A stretch of 64,000 bases of DNA from Candidatus Omnitrophota bacterium. GTDB taxonomy: Bacteria > Omnitrophota > Gorgyraeia > Zapsychrales > JANLHA01. Numbering within the stretch: position 1 is the first letter of the stretch; each line of letters opens with the position of its first letter. The position numbers and the translations under genes were made by a program. The notes below the pieces were generated by a model that had not been told where the DNA came from, did not search any database, and saw nothing but the letters and a program-made list of their open reading frames with translations. The stretch lies in contig OY759724.1 of assembly GCA_963662715.1 (NCBI GenBank), positions 1,178,662-1,242,661 of the forward strand. The letters are read 5' to 3'. This document shows, one piece after another, positions 1-64,000 of this stretch.

Positions 1-3000
1 TATTCTCCCTTAAGGATTCGAACAACCTCATATTAATTTCCCGGTCTTCGAAGAATTTAAAACTGTGCAGCATATAAATGATGTAGATATCCGGGACCAT
101 GGCGGCGGCAAATTCTCTCTTTTCGATAAATTGTGTGTCCCTGGAGCTTATTAATAACGCCCCCAGCCCAGCGGAGAATCCGAACCTGAAGAAATAACGT
201 CTGGACATCTCTGCCTTCCGCGGCATATCGAGAATGGCAGAGAAGGCGCTTCTCTGCTCCGTTGTTCGAGTTTCTTTCTCTTCTTTCACCGGACTGGATG
301 AAGATGACGGACGGGCCTGTTCCGGCCAGATCGGCTGGTCGTTATAATCCCGCACCAACCGGATCGTTGACTGCGCCAGCCGGTAATAAATAGAGTCCGC
401 GGCAAAGACACTGCCCAGTTTAGGCATTTCGGACCCGGTGTAGGCAGAATATTTTTTATTCATCGGCTTAAGCTTTGTCTTCACCGCAGCCTGATAAAGC
501 CGGCTGTCTGCCGACGATCCCTGTAAAATGCTTTCCACATCAATCAGAATCACGACAGCGTTTATAAGATTATGGATATTCTGCATAGCCGCATCGCGGG
601 CCGGATTAACGATATACCAAATATGCAGCAGGAGGCCGATGGCGCCATCCCTGATTTCTCCCTCTCCCCGGCCTAAGATGACGCGCAACAAGAACGGTAA
701 AGCAGCGAACAGATTCTTTCTCAATTCTTCAGAATGCCGAATGTTCTCGATTCTTCTGCCTTGCTGCCAATCTGACAAGCCGGCAAGGTCGGCGAAGTAT
801 TGGCGCATGGTCCCGACTTTTTCTTGCCAGGCAGCGCCTTCTATCTGTTCCAGGCGGTCGGCTACACCCAGTAATTCTGCGCGGGCAGCCTCTGATTGCT
901 TTTCGACTTGATCCTTCAATGCCCGAGCCGCAATAAGTTCGGAAGAGTCCTCCGGCTGACCTTCCCGATCTTGCTCCGGCATTTGAGCCGGCTCAACTGT
1001 CGGAACAACCTCTGTTGTTTCAGGAGAAAGGGCCTGTTCACTCACAAACAATTCTGGAATCTTTAAGGCCACCGTATGATATACGGCTTTGACATTGTTT
1101 TCTGTGCGGTGTTGCATTTGCAGGTGTTCGGCCGGATAGCCGGCGGCATTCAACCCGATCATCATCAACTCGGCTGTCATATCATCTGAATTAAAGTAAA
1201 AAGCTTCTTTTAAAGCCGCGCGGGCTTCTTTACGCAGCCGGGAAATTGTTTCTTTAACTTTCGGTACGGCTCTCTTGCTTTCGTGGTAACGCGCTAAAGT
1301 TCGCTTTTCTTCTGCTTCAATCAGCTCTAATGCTTGAATAACCGAATCAAAACTCTCGTTAAACGCACGATCCAAAGCATCGAGCCATTCCACAAGGACT
1401 TTTAGCGTCCGGCTGCGAACGAATAATTTTCTGAGCAATGCTGTGTTCGCAAATACTTTAATCTTTCTGTAAGTCTTTAAGGTCTTCACACAATGTTTGT
1501 GAATAGAAAACATCGGTTTCTGAACAGTCCGGTTACCAGACCGGTAACGTTCGATTTCAACGTTCATCATCAAGGATTCGGTGGAAATTCGATCTCCGCG
1601 GAGCCTGGCCTGCAGAATAACGGAATGACTGAGAATCAGAATGGAGTCCTCTTCCGCTAATCTATCTCTCAATAAGGCCGCGAAAGACTCCGGAGACCAG
1701 GTTTCGAAGGTATGAACATGTACGATAACACAATCAACATGACCGGCCGTATCGTCTGCGGTGAATTCATCTGCCTGATCATAGGATATGACTTCTGCTT
1801 GTCCCCACAGCATTTTCTGTAGCTGCCAAACCGCTGCCCGGGAATATCCGATCGTTGCGATAACAGGTTTCCCGGCCGTCTCTTTATCAAGCAGATGCCG
1901 CATATAAACATTAGCAAATTCTTCGGTAAAATCTGGCCCGCTGAAGTACCGGTAGCCGGCTGCGGCCGACCGCTTCGCCGTCACGTCTCCAACAGCGAAT
2001 TCCCGGACAATGATGCCGGTCAAATTAACGGCAGGGTTATGAAGAACGGCTTTTTCGATATAAAGGGCATATTCTTCCCGGGCATAATATGCGCCAAAGG
2101 TTGCTTCCGGAGACTCTATGAATATAACCTGCGGCGGGCCGCGGATGACGCTTTCATGTTTAGCCCCGGCTAAGAAATCCAGCGCTTCCGCCATATGCCA
2201 CCTGGCAAATTTCAAATCATCGCCTTCAGCGGAGCGGGTCAGGAGCGCCACCTTGTATTGACGGACCATTTCTTCTTTTTGCTCCGCGGTGTAATCATCG
2301 CTCTTTCGCACAGGGGAGGAAGTCATTTCTACAAACATCCCGTCCTGAACTTTGTAAAGAATTCTCTGCTTCTGCGGCAGGGACGTCCACAGGCGGCCAA
2401 GCATTGTGAGCTCTTGACGCCCATAGGCCAAAACAAATCCTTGCTCCGTCATCATCATGGCCCGTAACCCGGCCCCCTGCACCAAAATAATCTGCGTGGG
2501 GAATCCTCGTCTTCGGCTGAAATGGACAAGGATGTTTTCAATCTCTTCAACCTGTTCCCGCATGCCTTGTTCGTATCCAATGATCAGAACAGGCTTGGCG
2601 TCACCCGCCTGCGTCAACATCTGCATGATGTCTGTAAGACGCTTTCTTTGAACATCATAATAATTGTACGGCCTTCTTCCGGCCCAGTTCTTCCGGTCAG
2701 AGTCCGCATCTTCCGAAGGAATGACCTCTTCCTGAATGATAAACACCCAGGGATTCTGCTGCCCGTCTCCGCGCACAGCATTGTAATCAACACCGTTGAT
2801 CGTAAACGATCCCGTTGACACCGGCCGGCCCAGATTAACGGCCCCGATTCCAATCTGACGGTCTCTGAGCCATGTCCCGTGGATAATATCTTTTCTGGTC
2901 GGGAATATGATCATATCAGCCCCGGCTTTGATAACACGCAGATATTTACCCTCAACCTGCTCGATCGTGCCGGGCACAGCCGCGCGCACAAACAGTTCAG

Positions 3001-3040
3001 CGTCGGAAATCAGCCCCCGAACGTTATCTTCCTCGCTGAC
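1..3040 (-). other. Further SSP-delimited modules of unknown function; the giant ORF runs on past coordinate 1
   Basis: Stop-free translation, codon-checked at 1076 to 1141 and continuing to position 1. Junction motifs at about 2310 (MTSSPV) and about 289 (SSSSSPV). Confidence 0.5.
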
Positions 3041-6000
3041 CGGAGAAGAGCTGCCGCCGTTTCCTTCCGTTTCCTTTTTGACGATATGCTGATTCACAAA
3101 TTCGGCAAACTTCAAGGACGGCCCGACCATTAACAAGTCGCCGGCCAAATCGATATCGCTTTCCGATAAAGCAATCGCAAACCGTTTCGCCCAGATATCT
3201 TCCCCGGTATCAAGTTCATGGAACGCTATCCGGGCGAATTCAGGCCGCAAGAATTCCTTTAAGTCTTCAAGCTCGGACAACAATTCCCAGCCTTCTTTGA
3301 CGGATTTTCTGTTTAACCTTGGCAAATGACGTTTTTCTAATATTTTCCGCCTGATGTGGACAATGTTCTTGACGGACCGGACACCCCTGCCGGCTTTTGT
3401 CGTCACAAAGATATCCTTGGGCGTCAACGTCTCCGGCGGAATTTCCTGAGGAGCGACTTTTCTTCTCTTTTTGGTCTTCTTAACCGGGAGGTCTAATCCC
3501 TTATCTTTCAGGGCCGTCCTGACAGCAAACTCAATGGCGAATTTCAAGACCTGATACGGCATGGTCGGGCGGTTTCCGTGACGGACGTTCGTGTATTTGC
3601 TCATAACAGGCAGGTATTCATTTGTGACAGGAGCCCATCTCAAGAACCGGTCAATAGCGTATCCCCATGGCGTAACAACGATCTTGCCCATGGCTGTGGC
3701 GGCATGCATCGTATAGGTGTCCGGCGTCACGACGACATCGGCAGAATTGATAAGCTTGTTCAACCCTTCCAGATCATGCTGATATGTTTCCATGATCACA
3801 AGCCGGCTATCCGGGCCCTGCACTCTTCTGTAGGATCCGATCTTTCTGTTTATCTCTGACCAGGCCTCTCCGGCGATGTCATGTTTTCGGGCTGTTTCAC
3901 CGCTGTCAACAAGCACGGCCAACCGTCCCCCGTAACCGAGGATAATTTCCGAAACGATCTTGTTCATCAACCCGTAATGGTAGTCTTTTCGTTCAGTAGA
4001 GCTGAAATAATTAAATAAGACAACCACCCGTTCCGGGTAACTCAGCTTCAGGCCGGAAGTCATTGTGTAACGCACGGGCTGATCCTGTCCGACCAAACCT
4101 GCAACTTCGGCATAATGCCTTTCCTGGGAATACACGTTAAGGATATGCGCATGTTCGTCCTTAACCTTGAACAGTTGCGTCCCGTCAAAGTAAATGATAT
4201 GTTTTCCTAAAAGAAGGCTTTCCGCATTCTCCACGACTTCCACGTCCCGGCGAAGGGTGTACATGACAGACCGCTGTTGACTTCTCTGTATAGCCCGGAG
4301 GACTTCGTGGCTGGATCTTTTGTCAATGAGGAATTGGGCTAAAACCAGATCATACTGCTGCTCTTTGAGATACTTTGTCAACTTGCGGTGATGATAGGAA
4401 TAAACAACTTTTTCCTGATCCGTGATATCAAAAGTGAAAAGATCGATCTCGTCAAAACCAAACACACGGCCGGCCCATTTCGTTTCCCGGCCTTTCCAGA
4501 TGGTCTTCTTGTTCGGGTGAGTCACCACCGTTACTTCTTCAATGTTCGGATGAACCGCCAGGATGTTCATAACGCCGCTTTCAATAAGCTCAACACCATA
4601 ATCCCGTTTGGTCGGGCTTAAAATAAGCACGCGTTTTACGGACGGCATAATATCTTTCAGCGGCTGTTCAATCAGCGGCAGCTGTGACAGCTCCACAGGC
4701 GAAGACGCAGAGAAACTCCGTGCTTCTTCCGTTCCCCGGCCATTTTGTGCCGGGCTGAAAACCGATATTGGGCGATATATTACTTCCTGCTGAGAAGGCT
4801 TGTTGAGGCTGCCGGTAGGCGGGCCGCGGTTGATCACAGAGTATTTTAAGGATTCCTGAACATATTGATGCTCATGCCCTGCGCTAAACATCACGTACAG
4901 ATGTTTGATCAAAGCCCATGCTTGGACGGCTGTATAAGCTACGGCCTTTCCGGCTTTCATAAATGAAAGCCCTGTTTGCAGTGTTACGGCCAAGCCGGAA
5001 GCTCCGCCCTGCGGCAATCCCGAATCCGGTTGTTCCTGACCTTTTCTCAACGGCCAGCTTTGGGTCTTCCCGGCAGCTCCCAACCACAGGCCCGGCATGA
5101 ATACCGGAGCATACGGACCGATACCGACCGGGGAACTGACAGGTTTTTGTAGGGCCGGAGCAGCCTCGACCGGGATGTTCACCGCTTCATGACGAATATC
5201 TTTTGCGCTATCCGTCTTATCCGTCTCCTGCCGTAACACCGGCGAAGATCCGTTATTCGAAGAACCATTTTCAGCAGAACTATTAAAGGTCTCATCCTGC
5301 GCCAAACGAGCGGCGGCCTGCCATTCGGCGTCCATCCAAAAATATTGCGCTTGACGGATATCTATCCCGAAACGGCGGATGAGTTCCGCCTTTGATGCCA
5401 ATGTCAACCAATTAAGATTTAACGGCCCGCCAATTTCTTTCTTAACCAATGACTCCAAGACCAAGGTATAAACATCTTCAGCTTTCATGGGATAGCGGTT
5501 CTCTGTCAGCAGATCCCGGGCCTTGAACTCCAGGATAACAGGGGCAAATTTCTCTTCATCCGGTCTGGCTTGCTCCTCGGTAGACATGAAGGAGTTCATC
5601 TCTTTCAAAGAAAGCGTCGGGCGATAGTCATCATCCGAAACAAATTGTCCGGGAACACGGTTCTGCTGCATAGCCCAGAATTCTGCCGTCCTGCGCTGTC
5701 CGGTGACTGAGTTCTCCCATGGATGGCCGGCCTTGGTTCCGTCACCAGCCAACCACGTGCGGACCAGTCCGGCAAGGGTGCCGTGATAAAGGACCAAATC
5801 TTTTTCCTCACTCACAATGGGGGAAGAACTGCTTTGGGCCGAATTAGCAAGGGTCAACTCAACACCTTCAGCGTTATCTTCTATAGTTTTAGCGGATTCA
5901 AGCGGGCTGGAAGACATAAAATGTTTATTATTCAAGAATGCGCGGATTCCATTCACCTGTTTCTTCTGACCTTCATAGAAGAGGATCAGATCCCTTAAAT

Positions 6001-9000
6001 GATCTTTACGTTTAAAGAAATCAATAGCCTGTCTGCTGTAGAACGCCTCGGCTTCGTCATCGTTCATGGATTCAACTGTCCTGTGCGAGCTTGCCACCCA
6101 TCCCTGATACACCTGAATCATCGACTGCAGCAGGGTTGCTCGCAGGTACTGCTGGTTAAATTTCATGGCAGCGGCATACTTGAACACAAATTGTGTCCAC
6201 AATTCCTGCGGCATCTTGAACCCTTCGAAATGATGTTTGGCCAAAGCCTTCAGTTCGGCAAAAATATCCAGCTCCCCGGGCAGGACTGGCTTCAGAACAT
6301 CCTGGTAAATCTCCCAGTATTCTATATATCGGCCTAACTCCTCAATACCGGCAACATCGCTGACATGAAATTCATTCAGCACGACATTCCGGCGGCTGAG
6401 CTCATCCTGCAACCGACTCATCGCCGTCCTGATTCCCTGTTCGATATCTTCTCTTGCCCCGGAATCTTCTCCCTTTAACGCCTTCATCCTGCCCGCCGCT
6501 TCCTTCACTTCAACAACAAGCTGCTTCACCTTGCCGATATCCTGCGCCTTAGCGGCCACTTCCTCTTCGACCTCCATGACCTTCCGGAAATGCTTCACGT
6601 AAGCCTCGTACTTCGCCAGGGCATTATGCCCTAACACATCGGCTTTCATCTCTTTAACCGCAGGATCATTCAGGGTCAATATCTGCTTAATGGTCTTCAC
6701 CCGCCGCCATTTCTTTCCGTTCTCACTCGCCGTCAAGATCGCAGGTTCGGCCACTTCCTGGAACATCAGCTCCAGGGCGCTTAAAATCTGATCACCCAAC
6801 TGATACACTTTGTCGCTGTCGTTATGCCACTTCGCCCAGAAGTTCGCCTGTAAAATCTTCATCGGCCGGGAAATGCCCAGCGGTCTGAACAGATATCTGT
6901 CAAGTCTCGTATCGCTTCCGGTAGATAACGCAGTCAATGTCCATAAAATGTCTATCTGCCACGCTCCGTTAGTGTATATGCCGATCGGGTCGTACAGGAA
7001 GATACGTCTCATCTCCGGCCCGACCCCGAATTCGCCTCCGATCGGCTGCCCGATATCCACGCCAAACATCTGACTAAACGGCCGGGCGATACTGTGGGTG
7101 ATCGTCGCGTCATATTTGCTCCTTGTATAATACGGGGCAACGAAACTCCGCGGACTCAACACCCAGTCCAGCCACACGAGCGCCCTTAACGGATAAATTT
7201 CTTTTCTGGCCGTCCGGATATATTTCCATAATCCCATACGTTTTCTTACGCCTTTCCAGCCCGTCATTAACGGCCATAGATGATCCCGCACCCAGCCCGG
7301 CTGGATACTGCGCAAATCAGCATCATATGTCGCAAACAAACCGTTCTTTCTGCCTAAGTCCTCCATAACGCCCAGACCCAAATGCAGGCTGAAGCCCTTT
7401 CCTCTGACAACTTCCGGTTTCAGCATCACAAGCACCTTCAAATCTTCCGAAAGCTTGCTTAAGCGTTCTTCATATGTCCTCTCGGCCACTCTCGCCGGAT
7501 GTCCTTCCTGCCAGATAATAGCTTTCAGCACATCCTCCAGCCCGGCACCATCCCTTTCCGCCAGCTCTGCCTCGGCTCTCTGCACAAAATCATCCCAGGC
7601 CGCCAGTGTTTTCACGGAGTAGGCCAGCCCTTCCGGATATCCTCGTCCGGCCACGAGGGATTCCTCCAGAGCCTGCAGTGTCGTCTGCCGGTTTCTTTCC
7701 GTCAATATCGCCCCGCGAGCCTCGGCCACCAGCTGTTTATAAAGCTTCATATAATCCTGCAGGAATTTATATCCAAAACTTCTGGCTACCTGGATTCTGG
7801 CTTCCTTGACGAATTGTTTTCGTTTGGCCTTTTGATCGCTCTCCGAGAGTCCGGTCAGCAGGTGTTCCTGCCCCTGAACGATGTCCTGCACAGCTTCTTC
7901 AAACCTCATTCTTTCTTCAACGACCTTCTTCTTATCCCCTTCACGCGTCACCTCCGGCCAATCGCTCATTAACTTGTCGGTGATGGCAACATATGCTTCT
8001 ACCCCTTTCTTCTCCCAATACTCAAACAGCGTGCCCTCATTCATGTTGCTTTCATGTTCCCCGACAGCCATGACAACCGTTCTTTCCCCTCTTAAATACC
8101 GGTCATGCCCCAGGACAATGGCCTCCAAGACATTATCAATGGTATCCCCTTCACTATAGAACGGAACTGTCACAACAACATCCAGGTCTCCCTCCCACGG
8201 CTGCAGCGCTTCCGGAATTTCTTTATCTATCTTCTTTCTCGCCCAGATTCGATATCCGATAATATCCTGCTCCCGGCTGCCGTTGCCGATGATCCGCAAG
8301 AATTGCGCTTCCAGCACCTCTATTAATTCCTTATACCCGGTTCTTTCGCGTTTTATCTTCTCTGTTTGAATGCCGTTGGCTTTCACCTCAACCTGATAAA
8401 TCTCTGCCAAGGCTTTCAGCTCGGCCACGATCTGCCTTAAAACTCCTGGATATTGAAGTCCGATCTCTCCCGCACCGCTCATCATCAGTTCTTCCGTAAT
8501 AGCCCTGACCCTCTCCCGGTTCGACCTCGTGAACGCCTCCCAGGAATCCCTCTGTTTTGTCAGGTCATAAATGGCTTTCAGATCCCCATATCTCCCGATA
8601 ATCGTTTTATCTTTCTCTGTTGATTGATACCGCCCGAAGAAATCATGCGATAAAGAAGAATCCGTTATCGGGCTGGAAACGTATTGTTTTTTCGCTTCTT
8701 GGAACACGGACAGGACTGCCGGTTCACGGCCCCACGTCTCTTCCACCAAAACATCAACCTGCTTACGGACATTTTCACTGATGCGGAAATAATTATGCGC
8801 GACTCTTTGGTAAAGGGCTTTTCTGCTCTGGCCTTTCTTTTGATTTCTTTCAATGAAAGGTTTAATGGTCGTCCCGAAGAATGCGGCCGAATCGGCGTCC
8901 GAGAGAACTCTCAGATCTTCATAATAAGGCTCTTCTGCGGAAACAGCGCCCAGGATAATCTGTCCTTTGAATAGAACGGCATGAACCCCGGCGTCATGAT

Positions 9001-12000
9001 GTCTGATCAGAAACGCCACCTTGGCTCTCTCCTGTTCCGTGAAGATGCCTAACTGCTCGAGAAGTTTATCAACAATGCGGGCGCTGTTAAGCGGATGTGA
9101 CACTTTCTTTCTGATATTTTCATCAAAAGGCGCTTTAAGTTTTTGGACTTTCAATCCCGGCAGATAACGTTCAATGTCATGCCCCATAGCTGCTATCTGC
9201 AAACTGAGATCAGCTTGCGGCTTGATTTTCCTCGCCCATTCTAAGACTTCATCGAAATGACGGAAATCGGTCTGCGCTGTATACTCGTCTTCCGGATCGA
9301 TTTCCCGGTATATCCGCAGGATGAGTTCGCGGATATAACCAAACCGTTTTTCAGATTCAGAAGCGCTTGAGATCCGGTCCCGCTTTATCGCCTTTTGGAT
9401 TTCTGTTACGATCCCGCGGACTTTTTCCGGCAAGAGAACCGGTCTCGTGCTGACGAGTTGTATTTGCCGCTCAGCCTCAAGCATAGCATCCCGGTCTTCC
9501 GTTTCTTTTTCCTGCACCGGCGATGATGAATCTCGTTCCGTGGCATCTAAGATAACCTGCGCTACTGAAAGCAGGTTGGATTGTGCCGTTTTATCTTCTA
9601 TCGCGTTTTCCTTGAAGAACTGAACAACGTGCGGACTGGTGAGTTTGACCTTTTCCGTTAAATGATAACTTCGGAACGAATAGTAAGTAAGATAATCTTG
9701 GATTTCCTGACGGATATCATCATCACTGGCTGTCTGCTGGCGTATCTGGGCAACCATGTTCCGGGCTAATTGTATTTCGTCCTGAATCGGGGAAGAAGGA
9801 TCACGTGGGCTTTGCTTCCTGTCCCTTTCCTGCCATTCATAGAAGGTAACATGATTGATGCCCCAGTTGTTCAGGTAGCGCAACACACGCTGCCGCGGGG
9901 CATGCGTCCGGACCTGCAGGAGGTCTATCACTTCTTCATACAGTTTCACGTCTCCGCCCTTCACCGCCTCTACCACCAAGTCCCGGTTCTCTTCAAATAT
10001 CTTCCGCTCCTGCTCATTCACGATAACGCTGTCCCTCGCCGGCATCAGTTCTTCCGTCGGCTTCAGATGCCGTTCCACAGCGTTGATCACAGGCTTAAGC
10101 TCCCCTTCCGACACCTCGCTCACTTCCGCCACCGTCAGGGCTGACAGCTGCGCCAATCGCGGAACCGTCACGTTAATCCCTTCCTTCTTCAGCCGGATAT
10201 ACGCCGCTATGATACTCTGGGCTTTCGCCGACAATCCTATCGCGTCCCCGTAATACGCCAGGTCCTTCGCCGTCCTGATCGCCTTCTCTGCCACCAGCTC
10301 CTGCAGCACGTCCGCCTTCCTGATCCTTCTTTCCACCGGGCTCGAGCTCAGGTCCATCCGGGAAACCGGAAGTTCTTCACTCGAGAGTTCGACCATCAGG
10401 TCCCAGAAGTCCGGCATGATCCCTTCATAATCCGGATGGTCTGTCTGCAGCGTCTCATACGCCTCTTCCCCGATCTCCCGGAAATCCTTCATATCCTCCG
10501 CATCCAAACGGTTCACGTCAAACCATCTCTGACCTATGTACCCCCGGCTCTTCACGTCATAGCCCAGGATCCCCGCCAAGGTAATCTTCGCCTCTCGCGC
10601 CTTCTTCTCCCCGCGCGGGTCCGCGTTCCACATCCGGCTCAATAACTCTCCGCTCTCCAGCACGCTCTTCGCGTCCTTCGGCGTCAACAATGTCAGATAC
10701 AACCCTTCATTCCCTTCAAAATATTCATGCAGTTTCCTCGCATACTCCCCTTCCTTCGTCTGCGCCTTCCTCTCCGCTTCCGTGTACGAATAGTGCAGGT
10801 GCACATACCCCAGCTCCTGATTCGCCTGCTGGTTCGCAAACATCTGGTTCGCCACATACAGCGGCGACGGATACGCATGCCGCGGCGTCCCAAACAGCTC
10901 GATGTTGATCGGCGCCCGCAGATACTTCACATCCGCCAGCTTCGGCTCCGGCTTGTAATACACGCTTCGTCTGAACATCGTCTCGATCGGCGTTGTCCGC
11001 ACCTTATCCCACAGCTCCTCATCCGTGATCCCGCCCTCCGGTACATTCAACGCCTTGCGCCAGTACAACGCATTTGTTGGCTCATCATACAGGTAATCCA
11101 CAACACTCCGACCTTCCGGCAGCACCAGCTGATGCGTCGGAATCCAGATATACCGACTCGCACTGCTCCGCTCATCAAACGTGAACCGCACCGATGACTG
11201 CAGCTGCAGCCCCAGCTCTTCCCTGCGCTCTTCTCCGAAACCTCTTTCTTTCAACCCGGCATCCGTATAGGTCTTCAGGCCCGGGAACGCGAACGTCCAG
11301 CCCTTGTACCACCAATCCAGCGGCTTGACATCCATCCCCAGGATATGCGGCATGATAAAATGCGTGAACTGGTCACCCTTCTTTTTGGCGATGATATACG
11401 CCCCGAACTGGATCGATTTGGCAAATCCTTTCACCTTGCGGCTGAACACTTCTTCGATCTCATTGAGCCGGTGCGGCCCGTTCCACGGCCGCGGACTAGT
11501 CTCCCTCTCTTCAAGCGGCGAAGAGCCCGATTCTTCACTGCCTCTTTCGATCTGGCCCTGGCTCTCTGCGGACGTCTGACCTTCTTCTTTCTCTAACAGC
11601 CGCCGTGCTTCTTCACTAATCGTAACGGTATCCGTTAATTTTTCTTCCGAACCGGCCTTGGTTTTCTTCCTGGACGATTTCTGATCCTGCTGCGGCCGGC
11701 GGTTATTCTCAGACTTCACAATTGGATGTATCGGCTCAACTTTACGCTCGACCTTTTTCACCGGGCTGGATGTCGCTGAATAATCCTTGATTTGTTCACT
11801 TCCGTAAGATTGATACTCTTCAAAACTAAGCGGTGAAGAGGACATCACTGTCACAGCCCCAACGTTTGATGAAATCTCTGCTGTCCGGCTTTGTGTTTGC
11901 TTCCAGGCCAAATATTCTTCCGGTGTCAGAGGTGAAGATGAGACCATCGTCACCGCGCCCACCGGAGAAGAGACCTTTTCGGCAGCCTGGGCCTGTTTCC

Positions 12001-15000
12001 ATGCCGTATACTCTTCCTGAGTCAGCGGGGTAGAGGACATCATCGTTGACGCGCCCACCGGAGAGGACACTCTTTCAGCGGACTGGACCTGCTTCCATGC
12101 CGTGTATTCTTCCTGAGTCAGCGGGGTAGAGGACATCATCGTTGACGCGCCCACCGGAGAAGAGACCTCTTCGGCAGCCTGGGCCTGTTTCCATGCCGTA
12201 TACTCTTCCTGGGTCAGCGGGGTAGAGGACATCATCGTTGACGCGCCCACCGGCAGCTGTCTCCTAACTTTTCTGTTAACGTCTGTTGTCCCGATCATTC
12301 TCACGACCGAAATATTTCGTGATGACTCATTTGCCCGATATTTCATATTCTCGATTCTATTCTTTAAGAACTCTTCTGTAACAACATAATACCCAAACAA
12401 CCGTTGGGCCATGGCAACAAACCATCGCCAGAGCCTGAGCAATGATTCGAGCAATGAACCTGGCCGGAGAATATTTTCAACAGGGATGTATATTGTCAGA
12501 GAGTTGTCCTCCTCGTCTTCCACCGGAACAAATCTCAATGTCACTTCTTCTTTCGGCACATAAGATGAAAGCATAAACGGAACGATCATCATCGAAGACG
12601 TCATGTTGGATCGTACGATAAGTTCCCGAGACATATCAACCGGGCTGGAAGATATCTCTTTACGGGCATCCTGAATATAAGCAAACCTCACCCGGAAAAC
12701 CTTCAAGGCCTTTACGATAAATTTTTTATCCATCCGGCGTCTGGCAAATTCTTCCTCTATCTTTTCAAGGGTTTGTTCTATTTTTCTTATGACATAATCC
12801 ACCTGCTCGCCAAGAATTTCGGCAACGGCCTCTTGACTGTCAAACTCCACACCCGCCAGCACTTCTTCTATAAGCCATTGCTCCAGGAAGGCCAAGTATT
12901 CCCGGGCATGATTTTGCATGCTGGCTTTCTTCGTGTCTAAAATCGTCATTTCATAGAACGGCTTAAGCGGATTCTCCTCTTTGGTAAATACCTGACCAGC
13001 CCCAACGCCAACAGTGGCATTGACAATATGCCATAATAATCTGACAATCAAAGTGTTCTCTATCTCCGTGCCCTTAATCTCCTTATAGACACGGATAATA
13101 TCTTCCGCGGTGATTTGTTCTCCCCAGGCAACAGGCAAGACTTCACTTAAACTGTCCACTGTCCTTAATTGATCCATTAAAATTTCTGTGTCCCATTTTG
13201 CTTCAATCGGACTGGAAACGTTTTCTTCATAAAGTTCACCGAAGCTTCCCTTGACGGAACGTCCGGCGGCAGCCGCATCCCCTGTCTCACCCTTTAATAA
13301 CACGGCTGCCACCGTATAAGTTCCTTGTCCCTTCACCCTTTCGTTGTTTGTTCCTGCCTCGGCCACCGGCGAGGACACCTCTCCGGCCTCTGAAAGCAGG
13401 TCTGTTGTTTTTGTTCTATTTCCTGCGATTCTCTCGCTCAACTCGCTTCTTTCTTCCCGGACTCCGGAGGAACGTCCGGCGGCAACCGCATCCCCTGTCT
13501 CACCCTTTAATAACACGGCTGCCACCGTATAAGTTCCTTGTCCCTTCACCCTTTCGTTGTTTGTTCCTGCCCCGGCCACCGGCGAAGACACCTCTCCGGC
13601 CTCTGAAAGCAGGTCTGTTGTTTTTGTTCTATTTCCTGCGATTCTCTCGCTTAACTCGCTTCTTTCTTCCCGGACTCCGGAGGAACGTCCGGCGGCAACC
13701 GCATCCCCTGTCTCACCCTTTAATAACACGGCTGCCACCGTATAAGTTCCTTGTCCCTTCACCCTTTCGTTGTTTGTTCCTGCCCCGGCCACCGGCGAGG
13801 ACACCTCTCCGGCCCCTGAAGACAGGGTTATTGTTTGTTGACTGACCTCTATAGCCTGATCGATCACCGCAGCTTGATCCGGCGTGATCTTCAAGATAAG
13901 GTCTAACTTAGTTCCCTGATCAATATCAATACGTTCAATGCTGTGTTCTCTTTCATCCCCCTTCTGCCAATAATACCCCCGGCCTTCTCCGGTGCTGTGC
14001 GTCTCAATGGAAATATTTTCTGCATTTTCGACCGTCAGCGTTAATCCATGTCCGAAATTACCGCCTTTATCCAAACGATTCCCCTCGACCACAGCTTCTT
14101 CAATACGGACATGTTCACCGTTCTGGTTAATAAATCCCTTCCCTTGATCCAAGACGATCACATGAATCGCGTCTTCGCCCTCTTCTGTCTCTGTTCTTTC
14201 AAGCAGGATCAAACCAAAACCGCTGCCATGCTGAGCGATATTCTGATTTATATATCTAAATGTCTGCTCCGCAGATCTGTAATGAGACAGGACAAACGAA
14301 CTAAGCCCGAAAAGTTTTAATACAGACCAATCCAGAACATTGGAATATCCCGAGAAACTCAAAACTCCTTCTTTTTTCATTGTTTCCAGAATCACTCTGA
14401 AGCGGTCCTTAACGGCTTGTTCCTCCCCGGTCAATTCCTTCTCGTACCAAGCATCCAAAGCTCTGATCCCCGGCAACAACTTCCACAACTCATTGACCGC
14501 TTCTCTCTGAATAGGACTTGAACTCGGGCCTTCAGGAAGATCCATTCTCGAATGCGCTCTTAATGCCGTCAGCAGCGCCTCGGCCTGAGACATGCTTGCC
14601 TTCCCGTTTCGAATCGCATTGATGCCGGCCATGCCGATCTCTTCATTTTCTAGGAGTCTGAGGAACACCTCCTGAACCTCCGGAGTTCCTTGGCGGGTCG
14701 CTCTGGACAACACATACTTCACTAACCTGCGGACGGCTTCTGCGGCTTGCTCATACCCTGTCTCTCTCTCATACCCTATCAGGAAGTCGCCCACATAATA
14801 CTGATAACTCCGGTATCTCTGGAACACCACCACGTTCACCAGCGCCTTCAGCGTCAGCTCGAGAGCTCCCTTCTGCTTGCTGAAATCGTTCTCCTTAAGG
14901 AACCCGATCACCTCTTTGATCAATCCTTCCGCCTCTTCCGACCGCTCTATCTGCTCGCGCCCCTGCGCTCCTTTTAACCGGTACACTCTTGATACATATT

Positions 15001-18000
15001 CTTCTGCCTGCTCAAACAACTCAACAACCGGCTCCGGAGCTGCTTCAACCCGGACCACTCTCATATCAACCTTGCCCGATTTGTACACCCGTATATCGAC
15101 GATCATCTCCGATTTGTCCTTCATCTCGATCCGCACTCTCTTCGCCTTCGGGGCATTATGGTAAATCGCCCACACCCGGCCGGCCTTCATCGCGTCAAAA
15201 TCATCCTGAGGATATCTGTTCCTCAGCCAGTCCCTCATATCTTCCGTGCGGGTTAACGTCATCTCATAACCCTGCATCCAGACAGCATCAATCTCTGCCA
15301 TACGAAGGTCCTTGCCCAACCGTGCTTTATAAGCCGCCTGCAGTTGATCAAACTTCTCTATGACAGCCGTGACAATCTCGTCGCGCACCGGGCCAAACGC
15401 CATCACTCTGCTTCGGATATTCTTGCGGATTTGTCCCTTCGTCGGCCCGAACAGGCTCAGCTGATCTTCATCCTCTTCACCCTTCGCTATCGGGCTGGAG
15501 GAACCTGAAGAAGCTTTCTGCTGCTTAATATTCTCTTTTAAGAATTCTCTTATAATTCGTCGTGTTTGCTCATAAAAGACGACATTGGCGTGCGGATTCT
15601 CTCCTTCTTTAGGTAATATGATATATTCCTCTGGATTACCCAATCCCCGTTTAAAGCCCTCAATAAATTCTTTTAAGGCGCGACCGGGTTCCTTATTTTC
15701 CAAGTCCGGAGAATGTATATCCTCTTCGACCATAATAGTCATCTTAGGACCTAAATAATCTCTCAAGGCATCAACTGTCTTCTCGCTGTATAAGTCTCGC
15801 ATCAATTCCCCGTAAGGATTGTTATCCTTCATTAAGGCATACCGGCCGCCGGAAAAGATATTACTGAAGAATGGATAGAACGGTAATAAATCAAAGCCCC
15901 TCTGTCGGCCGGCCAGTTCGGATCCAGCCAACGGCGTAGCAATCTCGAGGAAAGAGACGCCTTTGAACAAAGAGTGTCCTCTGTCTTTGTCGGTCTTAGC
16001 CGCCAACCTGAAGATAGTCCCGCCATTGGAATGCGTGACAACTCCCCCAAGGCGGGCCGCAGGATTTCTTAACTGAAATTCCGTCCATTTTTCCGATAAT
16101 TTTTGCATATTTTCTTTTACCGGCAGGAAGTAATCATAAAGGAAGAAGGCAATATTATATTTTCTTCTGAGCTCTTTGAAAGAAAGGGCAAAGGTATTAA
16201 ACGCGCCCCGGCCATTGCCGTGGATAAAGAGGATCACCGGCCTGTTATCCACGGTTTCAAGGGTGTGGATATCGGACAGCCCTTCCAAAATACGCATAAT
16301 TTCCTGTGATCTCGCATCATTCTTAGGCAATGTTTCTTTTAAAATCCGGGCAATATGGCCAATGACAATATCTTTACGTTCTGAAATTTCTATGTTTATT
16401 TGATTTAAGGCATCCTCGAAACCGGAACCCGATGTCGCCTTGTTGCTATCTTTAATCGCTTTTTCTAATGCGTTCATAAGCGGTGCAATAATTCCTTCGA
16501 ACCCGATTTTAATTTGGCCATTTTCTGATAACGCTTCGCCTTCTTCCTTTAATAAACCTTCATTCTTTACAAGTGTTGCGAATGCTTTCTCTGGATTCCG
16601 GGCTAATGCCATCATCGTTGCCAACGCAATGATGAATTCCCGGCGAGTTATAGTTACCGGGGAGGAACTGGAAATATCTTTTCCGACCCCGGTCTCCACC
16701 TCTTCCTTCATCATATGGACAGTTCTTTGATTCTCTCCTCTGCGCTTAGAGCTTGATGCCGGTTTCCTGGCGATGACATATTCATGCTTATCGCTACGAA
16801 ACGCCACTTCTTCATCCTTAAAACCCTTCTGTTTCATGACAGTAACGAGCTTAGCGCCCATCAACCCGGGCGCTTGTCCTTTCAAGAAATCAGTAGTTGC
16901 TTTAACTATAATTATTCCATCAGCCTGCAGCACGAAATAAGATTGCTCAATAATTTTCTCTAAAACATCAACAAAGAAGAATGGATTAATCAACTCACCC
17001 TCTCCAGCGGTGGCTAAAGCCTCACCGTATCTACTGATTCGTGCGTCCCTAAGGACATATAACAGACTGTCATTATGGACAACGACTCCCAGGGTTCCTC
17101 CGTTAAATTCAGCTGACAAATCTGTCGCGTCGCCATAGACTTGCGTGAGCACTGCCTTCTCCTCTATGTCGACTTTCTTTTGTCGTGCAACATCCAACAT
17201 GAACATCCTCTTAAGACCACCGTCTATTAAGCCTTGGGAAGGATTACGATTTGACGATGCGGCAACATCGATGCCTATCCGGCCTCCTAAATGATATCTA
17301 TGCGCAAGTTTTTCATATATTGTGCGTTCCTCATTAACAACTATCTGAACCGGGGAACTGGCCGGGTCATCATCAATTTCAGGACGATCCATCCTTGAAT
17401 GCACTCTGAATGCCGTCAGCATCGCTTCCGCCTGTTCCAGCGTCGCTGCGCCGAACCGGATCGCATTGATGCCGGCCATGCCGATCTTTTCGTTTTCTAA
17501 GAGTCCGAAGAACACATCCTGGACCTCTGGAGTCATTCGGCGGGTTGCTCTGCTTAAGACATACTTCACTAACCTGCGGACGCTTTCTTCTGCCTGTTCA
17601 TATCCGGTCTCCCTGGCATATCCTATCAGGAAGTCGCCCACATAATACTGATACCGGCGGTACTGCTGGAACACCACCACGTTCACCAGCGCCTTTAACG
17701 CCAGCTCAAGAGCTCCCTTCTGCTTGCTGAAATCGTTCTCCCTAAGGAACCCGGTCACCTCTTTTATCAACTCTTCCGCTTCACTTGACCGTTCAACCTG
17801 TTGGCGGCCATACGCGCTCTCCATCCGGTATCCTTTCGATACAAACCGATCGGCCGGAGTGAACAGGTCCATCTCAGATTCCAGGGCCGCGTCCACCCGG
17901 ACCACTCTCATATCCACCCTGCCTGACTTGAACACCCGCACATCCACGACCATCCGGGACCGGTCTTCCGTGTCGATCCGCAATCTCTTCGCCTTCGGGG

Positions 18001-21000
18001 CATTATGGTAAATCGCCCACACCCGTACGGCCTTCATCGCGTCAAAATCATCCTGCGGATATCTGTTCTTCAGCCAGCCCCTCATATCCTCCGTGCGGTC
18101 TAACGTCATCTCATAACCCTGCATCCAGACAGTATCAATATCTGCCATACGAAGGTCTTTGCCCAGCCGTGCTTTATAAGCCGCCTGCAGTTGATCAAAC
18201 TTCTCTATGACAGCCGTGACAATCTCGTCACGCACCGGACCAAACGCCATCACTCTGCTTCGGATATCCTTGCGGATTTGTCCCTTCGTCGGCCCGAACA
18301 GGCTCAGCTGATCTTCATCTTCTTCGCCCTTCGCTATCGGTGAGGATGTCTGATCCTTAGACGCCTCCGCCCCCAGAGAGCGGACGGCCTCTTTCACATC
18401 CAACGTCATATCACTTCCGGCCAGATCGCGGATATCGGCTGCGCTTAATGTCTCACCCTGAATAATCCTTGACCGGTAGAGTGTCATCCAGCGGCGATGA
18501 ACGGTCTTATCATTAAATGTAAAACCGAACTTCAGGTAGAAAACCACGGCACCTGAATCTAATGCATAGTCATTATCAATCTGTGACCGCATCAGATGAA
18601 CCTGCTTCACGTCAAAATGACTGTGGATGCTCTTAATCAGGGCAGCAAACATGTCTTTGCTCTTTTGGCCTTCATGCCGGAATTCATCAAACAAGCGGTA
18701 GACAAGATGAGCGCCGTTTCTGTCCGTGATGACCGTGCCGTAGGCCAGGACCTGATCTTTTTCAACAACAGCAAGATAATAACCGCTGTCAATCCCCAAA
18801 CGAGCCAGGAAGACAACCCGCACCCCATCCATAATTGGGCCGGCATAAACCTCATATTCATTCACATCGTCTGCCTGTCCTCCGCCGATCCAGACATCTT
18901 TTGCTTCAAAGGCTTCCTGCAGCCAGGCGGCATATAAATGAGCTTCCTGCAATGTTGCTCTAAAAAGTCGTGTGGTTTCGGTCAGCTGTCTTACTTGCGG
19001 ATAAAGGAGGTGTCCCGCACGAACCGGGGAACTGGACGGCGTTCTGCCGGATTCGGAATCCGGAGTCTTCATCGGAATAATAATGTCAAACCGGGCTCCC
19101 AGGATCTTCCCTGTCTGGCCTTTAATGTTCCGTGCTGTAATCGTGCCGTCAAAACATTCCTCAATGATCTTACGGCTCAGGTATAAGCCTAACCCGTGGG
19201 CTTCGTCTTCTGCGAAACGCCGGCTGAACCATTCCTTGAAAATCAGGTTGATCAGGTCTTCTTCGCCGGCGAACGTGGCCCTTGCCTTGTTCCAGACATT
19301 CAGTTCAACGGCCTTGCTTCTGAGAATATCCGGCTGGAATCCCTGTCCGTTATCCCTGAAGCTGATTTTTAAATAACCGTCTTCATAGCCCATGTCCATT
19401 TTCAGCCGGACTTTTAAGAAACCGATCCCGGCATGACTGTAAGCATTGCTGATCAAATTCTTCAGCACATAGAAGAGCCCGTCCTTATAAACCGGCATAA
19501 ACACCTGCGGCGTCCCGGGATGAATGACCACCTCGATACCTCCGGTCCGCATCCAGGTCCGCCCATGGAAATCATCCAATGCCAATGTCTCCAAAAGAAT
19601 ACCGTTACGGACGATATCGATTCTCCTGGCGAATTCTTCAATGCTTCGAGCAAAATTCTTCTTAACCAACGCCCATGTGTCCTGATGGTCCGCTATCTCT
19701 GCGAGGTTGATGCCCTGTTGCTTTCTGTAATCCTCAATTAAGTACTCCAACCCTTCACACATTTTCTGGATACTTTTAGCTTTTATCTCTGCCTGCGGTT
19801 TTTTCAGCAAGGCCGAGAAAGCCGCAAAAATAGCGTCAATTCTCCTGTACAGGTCCAGATAGATCCTGACCAGGGCGAGGTTGTCCTCTTGTCCTTCATA
19901 ATACATATCCAGAACCTGCAGGTTGCCTAATACGGCAAACAGCAATGAACGTAAGTCATGCGTCAAGATGCCGAAGGACAGTAAAGCTCTTTGCTGAATA
20001 TTAATACCCAATGACTGTCCGGTACGGACGGCCCGTTCTATCTGATCTTTCTTAAACAGCAATTTATAATGATCCGGCTGATCTCTTCTCAGGACCCCTC
20101 TTCTGACCAGAAGATCGAGGGCCATGTTCAGAGCTCGGGTGCTCTTGATATCCAAGAGGCCCGGGGCTCCCTGAGTTGCGGCCAAATAGATAACCGGCGT
20201 CAGCTGACCATCCTGGGCAAAGGCGTAAAGTCCGCGTGTTTCCAGAATAGTTCTTAACACTTCTTCCTCGGCATGATCTTTCCAGGCTTCCACCGGAGAA
20301 CTGGCCTTTTGAACCGTTAAGACTTCGGCGTTTAATTTCGTTGAAATGTTCATGGAAGCAGAAAATCCTAGGCTTTCCAGAGCAGGAATCGCCTCTCTTG
20401 AATTCTGATAATTGTGAATCACGACGGCATCCCGATTTAAGACCGGGTTAAGGCTCTTCATGTGTTCAAGATATTCCGCCTGCTTAAGATGTTTAAGGCC
20501 CATGAAGCTCACGATGAAATCAATCTGTTCCGGAGCGAAGTAATAAGGCAAGTTTTCTGCGACATCCAGAATAAACGTAATCGACGGGTGGAGGTTCTGC
20601 CACTTGACGGCCTGGCATTCATCCCCAAAGCCGAACAATTGAATCCTCCCGAGATCTCCTTCTTCAAGCGTTCCCTGCCTGACCTGTTCTTCCAAATCTT
20701 TGGCTATTGTGTTTACGGCCACGCCTTCCCCTGTTCCCCAGCAAACATAAGTGACCTTTCTGTCCGGCACGGCGCTTCTCTTCACCCTGCGGACCCTCTC
20801 AACGATCATCCGTACGATATCGATACCAAATTCTCTGTTGATATCCACCAGCCTTGTGTCCGTAAATATCGACCTTCTGACTTCGGTAAAGCCGTCAAGC
20901 AGACCGGTCTGGCTGTTCAAATAAACACGGCCGTTATAGAAATAATCAATGTCTTTAATCTTATCAACAGGAAGCGTGGTCAGCAGTCTCGGTCCGGCCG

Positions 21001-24000
21001 GGAAGAAAGTTTCTTTGATCGACATCTCTTCTGATACGGATCTGATAACACTGCCCGGCGCCATTTTGCGTATCGGGGAGGAACTGGTCTTGGGGCCGGA
21101 TGACTCTGTCGTTGTTGGGCGCTCTTTGTTTTGCGATGTTCCGGCCCGTCCGCCGATATACTGGCCGATAATCGCTAAAGATTTCTCTATTTGCCCCCGG
21201 CCCCGTTCGACAACCTCATAAGCTCTTTGTCCTAACGCATCCGCCAGATCATCATTTTCAAATACCCGGATCAGTTCACGCCCTAACTCCGAGGTTTTCT
21301 TCAATTGAATGATCGCATCGTGAGAGATAAAATCTCCCATCATATCTTCAAAGTTTTCTGTATATGGACCGACAATGACAGGTTTGGCAAAATTGGCAGG
21401 TTCCAGAGGATTGTGTCCGCCTAACGTATACCAGAAACTTCCGGCAACAACGACGACACTGGCAATGGAATAGAGGGATTTTAATTCACCATACGTATCC
21501 AGCATAATCACCTGAGGAGGTCCGCGAGGATCTATGGAACTCAAAGCAGATTTGCGTATCGCCGGAATACCCTGCAACTCCAAATACCGCATAAATCCGT
21601 CAACATCAGCAAGATTGCGCGGAGCAAATATCAGTTTCACATTTTCCAATCCCGGACGGATAATCAATTCTTTATAGGCCTTGACCAATTCAACTTCTTC
21701 ACGTTCATGAACACTTCCGTAAACAAGAATCTTATCTGTTCGGTTTAATCCCAAATGTTTTAATAACTCTGTTCTTTCATCTTCCGATAAAGTAATCAGG
21801 GATGTGTCATATTTAATATTTCCAATAATGGAAATCCTGTCGTCTCCGACCCCTCTCTGCTGCAGGAATTCTCTTGCAAGTTCAGAAACGGCACCGAAAT
21901 GATCCGTCAATTCCACGAGTTTACGGCCGTAGAACCGATATTTTACCCGAAGGACTTCACCAAGAGACTGGTCGTCCGACAAGAAAGAGTTGATCACGAC
22001 CGTAGCCGCCCCATATTTTTCTTTGGCAATTCTAACGAATTTAGGCCCTAACCCTATAAACGATTCCTGGACGACGACATGAACCGGCCTGATAACTCTG
22101 AACAGCCGATTAACAGCGGACTTCATATCAAAGACATACGGAAGAACAACGATATCCTTATCAGCTAAACTCGCCATGTCTTTGACATTTTGGGTGCTGT
22201 TTGTCAGCAGGACAATACGATAATCCGGATAAGTCTGCTGCAGAGCTTCTATCAGGGATATGGAATTAATAACTTCCCCGACACCGCAGGCGGAGACCAC
22301 GATGGATTTCCTGTCGTCTTTGAATGTGGCCTTAATGTCTCGCGGGATATACCCAAAGCCTGCCGGAATATCGCTCCAGTGACGATGCTGCTTGATAAGA
22401 TGTCGCACAAAATTCATGCTGTACAACGGGGCAAAAAGCAGGTCTTTAACGAAGAAGGTCAGCCTTGAGTCTCTTTCAAGCCATTTGGAACCCGTAACCG
22501 ATACAATAACAGCCGCACATGCACTTCTGCCGGATTTCTTAATCATCTTGTAGGAATGATACATTCCCAAACGCAGGAGGGCATAGAAAGATTTTCTTTC
22601 TTGTCCGTTATCCTTCCCCTGCTTGACCGGGCTGGAAACCTTGTTTTCCGGAGACTTAACGCGATAGTTGTACATTTCCGGAACATCATCCTGATCAATC
22701 CTTTCAAAAGAGTATCCTTCAGCCAGCATGGAGCCCAACAAGACACCTTGTTCACCCCGGTCTTCCAGTAATTCGTTTTCAACGTAAAAGGTCACCTCTC
22801 CGTCTATGGAGAAATTGAGATAGATATTACCGAACGCTCTGTTAACATTGCCGTACGCATCCCACATCGGCAATGTCTCGATATCAAATTTCCGGCGAAT
22901 AGTGTCCGCCTGCCCTTTGGTCCACTCGACAGCCCATTCCCAGACATTCTCATCCGGGATGCCGGTCTCTTCCTGGACAGCCTTCCAAATCCTGGACTGC
23001 AAGTCGTTAATAAGCGTGACGGTCTCCATTCCGTCATAAACGTAGCGGATCACCAGATCTTTGTTCTGTAAGGTCCGGATGACATTGACGAACTCTTCCT
23101 GATACTTGGCCGTGACACGGGCTATCCTTTGCCGGCCGGCTTCTCTGTCAATATCCGCTTCGGACGAATACACCGCTTTGAAGGCATCATGATGCCAAAC
23201 ATGGAAACTCAGGTTGACCTGCAAATCAAACGGCAGGGTCGCCAGCCGTTCGGCCGCCTGCTGGGCCCGGCGGTCGTTCACCCTCCAGCCGTGTGTCACC
23301 AGCCAGACATCAAAGCCCCGTTTATGAATGGCATCCACGACATCGGCGATATCCTTGCCCGAAGCCTCATCATAATAGTTCATCGGTTCAAGGTCCTGGC
23401 ACACGGAAACACCTCGGACCAGACTGGCTCTCACCCAGTTCAGGAATTCCTCTTGCTGAGGCCCGGACAGAAGATCTTGCATCGCCTCTCTGATCACCGA
23501 ATGCATGGCGATGTATGGATTCTGGTCACTTAATAAACGCGTCTGCCGGTATGTGCTGGCCTGTTCGATAAAGTCGGCAAACAGCTGCTGATAACGCTCA
23601 TCAGTCTCCTCTAATAAGTAATCTATAAGCCATTCCTGGGTTTCCTGAGTCCAGCGGGCTTTCCTGAATTCCGCAATAAATTCTTCCCGGACATTGACAA
23701 TAGAATCCAACACTTTTTCGATCTGTTCAAACGGCATCACCCGTCCGTTCTTGGAGCTGCCGAAGAGACAGATCAGACAGCCGCGGTTACATCCCGACAT
23801 AATCTGAATGACCGGAATACGCTTGCGGTAGAAACGGTCCAGGCGCCCGCCGAACATGATGTAGCCCTGCGGCGGCGTAAAGTAAACCTGGCGGATGGTC
23901 CTCTCCCAGACGTCTCCATTAACCGGGCTGGAGGACATGTTTTCGTTCTCTGACTGTTTCAAAGACAGCAGGACAAATATGCCGTCATCCGATAAATAGA

Positions 24001-27000
24001 AATCACTGTTGTCCGCTTCTTGCGTCTTCAGAGATTCTATTAATTCCCACACGGCAATATGAATAAGATAGAAGTGATCCATGGAGATATCTGCCGGGAA
24101 CATAACTTTTGAGGTTTCTGCCCAATATCGCTCATAGACTTCTGGGAAGCGTTCCTTCAAATGACCCCTTGTGGCAAAGACCGGAACAAGGCCTTCAACG
24201 CCAATTTGATCGGCTGTATAATCAAGAATCATTTCTTCGGTATCCCCATTCTCCTGGACAACCAGCATGGATAAATAATAATGTCCGGCCCTGCGGCTGA
24301 AAAGCACCCGGGCATCGATACCGTCTTCTGCCAGGGATTCTCCCGCCAAGATGGACATGCTTTCACATCCTTTAGGATATACCGGGAAGTCCTCATGATA
24401 ATAAGCGCGTTTGAAGTAAGCATGGCGCTGGATAAAATCTTGCATGCTTTCAATAGACACCGGTTGAATGGTTGCGGGCAGGACTCTCCCGCTGCTGACC
24501 GGGGAACTTGCGGCCGCAGAAAGCATAAATGCCTCTACGGTCTCTTGAAGGACGGTCTTGCTGTAGAAAGCCGTCAGGCTAAGACGGACCGTATTGCCTT
24601 CACGGATAAACAGTTTTTCAGGATCTTCGGCAAAATGAACGATTCTTATCTGCAGGTCACCGAGGCTCAATCCCTTTCTCTCGACAACATTGCTGACAAA
24701 ACCGGTCAGCAGCTTAAGTTCTTCCTGCGACACATAAGGTTTCCGGCTGGCAAGTTTATACGGATATTGACGTGACGGATTATAATCAACGACATGATGC
24801 GTAAACCCGGCTTTGTCCCGGATATGAGCCAGCAGGGCATAAGCGCTGTCGTCCTGAGCCAACATGCGGATTCCTTTCCGGTCAATAACAGTTCTTAAAA
24901 CGGCTTCCGTATCGTCATTTTCAATATCTGAAACGATAATGGTGTTGACCGGCAAGTCCATCATATCCAAGAGCACGCTGTAAATACCCCGCCCGGCAAC
25001 GTCGTTCAAATAAACCCAGGCATACAAAGCATTCATGCCGTTTTCGGAATAAATGCTGAATCTTGCCTCACCCGGGGCAACGCCGTAAACGCCTTCTCCG
25101 ACATAAACCCTTAATTCATAATTATCCGATTCGGCGCGCACCGGATAATCAAAATCATCTTTTCCGACGACATATTCTTCTTCGTTCAGGACATCGGCCA
25201 TTTCATCAATGTCAATAACCCTCGGCTTACCCCGGACCTGATACTGTGTTGTCCACGCGCTGTTTTCAAGGCTTAAGACCGCAATATCCCTGTCTTTCCG
25301 CTCTGCCGGCATATTGTTTTTCCGGATGACCGGGCTGGAAGAGCCGGAAGACTCTCTTAAAATCTGTTCGGATAACATAACAGCCGGAGCTTCGACGCGG
25401 ATAATCAGAGACTCGATTTCCTGTGCGGCGACCAATCCCTCCTTACTGCGCTGCTTGACGGAGAAGACCTCGTATTCTGTCACGGCCGGCAAGACCGTCT
25501 GACGTTCTTCCATGACTTTTCTTACAATATTGGCTGCTGTCGTAACGTTCTTAACGGCCAGGTAAGCCGTATCCCTTATTGATGCCTCCTCATGAATATA
25601 ATCCTGAACCGTCTGAATATATCTTAAAGCGCCTTTGGCGGCTGTCGTCTGCCGGTGAACTGTATCCAGGAGGCTCCTGTGATAAGCCGTTGTGCCGGGC
25701 TGAATATTGAGCAGGTTCCAGGCCCGGGCAAGCGTCCCTTCCGATGTGTTATAAATCTCTGTGCCCTCGGCAAAAATCGTAGAGAGCGCCAGCATAATGC
25801 CGCCTTTATCTTCGACAGAGACGTCCCTGCCCCCGACATTAATAACCTGGTACTGAATACGGCCTATGCGGGTTTCCATAGAACCCGTCATCAGGGCCGG
25901 ATCCAGGGAGGAGGCATCGGCCACGATCACCACATCAATATCGTTCGGCTCTGTTGACCAGAGGCTGCTGCCAAAAGCATAGACCAGACGGATATAAGGA
26001 ACCGCGGCCGCAAACGTTTCATGGACCATAATCTCTGCTGCTAACCAGGCCGAATCAATCGTCGCTCCGGCAGGAGTATGGATCATCACTTCGGTATTCA
26101 CAACCGGGCTGCTGGCGGGTTCTCCACCCTCTTCCTGGCTGAGCAGAGCTTTTCTTTTTTCCGCTTCTTCAAGAATATTTTCCAGCAACTCGTGCAGACG
26201 ACCGTATCCGAAATTGCGGGACGCCATATGATAGGCGGTCTTAACCATCGGCAGGGCTCTAACACGTCTGATCCGCTCCTCCTGGCTTTCCGCGTCTATG
26301 GCATTAACCAGCTGGATGACTTTCTGAACCGTCTGCCGGAACGCTAAATAATATTCCAGAGAATACTTCACATACTGCTCTATTTTTTCTTGAGACACTC
26401 CGTTAAATGACTGAAGGAAAAGCTTCTGCTTTTCAATCTCCTTCTCCGGGAAAAGAGGAAGTTCAAGGAAATGCTGCAAATCGACGGCTTTAACCTGATT
26501 AGGATTAATATTATATTCCATAAGAAATTCATCACTGAGCTGAGGATACTCAATAGCCTGGCCTTTCATCTGTTTCTTGATAAACACAGTATAAATTTGA
26601 TACGGATACACGATAACCGGACGCTGGGCCGCAATTCCTTCGATCAGACCATTTCCAAAAGCTTCAAAGGTGGATGAATAACTGACAAAATCCAAATTGG
26701 CATAAACGTCTTCCAGAGAATAGACCTTATTGCCTTTTTTATCTTCTTTACGGCCGGCGTTAACCTGGACTCCCCTGCCTTCCAGCCAGGTCACGACCGC
26801 GACATCCTCCCCACCCCCATGACGCAACTCTAATCTGTCAATAAACCTCGCAAGTTTATCCTCATACGCATAATCCTTGCCGTTGAGTTGTCCTGTGATC
26901 AAAAGCTTGTAGCGGGCTGCCCGCGCCGGATCCATTTCCTTGATAAGCTTAAGAAGAAGAACCGGCAGTTCGAGGCTCTTCCTTTCAATAATTCTGATAA

Positions 27001-30000
27001 CCGCTCCGATCACAATGTCATTCTCTTTCAATCCTAACCGGGCACGGAAATCACTATTAAAACTGTCTAATTCCGGAATGCCGGAGGCGAAGTTCCAGAC
27101 ATTCGGAACAATATGGTTTTGCTGCACAACGCGTTCAACGTGTTTGATCAGTTGTTCCGACAATTGGTCCTTCCTGGCAGTCTTGTAAATCTTGGCCATG
27201 TTTGTCCAGCGGTCGATCAGCATCTTTCGGGCAATCGGATTGATAAAGACCTGAATCACATTATCACCGTAAAGCGGGAAGGCCGTGTCCAGATAATCGC
27301 CAATAACGTCATTCAAACGGTTTTCCGGCTGATATCTCCGGCGTTCAAACCAGAAATCATGATTATGGTTAACAAAAAGGATGTCTTTTCTCTTGGCCGC
27401 AAGCTTGGCTGTTGCCACGCCTAACGGGATCTGCATCGGGATCGTATTGGCATTTTCAATCACCACCATGGATAATTGGTTGCGGTCAATCCATTTCTCC
27501 ATGGCTGCCGCGATACGGTCGGAATAAGCTTCCACCAGTTCGGCCACAACCAGGTTGATCTTCTGGCGGATCAGGCGGAGGACTTTCTTGTTCTGAACAG
27601 TTTGTGTGTTTGCCTTAAGGTCACCCTGCTTCTCTATAACATCAATGGCCTGCAGGATATCTTCTTTTTCACCCGACGCGAACAGATATTTCTCATTTTC
27701 AAGCACGTATTCAAGATCCGCTTTAACCTCGTCCATTGTTCCGAAATTGGCAAAGCTCAATCTTGTAATAATTAAATTAATCTTATTTTCATAAATGATA
27801 TCCGGGTTAACGGAATAGTCGATATCCTTAATCCAGGAATCCCCTCCGCCTATATAGGCATAAACACTCTTATGCATTTCCAGAAGAACATCGATCCACT
27901 TCTTGGTCTCTAAGGACACCCCGTCAAGGTTCCCCATGCGGTGTAACACAAAACCGACGCGGTCATGGGAGGCTGGACCAGCTGACTGTGTCACCGGACT
28001 TGAGCCAGAACCTTCTTTATCAGAAGAGACCCTATAAGCTCTCCATTCATGCCGCTTCAGGTTCCGCCAGGCATTGGTTGGTTCTATTCCTTCAGCGGAA
28101 ACGGATAAAGCATAACCCTGTTGCTCAAGATGCTGTAACTGGGTTAAGGTTCTTTCCTGCTCAACGCGTCTCTTGGCTTCATCAAAGGCGAACCAGCCGA
28201 CCAGGAGCGTCGCTCCCTCGCGCAGCATGTCACCGGCCTTCCGGACCATCTGTTTCTTAACAGCGTCAGACAACCCGGGATAAGACAGCACTGACATCAT
28301 GATCACCACATCGATCGAATCCCGTTCGATCTGCGCGTGTTCAAATAACGCACGGTCAATGGTCGGAACTTCAATACGGTATCCCTTTGCAAGGCTCTGT
28401 TGTGAAGCGAACGTCCTCCAGGTCTTGTTGACTTTTTTGTCCGGTTCATAAATAACAAGCTGTGCACCGGCAGACAGGAACATATGCTCCCACGGAACCC
28501 AGAATGTCTCGACATGATGCGCTCCCTTCAAGCTGATCGCATAATCACCCGGCCCCACAGAAACAACCCGGCTTTCCGGACCGATATTCAACTCTGTCAC
28601 CAGTCTTCTCGCCTGCTCGATATGAATCAAGCGGCTGTCATCTTCTTCCTCGTTCTTTACCGGAGAAGAGGTAACCAGCACTCCCGGCACAACCAGCGCA
28701 GCAACACCTGTCGCTTTGCCGTGCCCGGCCGGGAGCAAAACGGATAGAATCACACGTCCAGACACACCCCTGAGTGATACACTTCGATCCTTCTCAAAGA
28801 TGTTCCTTAAGACACTCTCTTCACTGTAAGCGATACGGCTTGTATTCCTGTCCGCTGTCATGCGGAAGACTTGCGCAACAACCTCTGTTAAGACGGCATA
28901 CCATAACGGCTGCGGAGGACTTAAGCCGGTATGCATATAGTTCTTCCCGGAAGCCTTTACGGCTTCGAACATGTCCTTAAAGCGTCCCGCCAACATGCCG
29001 TAATCCAGGCTCGGAACGGCTGAGAGGAGCCCTGTCAGCAGGCGGCTGTAATCTATGAAAGCCAGTCCTTTGGGCAGGATATCGGTTGATGTTGTCACCG
29101 GAACAAACGGCTGGCCTTGCGGTGTTGAGCGGGCGGTCCGTTTCTGATTGATCGGTTGAACCGGAGCCTGCATCAGCTGCGGCCAAACAGCCGGAGATAT
29201 CCAGGTCGGGACCAGAGGCATGATATCTTCTAACGGGATTTCGATAACCGTCGGCAAGGCCGGCTGGTTATGGAGTTCTAAAATCGGCGAGGAAGCCGCG
29301 CCATCATCGGCTTTCTTTTCTGCCCCTTCAGTTGATCTTTTCGCTTCGGTCTCTTCATACAACCTGCGGGCTTCCTCACTGATTGTCACTTTATCCTGTA
29401 TAGGCTCTATCTTCCGGCTCTTCTTGTCTTTTCGCTGCTGATCCTCTCGCTGTTTACGGTCTTTGTCCGTTCTGACGGTCTTATGCACCGGCTCGACTTT
29501 ACGCTCAACCTTTTCAACCGGGCTGCTGGAATCTGCTTTATTTTCGCTGTCCAGATCAGCTTCCCGTAATTCATAAAAGGTGTCAGGATTGATGCCCCAG
29601 TTGTTCAGGTAGCGCAACACACGCTGCCGCGGGGCATGCGTCCGGACCTGCAGGAGGTCTATCACTTCTTCATACAGTTTCACTTCTCCGCCCTTCACCG
29701 CCTCTACCACCAAGTCCCGGTTCTCTTCAAATATCTTCCGCTCCTGCTCATTCACGATAACGCTGTCCCTCACCGGCATCAGTTCTTCCGTCGGCTTCAG
29801 ATGCCGTTCCACAGCGTTGATCACAGGCTTAAGCTCCCCTTCCGACACCTCGCTCACTTCCGCCACCGTCAGGGCTGACAGCTGCGCCAATCGCGGAACC
29901 GTCACGTTAATCCCTTCCTTCTTCAGCCGGATATACGCCGCTATGATACTCTGGGCTTTCGCCGACAATCCTATCGCGTCCCCGTAATACGCCAGGTCCT

Positions 30001-33000
30001 TCGCCGTCCTGATCGCGTTCTCTTCCACCAGCTCCTGCAGCACGTCCGCCTTCCTGATCCTTCTTTCCACCGGGCTCGAGCTCAGGTCCATCCGGGAAAC
30101 CGGAAGTTCTTCACTCGAGAGTTCGACCATCAGGTCCCAGAAGTCCGGCATGATCCCTTCATAATCCGGATGGTCTGTCTGCAGCGTCTCATACGCCTCT
30201 TCCCCGATCTCCCGGAAATCCTTCATATCCTCCGCATCCAAACGGTTCACGTCAAACCATCTCTGACCTATGTACCCCCGGCTCTTCACGTCATAGCCCA
30301 GGATCCCCGCCAAGGTGATCTTCGCCTCTCGCGCCTTCTTCTCCCCGCGCGGATCCGCGTTCCACATCCGGCTCAATAACTCTCCGCTCTCCAGCACGCT
30401 CTTCGCGTCCTTCGGCGTCAGCAATGTCAGATACAGCCCTTCATTCCCTTCAAAATATTCATGCAGTTTCCTCGCATACTCCCCTTCCTTCGTCTGCGCC
30501 TTCCGCTCTGCTTTCGTGTACGAATAGTGCAGGTGCACATACCCCAGCTCCTGATTCGCCTGCTGGTTCGCAAACATCTGGTTCGCCACATACAGCGGCG
30601 ACGGATACGCATGCCGCGGCGTCCCAAACAGCTCAATATTGATCGGCGCCCGCAGATACTTCACATCCGCCAGCTTCGGCTCCGGCTTGTAATACACGCT
30701 TCGTCTGAACATCGTCTCGATCGGCGTTGTCCGCACCTTATCCCACAGCTCCTCATCCGTGATCCCGCCCTCCGGTACATTCAACGCCTTGCGCCAGTAC
30801 AACGCATTTGTTGGCTCATCATACAGGTAATCCACAACACTCCGACCTTCCGGCAGCACCAGCTGATGCGTCGGAATCCAGATATACCGGCTCGCACTGC
30901 TCCGCTCATCAAACGTGAACCGCACCGATGACTGCAGCTGCAGCCCCAGCTCTTCCCTGCGCTCTTCTCCGAAACCTCTTTCTTTCAACCCGGCATCCGT
31001 ATAGGTCTTCAGGCCCGGGAACGCGAACGTCCAGCCCTTGTACCACCAATCCAGCGGCTTGACATCCATCCCCAGGATATGCGGCATGATAAAATGCGTG
31101 AACTGGTCACCCTTCTTTTTGGCGATGATATACGCCCCGAACTGGATCGGTTTGGCAAATCCTTTCACCTTGCGGCTGAACACTTCTTCGATCTCATTGA
31201 GCCGGTGCGGCCCGTTCCACGGCCGCGGACTAGTCTCCCTCTCTTCGATCGGCGAAGAAGTATGATTGTTCATCAAACTCTCTTGGAAGATCGGATTGAT
31301 CCTCATCAGTTCTGCCCTAACCGCTTGATGCTTCATCTTAAACGGTATCTGCAGTAAGATATCAATAAAATCAGGTCTCAGAAAATATTGCCAAACGGCC
31401 GAATGATACTTCCCGGGGCTTTCATGAATTTGCAGGATAAAATCCCTCCAAGGAACAAATTGCATGCCGTTGACTTCTGCCGTTTCCACCCCTCTATTCA
31501 GCAGGGCTTCCTCTTCTTCAGTGATAATGTAAGAATATAAGAATGAGGTTTCTCTATTCATTCCTTTTGCCGATTCATAATAGAAAACATCTCCTTCATA
31601 TTTCTGCGTCTGTTCGTATTGACGGCTTCCGATCTTATAGAACAGCTTATAAATCCTGTATAGCCGCAGGAAATCCAACGGCATAACGCCAAGTTCTTCC
31701 TGGAATTCACGCTGAATCGCCTTGATTCCAGCTTCCCCTATCCGGGGATGTCCTGTGACAAACAAGCCTAAACGTCCCTGATAATCCTTTTCTTTGCGCT
31801 CCTGCAGGGCCAGGCGCTGTCCGTCTTCTGTAATGCCGAGGATGTGATCCGTTCGATGATGTGTGCCGTCTTGGTGCATAGACCTTAATGTCTTTGCGAC
31901 GCCCGTGGTTTTCAACCCTGTCGGTTCAAGGACATCAGAAACTTCACCGATAACAGGGCGGAGGGCCAGGATCAGCTTCGTTAAACTGGATGTCCTGATT
32001 CCCAGCTTCCTCGCCAAATGACGCAAAACAACAGCATCCTGTTGACCAAATGCCTGAATAATTTGTCTCTTTAACTCAGCATCCGCCTTGACAGGACTTG
32101 AAATAGACTCTCTATTCAGGGCCAGAGCATCCCGTTTATTATCCGTCATAGCGCTGCTTACGGCTTCTCTTCGATATCCGATATACGCTGCCGGTTCGCC
32201 GTCCACGTTAGACATCTTCAGGGCTTTTCTTAATATCCGGTCCATCTGAGTGGCGGATGTCACCCCGACCTCCCTGATAACCTGAGGTGTTACGCGGACA
32301 ACTCGCCCTCTTTCTCCCTGCGTTTCTCTTTCAACCCATTTCAAGACCTCACGTTCCCGGGCACCCAAAACCTGACCTTCCGGCTTCTTGGCTATCAGCT
32401 TTAACGCGTTCAGTTCAACGCCGTTGGTCACATCTTCCACCAATAAAGCGCCTTCTTCCGGCAGGAGATACAGGACGGTGTTTTGATCCAGCTGCGCTAA
32501 GGCCTCTTCCTTCGTTAAGAGACGGGCATCAGTGTTCCGGTAAATGTTGCCCTTTAATCCGGCTAAAATCACCCGCGCTTCATAATGGCGCAAACCTTCT
32601 TCCGGCTCAATGCCGCGGGCCCATAAGATTTCATTCAATGTCTGCCCTTTCTTCAAGGCATGAATCAGCTCCCGGTGAACAATCCCCTCTGTTCCTTCCC
32701 CAATCACCGAAGCGTCCTTGCGCATGCCAATGTCAGAAAGAGCATTTTCCGGATCATAATTATCACCGAGCACCAGGACCTCCTCAGGCCGGATATCAGA
32801 GAACCGGCGGTCGACATAATCCCATACCCGGGCTTTCGAGAGATGTTGCGCCACCACCCGTAAACGGTATGTGCCGTTGGTCACAACCTCGACAGGCAGG
32901 TCAGCCTCGGCAAAAGCCGTTCTCAGGACGTCGATAGCCATGTCTCTTTGAAGTTCGCTGTCGTAATAAAGGGTGAAAATGCCGTCTTCTCTGTTTCCGA

Positions 33001-36000
33001 TATGGCTCGGCCTTATCGTATCTAATTCCCAAATGATTTCCTGAACAACCTCGGCCTGTTCTTCCGTCAGAAGAGGTTCATAATCCGTCAATGGTTCCGT
33101 GCGGATTCCCCGGGCATCCGCCACGAGGCGGTAAGCCGTGTGCCCGGAAGCGGCGAAGAAGTAAATATTGTTTAATACAGATGTATCGATATCCTCAGCC
33201 GTTAAGTACTGGCGGATAGGCTCTAAGAAAAAGTATTCAATTTCTTCAATGTTCTGCTGGGTCACCAGGCCGAAAATCACGCCGTTTAATAACTGCTCGA
33301 CAACGGCCCGGATGACCTTGAAGCGAAGCGGCGTTAAGGTAGCGGCTAATGTGCCGTCGTAATCCGAGAGAATCATGCGCACCACCGGACGGGCCATGTG
33401 ATACAGTTCAAAATATCTGCCGTTCAAAACATCGGCCACGCGGTCCGGATTCGTATGCATGACATAAGGTCCGGCGACCGGCTTTTGGCCATTCTCGCGT
33501 AAATATCTCTCAATGCGTTGACTGAGCAGTATTCGAAGGACATACTCCGTTCTTTCTTCAAGGATGTCTTCATTCATTAAATGCGCTGCGAGATCCGCCG
33601 CCCACTCATCAATGAGATTGTGTCTGAAAATACGGTCGGTGACATCGGCGATAATGGTATGTTCGGCTTTTCTGATAATATCCTGTTCACCGGATGAGCG
33701 CCGGTTCAGCGCCAATTCGAATAAGGTCCTGATGCGCGCAGGGTGAAGAGTTTTCTGAACCGTTTGAATACCCTGAGCAAAGTCCCCGAACACTCCGCCT
33801 ACCTGCACTTCCCTGGTAACGCCGTCTTTCGCCGGTGATTCACTCAAGGCGAGAATAATGACCCTCTTGGCTCCGGCATTGAGGAGCAGATACTGCAGTT
33901 CAAGTAATGTCAGACGGCTGCCGGCATGGTCATCGAGGACCACGACGGTCTTGTCTTTGACATCTTCCGGCCGTTCCACGGCATAAGACTGAACAACATT
34001 AAGAGCCTTGCCCGGCAGACTCTTGACTTTCTTTTGCTTTTGAGCTGCTGTCAATTTCGTTGCGACATCGTTGCGGACAGGCGCCCCTAATGTCTCGGCT
34101 AGAGTTTCTGCCAGCGGAAGGAGCTGATTATACTGTCCTTTCATCTTCGGCACCGGAACGATATAATCCACCTGATCCGGCCGTACGCCGTGGGCAACGA
34201 TCACCTCGGCCAGTTCTTCGGCATATTCCCGGCCTAACTGCGCCATGGCAGAATCATCTTTTTTCGCCTCAAAGTATCTGTTGGACACCTCATCAACAGG
34301 GTATAACGGATGGCTGCGGGGATACAGGCGCATAGGTGCGACGGAAGATCTTTCCGTTTCTTTTCCGCTCATTAATCCGGCAGAGCTGTCTAACAGGGCA
34401 ATACCTTTTTCGATCAACTCGGTTGTCCAGTAGAACCAGGTGTCGGCCGTTAACTGATTCATATACGTCGAATCCGGGGTGTCCGCCCCGTTCTGCTGAA
34501 CTGTTAAAGCATTAAAAACACCGGCTTTGACAAGGTCATCGTTGGTCGCTATCGATATTCTCCGGATAAGCGTTATAAACGGCGCGAGTCTCCTGGCCTG
34601 AGCTGCAGATACACCGGCTTGCGTTTCATGCAGAATATTCTTGAGGATTCTTATCTGCTCTCTGAGAGGACGTCCGGGATATAATTCATCCAGGGTACGT
34701 CTATACAATGCGCCTAATTCCCCTTCCTGATAAACCCGTTGTTTGAAGACTTCAAAAGCCAAAGCTAGGCCGAGCCATGTGCCCGCAAATTCCCGCTGAG
34801 CTCTTTGTCCGGCGGTGCGATAAGCCGCTTCCGTGACCTGCTTGATGCGTCCTCTGGTCTCGCTCCAGCGGAAGAACGGCCCGTCTTCTTCCAACAATCT
34901 TCGATCCACCTGGGTTTCTCCCCGAAGGATATCGGCAGAGTTTCCTGTCGTTTCAAACGAAGCTATCAGCTCTTCTGTTGTGACCGGGCTGAATCTCGGG
35001 CCGGCCGGAGTCTGGATGACCCGGACCAATCCTTGCCGCCGCGACACAATCCATTCACCGTCCTGAATATCCGAAAGAAGGACTTCTCCCGACGAAGCGG
35101 ACGGCTGTTCGGGGGCCAATGTCCGGTCACCGTTAAAATTCTCCAGGAGATTTAATCTCTCATCGAGAAGGGTTCGCAGTTCTTCGCGGTCGCCCAATCC
35201 GAATTCATCTTCCACGGTGAGTTGCTGTCTGAAAGACATATTACGCCGGATAGCCGTCCAGCTTTCCAAGGCTCTCCACAAACTCCCGACCGTCTGCTCC
35301 CGGGACTCTTTCCGGGCGTTCAGGTCAGATAACATCTGATACACTTTTGCCGCAACCAGGTATTCTTCATCCGTTGCTGTGCGCAGCTCCCCTTCCAGCG
35401 TCGCGGCATACGGGCCGGAAAGCCATTCAAGGAGGCGGGCGAGCTGTTCTTGCGATTCAAGAGACGGCATAAGGTTGAATTTCAGCATCTGTTCAACGAC
35501 GCTCGGTAAGATAAAGTCTGCTTCACCGATAATATGCGCCCGATGCGCGAGCAAGTCCTGATAACCGTTAAATGGATCCTGCAGAATAGGATCATCGGAT
35601 TTGTCGTCGAAAACAAGCATCATCCGGTTTATCGTCAAATCAGAAGCCTCAAAATTGTAATCGCTGACCTTGCCGAAATTCCTTACCGGGATATCCAGCT
35701 TTGCCTGTAATGCCTGATGGAAACGGCTGAGTGTTTCCGGTTTCACGTCCTCAGACATGAGATAACCCAAATGCTCCGGTCTTTCGCCTCTTAAAAGATC
35801 CCTGACCATCCAGCCGTAGAGGAAGACGCTTCCTTTCACGCCTTCTTCGGCCACGGTCTCAATAAATGTCCTGATCTCACGAATTTCGATGGTATCTGTA
35901 TCAAGCCTTGTTAATCCATATTTATCCCGGTAAACTTCCACCGGAGAACTGACCGGCGCCAACACATCTTTAATATTTATGGTCTGATAATGCTCATCCA

Positions 36001-39000
36001 CATTGACCGGGACAGCCGACATGATGGAAACAGCGCCGCGCGTTGTGCTTTCAAATTTCCGGATTGAGCCGGCCGTGGACCGCGCCTGCTCCGCCAGATA
36101 AGCCCGGTATTCTTCCTCGCTTAACGGTGAGGAAGACATATACGTTAAAGCGCCGACCGGTGAAGAGGTTATCTTAACGGCAGATGTTTCCACGGACTGA
36201 GCCGCTTTCCAGGCTGCATATTCTTCAGCCGTGAGCGGTGAAGAACTCATGAGCGTCGAAGCGCCGACCGGAAAATCTTTTTCCGCGGTTCTTATCACCA
36301 AGTTTGGTTCAATCATCCTTAATGTTGACGGGGACTCATTGACGCGAGATGCGTTCTGTTTCCATTGACCGGCTTTCCGGACGAAAGACTGCTCTAACTC
36401 GGTATATTCTCCGAAGAAGGCCTTAACCATCGCGACAAATTGATTCCAAAGCCTTAACAAGGATTCGAGGAACGAGCCCTCCCGCATGATATCAGCGATA
36501 GAAATAACAACGGTTTCTTTTGTCTCCTCCTCATCTTCCACCGGGACAAATCTCAAAGCCACTTCCGCTTTACCTGTTATGTAAGCTTTTGCCAACGGAA
36601 CTTCTGTGATCGATGAAAGGGACAGTCCCCGTTCAGGGACAGGCCTTGTTAATTCTGTTGTATTCTTTTCCAGCGGGCTGGAAGAATCGTTTCTTTGATT
36701 CCGCTCAATAGAGATAGGATCGTCAAGGCCAAATCTATTGAGCATTTGGGATGCCATACGATCACGATATATAGAATTCTTCTGGGCTCTTCGATGCAAT
36801 TTAAATAACAGGATAAATGTACCCAATAATGCTAATATGCCTGGGATCTCAAACATCAACCTTGTATACTGTCCAGAAAAATCAATCTGCTTCAAATCTA
36901 TATCGTATTCTCGAGCAACTTGCTGTGCTGATTCTTCAACCGTCTTCCCTTCAAAGATATTTCTTATAAATTTCCACCCACTCCCTTCCTCCAACTGCTC
37001 AAACTGAATGGCAATCACGGCCCTTTGATAGCCAGTTTCTCTCGGGGTTCCTTGTAAATCTTCTGAAATAATTCGTAGTAATTGATTATAAATTGACTCG
37101 TCAATACCCAATTCAAAATGCCGCAAATAATCTATAGCATAAACAATTTTGTGTTCCACAAATCCGAGACCTCTTGACAGAGGATACAGATTGTGTGCTG
37201 TCTCATGGGCAACCAAAGCCCTGAAAGCTTGCTCCGAAGGAAGATCTTTCTGTCTTAAGAAACCGATGTGATTGTCATTACCATGCCCGTGCGTCACAAA
37301 ATTCTTTGCTATAGGAGATGTTATCTCATGAACCCTATCCCTTTGCTCTTCAGATAAGTATGGAGCGACCTTGGATATTAACGATCTCTGTTCTTCAACG
37401 ACTATGGCAGCTTCCTCTCTATCAAAACCTCTGGACACGAGTCCTTCCACAGAAGATGATGTGTCATTGGCAAAGGTTCGGGAGAATCCGAACAACACCA
37501 TGACAAACGTTGATATCATCAACAGCGTCTTCAAAACCTTCTTAATACCAGAAGAAGACAGTTCCCGTTCAGGGACAGGCCTTGTTAATTCCTTTAAGGA
37601 ACTGCCGGTGGTAACCGCATCCCCTGTCTCACCCTTTAACGCAGTTACCACCGCATATGTTCCTTGTCCCTTCACCCTTTCGTTGTTTGTTGATGAAAGG
37701 GACAGTCCCTGTTCGGGGACAGTCCCTGTTAATTCTGTTAATTCCTGATTCTCTATCGGACTGGAAGACGCGTCTCCAATGATTTTTCCGAGTAATTTTC
37801 TTGCATACGCAATTGCCTCGTCCTGGTCAATAAATTCAGGGCTGGTCGCAATCGTAATAATGGAAGCTCTTCTAGCGAGCTGAGCAAAATAATCCACCGC
37901 CACATCTTTTTTCTGAGCACTTAATCCTCTTAAGACATCAAGATCGACATCCAGCACGTTAAAGTCAAGTTCAGCCGCGTCAATATTTGCCCCTTCTTTG
38001 ATCTTATATCTTAGTTCGTCACGGACCATCAAATGGGCTTTACGGTTTTCTGCGTTGTACATAAAATGCCATTCCGTGAAGAAGCCATTTTCCATAAGCG
38101 GAGCGATAAAGCCCTCGATTCCCATGACATCCTGTGAGTGTCGGTCAATTGTCGCTAAATCTAAATCGGTCTTATAGAACAAATCTTCCTGAGACTCGCG
38201 GTACCGCCGGGTCATCTCGGCATCGGCGTGAGCGTCGATGTGCAGAATTTTGTTGGCCTTTGCCTTGATACGTCCTTCCTGAAGCATGAGCCACCAGAAG
38301 GAATAAGCATAATTATGATAATCCATCACCATCACAACACGGTTATCCGGCAGGGTCATAACCACCTTATTTTTCATGCCAATCGTTTCGATGTGTTTGG
38401 CCGGCAAGTTCGGATCTTTCGGACTGCGGTAAATATCCGGCTGAACATCATCGAGGGTGCCGTTAAAGACCCATCCTTCCGCCTGCCATTTCTGGTCCAC
38501 CGGGCTGGAAGATGCTTCCGGTGCTGCCGGCTTCAGGCTTCCTTCAGGTGTGAAGCTGAATTCTGCCGGAATGAAATCAATATCCTTACGGTTCAGATCG
38601 ACCCGGGAAGCATACCGGGCAGCAAAAGACTCCTGCGTCAGGCTCCACAATTCAACCAGTTCCGGATTCGTCCGGAAGAACTCCGGACCGTTAAAGATCA
38701 CTTCTCCCCGGTTGTTATAAAGAATGGCTTTTTCCAGCTTGGAGCGGGATATCGATATCTGTCCTTTGTACATCCTGACGATCTCCGGCTTATCAAAATA
38801 CACATGGTAGAATTCTTTTCTGATATACTCTTCAATCGTGTTTCTGCCGCCCCGGATGACTTTGGCCGGGATCTTGTTATATTCATCCGTAAAGACAACA
38901 TACTTGGTGTTTTCCTGGCCGTCGGCAAGGTTAATAATGACGTCCTTGGCAAAGAGGAACCCGAATCTGTCCTGTGATGACAATTGTTTGAGCCCTCTCA

Positions 39001-42000
39001 GCGCAAGCCCTTCCGGCATGCCTTTCGTCTGCACCAGGACTTTAAATCCGAGGTTCGTTGCAATATCATGCTCGGCCCAGTCGGAAAGATGGACCAGATC
39101 TTCATCGAGATTCCACAGCCAGTCTCGCTGATACGTGAAGCCTAAGGAATCCAGGCCATGCTGTTCTCCGTGCCGGGCCACATCATAGAAGTTCACCATG
39201 GCGGTTATATTAACCTGGCCTGCCTGCGCATAAATATCCTCTATCGGCAGATGCTCCTCTTTTCCGCTCCAAACTGAATATTCCCGGCCTTCGATATTTT
39301 CTTCAACTTTCCCGCCGTAATCGATAGTGACCACAAACCCTCTCTTCAATGACCTTGATATGATCTGCTGCCATGCCTCAATAGCCGGCTGGACAAAAAC
39401 TTCGGTTCCTTCCGGCAGAGTAACGCCCAAACGGTCCACGTAATCTTCGAGTTGTCTGCTGGACAGTTCGCCGATTTCATCCCGATAAGTGCCGTCCTGC
39501 TCAACCGTGTAGATTTCTTTAAATTCTCCCTCAACGGCTTTCAGCCGATGACCCGGCAGGTCATCGATCAACTCGTTGGACAGGAACACGCCTTCGATAT
39601 CGTGAAGATCTTCTTCGGTGACATCAAGCACGGACTTCTCAATCCAGCGGACTTTACCGGCGAATTCGGCTAATTTTTCTCGCTGATTTGTCCTTAAGTT
39701 AGAACTGAATTCCACAATGACATATTCCAGAGCCTGGAATAACTGCGGCTGATATTCCTTGAGATAGCTCATGATATTCAAGGCATATGTTCCGTTCCCG
39801 GCACCCATCTCCACAACGCTGAACTTGGCCGGCCGGCCCATCTTGTTCCACATTTCGCTAAGCTGATACCCTGTAGAATATCCGAAATATTTCGCTGTTT
39901 TGCGGTCTTCAACATAGGTGTCAAAATCTTTTCCGCGTCCGATCTGCGCGATCCGGCCGTAATATTCTGTCTGGGCCTGCGACATAAACTCGGCAAATGT
40001 TTTTCTGTTCTCAATCGGTGAAGAAGATTTCTTGCCGGAACCTCGATTGCCTTTTAATGTCTTGACCGCGACCATGGATCCGGGGATCCTTTTTTCCAGA
40101 GCGTCGACAATCGTCTGATTCTGGCCTACCGGGGTGAGCACCTTAATCTTCCACTCCGTAAAGCCGTCTTCGATCTCCCGGCTCTCGATCTCTTTGATGG
40201 ACATATTCATCTCGGCGATCCGCTCAGAAACGAGACTTTCCATGCCCGGCCACGGCTCGGTCACAATCGTAATCAGGCGCGGGATCGTCGGCATAGCCTT
40301 AGCGCCCTTAACCTTGAGGATGGCCTGCACATCGTCCTTCATTCCGTTAATCTCTTCAGCCGGGATATCCATATCGATCACCAGGTTATCCCCTTCCACT
40401 TTCTGTTCATGAACGTTGCCGAGATGCTGCGTGATGACCGCCACGATATCTTTAAGCAGACCGATACGGTCATACGGCAGATGCAGGGTCATCTTGCCAT
40501 AGGTCTCTTTTGCCTTGCCTTTTTCGTAATACACGTCAACGACATCAAATTTGACATGTCCTTCTTTAAAGTCCAATTTGGCCAATTTAACATTATCATT
40601 ACCGACAAGCTGGAAGAACTCATCCTGTTCTTCCAGGAGGCCCCAGCGGAGGTACAGGCTGCGCACAAGACCAGCGTTCTGCAAACCTAAGCCTAAGGCC
40701 GACAGGGAATCCCGTCCTTTTTGCGCGGCATTGAAATCAAATTTCTCCAGCAGAAGCACTGTTCTTAGATTCATAGCGTTACGCAGGATAAAGCGGCGGT
40801 TTCTCTCCAGATAACTTCTGCTGTCTCCCGGTTTACCCGGACGGACCGGAGTCAGCGGATTAATGCCAACAATATCCCCGTTCTGCAGCTCATACTTCTC
40901 GCTTCTTATTTGACGGCCCCTGATTTCATAGGCGTCAAAATCATTGCGGATTCTTAAAGTTTCAACCCCTAAATATTCGTCATCCAGTTTATGAATATCT
41001 TTTCTGGCAGCGATGTCCGCCGGGATACTGCCTTTCTTGAGTCTCAAAGTCTTGAAAGAATATTCGTGTCTGCCTTTACGGGTCGGCGGTTCATGGACCT
41101 GGACATAAACCCAGTCGCGAATGGATTCCAGCAAGCGTTCAAAATCAGCATCAAAGTCACCGGCGATATCAACCTGGCGGAAATTAAATTCCTGGTTAGG
41201 ATACATTTCAACCATCTTGTAGAACCAGTGGGCCGCTTTGTTCCCGAAGCGCATAAGATTCAGGTTCGTCTCGTTCATAATCTTAATCTCAAGCGGCACG
41301 CCCTTGACCTTTGTCCATGATTTTGCCGGCAGCATAAGGCCCATATGCAGACTGTCATAACGGTCGAATTTCGCAATCATGCGGTGCTTGGTCCGTTTAG
41401 GAATGATGCTTCCGATGTCGACAAAAATTTCATCGCTATATTCATCAATAAGCGTCAAGGCCTCCCAATAATCCTGGATCTCCCCTTTCACGACCACATG
41501 CAAACCTAACAGGTCATAGAGAGGATCATCCTTGGCCTTCCTCTCCTGCCGTTCGAATTTCTCCGCGATAGAGTAAACGCTCTTGACGCGGGAGCTCATC
41601 GAGAACTTCACTCCGCTTTCTCCAAAAATCTCTTTCAGCCGTTGCTGGAGCTTTCTCTTAACCTCCAGCAACGTCCCCCTGGCTTCTTCATACGTCATGC
41701 CGAGCAGTTCCTCTTCGATCTTCCGCTTCATCTGAACATATTCCTGAGGATGGGCGACCATATAAATTTCATTACGCAGCATGGAGGAGAGATCATCCCG
41801 GCCGAGACGTTCGGCTAACGGTGCGAAAACGTCTTCAACGACCTCTTCAAAATATTTCAATTGTTCCTGCGCCGCCTTATCAATTTTCCTGCCCCGGAAC
41901 TTCTGAATGGTGCTGTAAACTTCCTTGAAGATCTGCGACATGCCCTTAGCGGAACCGGCCAACTGGACGATCATCTCCATATAATTCTGAATGGAGTCGC

Positions 42001-45000
42001 CGCGCTGATACACAGGGATGTCGGTAATGCTCGGGACCCGCGCTAAGCCCTTCTTCACCGCCTTCTTCTTGATCGGCGAAGAGGAATGTTGCTCTCCATA
42101 GAATTCATCCAAAGTTATCATCCTGTCTGTCGGAACCTGTGCCGGCCGCCAGGCCACAATGACAGGAGTCATGATCCCCGGAGTCGTCGGCAGGTAGCCC
42201 CGCAATTCTTCAAAGACGCGTATTTCGGTCAAGCCTATACTGCGCAGATAATCTTTGTAGCGCTGATAACTGGAGACCGCCATGTCATCGTGTTGGATGC
42301 GGACAAAAACCATGGCCGGGCCTTTGACCGGAAGCAGTTCGGGCAACGACCTCTTGATCTCATCAAACACACCTTCGGCAAAGAACGGCTCATTCAAAGT
42401 GATGACGTTGAATTGATGCCGCAATTCTTTCTCAAAACCGGCCTCTTGAGCTGACAGGCCATAAAATTCCGCCTCTCCCTCGTCCGGACTGGTCAACGGG
42501 TCAATGCCGGTCACTCTCTTCAACAGCTCCATAGCTTTGCTGCTGGCGGCTATGGTATTGGCAAACGCATTATCACCCGCTCCGATATCAAGGAGGGCGG
42601 CATCTTTTCCAACATATTGTTCGATCAACCTTAAGAACGTTGTGTCTCCTTGGGTCCACTCTTCGCCGCTTAACCGGGCCTCAGCAAGAACCCCTTGCAT
42701 CCTCTGATCAAAACTTGCGTTCCCTGAGGAGCGGTTGAGCATCGGAGAACTGACAGCGCCCGTTTGAGTTTCACTAGAAGCAATAGAATCGTCTCCTGAA
42801 GCAATTTTTGCTTCAATTGTCCGGGTCATCGTTTCAACAAAATATTCATTCATATCCAACGGAGTTGAGCTCATCAACGTGGAAGCGCCGACGCTGCTCT
42901 TGACAACTGACTTGATACTGCTGCTGACGGTATCGGCTTCTTTGCTTGCCAGGTAAGCCGCATATTCTTCGGCGCTTAACGGCGCAGAGCTCATTAACGT
43001 GGAAGCGCCGACGGTACTCTTCGCTGCTTCCTTGATACTGCTGCTGACGGTATCGGCTTCTTTGCTCGCCAGGTAAGCCGCATATTCTTCGGCGCTTAAT
43101 GGCGAAGAGCTCATTAACGTGGAAGCGCCAACCGATGTTTTTCTCTCAACCGGCTGAACCTGGACTTCATCAATCAATCGTAAGCTGCTTCCCTGGGCCA
43201 CCCGGGCAGCCGGGGTAACAACCTTGGTGTAGACATGGCTCAGAGCCCCGAACGCTCTCATAAGGAACCTCACCAGGAAGTCCAACAAGAACCTCAACAG
43301 CATGGCCATTCTCTTCATCAGGGATGCCATGGTGATATAAATCACTTCCTTTTGCTCAACTGTTTCATCGACAGCCGGGAAGACCAGGCTTATCTCGGCA
43401 TTATCCCGAACCGCGTCTTTTCTGCCCGGGACAATGATCAGGGCTTTCTGCCAGGCAGCAAGGCCTTCATAGGCACGGCGGCCGGCTGAGAGAAGACCGG
43501 TTTCCACCACGTGGCTCTGATGAGAAGAAACCGGCGAAGAAACTTCTTCCAGGACCGGGGAAGAAGAAGCCTTAGGAGCAACCTTGTAAGGTGTGAGCGT
43601 CCAGATAACAGCATTAATTCTTTCCTCATTACCATAAACTAATTTCAGCAATTCTTTTTCTTCATCCGTGAAGCTGATCTTTCCGGCTAATTCTTTGATT
43701 AGAGCATCCCTTTTCTTTGCGCTGGTTTCGGCGGCCGTCGCAATAATTTCCTCTAAATCCTGGGCCAAGGCAGCTGAATTCTCTTTGATCTTCTTCTCAA
43801 TCAAGGCAAGCGCCTCTTCCTTCTTGGCTGCCAGGAAGGCTTCTGTCAGAGCCTTCTCCAACATCTTTTTGGCCTCCTCTTCATCATTACCGTTTAGATC
43901 CTCTAAGGCAGTTCTCAATTCTGCGCTTAAGCGGTTCTGCCAGATATCGTCCTTCTTTTCCGCGATATCTGATTGATTCTCAATCTTCGCTTTTCTCAAC
44001 AATTCATCCGCATCCAATAATTTCTCTACGGCTTTCTCCTGCTCATCTTTATTCTGCTTCTCCATTTCCCCGTACAATGCTTGTCTGGCCTTAGCTCTGT
44101 CATTATCGCGGGTATCTTCCAAAGCTGCCCGGAAGGTCTTCGGAGATTTATACCAGACATCCTCTGTGACTACGTCCGTGACACCGCCCTTGGCTTTCCG
44201 GACTCCACGGAATTTATCCAAAAGACGCTTTAATAATTTCTCCGCCATCTTTTTCAACCCTGTTTTCTTGTTGTCCAGAACTGTTTTCTGTTGATCCTTT
44301 TGGGCTTTATCAATGTCAGCAAACAGCTTTTCTTTGAATTTATCCACATTGTTTTCACTCACATCCAGCAGGGCCTGTCTCAGTTCACGATCCAAATCAA
44401 AGACTTCCAACACTGTCCTGCTGACAAATTCTTTCTTAAGCTGGGAAATTTTGTCTCCTTTTTCCGTCTTTGCTATTCTTGCCCGGGTTTCGCGCAGAGC
44501 TTCAACAACCTCCGGATTTCGGCTGATGGCTTTGATATATCCGTCATAGTTCTTATCTTCTATGACCTTTTGAGCAGCCTCTTCGGCTTTCTTCTTAATC
44601 TGCCCGAAGAGTTTTTCTGCGGCCTTCTGGTGAGTTACGTTGCTCAACTCTCTACGAACCTGGGATAACAGTATCTCCGAAATGCTCTCGACATATGAAT
44701 CCGAACTGACAAACAGTCTGTCAACGCTTTTCAGTAATGCATCTTCCATGCAACCGTCCTTGGCCTTTTCAAAAATCCCTTCTATTTCTGCCAACAATTT
44801 ATATTCTTCAGAATCTCTGTCAACGGAATCAAAGGCCTTTCGGATAACAGCAATAAATTCATCCGCTGTCGTTCTGGCTTCCATGTATTCGAGTAGTATC
44901 GTAATATTACTGAATAACTGTTCTTTAACCGTGCCGGCATAAATCGGCCCAAATTTAATTCTAATCTGCCTTAACCATTCTTCTCTCTTATTGGTTTCTA

Positions 45001-48000
45001 AGACTTCTTTATATTTGCTTACTAAGGCTTCTTGGGAAGCGTCCGGGCCTAAAGCTCTTAATGCGTTCTTCACCCTCTGGAACAAGACATCATGTGATTT
45101 CAGCTCCAGTCCGGTTAAAGACATATACAACTGAACTAACTTTCTGAAGTCTACGCTTGATTCCGAACTCATCAGCATATTGATAAATCTTCTCTGTTCC
45201 GTCCCGTCTTTTTTCAATTCAATCTGCCTGAAGGCGTTTACAGCGGCCGGGTTCTTCAAAACCTGACCGGCCACATATCCGGTGTCGCTGGCCTGGGCAA
45301 ACATCATTTCGAACAGGAACTCCTGGGCTCTTTCTGCATAAACATTAGTCTCCTCCTTAATCTCGGCATCTTTTTCATCCCCGCCCTTTAATATCACCAG
45401 GGCCTTTCTCAGGTCTTCACTTAACAACTCTTCTCTTTTCCAAACAAAATTATTAATAAATTCAAGGCGTCGCGATTCCTTTTCGTCTTCTTCCTCGGTA
45501 GCGCTGATCTTTTCCACGGCTTGCTGGAACAATTTAATTGTTTGCTTCAAAATATGATCCACGGCTTCGCTTAAATTATCCTCAATAAATTTCTCGCTGG
45601 ACACCTGATCAGTAACATTTTTCCCTAAATCACCGCGGATCTCTTCAGCCCGCTTGACTTTTTCCTTGGTCCCGGTGAACAAGCCGCTAAAGAAAGATCC
45701 GGCAAAAATACCTGCGCCGGCAAAAGCGAATAAACCGAGGAAGCCGGACGGAAGGAGAGGCAACAGGAACGAACTGATCAGCCACATGCTCACTCCGGCT
45801 CCTGCGAACCAGCCGAAGACCTTGACCTTAGGATTATCTAATCCGCGTCCTGAACCCGAGCCTCCTTTACCGCCGTTCTGAGGATTATCTGATCCTTGTC
45901 CCTGGCTTGAGCCCGAGTCTCCGTTATCGTTGTTCTGAGGAGCCGGCCCGCGGGTATCGTCTCCCGGGAACATCTTTCTTAACTGTCCGCCGATCCAACG
46001 CGGCACGTTGACAATCAAGCCCAGGATCAGGCCAAGGACCGTCAGTGTCGACATGACCAGAGTTCCTGTCATGTAGAGATTCATATGATCTCTTAAGTCC
46101 TGAAGCTTGAACTTGTTCGTCTTCATAAGCGGATAAACGATGATATAAAGCATCAGCGGGATATACGGGTAACCGCCCATAAGCAGGGATAGGCCGACGA
46201 TAACTGCGGTGGTTAAGGCCCATTTCTTGAATCCGATCTTCTTGAAGAACTGCGGATAATGGGCTGTGAAGTGAACCTTGGCCCAGGTCTTGAATCCGAC
46301 TGTTGTCGGAGTTGAACCCGGATTCAGGAGGAACGGCGCAAACATCGAAGCAAAGGCCATCAAGCTCGGGAACAGCGACCATATGGAACCAGGATTCATC
46401 CAGAGGATCGTACCGCTGATGACAAAGAGGATGCTCGGGATGACCCAGCCGTAGCCTAATAAGTTCACCTGTGCGTACAAGTCGCCCTGAGTAAATAATT
46501 TTTTCGAATCAAAGCCCTTCGTCGGTTTAAACGGTACGACAGTGTCGCGGCCTGGCCGACGTCCGGTAGCGATATAATCCGCCCGGTTCACCAAGGCCTT
46601 CTTCACACCGACCGAGAACGCGTTATAAACCAGGGACATGTAGGTGATCGCCAGAAGCGGGAACAGTTTCAGGAACTTCACTGTACCGCGGACCAGACCT
46701 TTCTCCAGAACTGTCTGCAGATAACCGGATGAGGTGATGGCCTGCGATAAGAAGAAGCCGACCAAACCGAAGATAAGCTCGCTCGGGAACCCGGCAAACA
46801 AGCTCATACCGAACAATACGATGGTTAACAGGTATGTGGTATTGGAAATCACGACAAAAGGCTTGCGCAAGAAGTAGCCGATCGAAGCGACGAAGTGGCC
46901 CAGGGAGCGGCTGAAGCCGACGACCTTGGATTTGTTGTGCTGCCGCAGCATATGACCAATGGCCTGTTCAGCGGCACCAGCCCCGAATTTCTCGGAAATA
47001 CCGACCAAACCAACGTAGACCGCTTCACGGCCTTTACCGGCCTGCATCAATTCCGTGTTCGACACTCTTTCACCCATGAGCGTGGCTTTGTAGGCGCCGA
47101 AGATATCTTCATTGACCCACGGAGCGCTGAAGAGACCTAATTGTCTGAACGATCTGCCCCGGACAAAGTCAGGGTGACCGTAATGGTAGCGGATGCCCAT
47201 GAAGTTCAGCACTCTCTGGACCATGGTAACGAACGTATGGTCACCGAAAGCGTGCACCGCACCGGCCGGAGAGAATTCGTCAGTAAAGATATCTTCCGGA
47301 ACACCGACGATCGCGACCTGATCATCCCGGCGGAACTGTTCCATGACGTTCGGAGCCTTAAAGGTTTCTTCAAGGTAAAGATCCTGGTTCATGTCCATGA
47401 CCATGACGATCTGGCCGCGGGTGAAGCGCAGGATATTATTCTGGTTCATCGGTTTACCCTGACCGGCAAACGGATGGCTGTGCAGGCGGATCGGGTTGAG
47501 GCGGACCACGCGGCCGATGGTGTTGCCGTCCCGCTCAAATTTATGCATAACATCCTCACCGTCCTGTACTTCTCCTGCGCGGTACTCAACCAAGGCACCG
47601 GCAAAACCGTTGATCCTATTGTCCGGATTGTGCAGGTAAGCCATTCTCATGGACGGGTATTTCTTCAGGAGCAAGTGAATATCCTGTATCAATAAATGGG
47701 CTTTAGCACTGTCTTCTTGCAGCAAGTCACCGTAAGGCTGGTCACCGGCGACAAACTCAAACTTCTCGTCAACTTTTGCGAGGATCTTTGCTTTGTAATC
47801 ATATGCGTTATGGAGTTTCTCCTGTTGGCCTTCCAGTTCCTTTCTCAATTTTTCAAGTCCGGCGCGGCGCTCAGCCTTGGCTTCCTCATCTTCCGCAGCC
47901 TCTAATTCCTCTTCTGCCGTGGCGATCTTTTCATATTGACTGAATATGTCATTTAGGACTTCTGTTAAGGCAGCCACAGCCTCTATTTCAGCTTTAAGAG

Positions 48001-51000
48001 CTTCTATTTTCTCCTTCTGCTCTTCAATCTGCTGTTCTACAGCGGCGATCTGGATATTTAACAGCTGCTTTTCTTGCGACTCGCTGTCTTTCTTCGCGTT
48101 CATCTTTGCTATTAACTCTTTCAATCCGTCTTCCTGTTCTTCCAGGATTAATTTTTCATGGCCCATTTCCGCTTCGGCTTTCGCTTTCCGGCTCTCCTGG
48201 TCTGCCAGCAGCAAGCCTTCCAGAGTCGGGAAGTTGACCTTGGCCAAGAATTCATACATTTCTCTGTAGCGCATAATACCGCGGACCGAACGGGACAGCG
48301 GCTGGTAGCGGTAAGACACCCATAACCGGACTTCAAACTGCATATCTTCATCGTTGATATCGAGTTTCTGGCCGTAAGTCAATTGGTCCATGTTCTTGAT
48401 ATCATGCATCTTCCTCTCAAATTCCTGCTTCGAGATATTTTTAGCCGCATAATCGGCTTTCACTTCATTTTCCATTCTCTGAACAAAATTCTTCCATTCG
48501 TGCGGGGCTTTGCTGATGATATACGTCAAGAAAGTGGCATTGGTCAGATATCTTTCGTTGATGGCATCATATTCATCAAATGTCTTGTCGCTGAACGGAT
48601 ACACAATGGTTTCAAACAGGAACGGCAGGGCCACACTCATGGTATACATTTTCTCCCAGATCGGAGTCTGATCCATATCCATGAACAAGCTGGAGAGGAA
48701 GTATTTGATACGGGCCTGCACCCTTTCCGTTTCCGGAACGGCTGAGAAGTCAGGCCGTCCTGTAACCTCACCCGTTAAGAAGTTATATTTTTCTTTGTGT
48801 TTTATGTCGTACCGCAATTTATCGGCTTGGTCGTCACTGAGTAAATCATCCTCTCTCAGGGCATTGATGATCATGTTCCAGGCCTCGGCCCAGGCAATCG
48901 TCTTCTGTTCGTCTGTCAGATCCACACGGGACATCACCCAGGTATCCTTGCCCTCTTCATCTTTAACCTTCCTGGCGCTGACGTGGGAGGCCGGCAAGTT
49001 CTTGTTCTTGAACTCTTCGGCGGCGCTTTCCAGGATATCATCAACCGAATCTCCGCCGATCTTCTCCAAGCCGTAATGAGCTAAGATCACGTTCAGGAGC
49101 TTTAAGGCAAGCATTCCGCCCAGGATGATGCCCAAAGCCGGCCAGCTGATGAATCCGAGCGCGGCCGTCGGCCAGAGGAGTTTAACGGCTGTGAACCCGG
49201 CCAGAACATAAAAGGCTTTCGGAACATAATCTTTTAAGGTTTCTGTGAGGGCGGCTCCGACTTTGCCCGTGATGCTGTCTTTTGCCTTGACCTTGCCTTT
49301 GATGCCGGACCAGGTGAGCACGCGGTTGTTACCGTTCCATTTGGCGATGATGTAGCCGAGCGCGCTTTCAATGAGGTAGAAGTAAGCGAAGATATCCAGC
49401 AAGAAGATCATGAAGAACACGGAGAAGGCCCCGGCCAGGAGAATGACATTCCCGAACGGCAGGACAGCGGTTCCCAAGCCCGGCAGCATCCAGGAGCTCT
49501 TGAACACAATACTGAGCGGCACAGCGAGCCATTTCCAGATATACAGGTTGAAGACAAACTTGGCGAGGAAGGACAAGCCCATGACGATACCGGCACGGAT
49601 CTTTCTTCCGGTGTTTCCGTGCAGTTTCTTCGGATTAATTCCGGCATCCAGCGGCTGGATATCCCACTCATCATGATCCAGGGTCTTCTTCTGCGAATAA
49701 ATCTTATCGATCTTCTTGATACCGAAGTACACCAAGATTGCCAGTCCGACAACGATGCCTACACCCGTCAGCCAGGACACTAAGGAGGCGCCGGCCAGGG
49801 CCGGGACCTTCCAGACCCCGCTCCAAATCAGACCGTAAGAGGAGGCAACGATCGTGCCGAGCAGGGTGGCAATGATCTTGTTGAAGTTGATGACGATCTT
49901 GAACCAGCCCAGGAGACCGAACTTGCTGGTCTGCACATCCGGATAAACTTTCCTGATATAGTCGTTGACGCAGATGGCCTTGGCCCCTGGCCCTGCCGGC
50001 AACTTATTGACATTAGCCGTGCGCATAAATTCAAAGGCTTCCTCAACATTTCTGTCAGCTGTCTTGTCCTTCTTTACATCCCTATAAATTCCAACAATAT
50101 CCTTTCTCACCTGCTCTTCGATCAGGTCGCGTCCGGTCTGGCCGTTTTCATCCGGCGTCTCATACCAGGTAATGAACTTCGGTGAACGGAAGTACATTTC
50201 AACTTCGTCGTGCTGAATGACATCGGCGTTAGTGCGACCGCCCTTGGCTTTAGCGACTCTCTGGTGCAGGGACAGGATGACAGACCAGAGCCGGGCCTCC
50301 TGCTTCTCAATGACCTCGCCGATCTTCTTTTGACCGTAGCGTCTGAGTCTCAAGGCTTTATAGAATCGGTAGAAATCAACGGCAGATGTGACGTGCGCTG
50401 TCTTATCAGATGCCAAATTCACGAGATAGTAGAGATACATTTCTTCAAGACCGAAGTGATTGTCGATCTGGTCGAGTTCATACTTCAGGACTTCTGCATC
50501 AAGCGCTTTGCCCATGATCCTCTCGAACCAGTCCCGGTAGCGCTTGAAGAATTCCTTGATAAACTCTTCTTCGGAAACACCGCTGTACAGGTCATTCTTC
50601 ATTTCGCTGGTCAGCATGGTCTTGGCCATCAGGGCCACAGATTCCTGGAAGCCGTAAGCCGGCAGGTATTTGATCTTCGCCAGGATTTCTTCAATATTCT
50701 TAATACCCTTCCGGTCCAGTTTCACTTCTTCCGATTGAGGTGCAGGCTTCTTGTCCTTCTTCAGCCCTTTCTTCCGTAATATCTGGCTGATCCAGGCAAC
50801 GATCTTTCCGATGATCAAGATACCCAAGAGGTAGGCTCCGCCCAAGCCGCCGACGACCTTCCATGACCGGCCTTCTTCAAGCCATTTCTGGAACAGTTTC
50901 GGACGGGCCTTATCGATCAGGTCATCATCGTTATAGGTATATTCCTGTTCATAAATCTGTCCTGGAGATTCATCGTCTTTGACCAACCGGTAATTTTCCG

Positions 51001-54000
51001 GTTTGAACTGGCCGGGAGCCACGCCTTCGGCTTCGTCAACCAGAATGCGTGTTCCCTGCAGGTAGGTCTGCTGACCTTCGGACTGGCCGTTTTCAGATTC
51101 TTCATCCTGAACAGCAAAGAATTCCAGGTCGCGGTAAACCTTGATCACATGGCCTTCATCGGTAATGGCGGCCCACGGTTTTCTGTATGGAGACTGCGTA
51201 TCATAAAGAACCGTCTCTTCACCCTTTGTGGCCACCCCGAGCATCTGCAGCATGATCTGCATGGTCACATGAGCATAATTTTCGGTCAACAACTGTCCGG
51301 CCGGTGTATAAACGATTTCACGCTGGAACGGAGCGTCCAAGACGAAGTATTCATAACCGCGGACCTGGCTGAGCGTCTTGCCGTCGTTATAAGAATACTG
51401 CAGGACAGGCAAGACCTTATCGGCGTCTGTTCCGAACACTTCGGCGATGCTTGACTTGATATCCTCCGGATTGACAATCAGGCGGATCTCTGTTTCATCG
51501 GTATACGGCTCGGCCCAGCCTCTCGCCAGCAATTTCTCTGAAATTTCTTCCCAGTCAAGGCCTTCTTCTCTCTCGACCTGCTGCTGTGTCAGGACCTGCG
51601 GATCGACGATCTTGACCGTCATCTGCTCACCTCTTCCGCCGGTCAGGATGAACTTCCGGCCGTCATTGCCCAGGACATCTCTCCGGTAATAATCTTCCTC
51701 CTCGGTCGGAGAACGGAAAACCCGGACTTCTTTCAAGCCGTTGCCGTCCTTGAACACGATCGTTCCCGGATTGATTCCGACTCTCAGATCAACTTCAATA
51801 TCTTCCCCGTTATTGACCTTGAGCTTGTGTCCTTCCAGCCACAGGACATTAATACCGAAATCTTTGTTGGCATAAAGCGTGGCGATATCGCGGCCGCGGC
51901 TGTCATTCGGAGTCAGGTAATGGTAAAGCTGCTTACCTGTCTTGTCCGGATTATATCGCGGCCGGCCCAGCAGAGGCAGGAGCGTCTTGGCATCCGCACC
52001 GAACACTTCCGTCATCTCCGCTCTCACGTCATTCAGGTTGACGATCAGGTGAATCTCCTCAAGGCCTGTGCGCTGAGCCCACCCGTTGTGGAGCAGTTTT
52101 TCGGAGACATCGCTCCAGTCAAGCTCGGCTCTCTCGATCTGATTTTTGGTCAGATAACCGTTCTCAAGGATAACCGGTGTTTCCTCAACGATATCAAACA
52201 ATGTCGCGCGGGAAATACCCATCTTGGCCAGATGCTGCCAGAGATAAGCATTTTCAAGTCCGAAGCGGACGAGCGCTGTTCTGTTGTAGGATCTTTCCAT
52301 TTCCTCATTAAACAACGCCTCTGCCTGTACCTTCAGGCCAAGCGCTTCAGCCTCTTCAATACTTAACGTTCTGAAGAATGTTTCTATCTGATATTCAACC
52401 CGCTCTTCCGCTTTCTCTCCCGCAGGCCCTTCAATTCTGGTAATCACGTCATCGAGCTTCACGGACCGTTTCACTTCACCCGTTCTCTCATCAAACTCAA
52501 GACCCACGATAATTTCCACCAGGTCTCTTTCAAGATTATCCGGGTTCTGGGCCGGGACAGCTTCTTCCCTGACCGTAATGATCTTTCTCTTCACCGGATC
52601 ATGCGGGATTCGGTATGTCGTGGTTCGGACATTGTCAACCGTTGTCTCTGTCGAAACCTCAAAGATCAGATCCGACAAATCATCCACTTTACTGAACCGG
52701 GACATATCAAGGTTCAGCAAGGCTTCTCTGACCAAATCATGCTGGATAAGAGCGGCGAAATCGATCTGCTGAATATCTCCGGCCCTGACACGGCCCCTAT
52801 TTTCCGTATCCCAGACTTTGACCCAGCCTGAACCGTTCGCGCGGATCTCAACCTCGCTGGTCTCATGCTTGCCTGTCGGAGAATATTCTTTTCTTTCCTG
52901 GATTCTGAAGATGCTCTTTTCACCCGCCCGCTCACCAAGCTGTTCGTTTTTGTCAGAATCCTTAACCAAGGCGAAGAGCTGTTCCTGATTTTCAAAGTTC
53001 TCCGGAATCTGGATAGACCCGATCTGTTCTACCATAATCTTGCCCTTAACGATTTCTCTGCGTGTGACAAGAGCGCTTCCGCCGAGTTTCTCCTGGTCTC
53101 TCAGGTTAATGAATGTCTGGACGCGGTTCTCCCTGGTTCCGGTATAGCTGTAAACTCCCGTGACATTTTCGACTTCAACCTCTGTGCCGTCTGCCTGACG
53201 GACCGTTACGGTGAGACCTGTCTCTTTCTTGTAATCCGTGGAATAAAGCTCTTCGCCCGTTTCCGGATCAAAATAACGGATCTCTTCGCGCTCAGGATCT
53301 GTGCTCTGCAGCAGTTCGCCCTGGGCATTGTACACGTCATATCTTTCCGTATCAGCCGCGAAATCTCTGACCGTGACATATCTGTTGCCTTCGGCGTCAA
53401 CACGAGTTGTCAGAGATTCTCCGATGACCGGGCCTGTTATGTCGACTGTTCCGTCAGCATTGACCTCATAGTCATCCAGCCAGTAAACCTTGCCGACGTT
53501 TTCGGAATCAAAGATTTCAATCTTCGACTCTTCCTGATCCACGGCCAGGTACAAGCGGGCGCCCCTGTTTCCTGGGAGGGTAACGTCAAGCACGCCGAAC
53601 TTGTTCACGTATCTTGCGTTCCAGCGGGCCTTTTCATAATTGGCGACATCCATCAATTCATCCATGGTCATGGACATGGCCGTGTTATCCTGATCCGTGA
53701 AGAAGAATTCCGTCTGCTGTCTCTCTGCCACCATGTCTTCGCCGGCAAAGCTGTAGTCCACAATACCTCTCGTCATGATGTCAGCATCTTTCATCGATTC
53801 GATTCTTTCGCTCAAACCGCTCAACCGCTCTTCGGAAGCCCCTCTCTGTGTTTCTGCGACACGCTTACGTTCTTCTAAGACTTTCTTCTGCAATTCAAGC
53901 GCCGTATCTCCTCGATCCTCTTCCGGCGAATTATACGGATCAACAAAGAGGCTGATAATCCATTCAATGAAGTCCATGAAGCGGTCCAGCAGGGACGGAT

Positions 54001-57000
54001 TCCTGTCTACGGCGGCTGCTTCTGCGGCAAGCCGTTCTTCCGTTTCTTTCGCGATCCGCTCTTCGATCTCGGCGATTTCGGCTTCCAGTTCGCGGATTCT
54101 TTCAGTATATTCCTCAATTTCTTTCTGGGCTTCTTCCGCCTGTGCCGTCAAGACCGGCAACATATCAATGACCACCGTTGACTTCAGAGCCCTGAGCTCT
54201 TCACTGATATATCCGTCTTCCTGTGAATAGTACTGGATGGTTTCTGATTCCAGACGGCCTTCATACTGACCGGTCAGATATTGCGGTGAATAATACGGAT
54301 AACCTGCGCCTTCATACTCAAGGTGCTGATCTGTCGTTCTGTATCTGTCAGAGTGATCCAGCGTCATCAGTCTTTCATATCTCTCATTGCTGATGATCTG
54401 GTAATCGAACAAGGTGCCCTGCCGCAGGATTCTCACCCAGTTGCCGCTCAACCGGAACTGTTTGACTTCGTCTTTATAATCCTGGCTCAGTTCGATGACA
54501 ATGCGTCGGTTGCCGGCGATATCGACAAACGTGTCGGCCTCGCGGGTATCCGGCGTTGCCAGACGTGACAGCATGCGCGGTCCGCCGAACCTGGACAAGG
54601 ACCACTGCAAAGTCCACTTAGACCCGTATTTATCCATGAACGATGTCAACCGCTCCTTGATTTCCCCGGCCGATAAGTCAACGGCTTTGTCTTCGCCGGC
54701 CTCACGGAGGAGTTCGCTCAAGAAGCTTATGGTCTCGGCATTGAAGGACACCGTCTCGATATAGGAGGCGATGTTCTCGCGGTCAACCGCAAAGATATCT
54801 TTCAGCATCTCGACCTGGTCTTTTGCCGCGAAGAGCGTTCCGTGACCGTTGCCCATCGGAATACCGAATTTATCTGAAGAAATTTCTTCGAACAGATCTT
54901 TTCCGGAAACATCTTCGCTGCTCCTTGCCGCCCCGAACTCGATGATAGCGCCGTCATATTCTCCGCCGACAACCACAAGTTTGCGCAATTCTTTACCGTC
55001 TTCGTCATAACGTCCTAACGGAACGAAATCTATGGTTCCGTTAGCCAGGTTGGAATCCGTTAACTCAAGCAGCGTTGCCAACGTTAAGCTGAACGAACCT
55101 GTTCCTTTTAACCGTAATGCGCCAATGTTGCCTTCGATGACGGCCCCGTCATAAATTCCGCCTCTCACGACCGTTCTGGTTACGCTTTCTCCGTTAACCG
55201 TAACGCTCTCGGTCTCAAGATAGCCGTTGCTCTTATCCCCATCCGCCAGGATTTCCAGGATGTCCTTCGTCAATCTCACCGGCTCGGCATTCTCCAGCAT
55301 CAACATATGAGAACTGCTTAACAATTCGAGCTCTCTCCTCATCGTCATTAAGTTGTCGTCCACAAACACGGCCTGGTTGTATCCTTCCGGCATCTCATTT
55401 CTCGTGTCTTCGCTGAGATCTTCGAAGTCTTGCGGCAATATGACGCGGGCCTTGCCCTCTTTCAGGTCAACCTTATACTCTACTGTCTCGCCGGCTCCGT
55501 TGACGTAGGTCGCCTTCATGTAGAAGGTCACCTGCTCTGTCTCTTCATTGATCGTACGGAAAATACCCACAGCATTAAACTGTTCTCTATAGTCTTCATA
55601 AGTGTCTCTGATGGACAAGCCGTAAGAGAGATCTGCTTCTGGGATGGCAAACAGCGGCGTACCGTCCACTAATTTTGCAACGCCGCCGAGGGTTTCCGCC
55701 GTAAAGGCCTCGATACCGCGGTCGACCAGATCAGCGCTCGGGATCACCACATCGCCTTGCGGAGTAATGGAAAGGAGGATATTGCTGTACACCGACTTCC
55801 GGCTCTTGATCAATATCCCTTCGATTTCTTCGAATTGATCCTCTTCCAGACCCGGGAACCATGCCTTGAATTCCGCATCCAGCTCTTCGAATTCCGGAGC
55901 CACCCGCATGGCTTCCGATACATAGCCTTTCTCGATGAGTCTCGGAATAATCGTTGCCGCATCAAGCCCGGCTCTTTCAAACGGCTGGGCTGTCAGGATG
56001 CCGCGGCCGGAGCTCAAGGTCATCTCACCCGTGCCGTTGAGGTAGCTGCCGAAGATCTCTTCATCATCCTCGTTGAATCCGGTGGCCACGCCCAGCAACC
56101 GTTTATTTTCTTTATCCTGATCTTCAATATCCTTGCCTTTGATGAGCCGTCTTAACTGCTCCCAGGCGACAGAAACAAAATCATATTTAAGGTTGGCAGA
56201 CGGCTCACCGGTTGTGGAATATCGCGCTTCATATTCAAGTTCTTTCGTAATGTTTCTCCGGACACTGGCGGTCGCGCCGTAATCGCCGTACTGGTTCACG
56301 AAGGCTCCAAGGCTGATGCCCTTCTTGCTATACTGCACGCCATATGTTTCAAGATCATTTTCCCTCTGGTAGTAACCGGAGAACGGCCCGACGTTGCTTC
56401 TCAGGCTTAACCGGTCAGAATCGCCGAAGGCCTGATCCACGGACATGCTGAAAGTCTTCCAGCTGTATGTGGCCCCTAAGAGCGCGTAATACCGAGTGTA
56501 ATCCTCCCAGAGGTCATGGACGAAACCGTCGCTTTCTTCCCTGACCCCGGAAACGCGTACGCTGAACTGATGTGCGCTATTCTCATTTGTCAAAGCCTGC
56601 TCGATTGTGATCTTCTGGTAATTGACCTTGTCATCAACGCCGAACGTGAGATCTTGTTCATCGATCGCCGTTTGCCCGGTCAGCGGATCAACGATATAAA
56701 CATCTCCCACCTCGGCTCTGTATCCATCTATGTACCCGGCTTCGGCGCTGATGGTCGTCTTGTTTATCTTGACTTCGACATACCCTTCGACACCTTTGGT
56801 TTCCATCTCTTCGCCTTCAACATTGAATTTCCAGAACGGAGCGAGACCGGCATAGACTTCCGCGTCGCCGACTTCCGTACGGTAAGCCAGGACGTCCACC
56901 AGGAGGATAGCGGATTCTTCCTGATCCTCACCGTCATCCGGGTCGGCGGCGTTCTGCAGGTAACGGTAAGATTCTGTATAACCGACGGAGAGGTTATGGC

Positions 57001-60000
57001 TAAACGTCGTATTGTCTGCGCCGGAGAGGTCAACGCTCGCCCGGACGTAGCGGTTTTCAGGAGCGTTTTCGTTCTGAGCCTGGAAGGTTCCGGCTTCCAA
57101 ATCTACGCCCGGAACGGCATTATGAACCGAGAACTGCTGGAAGGTGACGGTGGCTTCACCGTTGAGGTTGACCACGTCAATCGTGCCGGACTGAATCACC
57201 GGCTGGCCGTTGACCATGGCCACGCGGCCGTAAAGTTTCTTGTTCACGAACACTTCATCGCCAATCTTGATCACCGGCGGCGGTGAACGCGTCATGCGGG
57301 CGATGAAGTTGTTGATGGCTCTAACATGTATTTCTTTGTCTTCAACGCTCTCTGAACTCTCTTCAACAGCTTTGATTAGGTACTGTCTCAAGGCGACCAA
57401 TTGATCGTTATAGTCATTCGCCGCATCGGCAACGGCATTAACCTGCCTCTTCGCGTCGAGTTTAAGCTGTTCATAATCCTCCTCAGCCTCCGCCAGCTTG
57501 TTGGCTTCTCTGAGATTGGTGATCTCAGCCTGAATCATCGGCAGCAAGCCGGCCGTCATCATATCAAAGGCAGGATCGCGTCCTTCTCCTGTTCTCTCAT
57601 CAACAGCTTTTAACGAAGCCAGGGCGTTCTCGGCTTCTCTGTCCAGGACATCGCCGATTTCCTCACCGGCGCCTTCCTTGAAGTACTGGCCATTAGCGAT
57701 TAACGTGTTGATCTCTTCTACGATCCTCAACCGCTCCGTCAAGATAGCCTGGTTCGCTTCAAAGAAGGCGATCTTGCGCTCAATAATCTGATCCACCGTC
57801 TCACTGGACCGACCTTCCTGCAGGGCCAGATCTCTTTCGACCTGTCTGTGAACACCGTAGTCCGGATTGTCATGGAAAGCTCTTTCCTGGGACAAGGTCG
57901 GGATAAACTCGTTCACGAATTGTGTGGTGGCTTCGCTGAGAGGCCCGGGTCCGCGGTCGCCGTTGTAAGCCACGACTGTTGACAAGTATGTCTCTGCTTC
58001 CGCCGTACGGCTGTATCGGCCCATGGTCTCTTTGGCCCGCGGCTGGTCATCATCAATATGCCAGTATGTCTTAACTTCCTCAATCGTCTTGACCTTTTCA
58101 GGATCTTGTCCTGCCTTGCGCTTAATCGGGATAATGAAGAATTCATCGGTGAAATCAACGACATTCAGTTCGATCGACCTCCGGAGCAGGGATTGTTTTT
58201 CTCTGAGGAGGCCAGCTTCTGTTTCCGCTAATTCACGGCGGCGGTCTAACATGCTGGTGACTGTTTCGGCGGCAATATTTCCTCCCTGATCGCTGATCTC
58301 ATAAAGTCTCTGATAGTAGCGCAGTTCTTGCAGGTTCCGGTTGGCTAAGACCAGCTCTCTGCGGGTGGCGGACAACCAATCATTGATCAGCGCATTATAA
58401 TCGCTTTGGCCTCTCGTATCCCGCTCTAAGCTTTCCAGCTGCTCGATACCTTCTTCCAGGCGCTGGATATACCCCATTCTCTCAATGTCATCCTTGCCAT
58501 GAGCTCTATCATATAAGCCGTCATCGCCGGTAATGCCTTTGGATCTGTCTCCGTAATACTGGATGCCTTCCCAAATTTCTTCGCGTTTCGGCAAGAGGTT
58601 CTCGAAATCTCTTTCATCCCACAAGGCCTCTATGGCAACCAGACGGCCGGGTTTCGGATTGCCTTCGTCGTCATATTCGATTTCTCCCGTGATAGGATCT
58701 AACTCATACGGCCCTTCAATGGACTGAATCTGATAGCCCGCTCGTGTAATGGACAGGTTAACAGCCGCTTTCCAGCCTTCTGTGTCACCTTCCTCCGGCA
58801 GGTTGCCTTCGGAATCTCTTTCTCCCAACCCTAAGCCCTGGGCGGCCAAGACCATGTTCTCGGAAACGCCGTTCTGCAAGTTGCGCAAAGTCGTCAAAGC
58901 ATCGGCGATATCAGCCAAATCTGTTCTTAAATCTTCAGCCGTTTCTACGCCGAACAGCGAGCCTGTGCCTCGCTCACGGTATTCGTTGATCACATCCGTC
59001 AAGACCTTAACCACATCACCGTCTTCTTCCTCGATCTTTTCTCTTAATTCGGCAAAGTATTTCTCACCGCTGACGTCGTTAGGATCTTCGGAAAGGGCGA
59101 TCATTCTCAAATATTTCTCCAAGGCTGTCCCTTCAATCAGCTTGAAGTCTTGTTCCGCTCCGCTCTGCAGGAAGCTCTTCCAGGCGGCTAACCGCTGCTG
59201 GACAACGTCATCGTCTCTTTCAACCATTTGTTTCTCAAGCTCCTGCAGTTCATTGTCCAGCGTCCCCAACATGGCATTCAGTTCATCGACCAGGCCTTCC
59301 TGGCTGTCTCTGGCCTCGGTGAGCTTCGCTATGATCTCATTCAGAGCCGTATCCTCGCTATCGAGTTTTAACAGGGTCGCCAGTCTCTGGATGTTCTGAA
59401 TATCGGCCTGAGAATACTTCACCTGGTCAAAAGCGGATAACTCTGTATTCACTTCCGGTTCGGAAACCGGCAGTTCAACGCCGTCTTCGACATCCATGAT
59501 CGGAGTGCGGTCTGTATACTGATATGTTCCATCGGCATTCTGGACAGCGACCAGGTTGCCTCTGTCAGCCAGTTCATTGTAAACCTTGGTGAATCCTGGA
59601 CCGTATTCGAATACGCTGACGTTTCCTGTACGGCGGTTGATCAGCAGGGTGTTCGGCAGCACGTCGTCCGCCTGGTACTCGATAATCTTTCTGGCCACTT
59701 CTGTCTGGCCGTCCTGCTTGGTCCACTGCATCAGCAGAGACATATATTCATCCTGCTCGCGGCTGATATAGTCGTTGACGATTTCCTGTTCGTTGAAGAT
59801 ATAGCGTGAACCTTCTCTCGGGTTGGATACCGAATGAACCATGCCCACCGGAACGCCTCTTTCCGGTCTCAAGAAGAGGACGCCGACCTCACCCTTGATG
59901 GTTCTCTTATCCTGTAATGTCCAGTATTGTGTGCTGACTCTGTCTTCCTCTTCCCTCAAGGAGACGACCTCGTTGTCAAGCTGGGCACCGCCGATAACCA

Positions 60001-63000
60001 GTTTTCTGTACGGCGGCAGGCGGGTCTTCTTCACAACCTCGTCCGCCGCATACTTAATGGCGCCCTTCTCTAAGTTCGTTAATATCGACTCGTTGGTGAC
60101 TGTGCTTTCCGGAATAGCGATCAACATTTCCGAGAACTCTTTATCACGCACAATCAGAATGGTCTGATTCTCTGAGGCCTCAACGATCTCGGAAGAGTTT
60201 TCAATTCTTAACGGATCGGTTACGCGGACGTTAACGATACGGGCCGGTTCCGTCATTTGGTCCGTCGGATCAAAGACCACCATATCGATGCGTTCGCCGA
60301 TTTCGGCCGGGATACGACCTAAGATGGCATCGACTTCCCTGCGGCTTAAGTCGGCGGCATTGTACTGGATTCTTTCACCCCGGTTGTTCAGATATCCGCT
60401 TTCTTCGATCTCGTTCAAAATGGTGTTGTAGATGATCTTGGTCTGTCCGTTCACATCGGCTGTGAGCGTTCCTTCTTCAATATCCAGGAGTTGATCCTGC
60501 GTCAGCTGGTCTGTCCTCAGATAATTTCCTTCGGTGTCATAAACAGCCATCAAGGCCGCAATATCATCTGCCGGATTCGTATGCATCCAGAGGTTCAGTT
60601 CAGCCGGCTCGGCTCCGAAGATCACGATCGGATGGACATAGCGGACTTCTTTTTCTCCATTATCTCCGCCTTCACCGCCGTCCGAACCGCCGATTTCGTT
60701 GATGATAAAGTGCGGATCAATTGCGACTTCAACCGGGTTGCGGCCTAAGTAGTAGGTCATGCCGTCACGCTCAAACAGTTTGTTCGGCAGCACGGCCGGC
60801 AGGTTCTCTTCGAAATAATGCTCGGCAATGATTTCCAGTGTCACCGGGTTGATGCTGACAGCCACCGGACGGGTCTCTTTGTTCTTGCCGAACATCGCCT
60901 CAAAGAGTCTCTGGTTAAAGACCTCGGACGGCAAGACATACATTTCGCCTTGCTCTCTGTACGGGAAGCGGTTGACCGGATCTTCCATGAAGGCTTTCGT
61001 GACCGGGGTCTTCGCTTCCTTCAGAGCCGCGGATGTCTCTTGCAGGGTTTCTTCCAGCTCTGCCCTTTCAGTCTCATCTGTTGTCTGGCTCAACTGGGCC
61101 TGTATCTGGACAATCTCTTCCTGCAATTCTTCAACGGCTTCGATGTTATACCAGTAGCGGAGCGTGATGAATACCGTTTCTTTTCTGTCTTCCGGATCCT
61201 CGGCTCTCAAATTGTATCGATACCCGAAATCAAACCAGTCTGCCGGATAAACATTGTCCTCTATTTCAATTGTTTCTCCTTCTTTTCCTCTCTGAACAGC
61301 ATAGATAATGCTCGGGTCTGTGTTCTTTTTAGCCTCTAAGGTATAATCGACTTCCCGTCGGCCGATGAACGGTACGGCCGGATATTTATGGCCTTCGTAA
61401 ACTGAATCCTTATCAGGATCACCAAAGATGCTCCATACGCGGCCGAAAACTTCCTGGACAAAGTCGCCGATCAAGTGCGACAACGGGATGTCAGCTTTGC
61501 GGCCCGTGCGGATATCAGAGAACTTGGCTTCCGTGCCTTCATCGTTAAGCGGAATAATTTCCGGACTGGCCTTAAGCTCTGTTGTCAGATCCACGAACGG
61601 CCGCAAGACGTCCAGGGCTCCGCGGGTCTTATCCAGTCTCCAGAAAGGATGTTCTCTCTGAACCGCGATACCGCCCACGCCTTCCATGTTGAGGTAAACC
61701 TTCTCCATGCCTTCGTTATAAATTTCTGATGCGGCCTGAGCCCAAGCGACATAAGTGAAGGCTTGGGTAGCGATGGAAGCATCTGCAATGCTTTCCGCCC
61801 CGGTGGCCATATTGATAATCTGGGCATATTTATTGAGCGGTGTATCGAGCCCGATCATGAAATCAAGCGTGCCGTCTTCCCAAAGCTGGATGGAATGCCC
61901 GAAAAGCTTGTTGCCCGGATTCCAGTTGATACCGATTCCGGCGAAGAGGCTGGCCACCTTCTGCTGATCCTGCTGGGTCAATCCATTGGCGAAGTTTTGC
62001 GGCGTGGAGGTGAGAACCTGGTTATAAACGTCAAAGACCTGATATAAGGCTTCCTGCCGTCTGCGTTCATCGTTACGGGCATCGCCTTCTGTCTTCATCT
62101 GGATCTGTCTCAGCAGTTGTCTGGCCTTAAGGATATCTTCTTCTAATTCCTGAATACCTTCGCGGACATCTTCTAATCTGTCTTCCGGTGTCACTTCTTC
62201 CGGAGCGTATCTGCCGGCTTCAACGTTAAAGAGTCTTCTCTGTTCACGATCTATCTGCTGGCGGATCTTCTCTGTCTGGACTTTCGTCGTTTCGCCCCGT
62301 TCGCTTAAGACCTGAAGTTCATCTTCTTCCAGGTACGGATTCATGAGCGACAAGGTCTCATCATTAATCTTCAGCTTAAAGACATATTCGGACTGGGCTG
62401 TTGTCTCGGTTCTAAACGTGCCCGCCAAGCCCAGGATCGTGCCGGCCTTGATCTCCTGGCCGACCAAGTTAACGTTGGTGCCTGTGAGATGACCGAAGAT
62501 CTGCTGGACTTTGACTGTCTTGCCTGACCCTTCTTCCACTGTTTCGGATTCAATGATAATTTCTTCACCGAACGGACCAGGCTCAACGCTAATCACCGTA
62601 CCATCCATATAGCTCCGGACTGTGCTCTGTTCCGGCACAATATGCTTCACAAACAGGCCTTGTGCTCTGATCTGATATTCAGTATTCACAATCAAGCCTT
62701 CCGTCGCCGCTGTTGTTTCCGGAGTTTCTGACGGCACAACGCGGCCGGCAAGTTCTGAGGCTACAAATCTCGGAGTATCAATATTATCGAATTCATCAAC
62801 CAAGGCGTAAATTGGGTTCTTGCTGGCAAACCACAGCATCGTTTGCATACGGTCGACCTCGGCAACTTCAACCGCCTGTCTGAACAATCGGTAGACAATC
62901 TGGTTCAGCTCTTCTCTCGTCTTGAACTTGTCTTCCTGCGAAACAATGAAGACCATACCTTGTTTCGGTCCGACCGGCTCATCGGTAAAGGATTCCTCGT

Positions 63001-64000
63001 CCAAGATAGCGTTAATGTCTGTTATATCTGATTCAGTTAAGTTTGTTAACGGCTCAACGCCATCTGTTGTGATCTTCATCAAGCCGGCGCCGGTTCGGTA
63101 AATCAGGTACGGATCCTGCTGATCCGGAGTGGCGACGCCGGCGCCTTCTGTTCTGAACTGTGCGTGATCATCGATTCTCAGGATCGACATGACCGGCAAG
63201 GCTTCCTTCAGCTCAAAGTTCTGCTTAGCAATCTCCATTCTCTCTCTCAAGCTCAAGTTCGCAATAACGTCATGCTGTTCGACTTTGGCATCCGCCTCCG
63301 TTTCGCTCATAAACCAGATGCCTTCTTCTCTATAAGATTCGTCAATCGCTTTGAATTCACCGTCAAGTCTGCCTAACCGGGTCGGGACCGTTACCTCTTG
63401 TCCGCTGGTCAACCGTGTTCTTAACCGGCCAAGATTATCCACATCAAGATTTTCGAAATAGTTCATAATTGTTCTGACATACTTCGGTGTTTCCTGGTTC
63501 TTGGAGACATCACCCTTAATAACTCTCGGGTAATACCCGGCAGAATACCCCGGTCCGGCGTTGTATCCGGCCAAGGTGTACTGCAGAAGCTCTCTTAACG
63601 TAAGGTCTTTGTTCTCATACTTGCTGTTCAACATGGTATCCATAACCTTGGCCACATAAGCGACGCCAACGGTGATATTCTTCTCGCGGTCGAACGCTTC
63701 ACCATAGGACCATCTGCTGTCGATAAGGCCTCGGCTGTAAAGCGTGTTAACCATGGAAGACCAGGTGCCCGGCATGATCTGCATAATGCCTGTTGCGCCG
63801 GCCCGGCTGACAGCTCTCGGTTTGAAGCGGCTTTCCTGATACATCATGGAAATAATGAATTTCTCCAATTCGTCCTTTGTAAATAACGGCTGGCCGTTGT
63901 TGTCTTCAAATTCTTCGGCGACCTGTTTAAAGATCGGGTAGTTCTTCCAGGCATCTTCGAGGATATCATCGAGTTCACGGATATCATGGCTAACCGGTGT
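1..64000 (-). CDS. Internal fragment (about 21,333 codons) of a giant multidomain membrane protein; neither start nor stop codon lies in the window
   Basis: Minus-strand frame with codon low coordinates = 2 mod 3. Hand translation at about 45 checkpoints (for example 1076, 4682, 11762, 13322, 22316, 30002, 36722 to 36976, 40034, 47162 to 47490, 50876, 63962) gave coherent, stop-free protein in this same frame every time. None of the minus-strand ORFs in the supplied track is in this frame, which is expected if the frame has no internal stops, since the track only lists complete Met-to-stop ORFs. Recognisable enzyme motifs occur throughout, all in this frame. Confidence 0.85.
3060..4690 (-). 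other. GT9-family glycosyltransferase domain (LPS heptosyltransferase-like)
   Basis: C-terminal signature KLINSADVVVTPDTYTMHAATAMGKIVVTPWG (compare L-I-x-N-D-S-G-x-M-H-L-A-A-A-L-G-x-P-x-V-x-L-F-G; checked at 3605 to 3770). N-terminal RVLILSPTKRDYGVELIES Rossmann-like start. Confidence 0.5.
7250..8210 (-). other. Possible GT-A-fold glycosyltransferase-like segment inside a large unassigned module (5830 to 8660)
   Basis: GDLDVVVTVPFYSEGDTIDNVLEAI (checked at 8101 to 8200) resembles the GT2 N-terminus. An ATYDADL acidic motif lies about 270 aa downstream, which is further than usual for a DxD motif. Confidence 0.25.
8680..9520 (-). other. HD-domain phosphohydrolase
   Basis: LSLQIAAMGHDIERY (H…HD, checked at 9178 to 9215) and downstream VAFLIRHHDAG (checked at about 8990 to 9040). 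Confidence 0.55.
9854..11525 (-). repeat. Copy A of the 1.67 kb near-identical direct duplication (modules X and Y), 19,733 nt away from copy B
   Basis: As above. Its high-coordinate (N-terminal) edge coincides with an SSP[LI] junction (GSSPLEERETSPRPWNG against TSSPIEERETSPRPWNG). Confidence 0.9.
11830..12260 (-). repeat. 4 to 5 in-frame tandem copies of a unit of about 96 nt / 32 aa (VGASTMMSSTPLTQEEYTAWKQAQAAEEVSSP). A related VGAST(L/M)MSSSPL-EEY-AW unit recurs at about 36130 to 36290 and 42868 to 43230
   Basis: gacatcatcgttgacgcgcccaccgg recurs at 12036, 12132 and 12228; diverged copies at about 11842 and 11943. Confidence 0.8.
13290..13850 (-). repeat. About three in-frame tandem copies of a 213 nt / 71 aa unit (…GEVSSPVAGAGTNNERVKGQGTYTVAAVLLKGETGDAVAAGRSSGVREERSELSERIAGNRTKTTDLLSEA…)
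   Basis: Codon-checked at 13322 to 13381. The plus-strand artefact ORFs at 13344..13532 and 13557..13745 are identical to each other (213 nt offset). A diverged single copy lies at about 37600 to 37700. Confidence 0.85.
13850..14510 (-). other. GHKL-type ATPase domain (HATPase_c-like, anti-sigma-kinase-like)
   Basis: NIAQHGSGFGLILLE … IHVIVLDQGKGF … GGNFGHGLTLT (N-box, DxGxG and GxGL boxes; the last checked at 14041 to 14070). Confidence 0.45.
14520..15490 (-). repeat. Paralogous module copy 2 (diverged duplicate of 17370 to 18340)
   Basis: As above. Both copies begin right after an SSP[IV] junction and end at one. Confidence 0.8.
15500..16650 (-). other. Alpha/beta-hydrolase-fold domain (esterase/lipase-like)
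   Basis: Oxyanion-hole-like PVILFIHGNGRG and nucleophile elbow GVVTHSNGGTIF (x-H-S-x-G, checked at 15961 to 16060). Confidence 0.5.
17370..18340 (-). repeat. Paralogous module copy 1 (about 325 aa, unknown function; AKGEEDEDQLSLFGPTKGQIRK…MAGINAIR…)
   Basis: About 85 % identical at the amino-acid level to 14520 to 15490. The antisense ORFs in the track (14877..15164 and 17724..18011) are also similar to each other. Confidence 0.8.
19040..20280 (-). other. Histidine kinase core (HisKA-type H-box + HATPase_c)
   Basis: H-box ILTHDLRSLLFAV (checked at 19921 to 19980); N/G boxes LKNLISNAYSHAG, ISFRDNGQGF, EDEAHGLGLYLSRKIIEE (checked at 19141 to 19220). Confidence 0.65.
21180..22430 (-). other. 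GT30-family glycosyltransferase domain, KdtA/WaaA (Kdo transferase)-like
   Basis: RKSIVVSACGVGEVINSISLIEALQQTYPDYRIVLLTNST (compare IWxHAASVGE…P…ILLTT in KdtA; checked at 22205 to 22325) and the C-terminal LGGHNPLEPANFAKPVIVGPYTENF (compare GGHNxLEPAA…P…GPH; checked at 21361 to 21440). Confidence 0.6.
22900..23900 (-). other. Radical SAM domain
   Basis: PVIQIMSGCNRGCLICLFG, a canonical CX3CX2C cluster (checked at about 23785 to 23830). Confidence 0.6.
25750..26090 (-). other. Minimal nucleotidyltransferase (Pol-beta superfamily) domain
   Basis: RLVYAFGSSLWSTEPNDIDVVIVAD (G-S-x(9-13)-D-x-D signature, checked at 25865 to 25990). Confidence 0.45.
26400..27960 (-). other. GT4-family (GT-B fold) glycosyltransferase domain
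   Basis: YSSTFEAFGNGLIEGIAAQRPVIVYP (E-x-F-G-x-x-x-x-E-x-x-A motif, checked at 26585 to 26690) plus an N-terminal Rossmann-like half. Confidence 0.6.
28020..28640 (-). other. Class I SAM-dependent methyltransferase-like domain
   Basis: PESRVVSVGPGDYAISLKGAHHVETF (G-x-G-x-G-like motif I, checked at 28501 to 28580) and DVVIMMSVLSYPG. Confidence 0.35.
29587..31258 (-). repeat. Copy B of a 1.67 kb near-identical direct duplication (about 98 to 99 % nt identity with 9854 to 11525); encodes unknown module X (about 390 aa) + SSSPV + most of unknown module Y (about 160 aa)
   Basis: Direct nucleotide comparison. The plus-strand artefact ORFs in the track are near-identical pairwise (9770/29636, 10436/30170, 10690/30424, 10727/30461, 11304/31038, 11345/31079). 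Identity begins at gattgatgccccagttgttcagg and ends at gactagtctccctctcttc. Confidence 0.9.
31380..32080 (-). other. Nudix hydrolase domain preceded by a winged-helix-like segment
   Basis: Perfect Nudix box GHPRIGEAGIKAIQREFQEELGV (Gx5Ex7REUxEExGU, checked at 31685 to 31780). Upstream IIQAFGQQDAVVLRHLARKLGIRTSSLTKLI looks like an HTH. Confidence 0.7.
32620..33400 (-). other. HAD-superfamily phosphatase domain (sugar-phosphate phosphatase-like)
   Basis: Motif I RMILSDYDGTLAA (DxDGT, checked at 33352 to 33400) and motif IV VLVLGDNYDPENALSDIGM (GDxxND-like, checked at 32701 to 32780). Confidence 0.6.
33780..34450 (-). other. Type I phosphoribosyltransferase-like domain
   Basis: KDKTVVVLDDHAGSRLTLLELQYLLLNAGAKRVIILAL (checked at 33901 to 33960): hydrophobic x4, then D-D, then a small-residue loop, as in the PRPP-binding motif. 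Confidence 0.45.
34700..35930 (-). other. Nucleotidyltransferase domain, CCA-adding / poly(A) polymerase head type
   Basis: VKGSVFLYGWMVRDLLRGERPEHLGYLMSED … DLTINRM (checked at 35765 to 35845) matches the G-G-x-V-R-D…D-D/E-D and RDFTIN motifs of PolyA_pol-type nucleotidyltransferases. Confidence 0.5.
36690..37760 (-). other. Module with two predicted TM helices flanking a zinc-metallopeptidase-type HExxH motif (H-E-T-A-H at 37193 to 37207)
   Basis: VLKTLLMISTFVMVLFGFS (about 37480 to 37540), then ALVAHETAHNLYPLSRGLGFVEH, then MFEIPGILALLGTFILLFKL (36797 to 36856, translated codon by codon). The module also holds a diverged copy of the NNERVKGQGTY repeat (about 37620 to 37700). Confidence 0.4.
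37790..38500 (-). other. Arginase/deacetylase-fold domain (UPF0489-like), putative
   Basis: KILHIDAHADAEMTRRY (DAHxD motif, checked at 38161 to 38260) and a downstream FNVLDVDLDVLRGL acidic motif. Confidence 0.3.
38960..39980 (-). other. SAM-dependent methyltransferase, MidA/DUF185-like
   Basis: AKFSVVEMGAGNGTYALNIMSYLKEYQPQLFQALEYVIVEFSSNL (checked at 39781 to 39830): E-x-G-A/P-G-x-G-T-L/Y motif followed by IVE-S. Family assignment is tentative. Confidence 0.4.
40290..40520 (-). other. ACT regulatory domain
   Basis: GKMTLHLPYDRIGLLKDIVAVITQHLGNVHEQKVEGDNLVIDMDI (checked at 40385 to 40510). It matches the D-R-x-G-L-L-x-D-I pattern at the C-terminus of RelA/SpoT homologs. Confidence 0.5.
40780..40990 (-). 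other. TGS domain, as found after RelA/SpoT synthetase domains
   Basis: IRGRQIRSEKYELQNGDIVGINPLTP (codon-checked at 40861 to 40920). It lies between the synthetase and ACT domains in the usual order. Confidence 0.45.
41000..42060 (-). other. RelA/SpoT-family (p)ppGpp synthetase domain (NT_RelSpo-like); no HD hydrolase motif seen upstream
   Basis: ESGVKFSMSSRVKSVYSIAEKFERQEKRAKDDPLYDLLGLHVVVKGEIQDYWEALTLIDE matches the synthetase signature GRxKxxxSIxxKMxRK…IxDLxGxRxI. Checked at about 41540 to 41600. Confidence 0.6.
42100..42790 (-). other. Class I SAM-dependent methyltransferase domain
   Basis: Motif I peptide AALLDIGAGDNAFANTIAA, codon-checked at about 42560 to 42610. Bounded by SSP junctions at 42085 and the repeats at 42868. 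Confidence 0.55.
42868..43230 (-). repeat. Three in-frame tandem copies of a 120 nt / 40 aa unit (VGASTLMSSSPLSAEEYAAYLASKEADTVSSSIKEAAKST)
   Basis: Exact 120 nt periodicity: gagctcatcaacgtggaagcgccg at 42867, 42987 and 43107. Confidence 0.85.
43600..45650 (-). other. Long K/E-rich alpha-helical or coiled-coil region; no enzyme motif found
   Basis: Translation is dominated by E, K, L and A with heptad-like spacing. It ends at the tandem junction motifs KASSSPVLEEVSSPV (43535 to 43580). Confidence 0.4.
45680..46940 (-). other. C-terminal transmembrane bundle of the glucan-synthase module, plus a G/S/N/Q-rich low-complexity loop (about 45830 to 45960)
   Basis: FVASIGYFLRKPFVVISNTTYLLTIVLFGMSLFAGF, LFPLLAITYMSLVYNAFSV, GWVIPSILFVISGTILWM, LFPSLMALASMFAPFLL, ALTTAVIVGLSLLMGGYPYIPLMLYIIVYPL, LVMSTLTVLGLILGLIVNV. 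Then PQNNDNGDSGSSQGQGSDNPQNGGKGGSGSG, then GWFAGAGVSMWLISSFLLPLLPSGFLGLFAFAGAGIFAGSFF. Confidence 0.6.
46950..49060 (-). other. GT48-type 1,3-beta-glucan synthase catalytic domain (FKS1 / callose-synthase-like)
   Basis: Codon-checked peptide at 47162 to 47490: GQGKPMNQNNILRFTRGQIVMVMDMNQDLYLEE…IVGVPEDIFTDEFSPAGAVHAFGDHTFVT…RYHYGHPDF…NEDIFGAY…QAGKGRE…KFGAGAAEQ. It is colinear with the FKS1 hallmarks GKPENQNHAIIFTRGEY-Q-ID-NQDNYLEE / ILGAREYIFSE / AAGKEQTFGT / KLHYGHPDF / NEDIYAG / QCGKGRDLGF / KIGAGMGEQ. It sits between two TM bundles, as in FKS proteins. Confidence 0.75.
49080..50870 (-). other. N-terminal transmembrane bundle of the glucan-synthase module (at least 6 predicted helices)
   Basis: Hydrophobic segments of 20 to 25 residues: VVGGLGGAYLLGILIIGKIVAWI, ATLLGTIVASSYGLIWSGVW, LAGASLVSWLTGVGIVVGLAILVYF, IVMGLSFLAKFVFNLYIW, LPFGNVILLAGAFSVFFMIFLLDIFAYFYLI, FISWPALGIILGGMLALKLLNVILA. 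Confidence 0.6.
50900..62330 (-). other. Large region without the SSP junction motif, probably extracytoplasmic: coiled coils, beta-rich stretches, diverged internal repeats; no enzyme family recognised
   Basis: Translation has long heptad-like E/K/L/Q runs (about 58300 to 59400, 61050 to 61200) and alternating hydrophobic/polar beta-like stretches (about 56500 to 57300). There are no SSP[VIL] junctions, unlike the downstream part of the protein. Confidence 0.4.
51380..52250 (-). repeat. Two diverged copies of a unit of about 70 aa (…WSDVSEKLLHNGWAQRTGLEEIHLIVNLNDVRAEMTEVFGADAKTLLPLLG… / …WEEISEKLLARGWAEPYTDETEIRLIVNPEDIKSSIAEVFGTDADKVLPVLQ…)
   Basis: Visible both at nucleotide level (51400 to 51600 against 51960 to 52170) and in the translation. 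Confidence 0.5.
62340..62690 (-). other. Degenerate LytM / peptidase M23-like domain; the catalytic HxH is replaced, so probably non-catalytic (EnvC/NlpD-like)
   Basis: SYMDGTVISVEPGPFGEEIIIE ... IFGHLTGTNVNLVGQEIKAGTILGLAGTFRTETTAQSEYVFKLKINDETLSLMNPY lines up with the M23 core (xHL..v.VkvGq.VkaGq.IG.vGsTG.stGPHLHFE). The HLHFE position reads SEYVFKL instead. Confidence 0.55.
63480..63970 (-). other. Lytic transglycosylase domain (SLT / GH23 family)
   Basis: Translated peptide MMYQESRFKPRAVSRAGATGIMQIMPGTW (catalytic Glu in ES-RF; AxSxxGAxGLMQ-like core) followed by LAGYNAGPGY (AYNAG motif). Checked codon by codon at 63541 to 63840. Confidence 0.8.

Follow-up and report, generated by a model that had tools for sequence, protein, structure and literature searches.

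The window, meaning the whole 64,000-nucleotide stretch of DNA analysed, lies within a single gene whose product we read, with slightly better than even confidence, as a protein of two parts: a membrane core and an enzyme tail whose units are joined by a strictly conserved pentapeptide motif, [S/V/T/A]-S-S-P-[V/I/L], this motif being a recognition element and most likely a site of endoproteolytic processing. The core (residues 1 to ~6100) would be embedded in the cytoplasmic membrane and anchor the protein there, as its hydropathy suggests; within it, an SLT domain would cut peptidoglycan and a GT48 domain would probably make and extrude β-glucan. In the tail (residue ~6800 to past 21,333), each module would be the counterpart of one free-standing protein, and modules would be units of evolution that can be duplicated, inserted, or traded among genomes, the breakpoints falling at the motif. 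The giant precursor would then be a bacterial polyprotein, with many enzymes arising from one translation product. This internal architecture of conserved core, motif-delimited array, and cysteine depletion, which is absent from the first-pass annotation of the same DNA, is the more interesting aspect. Coordinates are collected in Table 1.

Table 1. Features of the encoded protein and their positions in the window.
Feature	Residues (aa)	Window position	Strand	Evidence
Stop-free reading frame, 21,333 codons		2..64000	-	Stop count; codon-position GC
Conserved core, SSP tripeptide absent	41-6000	46001..63880	-	tblastn/blastp colinearity with giant ORFs
SLT lytic transglycosylase	46-151	63548..63865	-	Pfam PF01464 E=4.7e-16; PDB MltC/Slt70; NCBIfam
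First TM-like cluster, ~6-7 hydrophobic segments	4380-4970	49091..50863	-	Kyte-Doolittle scan (crude)
GT48/FKS1-like 1,3-beta-glucan synthase catalytic region	5386-5731	46808..47845	-	Pfam PF02364 E=4.5e-68
D-M-N, counterpart of FKS1 'DAN'	5536-5538	47387-47395	-	Residue-by-residue alignment
Second TM-like cluster, ~7-9 segments, after GT48 as in FKS1	5716-6092	45725..46855	-	Hydropathy scan
Lineage-specific array, 57 copies of [S/V/T/A]-S-S-P-[V/I/L/M]	6813-21238	287..43564	-	Motif scan
RelA/SpoT-type (p)ppGpp synthetase	7470-7596 (module 7307-7993)	41213..41593	-	Pfam PF04607; PDB Rel; TIGR00691
Methyltransf_28/NDUFAF7-like SAM methyltransferase	8045-8289 (module 7993-8498)	39134..39868	-	PF02636 E=1.5e-50; PDB 4f3n, 5ztz
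UPF0489/peptide-arginase-like	8556-8652 (module 8498-8746)	38045..38335	-	Pfam PF12640; NF052474
Last two TM-like segments	8819-8840 and 9048-9066	36803..37546	-	Hydropathy scan
Phosphoribosyltransferase (ComF-like)	9962-10061	33818..34117	-	Pfam PF00156; TIGR00201
NUDIX hydrolase	10714-10857 (module 10634-10915)	31430..31861	-	Pfam PF00293 E=1.1e-9
Two-module duplication, copy 1	10915-11496	29513..31258	-	Repeat and self comparison
GT4-type glycosyltransferase, mannosylglucosylglycerate-synthase-like	12117-12498 (module 12000-12630)	26507..27652	-	NF041101 E=6e-36, far under curated cutoff (resemblance at family level only)
Module of unknown function	13165-13357	23930..24508	-	End-to-end homology to standalone 194-269 aa signal-peptide proteins
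Radical-SAM-like module	13357-13789	22634..23932	-	CxxxCxxC; homology to P0002
Kdo transferase, WaaA-like, near full length	13857-14282 (module 13789-14307)	21155..22432	-	PF04413 and PF00534; NF004388; PDB 2xci
Histidine-kinase-type ATPase (HATPase_c)	14840-14977 (module 14567-14990)	19070..19483	-	PF02518 E=1.2e-14; CheA structures
Duplicated modules, 77-80% identical, bounded by motif sites	15219-15552 and 16168-16498	14507..18346	-	Self comparison
213-nt (71-aa) in-frame tandem unit x2.7, motif in each		13256-13820	-	Tandem-repeat scan
96-nt (32-aa) in-frame tandem unit x3.7, motif in each		11898-12253	-	Tandem-repeat scan
Two-module duplication, copy 2	17493-18073	9782-11524	-	Repeat and self comparison
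GT9 (heptosyltransferase-like), partial	20076-20135	3596..3775	-	PF01075, 24.3 bits vs cutoff 22

A single open frame across the window

The first-pass annotation had proposed that the entire window is one stop-free frame on the minus strand (codon low coordinate 2 mod 3) and an inside piece of a single larger gene. Both points hold: there are 0 TAA, TAG, or TGA codons among 21,333, and with neither a start nor a stop codon within the window, the gene exceeds 21,333 codons. The other five frames contain 510–1,325 stops each, the longest open stretch among them being 1,044 nt, and, given their stop frequencies, a run of such length would lack stops with a probability of 10^-224 to 10^-594. Codon-position GC (~0.55/0.36/0.57) is unchanged in 22 of 22 consecutive 1,000-codon bins, and because this signal is uniform in all bins, the frame is coding throughout and not merely open. 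Neither tRNA genes nor Rfam families (embedded RNA genes, ribozymes) nor phylogenetic marker genes were found within the window. Omnitrophota giant ORFs are single ORFs of more than 20 kb; here, at least 63,999 nt are open and coding.

It is very improbable that the frame is an artefact, whether of chimeric assembly, of a collapsed or expanded repeat, or of adjacent genes wrongly joined, or that its modules are separately translated by internal initiation. A 1,690-bp direct repeat inside the gene, 98.8% identical, could mislead a short-read assembler, and in Candidatus Zapsychrus exili the homologous region is broken into four ORFs (9925, 3545, 2761, and 7882 aa) that abut or overlap and lie in different frames. 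However, a lack of stops over so many codons is not attainable by chance or random mis-joining, the coding signal does not vary along the frame, and independently assembled relatives are likewise open over entire 13–22 kb loci, with the exception of Zapsychrus and of the Endomicrobium-binned loci L006/L012, in which stops are present. A mis-join mediated by the repeat would be in frame, altering length alone (~19.7 kb) and leaving the open frame untouched. After junctions, 9 combinations of SD and start codon are observed versus 11.6 ± 2.9, and with no surplus of these or of Met, internal translation initiation at these points is rejected; separate products would therefore have to arise post-translationally.

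Conserved core and kinship with other giant genes

The affinity to Omnitrophota giant genes suggested in the first-pass annotation is supported by homology: aa 41–6000 are colinear, at 25%–61% identity, with giant ORFs recovered by tblastn and blastp from ~10 Omnitrophota-type MAGs, including Candidatus Zapsychrus exili (GCA_030765585.1, JAVCCJ010000121.1). The Zapsychrus locus and loci L002–L011 share the order SLT, unknown conserved region, TM, GT48, TM; apart from this level of identity, they differ in GC (33%–50%), in having no SSP motif, and in that homology is gone at about aa 6000, the remaining ~14,500 aa being lineage-specific. By analogy with Zapsychrus, the start of the present gene would be at least 10 kaa upstream. 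For the downstream modules, the closest relatives are partial Omnitrophota proteins, and a homology search returned no homologues of the last 3,233 aa. All but three of the named homologues come from Candidatus Omnitrophota MAGs, the exceptions being contigs binned as Planctomycetales, Endomicrobium, and Syntrophales. Scans of the GTDB representative and JGI metagenome collections recovered relatives but not the window itself.

A protein of this size had also been placed at the extreme of known biology, which is no longer so in Omnitrophota, for which larger genes have been published. Of 116 Velamenicoccia genomes, 77 carry ORFs of more than 20 kb (Seymour et al. 2023, PMC10066038). A study from 2023 reported 46 genes longer than 90 kb, along with a protein of 85,804 aa (West-Roberts et al., 10.1101/2023.11.21.568195), and a 2026 survey reported 5,761 proteins that reach 10 kaa or more, the largest being 147,155 aa, with 80% of long-protein clusters singletons (Nielsen & Lui 2026, 10.64898/2026.06.07.730766). 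On sequence grounds, the gene is an Omnitrophota-type giant gene of the 'Archaeovorin' or multi-enzyme class, a kind already known; what may be new here is the motif-joined string of ~40–50 enzyme-sized units over two-thirds of the window.

The Archaeovorin type protein (39,678 aa, from Velamenicoccus archaeovorus LiM; 10.1101/2023.11.21.568195) is likewise a giant single ORF, in which glycosyltransferases, methyltransferases, NUDIX, SLT, and TM helices form a mosaic within mostly unannotated sequence. The corresponding enzyme set is present in the window (GT48, GT4-like, WaaA of GT30 plus GT1, and GT9; Methyltransf_28; NUDIX), as are multiple transmembrane helices predicted by hydropathy scan. 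The cell-wall-degrading component is the SLT—a lyase, not a hydrolase—which is named among Archaeovorin domains (10.1101/2023.11.21.568195). SecA_DEAD/SecA preprotein-binding, HEAT, and TPR, attributed to 'most' Archaeovorins but not all (10.1101/2023.11.21.568195), gave no Pfam match at E ≤ 0.01 in the 21-kaa window and may be encoded in the rest of the gene. The Archaeovorin paper, in turn, makes no mention of a GT48 glucan-synthase core, of SSSP[VIL] at junctions, or of the low cysteine content seen here. The 'multi-enzyme metabolic cluster' class (10.64898/2026.06.07.730766) is similar in that many Pfam families tile the polypeptide with none dominant and in being membrane-anchored and sequence-unique; its recurrent families HATPase_c, methyltransferase, GT1, radical SAM, and NUDIX are found here too. 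It differs in that TM segments are clustered here, with none that is convincing (by hydropathy scan) in the final ~12,270 aa after aa 9066, and neither a junction motif nor module boundaries are described in the survey.

Within the core, the SLT and GT48 domains are separated by ~4 kaa of conserved sequence without annotation. The PF02364 match scores 230.7 bits against a gathering cutoff of 37.2 and covers ~345 of 819 profile positions, and a PDB search relates the GT48 region to FKS1 and GSC2 structures (E = 4e-32). As in fungal and plant GT48 enzymes (FKS1, GSC2, callose synthase), the catalytic region lies between TM bundles, and the motifs GKxxNQN, D-x-N-Q-D-x-Y-L-E-E, HYGHPDF, NEDI, GKGR[DE], and GAGxxEQ are common to both. 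Unlike those enzymes, the present one is bacterial, is embedded in a giant protein, would not be expected to have a Rho1-type regulator, and carries DMN for DAN; D and N are thus kept, with A replaced by M, and MDMNQD is invariant in 7 Omnitrophota-type sequences. Hydrophobic segments total ~16–18 in two clusters plus two isolated ones (hydropathy scan), and the second cluster is kept in relatives by alignment. No paper linking Omnitrophota to a glucan synthase was found in the literature searched. The core suggests a shared basal function, peptidoglycan cutting together with a eukaryote-like GT48 glucan synthase, that is likewise absent from the literature searched.

Motif-delimited modules of the tail

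The 57 motif copies delimit 56 intervals, 39 of which reach at least 100 aa (median 260, range 119–1283) and constitute the enzyme-sized modules of the tail, alongside short repeats; roughly 30 modules are unannotated. SSP[VILM] tetrapeptides are the sole enriched 4-mers in the protein, with 57 observed against a shuffle mean of 0.5 (maximum 3). Every one of the 57 SSP tripeptides is followed by V, I, L, or M, and none lies within the first 6,800 aa. Serine in the motif is encoded now by TCN, now by AGY codons, which places selection at the level of the peptide rather than the DNA; in view of this variation and of unconserved flanking DNA, a DNA-level repeat or recombination site is rejected as the origin of the motif. 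All 57 sites lie outside the 11 annotated domains, against an expectation of 7.6 within them (P = 2.8e-4). Structure prediction over one junction, from a two-sequence alignment only, gave a mean pLDDT of 41, too low to be informative. In the ten core-sharing relatives, the motif is absent at the 3-mer and 4-mer level from ~3,300 residues past the core, and any mechanism based on it is therefore not general to Omnitrophota giants.

Among the modules, the WaaA-like unit is, judged by its profile matches, a GT30 family member of putative function: PF04413 matches above its cutoff, and NF004388 aligns at profile positions 15–421 of 425, with a score of 177.7 bits where the equivalog cutoff is 438. 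That a WaaA is nearly entire within one module counts in favour of the motif-delimited reading. The radical-SAM-like module scores 21.8 with PF04055, under the cutoff of 29.5; its CxxxCxxC (C13404-x3-C13408-x2-C13411, window 23768-23791) is kept in homologues. Cysteine content is 0.07%, and the remaining Cys lie mostly in this CxxxCxxC.

Duplications respect the same boundaries. The copies of the two-module duplication share 96% aa identity and are the 98.8%-identical DNA repeat described above, with a longest exact run of 292 bp; both ends lie at motif sites, and internal duplication ends are offset from motif sites by 0 and +4 residues.

Relatives in other genomes are bounded likewise. Compared with P0002, an Omnitrophota protein, the radical-SAM-like module is 57% identical over precisely the stretch that runs from SSSPV to VSSPV, similarity beginning at SSSPVNG and ceasing after VSSPV, and in P0002 an additional module is inserted between two modules that adjoin here. 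In the partial Omnitrophota proteins P0004, P0009, P0020, P0023, P0025/47, and P0034, the motif occurs at 37–66 times expectation, and the Pfam domains of these motif-bearing proteins also fall between sites. Individual modules match standalone proteins of 194–415 aa over the full length. A recurring sequence is thus found at the boundaries of independent units, as in a polyprotein, with domains, duplications, and inter-genome homology all bounded by it. These boundaries constitute evidence of giant-gene evolution by cassette shuffling, and a five-residue signature common to other Omnitrophota proteins provides a handle on giant-protein function.

Possible processing, tethering, or export of the modules

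Whether Omnitrophota giants act as one molecule or as many cut products was left open by West-Roberts et al., who considered cleavage likely yet had 'no information about cleavage points' (10.1101/2023.11.21.568195). If true, cleavage at the junctions would make the present protein a bacterial polyprotein of unprecedented scale. Pfam and NCBIfam profile searches found no protease domains within the window, C39/S8 peptidases included; in proteins of this kind the latter have been reported close to the N-terminus, and the N-terminal part of this gene lies beyond the window. Viral polyproteins and MARTX toxins are multi-unit products processed at linker sites. The likeness to them is by functional analogy only (one product, many units, and a recurring short boundary sequence); the present protein differs in scale, with at least 39 units, in enzyme content, and in having no sequence relationship to either, and its cleavage is something we infer. 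Many proteases cleave poorly next to a proline, and strict conservation of a short motif would fit modification or partner binding equally well.

The latter possibility leads to a reading that is plausible but rather unlikely, namely that the tail is an uncleaved, tethered metabolon—beads on a string anchored by the GT48 core—in which SSSP[VIL] is an uncut linker for modification (Ser phosphorylation, O-glycosylation) or for partner or chaperone docking. Most such giants are membrane-anchored with their bulk on one face in a published topology survey, and the lack of a detected protease in the window agrees with such an arrangement. Hydrophobic residues are only slightly scarcer in the junction flanks (fraction 0.26 vs 0.34), as would be the case for short linkers, and some motif copies recur twice per 32 aa within short tandem repeats, which resembles a multivalent binding or modification array more than a set of cleavage sites. 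An exact pentapeptide over 57 junctions and several genomes is, however, unusual for passive linkers, and tethering is not needed for folding, since modules have free-standing homologues; to our knowledge, there is no kinase or glycosyltransferase specific for an SSSP[VIL]-type site.

MARTX toxins are arrays of effector domains freed by autoprocessing, and a similar array, in which the tail modules would not be the producer's housekeeping enzymes but would be delivered either to the surface or inside prey or host cells, is improbable here. Several features would suit it: standalone homologues of two unrelated modules begin with signal peptides, the low cysteine content is typical of proteins exported unfolded, the SLT domain could breach peptidoglycan, and Rel-type nucleotide pyrophosphokinases and NUDIX are enzyme types that also serve as toxins. 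A predatory or episymbiotic way of life also fits, and V. archaeovorus up-regulates its giant protein on attachment. Nonetheless, WaaA, GT9, PRTase, the methyltransferases, and the histidine-kinase ATPase resemble envelope-biosynthesis or regulatory enzymes and not toxins, and neither a translocation apparatus nor a secretion signal was identified for the 12-kaa TM-free tail.

Processing at the motif, the reading favoured here, yields exact proteomics predictions, with semi-specific termini at SSSP[V/I/L] set against junction-spanning peptides, and the motif gives a rule for in silico division of giants into ~260-aa units for structure prediction. The most complete version of this reading is tentative and less likely than not: the junctions would be processing sites at which a precursor longer than 21,000 aa (and probably exceeding 30,000 aa), belonging to one Omnitrophota sub-lineage, is cut into ~40–50 enzymes, with a signal-peptide-proximal origin of the junction and action outside the producer as possible additions. 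Released products may be active outside the producer's cytoplasm, e.g., in or on prey.

The junction itself may derive from parts of secreted Omnitrophota enzymes that occur free-standing, namely the signal-peptide-proximal L-[S/A/R]-P and possibly a C-terminal -SS. In 17 of 22 signal-bearing matches, L-[R/A/S]-(V)-P comes just past the signal peptide. A kinship of the L[S/A]P element with the LEPR-XLL N-terminal sorting domain is not supported: ten standalone homologues gave no match to the NCBIfam model at E ≤ 10. As a lead only, a C-terminal '-SS' that might represent half of the junction ends 5 of 45 standalone homologues (0.2 expected), four of the five being from one family.

Open frame and coding signal

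The first-pass annotation had read the entire window as one stop-free minus-strand frame, and a six-frame stop count bears this out: the minus frame whose codons have a low coordinate of 2 mod 3 (window 2-64000) contains 0 stops in 21,333 codons. Each of the remaining five frames carries 510-1,325 stops, with a longest open stretch of 1,044 nt, and given these densities the chance of a stop-free run this long is 10^-224 to 10^-594. GC at codon positions 1/2/3 is ~0.55/0.36/0.57 and the same across 22 consecutive 1,000-codon bins; thus, the open frame is coding along its entire length. Composition of the translation is that of ordinary globular protein, cysteine excepted. Searches of the window placed no tRNA gene or Rfam family within the frame, and there is no sign of an overlapping gene across the window, the longest antisense open frame being 1,044 nt. 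GC and AT skews of the plus strand are both negative in all 4-kb bins (the coding strand is purine-rich), a pattern consistent with a single transcription unit.

The gene contains a direct repeat of 1,690 bp (98.8% identical, 21 mismatches, longest exact run 292 bp). This pair either stems from a recent duplication within the gene or is a possible trap for assembly. Short-read misassembly here could add or remove ~19.7 kb in frame at most; it cannot create the open frame.

Features of the window protein and gene
Feature	Residues (aa)	Window (nt)	Strand	Basis or remark
SLT lytic transglycosylase	46-151		-	Pfam, NCBIfam, PDB sequence searches
TM-like segments, ~6-7	4380-4970		-	hydropathy scan; ahead of catalytic region
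TM-like segments, ~7-9	5716-6092		-	hydropathy scan; past catalytic region
Gly/Ser/Asn/Gln-rich low-complexity stretch GPAPQNNDNGDSGSSQGQGSDNPQNGGKGGSGSGRG	6008-6062	45815-45979	-	between last GT48-core TM helices
Two further TM-like segments	near 8819 and 9048		-	hydropathy scan
Two-module direct repeat		29513-31258 and 9782-11524	-	copies 19.7 kb apart
Tandem repeat, 213 nt (71 aa), 2.7 copies		13256-13820	-	98% matches; in-frame; unit carries SSP
Tandem repeat, 96 nt (32 aa), 3.7 copies		11898-12253	-	in-frame; two SSP per unit; unit '...VSSPVGASTMMSS[S/T]PLTxEEY...'
Tandem repeat, 120 nt (40 aa), 2.2 copies		42867-43129	-	in-frame
Copies related to tandem-repeat units	near 6950; 9250-9300; 17280-17420			

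Giant-gene relatives and the conserved core

Sequence searches also upheld the earlier suggestion of affinity with the giant genes of Omnitrophota. Among 5.8 billion proteins, aa 4001-9000 matched a single one, a 3,545-aa protein of Candidatus Zapsychrus exili, whose contig carries four huge abutting or overlapping ORFs (9,925, 3,545, 2,761, and 7,882 aa); aa 41-5993 are colinear with three of the four at 25-52% identity (tblastn). In this contig (loci L001/L007), the 9,925-aa ORF overlaps by 115 nt with the 3,545-aa ORF, which lies in another frame; the frame changes again for the 2,761-aa ORF, and the 7,882-aa ORF follows after one in-frame stop. The four-way split could reflect true gene boundaries, programmed frameshifts, or MAG errors, and is relevant to whether such giants arise by fusion. 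By analogy with Zapsychrus, where SLT is found at the C terminus of the 9,925-aa ORF, the window gene probably extends ~10 kaa further upstream.

Ten further loci, mostly from Candidatus Omnitrophota MAGs, emerged from pattern scans based on the most conserved stretch; eight are open over the whole 13-22 kb retrieved, and all share the same colinear core, ending at ~aa 6000 of the window protein. The window's own sequence turned up neither among GTDB representative genomes nor in the JGI metagenome collection. Some homologues of the GT48 core or of tail modules sit in bins of other phyla, through either mis-binned Omnitrophota contigs or horizontal spread: the L005 contig, with a core homologue, is binned as Planctomycetales, the L006/L012 contig (WQYI01000002.1, Ga0123356_10000011) as Candidatus Endomicrobium embiratermitis, and the tail-module homologues P0025/P0047 as Syntrophales.

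Of 116 Velamenicoccia genomes, 77 contain ORFs >20 kb (PMC10066038), and 46 Omnitrophota genes exceed 90 kb (West-Roberts et al., 10.1101/2023.11.21.568195). The latter authors define Archaeovorins by glycosyltransferases, methyltransferases, hydrolases, peptidases, and NUDIX domains, with SLT less common, while Nielsen and Lui (10.64898/2026.06.07.730766) catalogued 5,761 proteins of at least 10 kaa, the largest of 147,155 aa, and described a 'multi-enzyme metabolic cluster' class. The window gene resembles these in its size, TM content, and mix of domains and shows direct homology, and on sequence grounds it is a member of the known Archaeovorin or multi-enzyme giant genes of Omnitrophota. 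The Archaeovorin features SecA_DEAD, HEAT/TPR, and C39/S8 were not found in the window, but both ends of the gene lie beyond it.

Domain searches of the translation, advised in the first-pass annotation, gave Pfam, NCBIfam, and PDB matches that include SLT and GT48. Some 4,000 core residues carry no annotation, yet are conserved among relatives. The match to eukaryotic-type GT48 1,3-beta-glucan synthase (PF02364) is strong, at 230.7 bits (cutoff 37.2); in the PDB sequence search, the cryo-EM structures of FKS1 and GSC2 were matched at E=4e-32. Residue alignment shows the GT48 hallmarks to be kept (GKxxNQN, D-x-N-Q-D-x-Y-L-E-E, HYGHPDF, NEDI, GKGR[DE], and GAGxxEQ). The catalytic motif of FKS1 is 'DAN' (PMC12715860); its counterpart here is DMN, invariant in seven Omnitrophota-type sequences. 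FKS1 likewise has TM segments before and after its catalytic region. A hydropathy scan to the window end found no convincing TM segment past aa ~9048. No paper linking Omnitrophota with glucan synthase was found in a literature search, and the link is absent from both West-Roberts et al. and Nielsen and Lui.

Judging from hydropathy-based topology, the core would serve as an anchor in the cytoplasmic membrane and would probably extrude a glucan, with the N-terminal part presumably acting on peptidoglycan. Tail enzymes, using nucleotides, nucleotide-sugars, SAM, or ATP, would hang from this membrane anchor.

The junction pentapeptide and the modules it delimits

Domain and motif searches of the translation show a conserved, predicted membrane-embedded core (aa 1 to ~6100) that carries GT48 and a peptidoglycan-cutting domain, and a tail (aa ~6800 to 21,333 and past the window) in which a conserved pentapeptide separates cassettes the size of enzymes. 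An unbiased k-mer scan found SSPV, SSSP, SSPI, VSSP, and SSPL to be the only 4-mers enriched protein-wide, at up to 177x expectation. SSP[VILM] occurs 57 times (shuffle mean 0.5, maximum 3), all within aa 6813-21,235; in each of the 57 SSP tripeptides, the next residue is V, I, L, or M, and no SSP occurs in the core. Information content is restricted to five positions, [S/V/T/A]-S-S-P-[V/I/L]. The motif serines are encoded now by TCN, now by AGY codons, and the flanks are unconserved; the motif is thus preserved as a peptide and is not a DNA repeat.

The motif marks genuine module boundaries, as four independent lines of evidence show. It splits the tail into 56 inter-site intervals: 39 reach 100 aa or more (median 260, range 119-1,283), and the rest are short repeat units. 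No motif site falls within the 11 annotated tail domains—Rel synthetase, Methyltransf_28, UPF0489, PRTase, NUDIX, GT4-like transferase, radical SAM, WaaA, HATPase_c, DUF4202-like, and GT9—where 7.6 of 57 would be expected (P=2.8e-4), and the WaaA model lies nearly whole (profile positions 15-421 of 425) inside the module at aa 13789-14307.

The pentapeptide also delimits evolutionary rearrangements. Both internal duplications start and end at motif sites: that of aa 10915-11496 at 17493-18073 (96% identity; offsets 0 and +4 residues) and that of aa 15219-15552 at 16168-16498. The closest database relative of this part of the protein, the partial Omnitrophota protein P0002, is 57% identical to the radical-SAM module; similarity begins exactly at SSSPVNG and ends exactly after VSSPV, with unrelated flanks, and an extra ~430-aa module is inserted between two modules that are adjacent in the window protein.

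Three modules searched exhaustively with HMMER against 1.84 billion representatives found 44 proteins. Some are large partial proteins, Omnitrophota where named, with SSP[VILMA] at 37-66x expectation (e.g., 26 sites in the 7,952-aa P0034); in three of them, 5/5 Pfam domains lie between sites, including a receiver domain in a 133-aa module. Others are free-standing proteins of one-module length: relatives of module 13165-13357 have 194-269 aa and align end to end, and those of the radical-SAM module have 408-415 aa. These standalone forms start with a signal-peptide-like segment.

In the ten core-only relatives, the ~3,300 residues past the core lack the SSP motif and, local repeats aside (tandem in L009, small in L006), any other enriched short motif. 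For the final 3,233 aa (aa 18101-21333, window 2-9700, minus strand), a word-indexed search of 5.8 billion proteins detected no homologue; the only family matches were a weak one to GT9 and a sub-threshold one to DUF4202. The tail is thus lineage-specific and fast-evolving, in keeping with the 80% of long-protein clusters reported to be singletons (Nielsen and Lui, 10.64898/2026.06.07.730766). One tail segment, aa 20570-20668 (window 2300-2590, minus strand; module 20561-21235), resembles L001 8007-8306 and L008 non-colinearly; its Zapsychrus counterpart (~100 aa, 34% identity) lies just upstream of the SLT domain, a hint that some tail modules were once part of the conserved region and have moved. 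A single structure prediction gave pLDDT 41, a score at which it is uninterpretable.

Possible roles of the motif

Exact conservation of a pentapeptide over 57 junctions, and in further genomes, is hardly to be expected of a passive linker and would imply recognition by something. With recognition implied, no sign of internal translation starts in the open frame, and modules that have free-standing homologues, the preferred, albeit unproven, reading is that the giant product is a polyprotein cut post-translationally at the motif. West-Roberts et al. suspected cleavage and had no cleavage-site information (10.1101/2023.11.21.568195). A modification or docking role for the motif would fit nearly as well as cleavage; no protease domain was found within the window, and the motif is missing from core-sharing relatives.

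The protein is extremely poor in cysteine, with 15 in 21,333 aa (0.07%), three of the 15 forming the radical-SAM CxxxCxxC (aa 13404-13411); core-sharing relatives have 0.00-0.47%, with 0 in the 7,279 aa of L005. This depletion, the signal peptides of the standalone homologues, and the predatory lifestyle suggest a more adventurous possibility, that the array comprises exported effectors released in or on prey, although the enzyme repertoire looks biosynthetic or regulatory rather than toxic. No previous report of the junction motif, module-level shuffling, GT48 core, or cysteine depletion was found in West-Roberts et al., Nielsen and Lui, or full-text searches.

In 17 of 22 signal-bearing standalone matches, from two unrelated enzyme families, L-[R/A/S]-(V)-P occurs within a few residues of the signal peptide (chance level ~15% per protein), where fused copies carry SSP, the alignment being positional only. 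One such protein is annotated Omnitrophota, and the element may serve that phylum as an uncharacterised N-terminal signal for sorting or processing. It matched no NCBIfam model, and a check for kinship to the LEPR-XLL sorting domain gave no support. C-terminal -SS ends 5 of 45 matches (0.2 expected); because four of the five come from one family, a junction origin as 'C-terminal SS + N-terminal SP' is only a lead. The N-terminal element recurs in many standalone or N-terminal homologues (P0006-P0011, P0014-P0019, P0021, P0024, P0026, P0027, P0033, P0035, P0036, P0038, and P0044) and is often preceded by Cys, examples being CLSPVLS, FLSPRLS, CLAPSLL, ALRPMAA, and SLRVPVY.

Follow-up and report, generated by a model that had tools for sequence, protein, structure and literature searches.

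A conserved SSP[VIL] motif marks the boundaries between enzyme units in a giant Omnitrophota-like protein

Results

Layout of the giant reading frame

In a six-frame scan, the whole window (the entire 64,000-nt stretch of DNA analyzed here) was a single stop-free frame of 21,333 codons on the minus strand (2..64000), and both ends of the frame run past the window. Because the frame lies on the minus strand, the protein runs from high window coordinates to low ones at its C-terminal end, as the original prediction had taken it to do, and all features below are on this strand. The N-terminal part (aa 1-6812; 43565..64000) contains wall hydrolase domains, namely an SLT lytic transglycosylase domain (aa 46-151; 63548..63865; Pfam PF01464, E 6.5e-17) and a Peptidase_M23-like stretch (aa 455-546; 62363..62638) below the Pfam cutoff (23.6 bits vs 28.7). 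It also includes a glucan-synthase-like (GT48) domain with multiple TM segments and a long stretch that has no annotation. Around the Glucan_synthase match (aa 5386-5731; PF02364, E 3e-70), hydropathy shows about 13-15 clustered hydrophobic segments that resemble TM helices (aa 4386-6100; 45701..50845). The C-terminal part (aa 6813-21333; 2..43564), which is 14,521 aa long and lies C-terminal to the membrane domain, is a chain of enzyme units with the motif [S/V/T/A]-S-S-P-[V/I/L] between the units. This Omnitrophota-like gene (>21,000 codons) appears to chain dozens of complete enzymes, with SSP[V/I/L] at nearly all joints.

Enzyme units between the motif sites

The 686-aa unit between SSPI aa 7307 (42071..42082) and SSPI aa 7993 (40013..40024) contains a RelA_SpoT synthetase domain (aa 7470-7596; 41213..41593) and, near its C-terminal end, a sub-threshold ACT-like match, with no internal motif. 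The next unit, an NDUFAF7/Methyltransf_28-type methyltransferase, has a confident AlphaFold fold at aa 7997-8493 (38522..40012), starting one residue past the SSPI at aa 7993-7996 and ending five residues ahead of SSPV aa 8498 (38498..38509). In the AF2 model, the fold is confident at model residues 38-534 and the two motifs, at residues 34-37 and 539-542, have pLDDT below 50. Homology to stand-alone methyltransferases likewise runs from 2-5 aa past one motif to about 9 aa short of the next. A UPF0489/peptide-arginase-like domain (aa 8556-8652; 38045..38335) is in the unit 8498-8746, bounded by SSPI aa 8746 (37754..37765). The following unit, 8746-9107 (36680..37765), which reaches SSPL aa 9107 (36671..36682), has TM-like helices at aa 8819 and 9048 and, between them, an all-alpha domain in which a HETAH...E signature is invariant, making this zincin-like unit a candidate zinc peptidase.

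A phosphoribosyltransferase domain (PRTase; aa 9962-10061; 33818..34117) and weak HAD-like hydrolase matches under both curated cutoffs (aa 10208-10413; 32762..33379) share one 1283-aa unit without a motif between them. The unit from SSPV aa 10634 (32090..32101) to aa 10915 carries a NUDIX domain (aa 10714-10857; 31430..31861), and that between SSPV aa 12000 (27992..28003) and SSPV aa 12630 (26102..26113) a GT4/GT1 glycosyltransferase resembling mannosylglucosylglycerate synthase (aa 12294-12498; 26507..27121). A weak Radical_SAM match (aa 13398-13437; 23690..23809; 26.5 bits vs cutoff 29.5) includes a CxxxCxxC string at aa 13404-13411. A full-length Kdo transferase (KdtA/WaaA; aa 13856-14282; 21155..22435) is preceded by SSPV aa 13789 (22625..22636) and followed by SSPI aa 14307 (21071..21082), and profile positions 14-421 of 425 are matched within this one unit. 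SSPV aa 14990 (19022..19033) is 13 aa past the end of a HATPase_c domain (aa 14840-14977; 19070..19483). A weak HD/DUF4202-like match under the Pfam cutoffs (aa 18240-18411; 8768..9283) is found between SSPV aa 18159 (9515..9526) and SSPI aa 18442 (8666..8677), and a Glyco_transf_9 (heptosyltransferase-like) stretch is at aa 20076-20135 (3596..3775).

Judged from these matches, many of the units that the sites delimit correspond to entire enzymes, such as the full-length KdtA. Internal motifs are absent from multi-domain enzymes, including RelA_SpoT with its C-terminal extension and, in relatives, PRPP synthetase (P0023) and GT5+GT1 starch synthase (P0019), so the motif divides whole-protein units and not each fold. 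The motif had been expected to fall between recognizable folds; it does lie between modules, with none of the sites inside the 13 domain envelopes (P about 1e-4) and two at the methyltransferase edges in the AlphaFold model, but it does not separate every fold.

Counts, spacing, and codons of the motif

The SSP[VIL] regex gave 56 matches in the 21,333-aa translation, together with one SSPM at aa 7084 (42740..42751), which is SSPV in the L001 ortholog. The first match is SSPV aa 6813 (43553..43564), conserved in the relatives P0015, L001, and L014, and the last in the window is SSPV aa 21235 (287..298); none was found in aa 1-6812, where a search for an enriched k-mer also gave none. The i.i.d. 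expectation is 0.61, and across 2000 residue shuffles the count averaged 0.60 and peaked at 5, corresponding to an enrichment of about 90-fold. No other 4-mer is as frequent in the protein as SSPV (35 vs 0.2 expected). Neighboring sites are 8 to 1283 aa apart (median 215 aa); among the 35 gaps that reach 150 aa or more, the median is 281 aa. The predicted count of at least 50 was borne out by the regex and the shuffles, and several predicted figures need revision: the motif-free N-terminal part visible in the window is longer than 4,300 aa, the motif-rich part somewhat shorter than 15,000 aa, the enrichment higher than 50-fold, and the spacing wider in range and shorter in median than 250 to 1,200 aa.

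Sites other than those placed in units, repeats, or codon comparisons are SSPV at aa 9279 (36155..36166), 9351 (35939..35950), 11308 (30068..30079), 11492 (29516..29527), 11778 (28658..28669), 12888 (25328..25339), 13165 (24497..24508), 13357 (23921..23932), 14567 (20291..20302), 15548 (17348..17359), 15779 (16655..16666), 17118 (12638..12649), 17411 (11759..11770), 19585 (5237..5248), 19622 (5126..5137), 19766 (4694..4705), 20318 (3038..3049), and 20561 (2309..2320); SSPI at aa 11570 (29282..29293), 15219 (18335..18346), 16168 (15488..15499), 16494 (14510..14521), 16929 (13205..13216), 18069 (9785..9796), and 19392 (5816..5827); and SSPL at aa 19364 (5900..5911).

The information in the motif region is restricted to five positions. 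V, I, L, or M directly follows the SSP tripeptide in all 57 cases, S precedes SP[VIL] in 56 of 60, and position -1 is taken by S at 27 sites, V at 13, T and A at 6 each, G at 3, and I and P at one each. The motif serines are encoded by all six Ser codons, and at orthologous sites of L001 the residues are kept with differing codons, including TCN/AGY switches; SSPV aa 6821 (43529..43540) is one such site. The invariable aliphatic residue or Met after SSP, combined with the variable serine codons, indicates selection at the protein level.

Around the motif, the hydrophobic content falls from 0.34 to 0.13-0.22 only at positions -8 to +11. In alignments with L001, P0001, and P0002, the linkers are variable and indel-rich and the motif alone is retained. 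The motif lies in short, exposed, hydrophilic linkers between units.

Duplications and tandem arrays

A near-identical 1.68-kb duplicate has copy 1 at aa 10915 to ~11476 (29573..31258) and copy 2 at aa 17493 to ~18054 (9839..11524). Its identity starts at the SSP codons, with SSPI aa 10915 (31247..31258) and SSPL aa 17493 (11513..11524) as the exact 5' edges, and fades about 15 aa ahead of the next motif; SSPV aa 17886 (10334..10345) is within copy 2. A 213-nt (71-aa) tandem array of 2.7 copies with 98% identity (13256..13820) has one SSPV near the start of each unit (aa 16734, 13790..13801; aa 16805, 13577..13588; aa 16876, 13364..13375), followed by TNNERVKGQGTY. The 96-nt (32-aa) array SSPVGASTMMSSTPLTQEEYTAWKQAQAAEEV, with 3.7 copies (11898..12253), includes SSPV aa 17280 (12152..12163), 17312 (12056..12067), and 17344 (11960..11971). 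As had been predicted for duplicated blocks, internal duplicates have the motif at their start or end, in one case at the exact codon. Recent duplication accounts for about 8 sites (the 1.68-kb duplicate and the 213-nt and 96-nt arrays), leaving about 49 independent motif clusters.

Five of the eight SSPL sites are part of a distinct repeated peptide, VGASTLMSS[STA]PL-x-EEY: aa 6965 (43097..43108), 9253 (36233..36244), 9290 (36122..36133), 17355 (11927..11938), and 17388 (11828..11839). This peptide also forms a 120-nt (40-aa) tandem array (42867..43129). Other copies have T or A at the second Ser of the motif (SSTPL, SSAPL), and those of some relatives vary the first Ser too (SAAPL, SATPL).

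Discussion

The motif [S/V/T/A]-S-S-P-[V/I/L] marks the boundaries between self-contained enzyme units and is maintained by selection on the protein. Domain envelopes, the limits of stand-alone homology, the AlphaFold model, the duplicates, and the relatives agree on the dedicated inter-module marker that was originally proposed. The junction pattern is common to L001, L014, P0001, P0002, P0015, P0019, P0021-23, L017, and L025, as expected for homologous giant genes; these relatives differ greatly in size and use the motif alike, and adjacent ordinary genes (e.g. EF-G, UvrD) are without it. At one conserved junction, differing units follow depending on the relative. Together with the motif-bounded duplicates, this suggests that the units behave as cassettes. 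A junction motif of this type is not described in the searchable papers on Omnitrophota giant proteins, consistent with the earlier remark that no such linker grammar was known. This undescribed conserved marker may indicate the cutting or recognition points of giant proteins.

The retention of a strict motif in freely drifting linkers implies that a sequence-specific factor reads it, and the most likely reader would be an endopeptidase. Our best guess, which we hold tentatively and as somewhat short of probable, is that SSP[VIL] serves for the endoproteolytic processing of a cellular polyprotein. In this reading, the C-terminal 14,500+ aa would be synthesized in one piece and anchored at the membrane through the GT48-like multi-TM domain, and cutting at ~50 SSP[VIL] sites would yield separate enzymes: the RelA/SpoT-type synthetase, the NDUFAF7-like methyltransferase, NUDIX, PRTase, glycosyltransferases, KdtA, a possible radical SAM enzyme (weak match), an ATPase, and others. 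One of these units may itself be the protease, with the TM-flanked HETAH...E zincin-like module (aa 8746-9107) as one candidate, or the protease may be encoded by a separate gene outside the window. The chain could act in its own cytoplasm or be delivered into a host or prey cell. The analysis linked no protease to the motif, and the leads are limited to this candidate zinc-peptidase-like module and a motif-bounded Pfam M48 module in one relative. Published work on these giant proteins suspects cleavage and states that the cleavage points are not known.

Several observations count against cleavage and bear on the rival readings, in which SSP[VIL] would be a modification sequon or protected linker, a docking motif, or a recombination scar. 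No known peptidase specificity was found to fit S-S-P-aliphatic, and some linkers in P0001 are very short (~7 residues). In L014, the chain is divided into several genes that still contain internal motifs, so gene splitting has not replaced the motif. The functions originally put forward (cleavage, O-glycosylation or phosphorylation, docking) look alike to sequence tools. In relatives, motifs are also found 11-110 aa ahead of stop codons with no unit after them, a position compatible with trimming and equally with a recognition tag.

In Ca. Zapsychrus exili, D-x-A-M-[MVL] occurs five times at equivalent junctions in place of SSP[VIL]. Virus lineages with different proteases use different cleavage codes, and the junction switch in Ca. 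Zapsychrus exili resembles these lineage-specific codes.

Open frame and layout of the giant protein

A six-frame scan of the window found a minus-strand frame that is stop-free from window position 64000 to 2, comprises 21,333 codons, and exits at both ends (amino acid i begins at window position 64000-3(i-1)). No tRNA and no Rfam match was found in the window. We drew the domain layout from Pfam, NCBIfam, and PDB-sequence searches, the last of which added annotation for three units only. The N-terminal end holds an SLT lytic transglycosylase domain (aa 46-151, minus strand) besides a weak M23 peptidase match, and about 4,000 residues without annotation follow. Clustered TM-like helices surround a GT48 glucan-synthase-like domain; the cluster, located by hydropathy and Pfam, occupies aa 4386-6100 (minus strand). 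Hydropathy alone indicated further TM-like segments at aa 8819 and 9048 and two weaker hydrophobic peaks, at aa 11763 and 13899, inside soluble units. From aa 6813 onward the protein is a string of unrelated enzymes that begins with a RelA/SpoT synthetase, an NDUFAF7/Methyltransf_28 methyltransferase, and a UPF0489 (peptide-arginase-like) unit. Next come a phosphoribosyltransferase with a weak HAD-like match, NUDIX, and a GT4/GT1 glycosyltransferase, then a weak radical SAM match with a CxxxCxxC string, a full-length Kdo transferase (KdtA), and HATPase_c, and lastly a weak HD-like match and a GT9-like stretch. At least 15 distinct Pfam families are spread over the chain with one or two occurrences each, none being dominant by copy number.

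The nearest homologs are partial proteins of 65-74% identity that come from Candidatus Omnitrophota MAGs; the contig of one relative carries the submitter label 'uncultured Planctomycetales'. The GT48 membrane domain (window 45911-49966, aa 4679-6030) is matched by one Omnitrophota fragment at 74% identity, and its other best matches are eukaryotic FKS-type proteins at 29-32% identity. A GT48 domain of bacterial origin embedded in a giant protein is unusual.

A junction tetrapeptide under protein-level constraint

The enrichment of S-S-P-[V/I/L] claimed in the original prediction was borne out by a regular-expression search of the translation, which gave 56 SSP[VIL] and one SSPM against an i.i.d. 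expectation of 0.61; the maximum among 2000 shuffles was five, which rules out chance or composition as the source. All sites lie within aa 6813-21235. The first 6,812 residues hold none, so the motif-free N-terminal stretch, put at 4,300 residues at first, is longer than that. SSPV is the commonest 4-mer of the entire protein. In all 57 SSP tripeptides the next residue is V, I, L, or M, and S precedes 56 of the 60 SP[VIL] strings. The information is limited to five positions, [S/V/T/A/G]-S-S-P-[V/I/L], after which Glu is mildly preferred, being the most common residue at +4, +6, and +7 (a weak preference, 13/57). The flanks are hydrophilic and are not rich in Ser or Pro; each linker has one fixed-order tetrapeptide. 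Five of the eight SSPL sites fall in a distinct repeated peptide, VGASTLMSS[STA]PL-x-EEY.

All six Ser codons are in use at the motif serines, as are several codons for Val, Ile, and Leu. At six sites orthologous to those of a relative at the end of a 348-kb contig (L001), the residues are kept while the codons differ, TCN/AGY switches included. Because the Ser codons vary and the orthologous codons differ, the constraint acts on the protein and not on DNA or RNA.

Three other sources of the motif were considered and rejected. A DNA-level signal, such as a restriction or recombination site or an RNA element, conflicts with the codon variety, the codon differences between orthologs, and the lack of Rfam and tRNA matches. 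Internal translation starts after the motif are not indicated, since Met is not enriched and a Shine-Dalgarno sequence with ATG within 40 codons was found at 1 of 40 isolated sites against 0.76 at random. A repeat artefact would account for about eight sites from recent duplicates, yet about 49 independent clusters are left.

The motif separates complete units

Around 40 isolated sites, the hydrophobic content falls to 0.13-0.22 against a background of 0.34, and this dip, which extends only from about -8 to +11, places the motif in short hydrophilic linkers. That the motif lies between folds, as had been proposed, agrees with the domain map: none of the 57 sites is inside the 13 domain envelopes, which cover 2,213 of 14,521 residues. 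The probability of this by chance is about 8e-5, or 3e-4 with clusters counted. For the methyltransferase unit, homology to stand-alone proteins spans aa 7999-8489 (to 8508 in some alignments), with motifs at aa 7993 and 8498. For aa 7960-8790, an AlphaFold2 model predicts the methyltransferase confidently over model residues 38-534 and puts the two motifs at residues 34-37 and 539-542, at its edges and with pLDDT below 50. The unit after the methyltransferase, which lacks alignment depth, is not resolved in this model. The distance from the motif to the first domain element varies from 2 to 90 residues, and the folds of the units are unrelated.

The KdtA match spans profile positions 14-421 of 425 within the unit at aa 13789-14307. 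No motif occurs inside the 686-residue RelA_SpoT unit, which has a weak ACT-like match near its C-terminal end, or inside the phosphoribosyltransferase unit with its weak HAD-like match. In relatives, motifs flank but do not interrupt a two-domain PRPP synthetase, a GT5+GT1 starch synthase, and a GGDEF domain. The predicted units are thus whole proteins, not single folds.

Duplications and tandem arrays

Internal paralogs begin or end at the motif, in line with the earlier claim about duplicated blocks. There are five such pairs: aa 10915-11496 and 17493-18073 (up to 99.7% identity, offsets 0 and +4 from the motif), aa 6821-7069 and 17118-17391 (both beginning at offset 0), aa 9098-9354 and 17109-17347, aa 15202-15552 and 16154-16498, and aa 11491-11580 and 17410-17503. 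The first pair corresponds to a 1.68-kb duplicate in which the DNA changes from random to near-identical exactly at the SSP codons, TCT TCG CCG, and in which identity fades about 15 residues short of the next motif. Tandem arrays with periods of 96, 120, and 213 nt each contain one motif per unit.

The two copies of the 1.68-kb direct duplication (window 29573-31258 and 9839-11524) are about 20 kb apart and have only about 20 nucleotide differences. A very recent duplication, or else gene conversion, may lie behind this, and assembly collapse or expansion is also possible. A 71-residue unit (SSPV-AGAGTNNERVKGQGTYTVAAVLLKGETGDAV...) is present in 2.7 copies with 98% DNA identity at window 13256-13820 (aa ~16720-16930), and single related copies occur at aa 8770-8800 of the window and at aa 560-700 of a homologous protein (P0019). 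The peptide of about 25 residues, (P)VGASTLMSS[STA]PL[ST]xEEYxA[YW]K, forms two to five tandem copies at three places, window 42821-43132 (aa 6957-7060), 36086-36268 (aa 9245-9305), and 11786-12250 (aa 17251-17405). It is present in every close relative and is always at the C-terminal end of a paralogous unit of about 250 residues.

Motif use in relatives

A search with aa 8746-9360 gave 8 matches among 1.84 billion representatives, so the clade is rare. The original prediction had proposed to look for the motif in homologous giant genes. It is present in L001, L014, P0023, L017, and L025, but one relative has no recurrent junction word (L007) and Ca. Zapsychrus exili has D-x-A-M-[MVL] instead; some other homologs are also without the SSP motif.

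L001, one open frame of 4,169 residues, is about 60% identical to window aa 6807-8769 and colinear with it. All seven of its SSP[VIL] sites occupy positions equivalent to those of the window, and its first 2,034 residues have none. Between two conserved junctions, the unit at L001 2292-2632 is not homologous to the unit at window aa 7084-7307, and past the junction at aa 8498 the units of two further relatives, P0001 and P0002, differ from those of the window and L001. In a four-way alignment, the linkers are variable and filled with indels, and the motif alone is retained.

In the relative L014 (ENA ERZ25039459 contig_38025, 1-23438), the motif-free membrane part is a separate 11,609-residue gene with a stop. 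The motif-rich part consists of same-strand downstream genes of 276, 1633, 675, and 1973 residues with 2, 5, 6, and 9 motifs, and unrelated genes further on have none. The motif-free membrane part and the motif-rich chain are one fused frame in the window and several genes in L014. Two of the downstream L014 genes share a 16-nt overlap within a VGAV...SSSP element, possibly owing to a frameshift or an assembly error. The 4,597-residue protein P0023, one of the 8 search matches, has 16 motifs against 0.21 expected, and every one of its Pfam domains lies between motif sites. Two more distant lineages (L017 and L025), at 36-37% identity over the methyltransferase, also use the motif. The L017 protein is complete, with 3,502 residues, a signal-like N-terminus, and eight motifs; the EF-G and UvrD proteins next to the L017 and L025 proteins have none. 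Beyond the terminal motifs of relatives, stubs of 11-110 residues are found.

No recurrent junction word was found in the 3,202-residue homologous ORF of L007, and an obvious junction code is thus not in every lineage. In Ca. Zapsychrus exili (L002, JAVCCJ010000109.1), ORF 269-6157 has five D-x-A-M-[MVL] against 0.035 expected, at aa 376, 398, 919, 1497, and 1719, and all five AM dipeptides of the protein are within this word. It flanks the same methyltransferase unit outside all Pfam domains, and one of its copies aligns to an SSPV of L017 past the common N-terminal domain. Another homolog, P0011, has PALAKTxxTPMPV on either side of the methyltransferase, at aa ~385 and ~745. These sequences suggest that junction codes are lineage-specific.

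No homolog of aa 1001-2000 (window 58001-61000) was found at E <= 1e-5 among 5.8 billion protein clusters, and the first 2,034 residues of L001 are not alignable with the N-terminal part of the window protein. The motif-free region is either evolving very fast or replaced between relatives.

Comparison with known systems

The 'multi-enzyme metabolic cluster' class of Omnitrophota giant proteins was described in 2026 (bioRxiv 10.64898/2026.06.07.730766). The window gene is a member of this giant multi-enzyme class, with which it shares an ORF above 10,000 residues (here at least 21,333), TM anchors on a mostly soluble chain, many enzyme families tiling the chain (methyltransferase, HATPase_c, HD, NUDIX, GT1, radical SAM, and HAD), and closest homologs from Omnitrophota MAGs. 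The searchable papers on Omnitrophota giant proteins, this one and a 2023 paper (bioRxiv 10.1101/2023.11.21.568195) included, make no mention of a junction motif, a linker grammar, or cleavage points, in keeping with the prediction that no such grammar had been described. The Archaeovorin type of the 2023 paper has dockerin, TSP3-type repeats, and carbohydrate-binding content (bioRxiv 10.1101/2023.11.21.568195). Pfam scans of the 21,333 residues returned neither PF00404 nor PF18884, and without dockerin or TSP3 content the protein does not belong to the Archaeovorins.

MARTX and large clostridial toxins are self-processing multi-effector proteins that are cut after Leu by an internal C80 cysteine protease and that contain RTX-type repeats. 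They resemble the window protein in their very long chain, membrane-interacting part, unrelated enzyme modules, and short linkers with a conserved residue pattern. The window protein differs in its S-S-P-aliphatic motif, in having about 50 units against 3-5 in the toxins, and in units such as KdtA and the heptosyltransferase-like unit that look like housekeeping enzymes. Pfam scans of the window found no Peptidase_C80, and neither an RTX-like Pfam match nor a matching tandem repeat was found; lacking the C80 protease and the RTX repeats, the protein is not MARTX-like by membership. Porphyromonas gingivalis gingipain/adhesin polyproteins (RgpA, Kgp, and HagA) are processed at Arg/Lys between domains. 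They show that a bacterial protease can cut the long precursor of its own system at a simple recurrent intermodule site, whereas the site, protease class, scale, and modules (adhesins, against metabolic and regulatory enzymes here) differ. Cellulase PT linkers and their kin are rich in Ser, Thr, and Pro, often O-glycosylated, compositional, variable in length, and poorly conserved. Ser and Pro are likewise found here in exposed linkers between catalytic modules, but as a fixed-order tetrapeptide that is invariant between orthologs while its flanks vary, which does not fit a low-complexity linker.

Viral polyproteins (picornavirus 3C, coronavirus Mpro) have consensus junction sites, and their codes differ by lineage. 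Like the window protein, they show about 4-5 informative consensus positions where complete proteins meet. Protease units lie within their chains, and the units proposed for that role here are weak candidates. In the window, the consensus recurs at the junctions (57 sites), and the units are complete (KdtA, the methyltransferase fold, and the PRPP synthetase, GGDEF, and starch synthase of relatives). Unlike the viral systems, this is a cellular bacterial gene with putative cleavage, and to our knowledge its chain is 5-10 times longer than any viral polyprotein. By its possible working, the gene most resembles polyproteins with consensus junction sites.

Possible readers of the motif

The motif marks the boundaries between self-contained enzyme units; it is lineage-specific and is maintained by selection on the protein. 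It occurs only past the membrane domain or, in a relative, in the genes downstream of the membrane part. We infer that it must have a sequence-specific factor as its reader. An endopeptidase may be this reader, and we rank it first at a confidence somewhat short of even, because the units are complete proteins, because each boundary has one site and the units have none within, because the code varies by lineage as in viral polyproteins, and because short stubs remain past the terminal motifs of relatives. Dozens of enzymes would then be translated in Omnitrophota as one membrane-tethered chain, which a dedicated protease would dice at the S-S-P-[V/I/L] sites. Slightly more tentatively, S-S-P-[V/I/L] could be the cleavage code of a cellular polyprotein, with other codes in other lineages, such as D-x-A-M-[MVL] in Ca. 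Zapsychrus. The protease leads are weak, and nothing ties either of them to the motif. One is the TM-flanked HExxH unit (HETAH, aa 8746-9107), a candidate zinc peptidase whose match to Pfam eCIS_core was not significant (E 0.14). The other is an M48 unit of L014, for which phmmer --max found no counterpart in the window.

The motif may instead be a modification sequon in an uncut linker, in which the Ser before Pro is phosphorylated by a proline-directed kinase or O-glycosylated, the linker is regulated or shielded from proteases, and the enzymes stay tethered as a string. We consider this rather unlikely, although the Ser-Ser-Pro core does lie in exposed, disorder-prone linkers. In secreted multi-domain enzymes, glycosylated Ser/Thr/Pro linkers resist proteolysis, and the Cys depletion and signal-peptide-like N-termini of relatives suggest that at least some family members are exported. 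A 2026 preprint also reads the class as membrane-anchored cytoplasmic multi-enzyme proteins without invoking cleavage (bioRxiv 10.64898/2026.06.07.730766). However, each linker has exactly one strictly ordered copy rather than a compositional run, and the aliphatic residue after Pro is under as much constraint as the serines. If the motif were a general sequon, it should also turn up in exposed loops of the units, whereas it is only at boundaries and is absent from the 6,812-residue N-terminal part with its many domains and presumably exposed linkers; no kinase or glycosyltransferase is linked to it. As a short linear docking site, the motif might be bound non-covalently by a chaperone, a scaffold, or a part of the secretion or translocation machinery, for instance so that the units are kept in place during synthesis or export; this would suit a motif that is short, exposed, strictly conserved, and lineage-specific. 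Its tag-like position just before C-termini in relatives and the resemblance of the related VGASTLMSS[STA]PL-x-EEY peptide to a binding element point the same way. This is improbable nonetheless, as no candidate binding domain was found and one tag per boundary with none elsewhere is simpler under processing.

The motif could be an evolutionary by-product without function in the protein, a footprint of unit joining or shuffling left by microhomology in illegitimate recombination or by a linker copied with its cassette. Shuffling does occur at the motif, as the 1.68-kb duplicate starts exactly at the TCT TCG CCG codons and units are swapped at motif sites between relatives. Codon diversity already largely contradicts this very doubtful reading: the amino acids are fixed while the codons differ widely between sites and orthologs, including TCN/AGY switches, and the flanks have completely diverged, with indels. 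Neutral scars would also have decayed across lineages sharing only 36-60% identity, in which the motif is kept. The least probable of the readings is a structural boundary element that starts the first helix of each unit, with Ser as the helix N-cap and Pro as the first helical residue. The S-P-x-E pattern is like a capping box, with Glu commonest at +4, +6, and +7, and the Pro of the first motif opens a short helix in the AlphaFold2 model. Against it, the folds are unrelated, the first domain element follows after anything from 2 to 90 residues, Glu is only weakly preferred (13/57), and pLDDT at the motif is low. Moreover, capping needs no uniform tetrapeptide and leaves the replacement by D-x-A-M-[MVL] in another lineage unexplained.

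Giant genes, with 10,000 to more than 100,000 codons, are frequent in Omnitrophota, and their products may act as one chain or as cut pieces. No cleavage points were known in the 2023 paper, where the lack of such information prevented in silico cutting of the proteins (bioRxiv 10.1101/2023.11.21.568195). With a strict, conserved, lineage-specific tetrapeptide marking almost all unit boundaries, giant proteins can be divided objectively for structure prediction and annotation. Its roughly 50 defined positions make the hypothesis testable in existing metaproteomes, as chain ends or modifications, and any protease, kinase, or glycosyltransferase families that co-vary with motif use would be a route to the reader enzyme. 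The finding itself is robust. Should the chain prove to be cut, a cellular organism would be using a polyprotein strategy on an unprecedented scale, and a true cleavage code would define, for the first time, concrete places at which bacterial giant proteins are cut, so that their working parts could be separated in silico. Should it stay whole, the motif would still be the mark of a dedicated recognition system by which megadalton enzyme chains are built or handled.

Site of action and cysteine content

The needs for ATP, GTP, SAM, PRPP, and CMP-Kdo and the housekeeping character of KdtA favor the cytoplasmic face; an Fe-S cluster would be needed too only if the weak radical SAM match is real. 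The 2026 preprint also proposes the cytoplasmic face (bioRxiv 10.64898/2026.06.07.730766). The 21,333 residues include only 15 Cys, three of them in the CxxxCxxC string. Relatives (L001, L014, P0001-2, P0015, and P0019-23) have 0-0.6% Cys, and most of them are close to zero; for ordinary ORFs from other Omnitrophota contigs, the figure is about 1-1.5%. This depletion could reflect export or unfolding, or the avoidance of mis-pairing in a huge chain. Signal-peptide-like N-termini are found in stand-alone relatives and in the 3,502-residue relative, and together with the Cys depletion they would fit export or delivery to another cell.

Five stand-alone Methyltransf_28 proteins from other Omnitrophota (P0004, P0005, P0006, P0008, and P0010) have canonical signal-peptide-like N-termini, such as ...SAFA|LG. 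A C-L-[SA]-P-x-[ILV]-[QK] string is conserved in four of the five, P0004 being the one without it. Such N-termini are odd for an SAM-dependent NDUFAF7-like methyltransferase and hint that these enzymes may be exported.

Follow-up and report, generated by a model that had tools for sequence, protein, structure and literature searches.

The window, a 64-kb stretch of DNA (64,000 nucleotides), comes from an ultra-small bacterium of the Omnitrophota and covers an internal part of a single giant gene (at least 21,333 aa). On the minus strand, positions 2..64000 read through 21,333 codons without a stop, and the frame is open at either end (frame 0 of a six-frame scan; stops were scanned under genetic codes 1, 4, 6, 11 and 25), and the longest open stretch of any other frame in the window is 348 aa. 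GC content by codon position in the giant frame is 0.56/0.37/0.57, GC skew is negative over the whole window, and no Rfam family was found on either strand of it. The initial annotation had described one polypeptide with unrelated enzymes as beads on a string at 1..43600 (aa ~6801-21333). The single frame and the profile matches bear out this description, but the extent was drawn too small, because the frame is open across 2..64000 and the feature thus runs beyond 1..43600 at both window ends, including a peptidoglycan-lytic head. Residue i lies at window positions 64000-3i+1 .. 64000-3(i-1). The main parts are as follows.

63548..63865, minus strand: SLT lytic transglycosylase domain (aa 46-151; Pfam PF01464, 9e-17)
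62363..62638, minus strand: M23/LytM-like domain (aa 455-546; Pfam PF01551, 1e-4, under the gathering score)
50846..62362, minus strand: dark region of ~3,800 aa, free of recognisable families, TM segments, Cys and junction motifs
45689..50845, minus strand: polytopic membrane region by hydropathy, TM clusters aa 4386-4973 and 5716-6104
46808..48736, minus strand: FKS-like GT48 beta-1,3-glucan synthase catalytic domain (aa 5089-5731; Pfam Glucan_synthase, 4e-68)
2..43564, minus strand: enzyme array (aa 6813 to at least 21333), 57 intervals, 38 of at least 120 aa, each starting with (S)SSP[V/I/L]

In the head, the catalytic ES...GATGIMQ and AGYNAG motifs of the SLT domain are intact, and the M23/LytM-like domain is degenerate, with neither HxxxD nor HxH in the motif check. 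The dark region gave no Pfam match at E<=1e-3 and coiled-coil-type noise only at E<=1; it is collinear with the relative L004 at 32-44% identity. The TM segment at aa 4386 is flanked by 3 K/R on its N side and 7 on its C side, and the dark region is predicted to lie outside the cytoplasm. The polytopic membrane region encloses the GT48 catalytic domain. This region is 61% identical in L004, where the order of dark region, GT48 and array is conserved. The GT48 domain matches the yeast FKS1 structure 7xe4 at 2.5e-33, with NQDxYLEE, HYGHPDF, NEDI and GKGR[DE] conserved. The FKS1 catalytic domain is cytoplasmic, as established by FKS1 cryo-EM structures.

The 38 longer intervals agree with the more than 30 modules first proposed, and the conserved junctions proposed with them hold up and take the form (S)SSP[VIL], each copy preceded by a variable hydrophilic linker. 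The motif occurs 56 times against ~0.8 expected, always within aa 6813-21235 and never in aa 1-6800, and is ~48-fold commoner than in ordinary proteins. SSP and SSPV are the most over-represented 3-mer and 4-mer of the protein with internal duplicates masked, and the motif is encoded by 43 different 12-mers, indicating synonymous-codon diversity. Its positions (aa, minus strand) are:

6813 6821 6965 7307 7993 8498 8746 9107 9253 9279 9290 9351 10634 10915 11308 11492 11570 11778 12000
12630 12888 13165 13357 13789 14307 14567 14990 15219 15548 15779 16168 16494 16734 16805 16876 16929 17118 17280
17312 17344 17355 17388 17411 17493 17886 18069 18159 18442 19364 19392 19585 19622 19766 20318 20561 21235

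None of the 19 matched domains contains the motif (P about 5e-5), and it is likewise never within matched domains in P0019, P0033 and P0156. At orthologous junctions the motif is invariant, and the linkers upstream of it vary. This Ser-Ser-Pro-Val/Ile/Leu tag could mark sites of protein cutting or modification. A passive linker would not require a tetrapeptide so strictly conserved wherever a cassette begins, so the string may not stay intact, which counts against the explanation preferred below.

The cassettes of the array, from its N-terminal end, are listed below.

42752..43540, minus strand: 'module c' copy 1 (aa 6821-7083; self-BLAST, 35-47% identity)
40025..42082, minus strand: RelA/SpoT-synthetase-TGS-ACT module (aa 7307-7992; RelA_SpoT 2.5e-10, TIGR00691 9e-13, ACT_4 4e-5)
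38510..40024, minus strand: MidA/NDUFAF7-like SAM methyltransferase module (aa 7993-8497; PF02636, Methyltransf_28, 4e-51)
37766..38509, minus strand: arginase-fold module, UPF0489/peptide-arginase-like (aa 8498-8745; PF12640 3e-9, NF052474 3e-9)
36683..37765, minus strand: TM-HExxH-TM hairpin module (aa 8746-9106; TM at aa 8822 and 9048, HETAH at aa 8932)
35951..36682 and 11525..12649, minus strand: 'module c' copies 2 and 3 (self-BLAST, 35-47% identity)
32102..35950, minus strand: long interval with CCA-like stretch, PRTase and HAD-IIB (aa 9351-10633; profile and motif checks)
31259..32101, minus strand: Nudix module (aa 10634-10914; PF00293, 3e-10; perfect Nudix box GHPRIGEAGIKAIQREFQEELGV)
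29528..31258, minus strand: two-module cassette (aa 10915-11491), duplicated at 9797..11524 (aa 17493-18068)
26114..28003, minus strand: GT4 glycosyltransferase module, mannosylglucosylglycerate-synthase-like (aa 12000-12629; NF041101 3.7e-37, PF00534)
25340..26113, minus strand: Pol-beta/MNT-type nucleotidyltransferase module (aa 12630-12887; PF18765, E=0.01)
23933..25339, minus strand: two family-less cassettes (aa 12888-13164 and 13165-13356; 43% and 62% identity to P0156)
22637..23932, minus strand: radical SAM module (aa 13357-13788; PF04055, Radical_SAM, 9e-6, under the Pfam gathering score)
21083..22636, minus strand: KdtA/WaaA-like GT30 module (aa 13789-14306; PF04413, Glycos_transf_N, 9e-19; C-terminal half NF004388, 8e-37)
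19034..20302, minus strand: histidine-kinase module (aa 14567-14989; PF02518, HATPase_c, 1e-12)
12650..19033, minus strand: nine to ten cassettes without confident family (aa 14990-17117; profile searches, self-comparison)
8678..9526, minus strand: HD-type module, DUF4202-like (aa 18159-18441; PF13875, 1.5e-4)
3050..4705, minus strand: GT9 heptosyltransferase-like module (aa 19766-20317; PF01075, 5e-6, over the gathering score)

Of 18 modules named from motifs in the initial annotation, 13 were supported by profiles in the order given, three weakly, and two were without support. Most motif calls thus passed the profile searches, and catalytic residues are intact in the SLT, HAD, Nudix, GT4, nucleotidyltransferase, radical SAM, histidine kinase and HD domains. 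The outcome named initially as a refutation, with most motif matches failing or catalytic residues systematically degenerate, was therefore not observed. The RelA/SpoT module, in which the HD hydrolase catalytic part is missing and TGS and ACT are supported by PDB alignment, keeps the catalytic Asp and Glu when aligned with B. subtilis Rel (6yxa), with EVQIRT changed to EIKIMN. The MidA module matches PDB entries 4f3n, 1zkd and 5ztz, carries VVEMGAGNG, and is 57-68% identical end to end in L001, P0001 and P0047. HETAH is the sole HExxH in the whole protein and does lie between two TM helices, as the proposed TM anchoring implied; the K/R flanks, 4/1 and 2/6 in the hydropathy analysis, predict an outward-facing HExxH loop. 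In L004, a weak match is annotated as an M48-like module. In the long interval, the PRTase (aa 9962-10061; Pribosyltran 6e-7) has a divergent PRPP loop, and the HAD-IIB phosphatase (aa 10208-10413; 6e-4) has intact DxDxT (DYDGT) and GDNYD motifs. The proposed CCA-type nucleotidyltransferase was not upheld: YGWMVRDLLRG is similar to GGxVRDxLLG, but the stretch lacks a DxD and matched no profile. Profile searches did not support the first SAM methyltransferase either, and the second GHKL ATPase shows DxGxG only.

The GT4 module has an EX7E motif (EAFGNGLIE). The radical SAM module has an exact CxxxCxxC (CNRGCLIC, aa 13404-13411) and 61% identity over all 432 aa to P0156 1318-1749. The GT30 module covers essentially the full family profile (NF004388 positions 196-421 of 425; PDB 2xci), and the histidine kinase carries H-box THDLRS, N-box NLISNA, G1 DNGQG and G2 GLGL. 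The weakly supported calls were the MNT nucleotidyltransferase (GS-x9-DID intact; 48% identical to P0156 131-387), the HD module (GHD and HHD present; 25% identical to P0019 1-266) and the alpha/beta hydrolase (DUF7379, 0.0065). Profile searches found no family for about half of the array cassettes; those at aa 12888-13164 and 13165-13356 gave no Pfam or NCBIfam match. This family-less half and the divergent catalytic motifs (RelA EIKIMN, PRTase loop, M23) both count against the explanation preferred below.

Every copy of 'module c' combines the beta-hairpin LRFVPVEDEEE with repeats of 32-40 aa that follow the pattern PVGASTLMSSSPLTAEEYAAWK and with a long amphipathic helix, whose hydrophobic moment of 0.57-0.66 reaches the 99th percentile or higher; in the AF2 model, only the amphipathic helix is moderately confident. 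The module is also found in L001, P0001, P0008, P0019, P0034 and P0156.

Comparison with related giant genes, suggested initially as a check for module shuffling, showed gain, loss and duplication of entire modules, with boundaries exactly at junctions. Alignments with relatives cover the modules from end to end. The GT4 module is wholly absent from P0156, with neighbours otherwise collinear, and P0156 carries one additional cassette of 429 aa. P0001 and L001 lack the arginase and TM-HExxH cassettes; the arginase module is absent at the corresponding position in P0001, and in L001 the two junction sequences flanking the absent TM-HExxH module are merged. Within the protein, the two copies of the two-module cassette are 96-99% identical in amino acids and, over 1,380 nt, 98.2% identical in DNA; their common sequence begins exactly at a junction motif and stops ~10 aa before the next. 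In addition, aa 15219-15547 and 16168-16493 are a paralogue pair (78% identical), and aa 14990-17117 include a 71-aa tandem repeat of 2.7 copies.

The array directly follows the GT48 region; one TM hairpin interrupts it, and more than 12,000 aa without a TM segment follow (beyond aa 9066, nothing TM-like exceeds KD 1.7). By hydropathy and the positive-inside rule, which leave it uncertain how many TM helices the two clusters hold, the K/R bias puts both arrays on the inner side, with the HExxH loop and head on the outer side. Radical SAM, PRTase, Nudix, RelA, histidine kinase and NDP-sugar glycosyltransferases all use cytoplasmic substrates, and the array enzymes depend on the nucleotide, sugar-nucleotide, SAM and Fe-S chemistry of the cytoplasm. 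Thus, the array most likely lies on the cytoplasmic face, tethered to the membrane, and of the two readings first offered a membrane-anchored biosynthetic factory fits best. The other, a MARTX-like effector array that is processed and released, lacks its defining features in the window: GGxGxD occurs just once in the 21,333 aa, and profile searches gave no match to Peptidase_C80/CPD. Against the factory reading, Cys is extremely depleted (15 in 21,333 residues, 0.07%; 3 of the 15 in the radical-SAM CxxxCxxC), a trait typical of proteins translocated across membranes in unfolded form and not of enzymes that work in the cytoplasm. West-Roberts et al. (2023, bioRxiv 10.1101/2023.11.21.568195) predicted most domains of such giant proteins to be extracellular, and Nielsen & Lui (2026, bioRxiv 10.64898/2026.06.07.730766) put some multi-enzyme giants outside; they read TM-only giants as having a cytoplasmic array.

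Taken together, we give an even chance to an Archaeovorin-type giant acting as an envelope or contact-site factory of an ultra-small, host-dependent cell. An outward-facing head (intact SLT, degenerate LytM/M23 and ~3,800 aa of TM-free sequence) would precede a polytopic membrane core holding the FKS-like GT48 glucan synthase, followed by a ~40-cassette enzyme array, probably on the cytoplasmic face. The TM-HExxH-TM hairpin, and possibly the three amphipathic-helix 'module c' elements, would pin the array to the membrane again. Each cassette is the equivalent of a complete enzyme, such as the alarmone-synthetase-like RelA-TGS-ACT unit. If the string works uncut, one translation product would bring enzymes for nucleotides, sugar phosphates, glycosyl transfer and signalling to the membrane in fixed 1:1 amounts, beside the polysaccharide synthase and below the head that cuts the cell wall. 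Such a factory would evolve by insertion, deletion and duplication of cassettes at junctions.

The closest relatives, at 58-62% identity, are incomplete ORFs from Candidatus Omnitrophota MAGs, and every named distant relative is a Candidatus Omnitrophota MAG. Omnitrophota giant proteins have been described as Archaeovorins (West-Roberts et al., 2023), and one class of them as 'multi-enzyme metabolic clusters' (Nielsen & Lui, 2026). The domain repertoire of the giant protein matches the Archaeovorin definition, and the protein matches the latter class, modules 1 and 2 included. In the relative P0033, the end of the gene precedes PilZ, PilZ, GH94 and a sugar ABC transporter, the same context as in Fig. 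7C of West-Roberts et al. (2023). Given these relatives and the matching repertoire, the giant protein is, as judged from its sequence, a further member of this published class, described since 2022-23, and not a new kind. Beyond the published accounts consulted are the junction motif (S)SSP[V/I/L], which seems to be without earlier report, the gain, loss and duplication of modules at junctions, and the near-absence of Cys with the radical-SAM CxxxCxxC kept.

The minus strand of the window carries a single reading frame (frame 0) that stays open from position 64000 to position 2, i.e., over 21,333 codons, and is stop-free under five genetic codes according to a six-frame scan. As the frame runs past both ends of the window, the giant protein measures at least 21,333 aa; residues are numbered from the right end of the window, aa i corresponding to window positions 64000-3i+1 to 64000-3(i-1). 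The next longest open stretch in any other frame reached 348 aa in the same scan. This stretch runs opposite the giant ORF, at window 52832-53875 on the plus strand; no independent evidence supports it, and the purine richness of the coding strand most likely accounts for it. The GC content at the three codon positions was 0.56/0.37/0.57, the amino acid composition was ordinary, and the GC skew was negative throughout the window, which is consistent with a genuine coding sequence. No Rfam family was found on either strand of the window, and a catalytic-RNA reading was dropped on this ground. The initial annotation described an array of enzyme modules in one polypeptide at window 1-43600. This interval corresponds to aa ~6801-21333 and does lie inside the one frame, but it takes in only the C-terminal two-thirds of the visible frame.

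It is extremely improbable that the frame is an artefact, either an assembly chimera or non-coding or decaying sequence that is open by accident. A 98%-identical 1.7-kb internal repeat and several tandem repeats are possible assembler traps, and a related locus, L004, falls into nine ORFs whose frames shift. However, the chance of 21,333 stop-free codons, (61/64)^21333, is effectively zero, the GC pattern over codon positions is that of coding sequence, and more than 15 significant domain matches are collinear and full-length, with intact catalytic motifs. Orthologous cassettes are 43-68% identical across independent assemblies, and the copies of the internal repeat differ at 25 scattered positions, indicating two distinct loci. 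L004 (ENA ERZ25039459 contig_38025, locus 1-24902) shares the architecture of the window protein, with a region lacking recognised families and a GT48 domain (32-61% identity) ahead of RelA and MidA cassettes. Its nine ORFs, one of which is annotated as 11,609 aa, change frame at every boundary and overlap at their ends, which points to frameshifts and speaks against separate genes. They seem to have been split through either frameshift errors of long-read assembly or gene decay, most likely the former, and the locus is a warning that such assemblies under-call giant genes.

Domains were assigned by a Pfam scan of overlapping 1,250-aa chunks (E ≤ 1e-3), the gaps being rescanned at Pfam E ≤ 1 and with NCBIfam. 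In addition, PDB sequences were compared with the protein.

Features along the giant protein, in order, with E-values in parentheses
aa 46-151, minus strand: SLT (Pfam 9e-17); ES...GATGIMQ intact
aa 455-546 (window 62363-62638), minus strand: M23-like domain, below threshold; motifs lost
~3,800 aa between the M23-like domain and GT48, minus strand: unrecognised stretch; no family matched
aa 5089-5731 (window 46808-48736), minus strand: Glucan_synthase, FKS-type GT48 (PF02364 4e-68; 7xe4 2.5e-33)
aa 7307-7992, minus strand: RelA_SpoT, then TGS and ACT; profile matches
After RelA-TGS-ACT: Methyltransf_28/MidA (4e-51)
After MidA: UPF0489/peptide-arginase fold (3e-9)
After the arginase fold: Pribosyltran, a PRTase (6e-7); loop divergent
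After Pribosyltran: HAD-IIB (6e-4); DYDGT and GDNYD intact
After HAD-IIB: NUDIX (3e-10); perfect Nudix box
After NUDIX: GT4 (NCBIfam mannosylglucosylglycerate-synthase model, 3.7e-37); EX7E intact
After GT4: Pol-beta nucleotidyltransferase (E = 0.01); GS-x9-DID intact
After the nucleotidyltransferase: Radical_SAM (9e-6); CNRGCLIC intact
After Radical_SAM: KdtA/GT30 (9e-19 and 8e-37); profile positions 12-421 of 425
After KdtA: HATPase_c of a histidine kinase (1e-12); H, N, G1 and G2 boxes intact
After HATPase_c: DUF4202/HD (1.5e-4); HD motifs intact
Last recognised: GT9 (5e-6)

The modules had initially been named from motifs, and the profile matches fall in exactly the order given then. Three of the named modules found no profile match: the first SAM methyltransferase, the second GHKL ATPase, and the CCA-type nucleotidyltransferase, in which YGWMVRDLLRG is present and the DxD is absent. 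The alternative that the modules are non-enzymatic scaffolds was to be preferred if most motif matches failed in profile searches or if catalytic residues were systematically degenerate; most matches did not fail, and the catalytic residues are not systematically degenerate. In the RelA module, the catalytic Asp and Glu are retained and EVQIRT is changed to EIKIMN. At least 15 distinct Pfam families occur in the protein, none more than twice, and four glycosyltransferase families (GT4, GT9, GT30, and GT48) are represented in the window. The Pfam scans found no strict glycosyl hydrolase in the window, the SLT lytic transglycosylase being present. A megasynthase reading (NRPS/PKS) was dropped, as no PP-binding, condensation/adenylation, or KS/AT family appeared in any chunk of these scans. 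About half of the cassettes matched no family in Pfam or NCBIfam, and phmmer searches of the PDB in 5,000-aa pieces gave hardly more than Pfam and nothing for aa 16801-21333. Structure prediction gave a pLDDT of 33 for three cassettes folded from single sequences and of 44 for a recurrent module (module c) folded from a three-row alignment; these poor values are due to the lack of alignments.

In the head of the protein, the SLT domain has intact catalytic motifs, and the adjoining M23/LytM-like domain lacks HxxxD and HxH and thereby resembles, as judged from these residues, inactive regulatory LytM domains. The relative P0159 has a strong M23 match (5e-29) together with PG_binding_1, and its M23 domain is probably active. 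The GT48 domain belongs to a family of FKS-type synthases known mainly from fungi and plants. Its motifs NQDxYLEE, HYGHPDF, NEDI, and GKGR[DE] aligned with yeast FKS1 (7xe4), and transmembrane (TM) clusters lie on both sides. The profile match covers only positions 3-509 of 819, and the domain is 61% identical in L004.

A short motif, SSP[V/I/L], came out of recurrent k-mers. It occurs 56 times in the window protein against 0.8 copies expected from composition, and all copies fall within aa 6813-21235, with none in the first 6,800 aa. The last residue of the SSPx tetrapeptides is V, I, or L in 56 of 57 cases, a further Ser precedes the motif in 27 of its 56 copies, and the upstream flank is a variable hydrophilic linker. 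In the gene, 43 different 12-mers with mixed TCN and AGY serine codons encode the motif, so conservation acts on the peptide and not on a DNA repeat, and an origin at the DNA level, as a recombination site or repeat, is ruled out. Internal duplications do not account for the enrichment either. With duplicates masked, SSP was still the most over-represented tripeptide (47 observed vs. 2.0 expected) and SSPV the top tetrapeptide (29 vs. 0.15). Internal translation starts at the junctions were also rejected, since GTC, GTT, and ATT are frequent as the fourth codon, with no Met after it.

The motif density was 38.5 per 10,000 aa, compared with 0.8 for ordinary RelA-family proteins (n = 114). The 56 copies all lie outside the 19 profile-matched domains, an outcome reached by ~5e-5 of random placements. 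The recognised enzymes sit one per interval of 220-690 aa, and full-length family profiles fit single intervals, as seen for KdtA (12-421 of 425), MidA, and radical SAM. A few multi-domain intervals (aa 9351-10633 and 18442-19363) have no internal motif. The motif delimits 38 intervals of at least 120 aa, which independently confirms the more than 30 modules counted in the initial annotation. The conserved junctions proposed there are likewise borne out by SSP[V/I/L], which stands at the cassette starts and outside the domains. Save for the few multi-domain intervals, a short conserved peptide lies at the unit boundaries, and the strict conservation of a tetrapeptide where each enzyme begins suggests that it is recognised for cleavage, modification, or docking. 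It is a tentative possibility that the motif is a functional processing signal that separates the giants of one Omnitrophota sub-lineage into autonomous cassettes, and at which a polyprotein is cut at ~40-55 sites or is modified, e.g., O-glycosylated by its own glycosyltransferases. If so, concrete cleavage points would be available for these giants for the first time, and the free shuffling, insertion, and duplication of cassettes would be explained.

When all sequences were cut at the motif and the pieces compared, cassette alignments ran from the first to the last residue. The radical-SAM cassette measures 432 aa in both the window and the relative P0156 (61% identity), and the MidA cassette measures 505 aa in both the window and L001, a genome-collection contig. 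Whole cassettes are gained or lost. The GT4 cassette of the window is missing from P0156, which has an extra 429-aa cassette before radical SAM and methyltransferase and GT5 starch synthase cassettes after it. The arginase-fold cassette is missing from P0001, and the TM-HExxH-TM cassette is missing from L001; the two junctions flanking the latter cassette in the window have similar sequences. Internal repeats were found by chunked self-comparison, whole-protein self-BLAST having given no off-diagonal matches. A two-cassette unit at aa 10915-11491 (window 29528-31258) is repeated at aa 17493-18068 (window 9797-11524), 19.7 kb away in the gene, with 98.2% DNA identity. The repeated stretch starts exactly at a junction motif and stops ~10 aa short of the next, and a short 'KVERKVEP' cassette stands after copy 1 and before copy 2. 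This repeat is read as a recent intragenic duplication, an assembly problem being less likely. The module shuffling, gain, or loss that had been put forward for checking was therefore found, in the form of whole-cassette differences among collinear relatives and of this duplication. In these comparisons, the junctions are the breakpoints of cassette rearrangement.

Module c, which is non-enzymatic, is present in three copies (window 42752-43540, 35951-36682, and 11525-12649) and was found in every close relative. It consists of a hairpin (LRFVPVEDEEE), a strongly amphipathic helix whose hydrophobic moment reaches the 99th percentile or higher, and motif-rich 32-40-aa repeats of the form PVGASTLMSSSPLTAEEYAAWK, for which TRF gave periods of 96 and 120 nt. 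Module c may tether the chain in the plane of the membrane or act as a docking hub. In addition, a 213-nt (71-aa) tandem repeat is present in 2.7 copies of 98% identity at window 13256-13820 (aa ~16730-16930). Every copy opens with EVSSPV and includes NNERVKGQGTYTVAAVLLKGETGDA. The unit is also present once, in diverged form, at aa 8770-8795, and the relative P0034 has similar ones.

The closest proteins, P0001 and P0002, are partial ORFs of 58% identity from Candidatus Omnitrophota MAGs. In L001, a frame of 4,772 open codons runs into the contig end; this contig, the sole match in the genome collection, is labelled 'uncultured Planctomycetales', which belongs to the same PVC superphylum. An exhaustive HMMER search with aa 6807-7993 returned 486 proteins, many of them fragments of 2,000-8,000 aa, and the named relatives among these matches were all Omnitrophota. 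As both the closest proteins and the named distant relatives come from Omnitrophota MAGs, sequence similarity points to an Omnitrophota genome. The metagenome scan returned only L002, an unrelated ordinary RelA gene (39% GC, no motif), and the viral collection gave no match. A word-indexed protein search gave nothing for aa 12630-14567 or 12888-13356; P0156 is 43-62% identical across aa 12630-14567, so the empty result reflects a prefilter limit and not absence.

The motif is conserved among relatives from 60% down to ~25% identity. SSP[V/I/L] occurs 16 times in P0019 (0.2 expected), 17 times in P0033 (0.3 expected), 14 times in P0154, and 12 times each in P0153 and P0156, and is also enriched in P0047, P0034, P0008, and P0007. 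The enrichment is absent from the other Omnitrophota giants P0006, P0012, P0030, and P0032. Since only a subset of relatives is enriched, the motif marks a sub-lineage. In P0019, P0033, and P0156, each Pfam domain is confined to one inter-motif interval. Directly downstream of P0033 (L003, 24419-34396) lie genes for PilZ, PilZ, GH94, SBP_bac_1, two BPD_transp_1, and GH2, which is the downstream context described for giant genes by West-Roberts et al. The motif-less giants carry another recurrent element, of ~85 aa, between enzyme modules. It has four copies in P0006 (aa 28, 2397, 3164, and 4225; ...LEQLLGRAPPELSSWNL..TTDL.LTQGNVAACDI...YHELISHI..), and P0032 has an analogous element (aa 1384 and 4704). 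These elements may be alternative junction or processing domains.

In one rival reading, a dedicated protease from another part of the gene or genome would cut the product at or beside (S)SSP[V/I/L] and release ~40 separate enzymes, so that the giant ORF would be a means of co-expressing a pathway set from one start codon. This reading, which we consider somewhat unlikely, draws on the position of the motif at every enzyme's start, in hydrophilic variable linkers, and on the fit of full-length profiles to single intervals. It also agrees with peptide-level selection that has kept the motif across relatives of only ~25% identity and with an order of cassettes that is free to change. C39 and S8 domains have been reported near the N-termini of such giants, and West-Roberts et al. 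suspect cleavage, without information on the cleavage points. However, no protease of matching topology was found in the window, where the only HExxH is predicted to face outward. Motifs 11-33 aa apart in the module-c repeats would yield useless tiny peptides, and several multi-domain intervals (aa 9351-10633 and 18442-19363) contain no motif. No protease specificity is known to match SSP|V.

Strong hydrophobic segments were found only at aa 4386-4973, 5716-6104, 8822, and 9048. The first two are TM clusters that flank GT48, as in FKS1, and the last two flank the only HExxH of the protein. In these three places, 13 TM-like segments were counted at KD > 1.7 and ~20 at KD > 1.4. Past aa 9066, no strong hydrophobic segment occurs for more than 12,000 aa, and the weaker peaks sit in globular domains. 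A heuristic based on K/R counts beside the helices places the head (aa < 4386) and the HExxH loop outside and both array stretches inside. This predicted orientation agrees with the extracytoplasmic location of peptidoglycan-directed SLT and LytM domains. The catalytic domain of FKS1 is cytoplasmic, and the substrate needs of the array enzymes fit a cytoplasmic location. Published topology predictions for such giants contradict each other.

The protein has 15 Cys in 21,333 residues (0.07%), compared with 0.85% in ordinary RelA homologues. They lie at aa 4677, 6417, 13212, 13404, 13408, 13411, 13534, 13828, 13905, 14420, 14462, 14748, 14949, 20757, and 20837; 10 of the 15 are within aa 13212-14949, and three form the radical-SAM CxxxCxxC. 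Cys-free runs extend over 6,794, 5,807, and 4,676 aa (P < 1e-28 even at a 0.5% background). The depletion is common to relatives, with 1 Cys in 4,772 residues of L001 and 1 in 3,029, 0 in 1,634, and 0 in 1,974 in pieces of L004.

Proteins that are translocated across membranes in unfolded form typically show such Cys depletion, and this favours a second rival, an exported or injected effector array of the MARTX-like or contact-dependent kind. The string would be threaded out and its enzymes would act on or in prey, for example by alarmone-type nucleotide depletion, Nudix or HD hydrolysis, or glycosylation of prey targets; we regard this as unlikely. RelA/SpoT-family enzymes do occur as secreted toxins, such as Tas1, and the head contains a peptidoglycan-lytic SLT. 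In addition, Omnitrophota such as V. archaeovorus live as epibiotic predators, contact with prey up-regulates their giant protein, and West-Roberts et al. predict a mostly extracellular localisation. However, the MARTX-like array suggested in the initial annotation fails on RTX repeats and the cysteine protease domain (CPD) within the window. A single GGxGxD occurs in 21,333 aa, with no RTX or hemolysin-type Pfam match, in a window outside which the true termini lie. Likewise, Peptidase_C80/CPD had no Pfam match in the window, and none of the 15 Cys is in a recognisable protease context. No SecA_DEAD domain was found in the window either. KdtA, GT9, GT4, MidA, HAD-IIB, and the histidine kinase look like housekeeping envelope and sugar metabolism and not like toxins, export of a radical-SAM Fe-S enzyme would be difficult, and the positive-inside rule puts the array in the producer's cytoplasm. 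A secretion signal would be expected at the C-terminus, which lies beyond the window.

In our preferred reading, a membrane-tethered array would face the cytoplasm and would be linked to a glucan synthase and to a lytic head that faces outward. We are highly confident of the part of this reading that concerns the identity of the protein, and the mechanistic part is an even call. The giant genes of Omnitrophota are among the longest known ORFs, and the central questions about them are whether their products act as one chain or in pieces, how their domains lie relative to the membrane, and how they evolve. The window is a well-resolved example that adds three leads. First, the SSP[V/I/L] rule cuts the array into gene-sized cassettes, which gives candidate processing sites for searches of existing metaproteomes and shows where the protein is naturally divided for expression and structure prediction; information on cleavage points is exactly what West-Roberts et al. 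said was missing. Second, there is direct comparative evidence that whole cassettes at junctions are the unit of evolution. Third, models of folding and export have to accommodate extreme Cys avoidance together with a kept Fe-S motif. If the junctions are cleavage or modification sites, they would represent an unusual bacterial strategy of gene expression; if they are not, the window stays an ordinary, if striking, case within a published class.

Among known systems, MARTX toxins are similar in being very large polypeptides with unrelated enzyme modules between conserved junctions, in bacteria that attack other cells. They differ in that the window has no evidence of RTX glycine-rich repeats, a cysteine protease domain, or a T1SS signal, that its modules are of housekeeping type and not known effectors, and that its array is at least three times longer. 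Polyproteins and multienzyme fusions (picornavirus, AROM, CAD) also concatenate complete enzymes in one ORF, and the short conserved peptide at every boundary of the array is like a polyprotein cleavage site. However, no embedded protease was found in the window and cleavage is only a candidate; a literature search found no paper linking Omnitrophota with polyproteins. The ~40 functionally heterogeneous units of the array far exceed known bacterial fusions. With the FKS and callose synthases of fungi and plants, the protein shares a region homologous to FKS1 (aa 5089-5731), kept signature motifs, and flanking TM clusters; the difference is that this putative synthase is embedded in a bacterial giant and matches only part of the profile.

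The window protein is a member of an already published class of Omnitrophota giant proteins, because its repertoire is the one set out by West-Roberts et al. and its Pfam modules and membrane-anchored topology are those of the class of Nielsen and Lui. Archaeovorins are defined by glycosyltransferases, methyltransferases, peptidases, SAM enzymes, and NUDIX, with SLT being rarer (West-Roberts et al., 2023, bioRxiv 10.1101/2023.11.21.568195). Their type sequence, as presented in that paper, is a 39,678-aa protein of Ca. Velamenicoccus archaeovorus LiM (Kizina et al., 2022, cited in West-Roberts et al.), and giant ORFs occur in most Velamenicoccia (Seymour et al., 2023). The West-Roberts set comprises genes >90 kb and proteins >30,000 aa, with a T2SS-like locus upstream and PilZ and a sugar ABC transporter downstream; divergent SecA_DEAD/SecA preprotein-binding domains are present in 'most' full-length giants, and HEAT/TPR repeats and GT5 glycogen synthase are the most frequent domains (bioRxiv 10.1101/2023.11.21.568195). 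The window protein likewise has an Omnitrophota origin, an ORF of tens of kb, numerous TM helices, large unannotated stretches, and low sequence conservation. Its enzyme set comprises GT4, GT9, GT30, and GT48, the methyltransferase MidA, peptidase-like M23-like and HExxH elements, radical SAM, and NUDIX, along with HATPase_c, HAD, and SLT, and its relative P0033 has PilZ and a sugar ABC transporter downstream. Within the window, no SecA domain was detected in the 21,333 aa at E ≤ 1e-3 or in relaxed scans, although one may be located beyond the window, and HEAT, TPR, GT5, and C39/S8 had no match. TPR occurs in the motif-bearing relatives P0019 and P0033, and Glyco_transf_5 (GT5) in P0156. The main text of the Archaeovorin paper mentions none of FKS-like GT48, RelA/SpoT-TGS-ACT, and MidA, and the paper describes neither a junction motif nor Cys depletion.

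The multi-enzyme cluster class, in which many Pfam families tile one polypeptide and none is dominant (Nielsen and Lui, 2026, bioRxiv 10.64898/2026.06.07.730766), is also similar in form. Its modules 1 (MTase, HATPase_c, HAD, and HD) and 2 (GT1 family, radical SAM, and sugar metabolism) are both found in the window. The protein has the TM clusters of a membrane anchor, and the TM-only 'cytoplasmic-face' reading of that class fits it. The longest examples of Nielsen and Lui measure 80-147 kAA, compared with at least 21,333 aa here, and their text has no linker or junction motif, cleavage, or cysteine statistics, whereas the window protein has the motif and the Cys depletion. Term searches of the main text of both giant-gene papers found no linker or junction motif, cysteine, or glucan synthase, and possible cleavage is raised by West-Roberts et al. 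alone. The junction rule, the cassette rearrangements, the Cys avoidance, and the GT48 core appear to be details of this known class that had not been described, and not a new category.

Follow-up and report, generated by a model that had tools for sequence, protein, structure and literature searches.

Near-identical X–Y module cassettes in a giant Omnitrophota open reading frame: probable recent gene conversion between older paralogs

Results

The window analyzed here, a 64,000-nt stretch of contig OY759724.1 from a Candidatus Omnitrophota bacterium, is occupied by a single stop-free open reading frame (ORF) of 21,333 codons on the minus strand (nt 2–64000), which was identified by a six-frame scan and is tiled in this frame by Pfam domains. 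Since the ORF runs off both ends, what the window shows is only part of a giant multi-enzyme gene; being a single unbroken frame, the window contains no other gene. The domains of the ORF belong to at least 12 different Pfam families and include SLT, glucan synthase, RelA/SpoT, methyltransferases, NUDIX, GT1 and HATPase_c, together with a weak radical-SAM match. For the glucan-synthase region, ten of ten related genome loci come from Omnitrophota-type metagenome-assembled genomes (MAGs) at 53–63% identity (eight are labeled Omnitrophota, Omnitrophica or Ca. Zapsychrus and two Planctomycetales), and most of these relatives are themselves giant open frames that span the entire fetched locus. Judged by its domains and its closest relatives, the gene is a multi-enzyme giant of the Omnitrophota type.

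The tripeptide SSP occurs 57 times in the ORF, where about 2.7 occurrences are expected, and the residue that follows it is always V, I, L or M. No SSP lies within the first 6,812 residues, and several related giants are without the motif. It brackets every recognizable enzyme domain and separates all annotated domains, it is kept in relatives at 30% identity and, in predicted models, it sits in low-confidence linkers, with pLDDT values below 50 at both ends of the model of module X and at the C-terminal end of that of module Y (see below). A junction at the DNA level, for example a recombination site or cloning scar, is rejected because all six Ser codons are used within the motif, which is evidently selected at the protein level.

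The initial annotation had reported a direct duplication of about 1.67 kb at 98 to 99% nucleotide identity, and self-BLASTN recovers it: nt 9827–11524 (copy A) match nt 29561–31258 (copy B) without gaps over 1,698 nt at 98.59% identity (E = 0), and a MAFFT alignment gives the same ungapped pairing. Trimming the tract of its SSP[L/I] codons on one side and of a 27-nt transition zone on the opposite side leaves a high-identity core on the minus strand, nt 9854–11512 in copy A and nt 29588–31246 in copy B, with 15 mismatches in 1,659 nt (99.10% identity). The intervals first assigned to the copies need a small correction: the offset between them is 19,734 nt, not 19,733, one coordinate of each pair having been off by one. 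This offset equals 3 × 6,578, and the two copies do lie in frame within the one stop-free minus-strand ORF, as had been proposed. The N-terminal edge of the tract was likewise placed correctly at an SSP junction: at residues 17493 (copy A) and 10915 (copy B), module X begins with an SSP motif. Codon 4 of this edge differs at two bases (CTT versus ATC), so that unbroken identity begins at codon 5; by arithmetic from the SSP counts, a random breakpoint would fall within four codons of a junction with a chance of about 3.5%.

The core differences consist of nine synonymous and six replacement changes with no indels; synonymous changes thus make up 9 of the 15 differences, although synonymous sites are only about 23% of the total. 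Over 553 codons, dS is 0.024, dN is 0.005 and dN/dS is 0.19. Because the synonymous sites are nearly identical too, the near-identity of the X–Y copies is best read as recency, that is, as recent homogenization rather than protein constraint, and the differences between the copies look evolved rather than like errors. Identical runs reach 293 nt. The mismatches between the two repeats are mixed (16 transitions and eight transversions, without adenine bias), and mismatches are clustered at short range, with four gaps of at most 7 nt (permutation P = 0.007).

Each copy contains module X followed by most of module Y, as the initial annotation had it, with sizes that needed slight revision for X (393 aa instead of about 390) and a larger one for Y (184 aa instead of about 160). 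Module X runs from SSP to SSP on the minus strand at nt 10346–11524 in copy A (aa 17493–17885) and nt 30080–31258 in copy B (aa 10915–11307). It has no family-level match in Pfam, PHROGs or NCBIfam, where only chance-level matches appear (E ≥ 0.04); none of the members of the X family has a Pfam match, and sequence and profile searches of the PDB gave only a spurious match to the CHD1 chromodomain (E = 0.03). The AlphaFold model of X is of moderate quality (pLDDT 70), and its best Foldseek match in the PDB has E = 0.1, with RadC ranked 40th at E = 1.8. The invariant residues of the family include H242, H244, P282 and D284; HxH and [S/T]PxD are both invariant and lie about 37 residues apart. 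The JAB/MPN(+) motif reads E...HxH...S-x-x-D, typically with about ten residues from HxH to S-x-x-D, and Gln takes the place of its upstream Glu in both copies of X and in the related contig L001. An assignment of X as a JAB/MPN(+) metalloprotease, suggested by the HxH...[S/T]PxD pattern, was rejected, as hhalign against E. coli YicR gave a probability of 0.08% (E = 0.64) and no Pfam or PDB profile supports it.

Module Y, an all-helical domain, lies on the minus strand at nt 9797–10345 in copy A (aa 17886–18068) and nt 29528–30079 in copy B (aa 11308–11491); 165 of its residues are in the 99% core, or 173 when the transition zone is counted. Its model is good (pLDDT 84), and the best fold matches are helix-turn-helix regulators, with no match in the fold search reaching significance, these regulators included. 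Past the end of the 99% tract, DNA identity is about 81% for 27 nt and sinks into noise thereafter, leaving a diverged tail in each copy on the minus strand: HVTFYEWQERDRKQSPRDPS in copy A (nt 9797–9853) and PDTFYELREADLDSENKADS in copy B (nt 29528–29587). A hidden Markov model (HMM) of the Y family, built only from other lineages with the window sequences left out, nevertheless aligns 11–14 residues past the tract end in both copies, namely the first 14 residues of the tail in copy A, as far as model position 184 of 186, and the first 11 in copy B. The end of the tract therefore lies within a module, Y, whose homology between the copies extends to either side of the break. An HMM scan of the window detected no further diverged copies of X or Y, just two of each.

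The surroundings of the two copies are also related in part. Linker Z (nt 11525–11770, minus strand, aa 17411–17492) adjoins X of copy A on its N-terminal side and is also present in L001, and linker Z' (nt 29294–29527, minus strand, aa 11492–11569) lies directly downstream of Y in copy B, where the order is NUDIX module, X–Y, Z', U. Z' is an ancient paralog of Z, the two sharing about 45% amino-acid identity with saturated dS; an old duplication hereabouts therefore predates the homogenization. The inter-copy block (nt 11525–29560, minus strand), which together with one copy makes up 19,734 nt, 6,578 codons and about 30 SSP-delimited modules, includes Radical_SAM-like, Kdo-transferase-like GT, methyltransferase and HATPase_c domains as well as the V pair, 71-aa repeats and module W. 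Another duplicated pair, nt 14531–15493 and 17378–18340, had been cited as an example of diverged module duplicates at about 85% amino-acid identity; the divergence holds, and the figures become about 80% at the amino-acid level and 84.4% at the nucleotide level. The GC content at third codon positions (GC3) of X and Y is 0.71–0.735, the highest of any module, against 0.575 overall, and it is elevated in the other duplicated pair too. The raised values in X, Y and the other pair would fit GC-biased conversion; the X–Y unit of L001 also has a GC3 of 0.72–0.83, so that the signal may be a property of the modules and not a product of the conversion event.

Close relatives of X–Y were found in none of the collections searched. 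The X–Y unit had no match among 5.8 billion proteins in a word-indexed search, nor did the downstream junction of copy B (Y_B–Z'–U) in the same search; tblastn of the unit against plasmids and phages gave no match, and relatives of X were absent from GTDB species genomes and viral contigs. A metagenome scan returned one relative of the unit, the 5-kb contig L001, a distant ortholog fragment at 56% amino-acid identity that is colinear with aa 16732–18059 of the window. An exhaustive HMMER search brought ten remote relatives, on which the family alignments are based. The related assembly L012/P0002 runs on from the Y tail of copy A into the following module, and it also has an X-type module directly before U, the module downstream of copy B; in the L001/L012 lineage this module beside U is X2, 31% identical to X and without Y or Z'. 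Independent assemblies thus confirm both junctions of copy A, as well as an X-type module beside U, so that each of the two contexts has support from other assemblies.

The initial annotation had also suggested cassette-like shuffling of modules, and the wider family bears this out: in other lineages X and Y are separate or differently ordered, Y also exists as a stand-alone gene, and the older V duplicate covers almost exactly one SSP-to-SSP unit. By these sequence comparisons, the modules do behave like cassettes.

Discussion

The repeat is dispersed, has a discrete length and abuts a defined motif on one side, features that could be expected of a mobile or specialized element, be it an insertion sequence, intein or intron or the template/variable pair of a diversity-generating retroelement (DGR). 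We regard this origin as extremely improbable. There is no family-level match to a transposase, intein or reverse transcriptase; the PHROGs and NCBIfam matches are those of chance level mentioned above, and no Pfam family lies under the copies. Rfam families are absent from the whole window and self-comparison reveals no inverted repeats in it, on which grounds a mobile element, an intron or a ribozyme is rejected. A DGR pair is rejected separately, given that the mismatches are not adenine-specific and that no reverse-transcriptase domain occurs in the Pfam-scanned four-fifths of the ORF (nt 4001–64000); the absence of a separate gene from the window also bears on a nearby reverse transcriptase. 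The copies are instead plain in-frame coding sequence under purifying selection, with X and Y halves that are independent of each other in other lineages.

An error of assembly deserves closer attention, since a 1.7-kb repeat at 99% identity with such long identical runs is of the kind that assemblers mishandle. A strain variant of a sole X–Y locus may have been placed twice, or a chimeric contig may have formed via a repeat shared by two genes or genomes; a 1% difference with dN/dS below 1 could equal strain-level variation, and the frame would survive chimeric joining at a coding repeat. Nevertheless, the modules are complete in both copies, and the flanks, the SSP junctions and the diverged Y tail are all particular to the copy; one frame persists throughout 64 kb; the copies are free of indels, and composition is steady across the outer flanks of both. 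Two independent assemblies, L001 and L012, run colinear with the path from the upstream side of copy A through X–Y to its downstream side; this excludes a path swap at the repeat, and an X-type module beside U has been seen independently. The distinct flanks, the selection-filtered differences and the path of copy A in L001 and L012 weaken the caveat of a misassembly raised at the outset without removing it, and we consider an artefact very unlikely.

The initial annotation had left the choice between a very recent duplication and ongoing gene conversion, and a dS of 0.024 agrees with the recency common to both. In the case of a fresh segmental duplication, the 1.7-kb X–Y cassette would have been copied once, very recently, into a recipient site without an earlier paralog, with breakpoints at the SSP junction and close to where Y ends. 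Divergence is evenly low over 1.66 kb, the window has no older, diverged third copy of X or Y, and the V pair and the 71-aa units show that module-sized duplication happens in this gene. Moreover, X2 stands before U in L012/P0002 as a distant module without Y or Z', which makes the X–Y of the window look like a lineage-specific replacement there; the position of copy B could therefore be a lineage-specific insertion, i.e. a duplication. Three observations argue the other way. The first is that both copies keep a diverged C-terminal segment of the Y family past the breakpoint, which is not expected at a naive recipient site. The second is that Z' beside copy B is an ancient paralog of Z beside copy A. 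The third is that the few polarizable replacement changes are all in copy A, the one in the conserved, syntenic context, although it is normally the new copy in which constraint relaxes. On balance, a fresh duplication seems to us rather unlikely, though a serious candidate.

Gene conversion, by which older paralogous X–Y cassettes would recently have been re-homogenized, is favoured here over both fresh duplication and an assembly artefact, and we give it slightly better than an even chance. According to this mechanism, two real paralogous X–Y cassettes would have existed at two sites of one giant polyprotein-like gene, and non-reciprocal homologous recombination would lately have made them alike again. 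The conversion tract would run from the start of the shared homology, at the SSP junction opening X, to a point inside Y, beyond which each copy would retain its own older, diverged sequence, and purifying selection would have acted on both copies since. Conversion is a better fit in that the tract ends within Y, each copy has its own tail and Z and Z' are saturated. The N-terminal edge coincides with the end of homology between the two contexts, as fits a homology-limited tract, and patchy repair or conversion would produce short-range clustering of mismatches of the kind seen. The homologous flank is short (11–14 residues, on one side only), so that the case for conversion draws on little sequence. 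We infer conversion rather than a new duplication, and the direction of the event and the consequences of recombination considered next are inferred in the same way.

As the offset is a multiple of three, the reading frame would be kept if the copies recombined, with about 30 modules lost or doubled. With about 1.66 kb of in-frame direct homology, recombination of the RecA type could remove or add the 6,578-codon block while leaving the frame intact, and such a repeat would offer a concrete mechanism by which giant genes may grow or shrink by about 6,600 codons per step. For curators of such genes, the X–Y repeat is an assembly hazard. The duplication itself is a routine event, the homogenization of paralogs within a modular gene, and only the gene in which it took place is out of the ordinary.

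Of greater interest is the SSP[VIL] junction, which offers candidate cut points for these proteins. In a bolder proposal, SSP[V/I/L] would be a functional boundary, for example a processing site of a mega-polyprotein, in a sub-lineage of Omnitrophota, and would mark off in-frame cassettes as the units of copying, conversion and shuffling; X–Y would be one cassette caught in the act, and X, in view of its invariant His-x-His...Asp residues, possibly a metal-dependent processing enzyme present in two doses. We put this proposal forward as a speculation that we consider unlikely.

Several known systems resemble parts of what is seen here. Internal domain repeats are common in the giant proteins of Omnitrophota (bioRxiv 10.64898/2026.06.07.730766; bioRxiv 10.1101/2023.11.21.568195), and the present gene resembles both the Omnitrophota 'multi-enzyme metabolic cluster' (bioRxiv 10.64898/2026.06.07.730766) and the Archaeovorins (bioRxiv 10.1101/2023.11.21.568195) in its ORF of more than 64 kb, its many Pfam domains and its relatives among Omnitrophota MAGs. 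Archaeovorins feature numerous transmembrane segments and a SecA-DEAD-like domain (West-Roberts et al.). A crude hydropathy scan of our ORF, which is incomplete at both ends, gave only eight candidate transmembrane segments, and among the Pfam matches to the 21,333 aa at hand there is neither a SecA-DEAD domain nor a dockerin or a C39/S8 peptidase. In the survey of such giant genes, for which only tandem repeats were scanned, repeats were described as mostly ancient, with their nucleotide similarity dissolved (bioRxiv 10.64898/2026.06.07.730766). By contrast, X–Y is a dispersed repeat with a dS of 0.024, so that, against this view of ancient repeats, at least one Omnitrophota giant gene appears still to be undergoing remodeling at the level of modules. 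The available text of the two preprints describes no junction or cleavage motif, and one of them calls the cleavage points unknown (bioRxiv 10.64898/2026.06.07.730766; bioRxiv 10.1101/2023.11.21.568195).

Viral and bacterial polyproteins that are cut at short linear motifs are similar in having modules the size of whole proteins and a short conserved peptide in poorly predicted linkers, and module Y exists free-standing elsewhere. The likeness is one of analogy only, and a difference is that here the motif is missing from a long initial stretch of the gene and from several related giants.

Concerted evolution by gene conversion is known in giant modular genes, for instance among the modules of assembly-line polyketide synthases and the near-identical repeats of large bacterial surface proteins. 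The X–Y cassettes are similar in that paralogous, module-sized segments within one very long ORF are near-identical even at synonymous sites, that the ends of the tract ignore domain boundaries, and that in-frame repeats can mediate the gain or loss of modules. They differ in their modules, which here are unrelated and the size of whole enzymes rather than iterated catalytic modules or adhesin repeats, and in their arrangement, in which the copies are dispersed, 19.7 kb apart, and SSP[VIL] marks the boundaries of the units.

Giant reading frame and the X–Y repeat

A single open frame of 21,333 codons occupies the minus strand of the window (2–64000); no stop codon interrupts it, and it extends past the window at either end. 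Self-comparison of the window revealed one outstanding repeat within it: nt 9827–11524 (copy A) align with nt 29561–31258 (copy B) over 1,698 nt, gapless and in direct orientation, with 98.6% identity. Similarity is lower in the four codons of the junction and, at the opposite end, in a transition zone of 27 nt; the core that is left when both are trimmed (9854–11512 versus 29588–31246) carries 15 mismatches in 1,659 nt (99.1% identity). In minus-strand protein coordinates, copy B lies at aa 10915–11480 and copy A at aa 17493–18058, and the offset between them is 19,734 nt, or 3 × 6,578. The duplication described in the initial annotation is thus present, but its intervals imply an offset of 19,733 nt, which means an error of one nucleotide in one coordinate of each pair. 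Module X, which has 393 aa and runs between two successive SSP junction motifs, is contained in the repeat together with most of the 184-aa module Y, and an HMM scan of the visible 21,333 residues found only these two copies of each.

Pfam matches along the minus-strand frame form a string of unrelated enzyme domains: an SLT transglycosylase, a eukaryote-type 1,3-beta-glucan synthase (FKS) domain (window 46808–47845, aa 5386–5731; E = 4.5e-68), RelA/SpoT, Methyltransf_28, UPF0489, NUDIX, a Kdo-transferase-like glycosyltransferase with GT1 and HATPase_c, together with weaker matches to a phosphoribosyltransferase, radical SAM and DUF4202. Relatives of the glucan-synthase region occur at ten genome loci, all of them in Omnitrophota-type MAGs: eight bear the label Omnitrophota, Omnitrophica or Ca. 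Zapsychrus, and two Planctomycetales. Most of these loci are open over the entire fetched length. Omnitrophota giant ORFs retain the FKS domain at 53–63% identity; in the window it adjoins the main cluster of candidate transmembrane segments (six of eight; aa 4382–6093). Cysteine is extremely depleted in the whole ORF, at about 0.1% of residues, and likewise in related giant ORFs (fractions of 0.000–0.004).

Authenticity of the two copies

The 15 core differences comprise nine synonymous changes and six replacements, even though synonymous sites make up only about 23% of the total, giving dS = 0.024, dN = 0.005 and dN/dS = 0.19; no indels separate the copies. Such a pattern is characteristic of evolution filtered by selection rather than of sequencing or polishing noise. 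The modules are complete in either copy, and each copy is set off by unique flanks and junction motifs of its own. Independent assemblies support the path of the contig. L001, a 5-kb metagenome contig that is the sole ortholog fragment, is colinear with aa 16732–18059, that is, with the upstream flank of copy A, its linker Z, X and Y. In a second related locus (L012, protein P0002), the Y tail leads into the module that follows copy A (56–63% identity), and an X-type module lies immediately before the module found downstream of copy B (39% identity, E = 2e-54). This excludes a path swap at the repeat, and a purely artefactual second copy is unlikely, as judged from assemblies rather than reads; overall, we regard an assembly artefact as improbable.

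When the six replacements were polarized with other lineages as outgroups, four to five were derived in copy A and none in copy B. Among the derived changes, P to S at X37 removes a proline that is otherwise almost invariant. It is copy A that occupies the conserved syntenic context. Given the small sample, this concentration of derived replacements in copy A is suggestive only.

Possible origins: gene conversion or fresh duplication

Near-identity could have arisen if recent gene conversion had acted on older paralogous X–Y copies, and we consider this, by somewhat better than an even chance, to be the correct reading. The first line of evidence concerns the tract end within Y. A Y-family HMM built without window sequences aligns for 11–14 residues past the tract end in both copies (TFYEWQERD versus TFYELREAD), while DNA identity, which is 99% in the tract, is about 81% there before it drops to noise level. 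The tract therefore ends inside the Y domain, which points to conversion between older paralogs, whereas a newly inserted duplicate would find no matching domain end at the recipient site. The second concerns the linkers: Z, before X in copy A, and Z', after Y in copy B, share about 45% amino-acid identity with saturated dS, and are ancient paralogs, which also points to conversion. Thirdly, the N-terminal edge of the tract coincides exactly with the end of homology between the two contexts, as predicted for a homology-limited tract.

Two weaker observations fit conversion, namely short-range clustering of mismatches (P = 0.007) and the third-position GC content (GC3) of X and Y, the highest of all modules (0.71–0.735 versus 0.575 overall). 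However, X–Y in L001 is also GC3-rich (0.72–0.83), so the signal may be a property of the modules rather than of a homogenization event. Elsewhere, GC3 is 0.645 in the V modules and only 0.40–0.45 in some others; the module regions named in this comparison are window 29528–31258 and 9797–11524, and aa 8746–9106 and 15548–16167.

Against conversion, the homologous flank beyond the tract is short (11–14 residues), and the sequences are too few for a formal test. Moreover, in the L001/L012 lineage the neighbour of U, the module downstream of copy B, is a distant X-type module (X2) without Y or Z', so the position of copy B may be lineage-specific. A fresh duplication is a clearly less probable alternative. 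A mobile or other specialized element is very improbable, and explanations that we have not thought of retain a small share.

Other repeats and module order

The remaining repeats of the window are older or shorter than the X–Y pair. The V pair (14531–15493 versus 17378–18340, minus strand) has 84% nucleotide and about 80% (81%) amino-acid identity, and is an older, second case of duplication in module-sized units. Its modules (window 14521–15499 and 17359–18346; aa 15219–15547 and 16168–16493) show dS of 0.44 and dN/dS of 0.28, and the duplicate corresponds very nearly to one SSP-to-SSP unit, with about 17 residues added upstream. Two minus-strand tandem arrays lie close to copy A on its N-terminal side (higher window coordinates): three 213-nt (71-aa) units at 13256–13836, the first two of which are identical in protein (dS 0.037), and 96-nt units at 11898–12253, belonging to an array (11839–12253) of about four 32-aa units, 'SSPVGASTMMSS[ST]PL..EEY..WKQ'. 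Some SSP motifs thus lie inside repeat units rather than at module junctions.

Module W occurs three times (aa 6821–7076, 9098–9354 and 17109–17418; 30–45% identity); the third W and linker Z precede copy A, and L001 has the same order, W–Z–X–Y. L012 (1–3274, P0002) carries the Y tail, module m1, an SLT-like module, X2 and U within 1,090 aa. Homologs of the copy A and copy B neighbourhoods are thus about 400 aa apart in L012 but 6,578 aa apart, in opposite order, in the window, which points to large-scale module reordering between lineages.

Modules X and Y

Neither module has a family-level match in Pfam, PHROGs or NCBIfam, a sequence match in the PDB or a significant fold match. An exhaustive HMMER search returned ten remote relatives, in which X and Y occur separately. 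Three contigs (L014 2403–2942, L015 1263–1802 and L016 340–879) carry a Y-family member as a separate, free-standing gene of 179 aa (P0003), so that elsewhere a module of the giant protein, at least this one, is a self-contained protein. Of the three, L014 and L015 have called neighbours, most of which lie on the opposite strand. Invariant residues of the X family (His-x-His and [S/T]-Pro-x-Asp) prompted comparison with JAB/MPN metalloproteases, which Pfam, a PDB profile search, Foldseek and hhalign against E. coli YicR did not support; we therefore do not assign X to that group. Y is predicted to be all-helical, and its best fold matches are helix-turn-helix regulators, none significant.

SSP junction motif

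The tripeptide SSP occurs 57 times in the ORF against about 2.7 expected, always followed by V, I, L or M and usually preceded by S, V, T or A. It is confined to aa 6813–21235 (window 298–43564), and the first 6,812 residues lack it. Its serines are encoded by all six available codons, so the motif is selected at the protein level; a DNA site or cloning scar is ruled out on the same ground. In the SSP-bearing part, each Pfam domain falls within a single SSP-delimited segment, and in the predicted structures confidence is low around the motif at either end of X, and likewise at the C-terminal end of Y. Among remote relatives in other assemblies (P0001, P0002, P0005, P0006, P0009, L001 and L006) the motif is enriched 7- to 17-fold, whereas several other Omnitrophota giants (L002–L005) lack it. 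The X|Y junction reads LSSSPVE in the window and TVSSAIE in L001 (4440–4500), so the motif is not kept at every homologous junction. We propose [S/V/T/A]-S-S-P-[V/I/L/M] as a candidate processing or linker signal. In a text search, the papers on Omnitrophota giants (bioRxiv 10.64898/2026.06.07.730766; bioRxiv 10.1101/2023.11.21.568195) showed no mention of such a junction motif, and one describes cleavage points in these proteins as unknown. The motif is a more novel lead than the repeat that it surrounds, and merits separate follow-up.

Implications and comparison with known systems

The copies are direct repeats, in frame, with stretches of complete identity as long as 293 nt, and we infer that homologous recombination between them would remove or double a block of 6,578 codons, about 30 modules, without loss of the frame. 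If SSP marks processing sites, two X–Y copies would, speculatively, double the dose of both products relative to the others. The domain repertoire and architecture of the ORF match the giant ORFs described for Omnitrophota, with the 'multi-enzyme metabolic cluster' class as the best match. A recent survey of these genes, which scanned tandem repeats only, found their repeats to be ancient (bioRxiv 10.64898/2026.06.07.730766), and the X–Y repeat runs counter to this conclusion. It represents a known kind of event, concerted evolution or duplication of modules within very long modular genes; what is new is such an instance in an Omnitrophota giant gene.

Follow-up and report, generated by a model that had tools for sequence, protein, structure and literature searches.

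The giant proteins of Omnitrophota span 20,000 to 150,000 residues. Among other huge multi-module proteins, MARTX toxins carry a cysteine protease domain (CPD), which is activated by inositol hexakisphosphate and cuts after Leu between effector domains. For the Omnitrophota proteins cleavage is regarded as an open question, no cleavage points being known (bioRxiv 10.1101/2023.11.21.568195; bioRxiv 10.64898/2026.06.07.730766), and the self-processing candidates named so far are C39 and S8 domains near the N-termini (West-Roberts et al. 2023, bioRxiv 10.1101/2023.11.21.568195; bioRxiv 10.64898/2026.06.07.730766). TMHMM-type predictions put most giant-protein domains outside the cell, and the authors themselves call some of these localisations unlikely (bioRxiv 10.1101/2023.11.21.568195); the other report describes such proteins as "multi-enzyme metabolic clusters" (bioRxiv 10.64898/2026.06.07.730766).

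The stretch of DNA analysed here, 64,000 nucleotides long and referred to as the window, is spanned by one minus-strand reading frame of 21,333 codons (2..64000) that contains no stop, as against 510 to 1,325 stops in each of the other frames. The frame stays open past both ends of the window, which therefore holds an internal part of the gene. Pfam domains along it include SLT, Glucan_synthase, RelA_SpoT, Methyltransf_28, UPF0489, NUDIX, Kdo transferase, GT1, HATPase_c and GT9, and the closest relatives of the protein, 58% identical to it, are partial proteins encoded in MAGs of "Candidatus Omnitrophota bacterium". The host gene is an Omnitrophota giant multi-enzyme gene of the "Archaeovorin" type, which it matches in its giant ORF, glycosyltransferases, methyltransferases, NUDIX and SLT domains, TM helices and Omnitrophota origin. 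Pfam finds no SecA-DEAD, C39 or S8 domain within the window, and these may sit outside it because the ORF runs off both ends. Pfam peptidase families are likewise absent across all 21,333 aa, as are Rfam families and tRNAs from the window.

Within this frame lies a module that extends from SSSP at aa 8745 to SSSP at aa 9109 (36674..37768, minus strand, as are all features below), the bracketing SSSP motifs being at aa 8745 and 9106. It consists of linker repeats, a first TM helix, a conserved core, a second TM helix and a basic tail, in this order. TM1 (VLKTLLMISTFVMVLFGFS; aa 8822-8840; 37481..37537; Kyte-Doolittle 19-residue mean 1.96) is Lys-rich on its N-terminal side (IKKVLK) and corresponds to helix 2-24 in the AF2 model of a 288-aa piece. 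The core domain (aa 8851-9038; 36887..37450), delimited by alignment A2, phmmer and AF2, is common to the window protein and three homologues, P0001, P0002 and P0003, and carries the motif HETAH (aa 8932-8936; 37193..37207). TM2 (LMFEIPGILALLGTFILLF; aa 9048-9066; 36803..36859; hydropathy 2.2) falls within AF2 helix 228-275 of the same piece and leads into the basic stretch KLHRRAQKNSIYRDR, with four K/R in the 12 residues after it versus two before. The preliminary description had placed HETAH between two hydrophobic helices; its peptides can all be read from the minus strand in the giant frame, the motif is at the position given above, and TM1 and TM2 do flank it. They also behave, by AF2 as well as by hydropathy and charge, like a hairpin, in support of the membrane anchor that had been suggested. 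The same description called the surroundings otherwise soluble-looking, which is true from aa ~6100 to 21333, where hydropathy shows no strong hydrophobic segment apart from TM1 and TM2, but not of a multi-TM region upstream of the module at aa 4380-6090. Short plus-strand ORFs beneath the module (125 aa or less) were discarded as shadow ORFs of the giant frame.

Is the motif meaningful at all? HExxH occurs once in the window protein, as HETAH, and taken alone this is not beyond chance, because 0.49 occurrences are expected from the composition of 21,333 aa. An exhaustive HMMER (phmmer) scan of 1.84 billion proteins retrieved the three homologues, all distant (31-36% identity; E = 2.5e-7, 8.7e-6 and 2.9e-4), and in each of them H-E-x-x-H is kept together with P8940, H8950, Y8954, A8955, L8959, R8960, G8965, E9001 and W9009. 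The H, E and H of the motif are thus invariant in all four family members, and we judge the HExxH real because of this conservation. Invariant positions number 23 out of the 188 query positions in the four-sequence alignment A2; only three of the eight core histidines of the window protein are among them, exactly the two of HExxH and the downstream H8950. The reading of the motif as a coincidence without function has the count of one against 0.49 in its favour, yet with these same three histidines kept in all three distant homologues we give it hardly any credence.

H8950 (37151..37153), a candidate third metal ligand by A2 and AF2, stands 14 residues past the second His of HExxH, a spacing that ranges from 7 to 26 residues across members, and opens the motif H-x-[IVL]-x-Y-A-x-x-[YF]-L-R, whose H100, Y104, A105, L109 and R110 are invariant in A2. 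E9001 (36998..37000; E151 in A2), an invariant Glu at +65 after the motif, is an alternative, gluzincin-style candidate. The family signature can be written HExxH-x(7-26)-H-x-[IVL]-x-YA-x-x-[YF]LR ... E ... [GA]W-x-[FY]-[LI]-[RK], and a TM helix follows the domain directly in all four proteins. One homologue, P0003, is a complete protein of 988 aa whose gene closes a T2SS/T4P-like operon and adjoins STT3. Word-indexed homology searches with the module and with the four-sequence profile gave no matches, scans of GTDB genomes and of metagenome contigs added no family members, and in a local HMM search neither the window protein nor any homologue proved to contain the domain twice. Two loci matched at the level of DNA pattern (L005 and L006) were unrelated, one being a spurious ORF and the other an unrelated HExxH protein. 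Judged by these searches, the domain family is very rare, about 15 billion proteins yielding four members, and it is unclassified and without annotation. A term search of the two reports on giant proteins did not find an HExxH ectodomain cassette (10.1101/2023.11.21.568195; 10.64898/2026.06.07.730766), and the words "zinc" and "UPF0489" are both absent from West-Roberts et al. (bioRxiv 10.1101/2023.11.21.568195).

The M48, M56, SprT and DUF4157 families had been proposed for comparison, and membership in any of them is without a supporting Pfam, NCBIfam, PDB-sequence or Foldseek match. Pfam-A hmmscan of the module and the four members, at E values up to 10, returned no M48 (PF01435), M56 (PF05569) or SprT-like (PF10263) match, and the M48, M56 and SprT-like families of NCBIfam were likewise missing. 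The eCIS_core/DUF4157 model (PF13699) reaches 12.5 bits (E = 0.18) and 13.6 bits (E = 0.078), below its 22-bit gathering score, in one of the four members, that of the window, and the aligned stretch stops at HExxH; DUF6782 (PF20573) gives a sub-threshold match (E = 0.053), also in one member. Two of the three weak Pfam matches are to HExxH peptidase-type families. A weak NCBIfam "permease prefix" match in one member presumably reflects its N-terminal RGFSxEQA helix. Aligned by hhalign with the Peptidase_MA_2 (PF13485) protein of locus L001, A2 matches over 20 columns around HExxH at a probability of 2.5%, and PDB sequence searches with single sequence and profile yielded noise only. Past some 20 residues around the motif, no likeness to known peptidases is seen in sequence or fold.

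The predicted structure places the motif in a helix, as the preliminary description had required of a peptidase. In the AF2 model of the 188-aa core (mean pLDDT 76.4, pTM 0.75), which is all-helical with ten helices and was built on only four sequences, HExxH sits in helix 73-88 (block pLDDT about 77-84), equivalent to helix 109-124 of the longer model, and the next helix, 96-113, has H8950 at its start. The search for a third ligand thus offers as candidates the invariant His at +14 and the invariant Glu at +65. DSSP assigns helices and no beta-strand in either model; residues 91-96 and, before the motif, 48-60 have pLDDT below 50, so that a strand is possible at 48-60. Zincins typically have a beta-sheet with a substrate-binding edge strand, which the core model is without. 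Foldseek found no match to any solved zincin, the best matches being generic or designed helical bundles.

These observations could be explained by an ectodomain that is not an enzyme, a TM-loop-TM anchor or interaction module whose conserved His and Glu serve a structural metal or the stability of the fold. The helical-bundle model with its generic and designed counterparts, the missing edge strand and the want of a peptidase family match all point this way. In zincins, the Glu of HExxH is catalytic and not a ligand, and here the full H-E-x-x-H is kept, Glu included; an invariant H...Y.....R on the following helix has been retained despite an overall identity of 31-36%, and the weak Pfam matches fall mostly on HExxH peptidase-type families. 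We therefore consider a non-catalytic role unlikely, though it deserves serious weight.

If the domain is an enzyme, M48 (HtpX, Ste24, Oma1) and M56 (BlaR1, MecR1) offer the closest working analogy. Common to them and the module are an HExxH helix, an extramembrane domain next to or between TM helices and, if the candidate third ligand of the module holds, a metal site close to the membrane that a later helix completes. Unlike them, the HExxH domain is predicted to be all-helical and to be periplasmic rather than cytoplasmic, and whereas the third ligand of gluzincins is Glu, the likely one here is a His at +14 whose spacing varies among members. The weak matches to DUF4157/eCIS_core and DUF6782, small "putative metallopeptidase" domains with HExxH, are centred on the HExxH helix, but these families lack the flanking TM helices of our module. 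DUF4157 is an N-terminal domain of toxin and eCIS cargo proteins.

The explanation that we favour, and to which we give about an even chance, is that of a recently inserted, periplasm-facing and membrane-tethered cassette with a putative zinc hydrolase, separate from any processing at the SSP[VIL] junctions described below. A helical domain of ~190 residues would be held between the two TM helices and so loop out to the non-cytoplasmic face. A zinc ion may be bound there by H8932, H8936 and H8950 (or E9001), with E8933 as the putative general base; the transition state could be stabilised with the help of Y8954, one helical turn past H8950, and of R8960, about three turns past it. The product would be a juxtamembrane hydrolase facing the periplasm, probably a peptidase with substrates in the envelope or on the surface of prey, and the TM hairpin would in addition pin the cytoplasmic enzyme array to the membrane.

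On which side of the membrane does the loop lie? The flanks contain RelA_SpoT, SAM methyltransferase, NUDIX, Kdo, GT1 and GT9 transferases and HATPase_c, kinds of enzyme whose cofactors are cytoplasmic, and the window protein has a positive-inside pattern, KK before TM1 and HRRAQK...R.R after TM2. We infer from this charge distribution and from the cytoplasmic-type enzymes on both flanks that the HExxH loop is non-cytoplasmic, opposite the SSP junctions, and the flanking array of ~15,000 residues cytoplasmic. The positive-inside signal is weak or ambiguous in P0001 and also ambiguous at the C-terminal TM helix of P0002 and P0003. This leaves some room for the inverse arrangement, in which the loop would be cytoplasmic and membrane-proximal as in HtpX (M48) and BlaR1 (M56) and the flanking modules extracellular, in line with the published TMHMM-type predictions (bioRxiv 10.1101/2023.11.21.568195). 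The inverse arrangement would require about 12,000 residues of ATP-, GTP-, SAM- and NDP-sugar-dependent enzymes outside the cell, it runs against the charges of the window protein, and the N-terminus of P0003 is signal-peptide-like with no other TM helix ahead of the domain; we regard it as improbable.

The module has the marks of a late arrival. In the nearest orthologue, P0004 (57-59% identity), residues 457-1651 correspond to aa 7305-8502 and the following block, residues 1653-1780, to aa 9130-9255, so that a stretch of 627 aa (aa 8503-9129; 36614..38494) comprising the HExxH module and a neighbouring module with a UPF0489 domain (aa 8556-8652; 38045..38335; PF12640, E = 2.2e-9 to 3.6e-8) is absent at the syntenic site. 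The frame of P0004 is unbroken, its SSP junctions are retained and both break points fall at SSP[VIL] junctions; as P0004 is known from a 5.3-kb MAG contig, the module could sit elsewhere in its gene. An orthologous copy of the module was found in none of about 15 billion proteins. With a GC content of 0.423 and a GC3 of 0.396, the latter against 0.574 +/- 0.064 protein-wide, the module is the lowest of all 361-aa segments. By its sequence it thus looks like an accessory cassette recently acquired at an SSP[VIL] junction.

The SSP[VIL] motif itself is far in excess of expectation, with 56 occurrences in the window protein against 0.61. All 56 lie in the TM-free, cytoplasmic-type array at aa 6813-21235 and none in the HExxH loop; the motif is conserved in orthologues, and it bounds indels and internal duplications. 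A signal at the level of DNA was rejected since Ser is encoded by varying codons and CCG, at 88% of the Pro codons in SSP[VIL], is no more than the codon generally preferred for Pro (75% overall). The preliminary description took the HExxH domain for the protease that cuts the giant protein at these junctions in cis, in the manner of MARTX. That SSP[VIL] is genuine as a junction motif of the protein, over-represented and written in varied codons, that orthologues keep it at the borders of indels and duplications, that no Pfam peptidase family was found in the 21,333 aa, and that the literature leaves cleavage open are all in keeping with this proposal. The domain family, however, is found without SSP[VIL] arrays, P0001, P0002 and P0003 having 0, 1 and 0 such motifs, and the predicted topology sets the HExxH loop and all 56 sites on opposite sides of the membrane. 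P0004 in turn has the junctions but, at the syntenic site, not the module, of which about 15 billion proteins yielded no orthologous copy and which is foreign in composition, and the window is part of a gene for whose kind the published self-processing candidates are N-terminal C39 and S8 domains. A maturation protease of this kind is therefore very improbable.

The parallel with the MARTX CPD is conceptual, namely a protease domain within a huge multi-module protein that possibly releases modules. HExxH chemistry would be metal-dependent, the candidate enzyme and its sites are predicted in different compartments, and the homologues have the domain without SSP[VIL] arrays, P0004 the junctions without the module at the syntenic site. 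We give slightly less credit still to the bolder proposal that the domain founds a new family of all-helical zinc peptidases and releases modules at SSP|[VIL] despite the topology argument; if true, cleavage points and a processing enzyme would for the first time be defined for giant proteins of bacteria.

For the giant proteins of Omnitrophota, the analysis thus removes one tempting candidate for the processing protease, which is most likely a portable TM-ectodomain-TM cassette with a conserved HExxH...H site. Insertion, loss and duplication of modules take place at joints marked by SSP[VIL], which offers definite positions to examine in proteomic data. The catalogue of putative metallohydrolases gains a small new entry in the domain family.

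The HExxH module (aa 8745-9109, numbered in the minus-strand giant frame) would be a recently acquired accessory cassette, inserted in the giant gene and coding for a putative zinc hydrolase of a family not described so far, tethered to the membrane and facing the periplasm, a reading we favour at about an even chance. Reverse-complement frame 0 is free of stops over 21,333 codons (window 2-64000, minus strand, running off both window ends), against 510 to 1,325 stops in every other frame; all 64 kb of the window therefore belong to the interior of a single giant gene. Short plus-strand ORFs beneath the HExxH finding were rejected as shadow ORFs of this frame, neither Rfam families nor tRNAs were found in the window, and cysteine is extremely scarce in the giant frame (15 residues, 0.07%). 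Pfam domains along the protein include an SLT transglycosylase (aa 46-151), a GT48-type 1,3-beta-glucan synthase region (PF02364; aa 5386-5731, window 46808-47845, minus strand; E = 4.5e-68), RelA_SpoT, Methyltransf_28, UPF0489, NUDIX, Kdo transferase with GT1, HATPase_c and GT9. The glucan synthase match, strong and of fungal/plant type, lies within a multi-TM stretch of this bacterial protein. The same domain mix has been reported for the 'Archaeovorin'/multi-enzyme class of Omnitrophota giant proteins (bioRxiv 10.1101/2023.11.21.568195; 10.64898/2026.06.07.730766), and the host gene belongs to this already described class. The nearest database proteins are partial, 58% identical, and come from 'Candidatus Omnitrophota bacterium' MAGs.

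By itself the HETAH motif (aa 8932-8936, nt 37193-37207, minus strand) is uninformative, because composition predicts 0.49 HExxH in the window and one is observed. As the preliminary description held, it lies between two hydrophobic helices detected by hydropathy on the minus strand, TM1 (aa 8822-8840) and TM2 (aa 9048-9066). No other strong hydrophobic segment occurs between aa ~6100 and the window end, and the proposed hairpin membrane anchor is reasonable. Basic residues precede TM1 (IKKVLK) and follow TM2 (KLHRRAQKNSIYRDR), the loop side is not basic, and the flanking modules are enzyme types needing ATP, GTP, SAM or NDP-sugars, which together suggest that the HExxH loop of ~205 residues most likely faces the periplasm; the hairpin most likely fastens the cytoplasmic array of enzymes to the membrane. 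The module is framed by SSSP motifs (aa 8745 and 9106, minus strand). A linker repeat, 'ELTRPVPERGLSLSS', flanks it and occurs again at aa 16740-16917, and short peptide repeats, 'VGASTLMSSSPL[ST]xEEYxAY', cluster at aa 6950-7070, 9240-9360 and 17250-17420.

A word-indexed homology search with the HExxH module returned nothing. An exhaustive phmmer scan over 1.84 billion cluster representatives returned three proteins, P0001 (2,588 aa, E = 2.5e-7), P0002 (6,842 aa, E = 8.7e-6) and P0003 (988 aa, E = 2.9e-4), each a singleton cluster, from loci of 35% (P0003), 53-54% and 61% (P0002) GC. In the four-member alignment (31-36% identity), 23 of 188 core positions are invariant, including H8932, E8933, H8936, P8940, H8950, Y8954, A8955, L8959, R8960, G8965, E9001 and W9009. 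HExxH, whose loss was to count against the initial proposal, is kept in all three distant homologues and the window member, and of eight histidines in the window's core H8932, H8936 and H8950 alone are conserved. The resulting signature is HExxH-x(7-26)-H-x-[IVL]-x-YA-x-x-[YF]LR ... E ... [GA]W-x-[FY]-[LI]-[RK]. All four proteins have a TM helix no more than a few dozen residues after the domain, and three have one before it as well. Conserved in this way and adjoined by a TM helix, the domain therefore forms a genuine but extremely rare family. P0002 (L007 568-21096, in a 61%-GC organism) is a polytopic fusion with PfkB, Bac_transf, APH and Cupin_2, and in its domain copy the N-terminal helices are separated from the HExxH helix by an insertion with two TM segments. 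P0003 is a complete gene (L001 8594-11560, on a 35%-GC contig), the last of a T2SS/T4P-like operon (T2SSF, Peptidase_MA_2, T2SSG, T2SSK, PilM, PilN, PilO, TPR), and adjoins a gene for an STT3 oligosaccharyltransferase, past which lies one for a PMT_2 glycosyltransferase. This setting, together with a signal-peptide-like N-terminus, supports an envelope role for the domain. For P0001, and in part for P0002 and P0003, the charges leave the orientation ambiguous.

Two AF2 models, each built from a four-sequence alignment (with TM helices, mean pLDDT 72.9 and pTM 0.61; core only, 76.4 and 0.75), contain helices only. HExxH lies near the C-terminal end of a helix (core residues 73-88) and H8950 (core residue 100) in the first turn of the next (96-113), past a low-confidence loop. 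This helix-loop-helix and its variable loop length fit a predicted three-His site, or His-His-Glu with E9001. The helical placement of HExxH asked for earlier is seen in the models, with H8950 and E9001 as candidate third ligands. The beta-sheet of the canonical zincin fold is not predicted, a point against such a fold. The motif is functional-looking and conserved, and the domain would plausibly work like a membrane-tethered zincin; the main rival, that the domain is a non-catalytic anchor ectodomain, we consider rather unlikely. Membership of M48, M56, SprT or DUF4157 did not hold up. No Pfam match to the first three was found in any of the four members, and the only zincin-type Pfam hits, eCIS_core/DUF4157 (12.5-13.6 bits vs a 22-bit cut-off) and DUF6782 (E = 0.053), are sub-threshold and each in one member only. 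NCBIfam and PDB sequence searches added no family assignment, and hhalign aligned the Peptidase_MA_2 protein with the domain over 20 columns around the motif at a probability of 2.5%. With no match above cut-off, the domain is not assignable to any described family.

Could the domain cut its own host protein, as the preliminary description proposed? SSP[VIL], the junction motif between modules, occurs 56 times in the giant frame against 0.61 expected (aa 6813-21235, window 295-43564, minus strand), V, I or L following SSP in 56 of 57 cases; its Ser codons vary, therefore it is selected at the protein level. All 56 sites fall within the cytoplasmic-type array and none in the first 6,812 residues, the extracytoplasmic/membrane part, or the HExxH loop. 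Each Pfam domain compared with them falls between one SSSP site and the next, and orthologues of 57% identity keep the sites, which are candidates for joints between modules or for places of processing or modification. That the HExxH domain cleaves them is very improbable, as its family occurs without SSP[VIL] arrays (0, 1 and 0 sites in P0001, P0002 and P0003) and enzyme and sites are predicted on opposite sides of the membrane. Likewise, the closest orthologue, P0004 (contig DAOOLG010000072.1, assembly GCA_035386035.1), matches window aa 7305-8502 with its residues 457-1651 and aa 9130-9255 with its residues 1653-1780; therefore 627 residues with the UPF0489 and HExxH modules (window 36614-38494, minus strand) are missing there, yet its SSP junctions are retained, and no orthologous copy of the HExxH module was found among about 15 billion proteins. 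The module is also lowest in GC (0.423) and GC3 (0.396; core 0.367) of all 361-aa windows in the giant protein (mean GC3 0.574 +/- 0.064), which points to recent insertion from a lower-GC source and further argues against a cutter. Published self-processing candidates for such giant proteins are C39 and S8 domains near N-termini (bioRxiv 10.1101/2023.11.21.568195; 10.64898/2026.06.07.730766), which would fall outside the window.

Both break points of this two-module indel fall on SSP[VIL] junctions. TCTTCCAGCCCG encodes the SSSP motif at aa 8497 as well as the one at aa 9106. Window aa 7066-7304 cannot be aligned with P0004 residues 101-456, as if a second module had been replaced there. Two recent internal duplications of whole modules were seen, aa 10915-11517 vs 17493-18098 (nt 29450-31258 and 9707-11524) and aa 15218-15552 vs 16167-16498, the copies sharing 92-98% and 80% identity. 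Of the four copies, three have their start and end a few residues from SSP[VIL] (aa 10915; 15219, 15548; 16168, 16494; 17493), and the longer pair runs on for 25-29 residues beyond the nearest site. Duplication of cassettes at SSP[VIL] joints appears to be how the giant gene grows. The novelty of the HExxH cassette is modest, a variation on the HExxH metallohydrolase theme within a giant-gene class already described.
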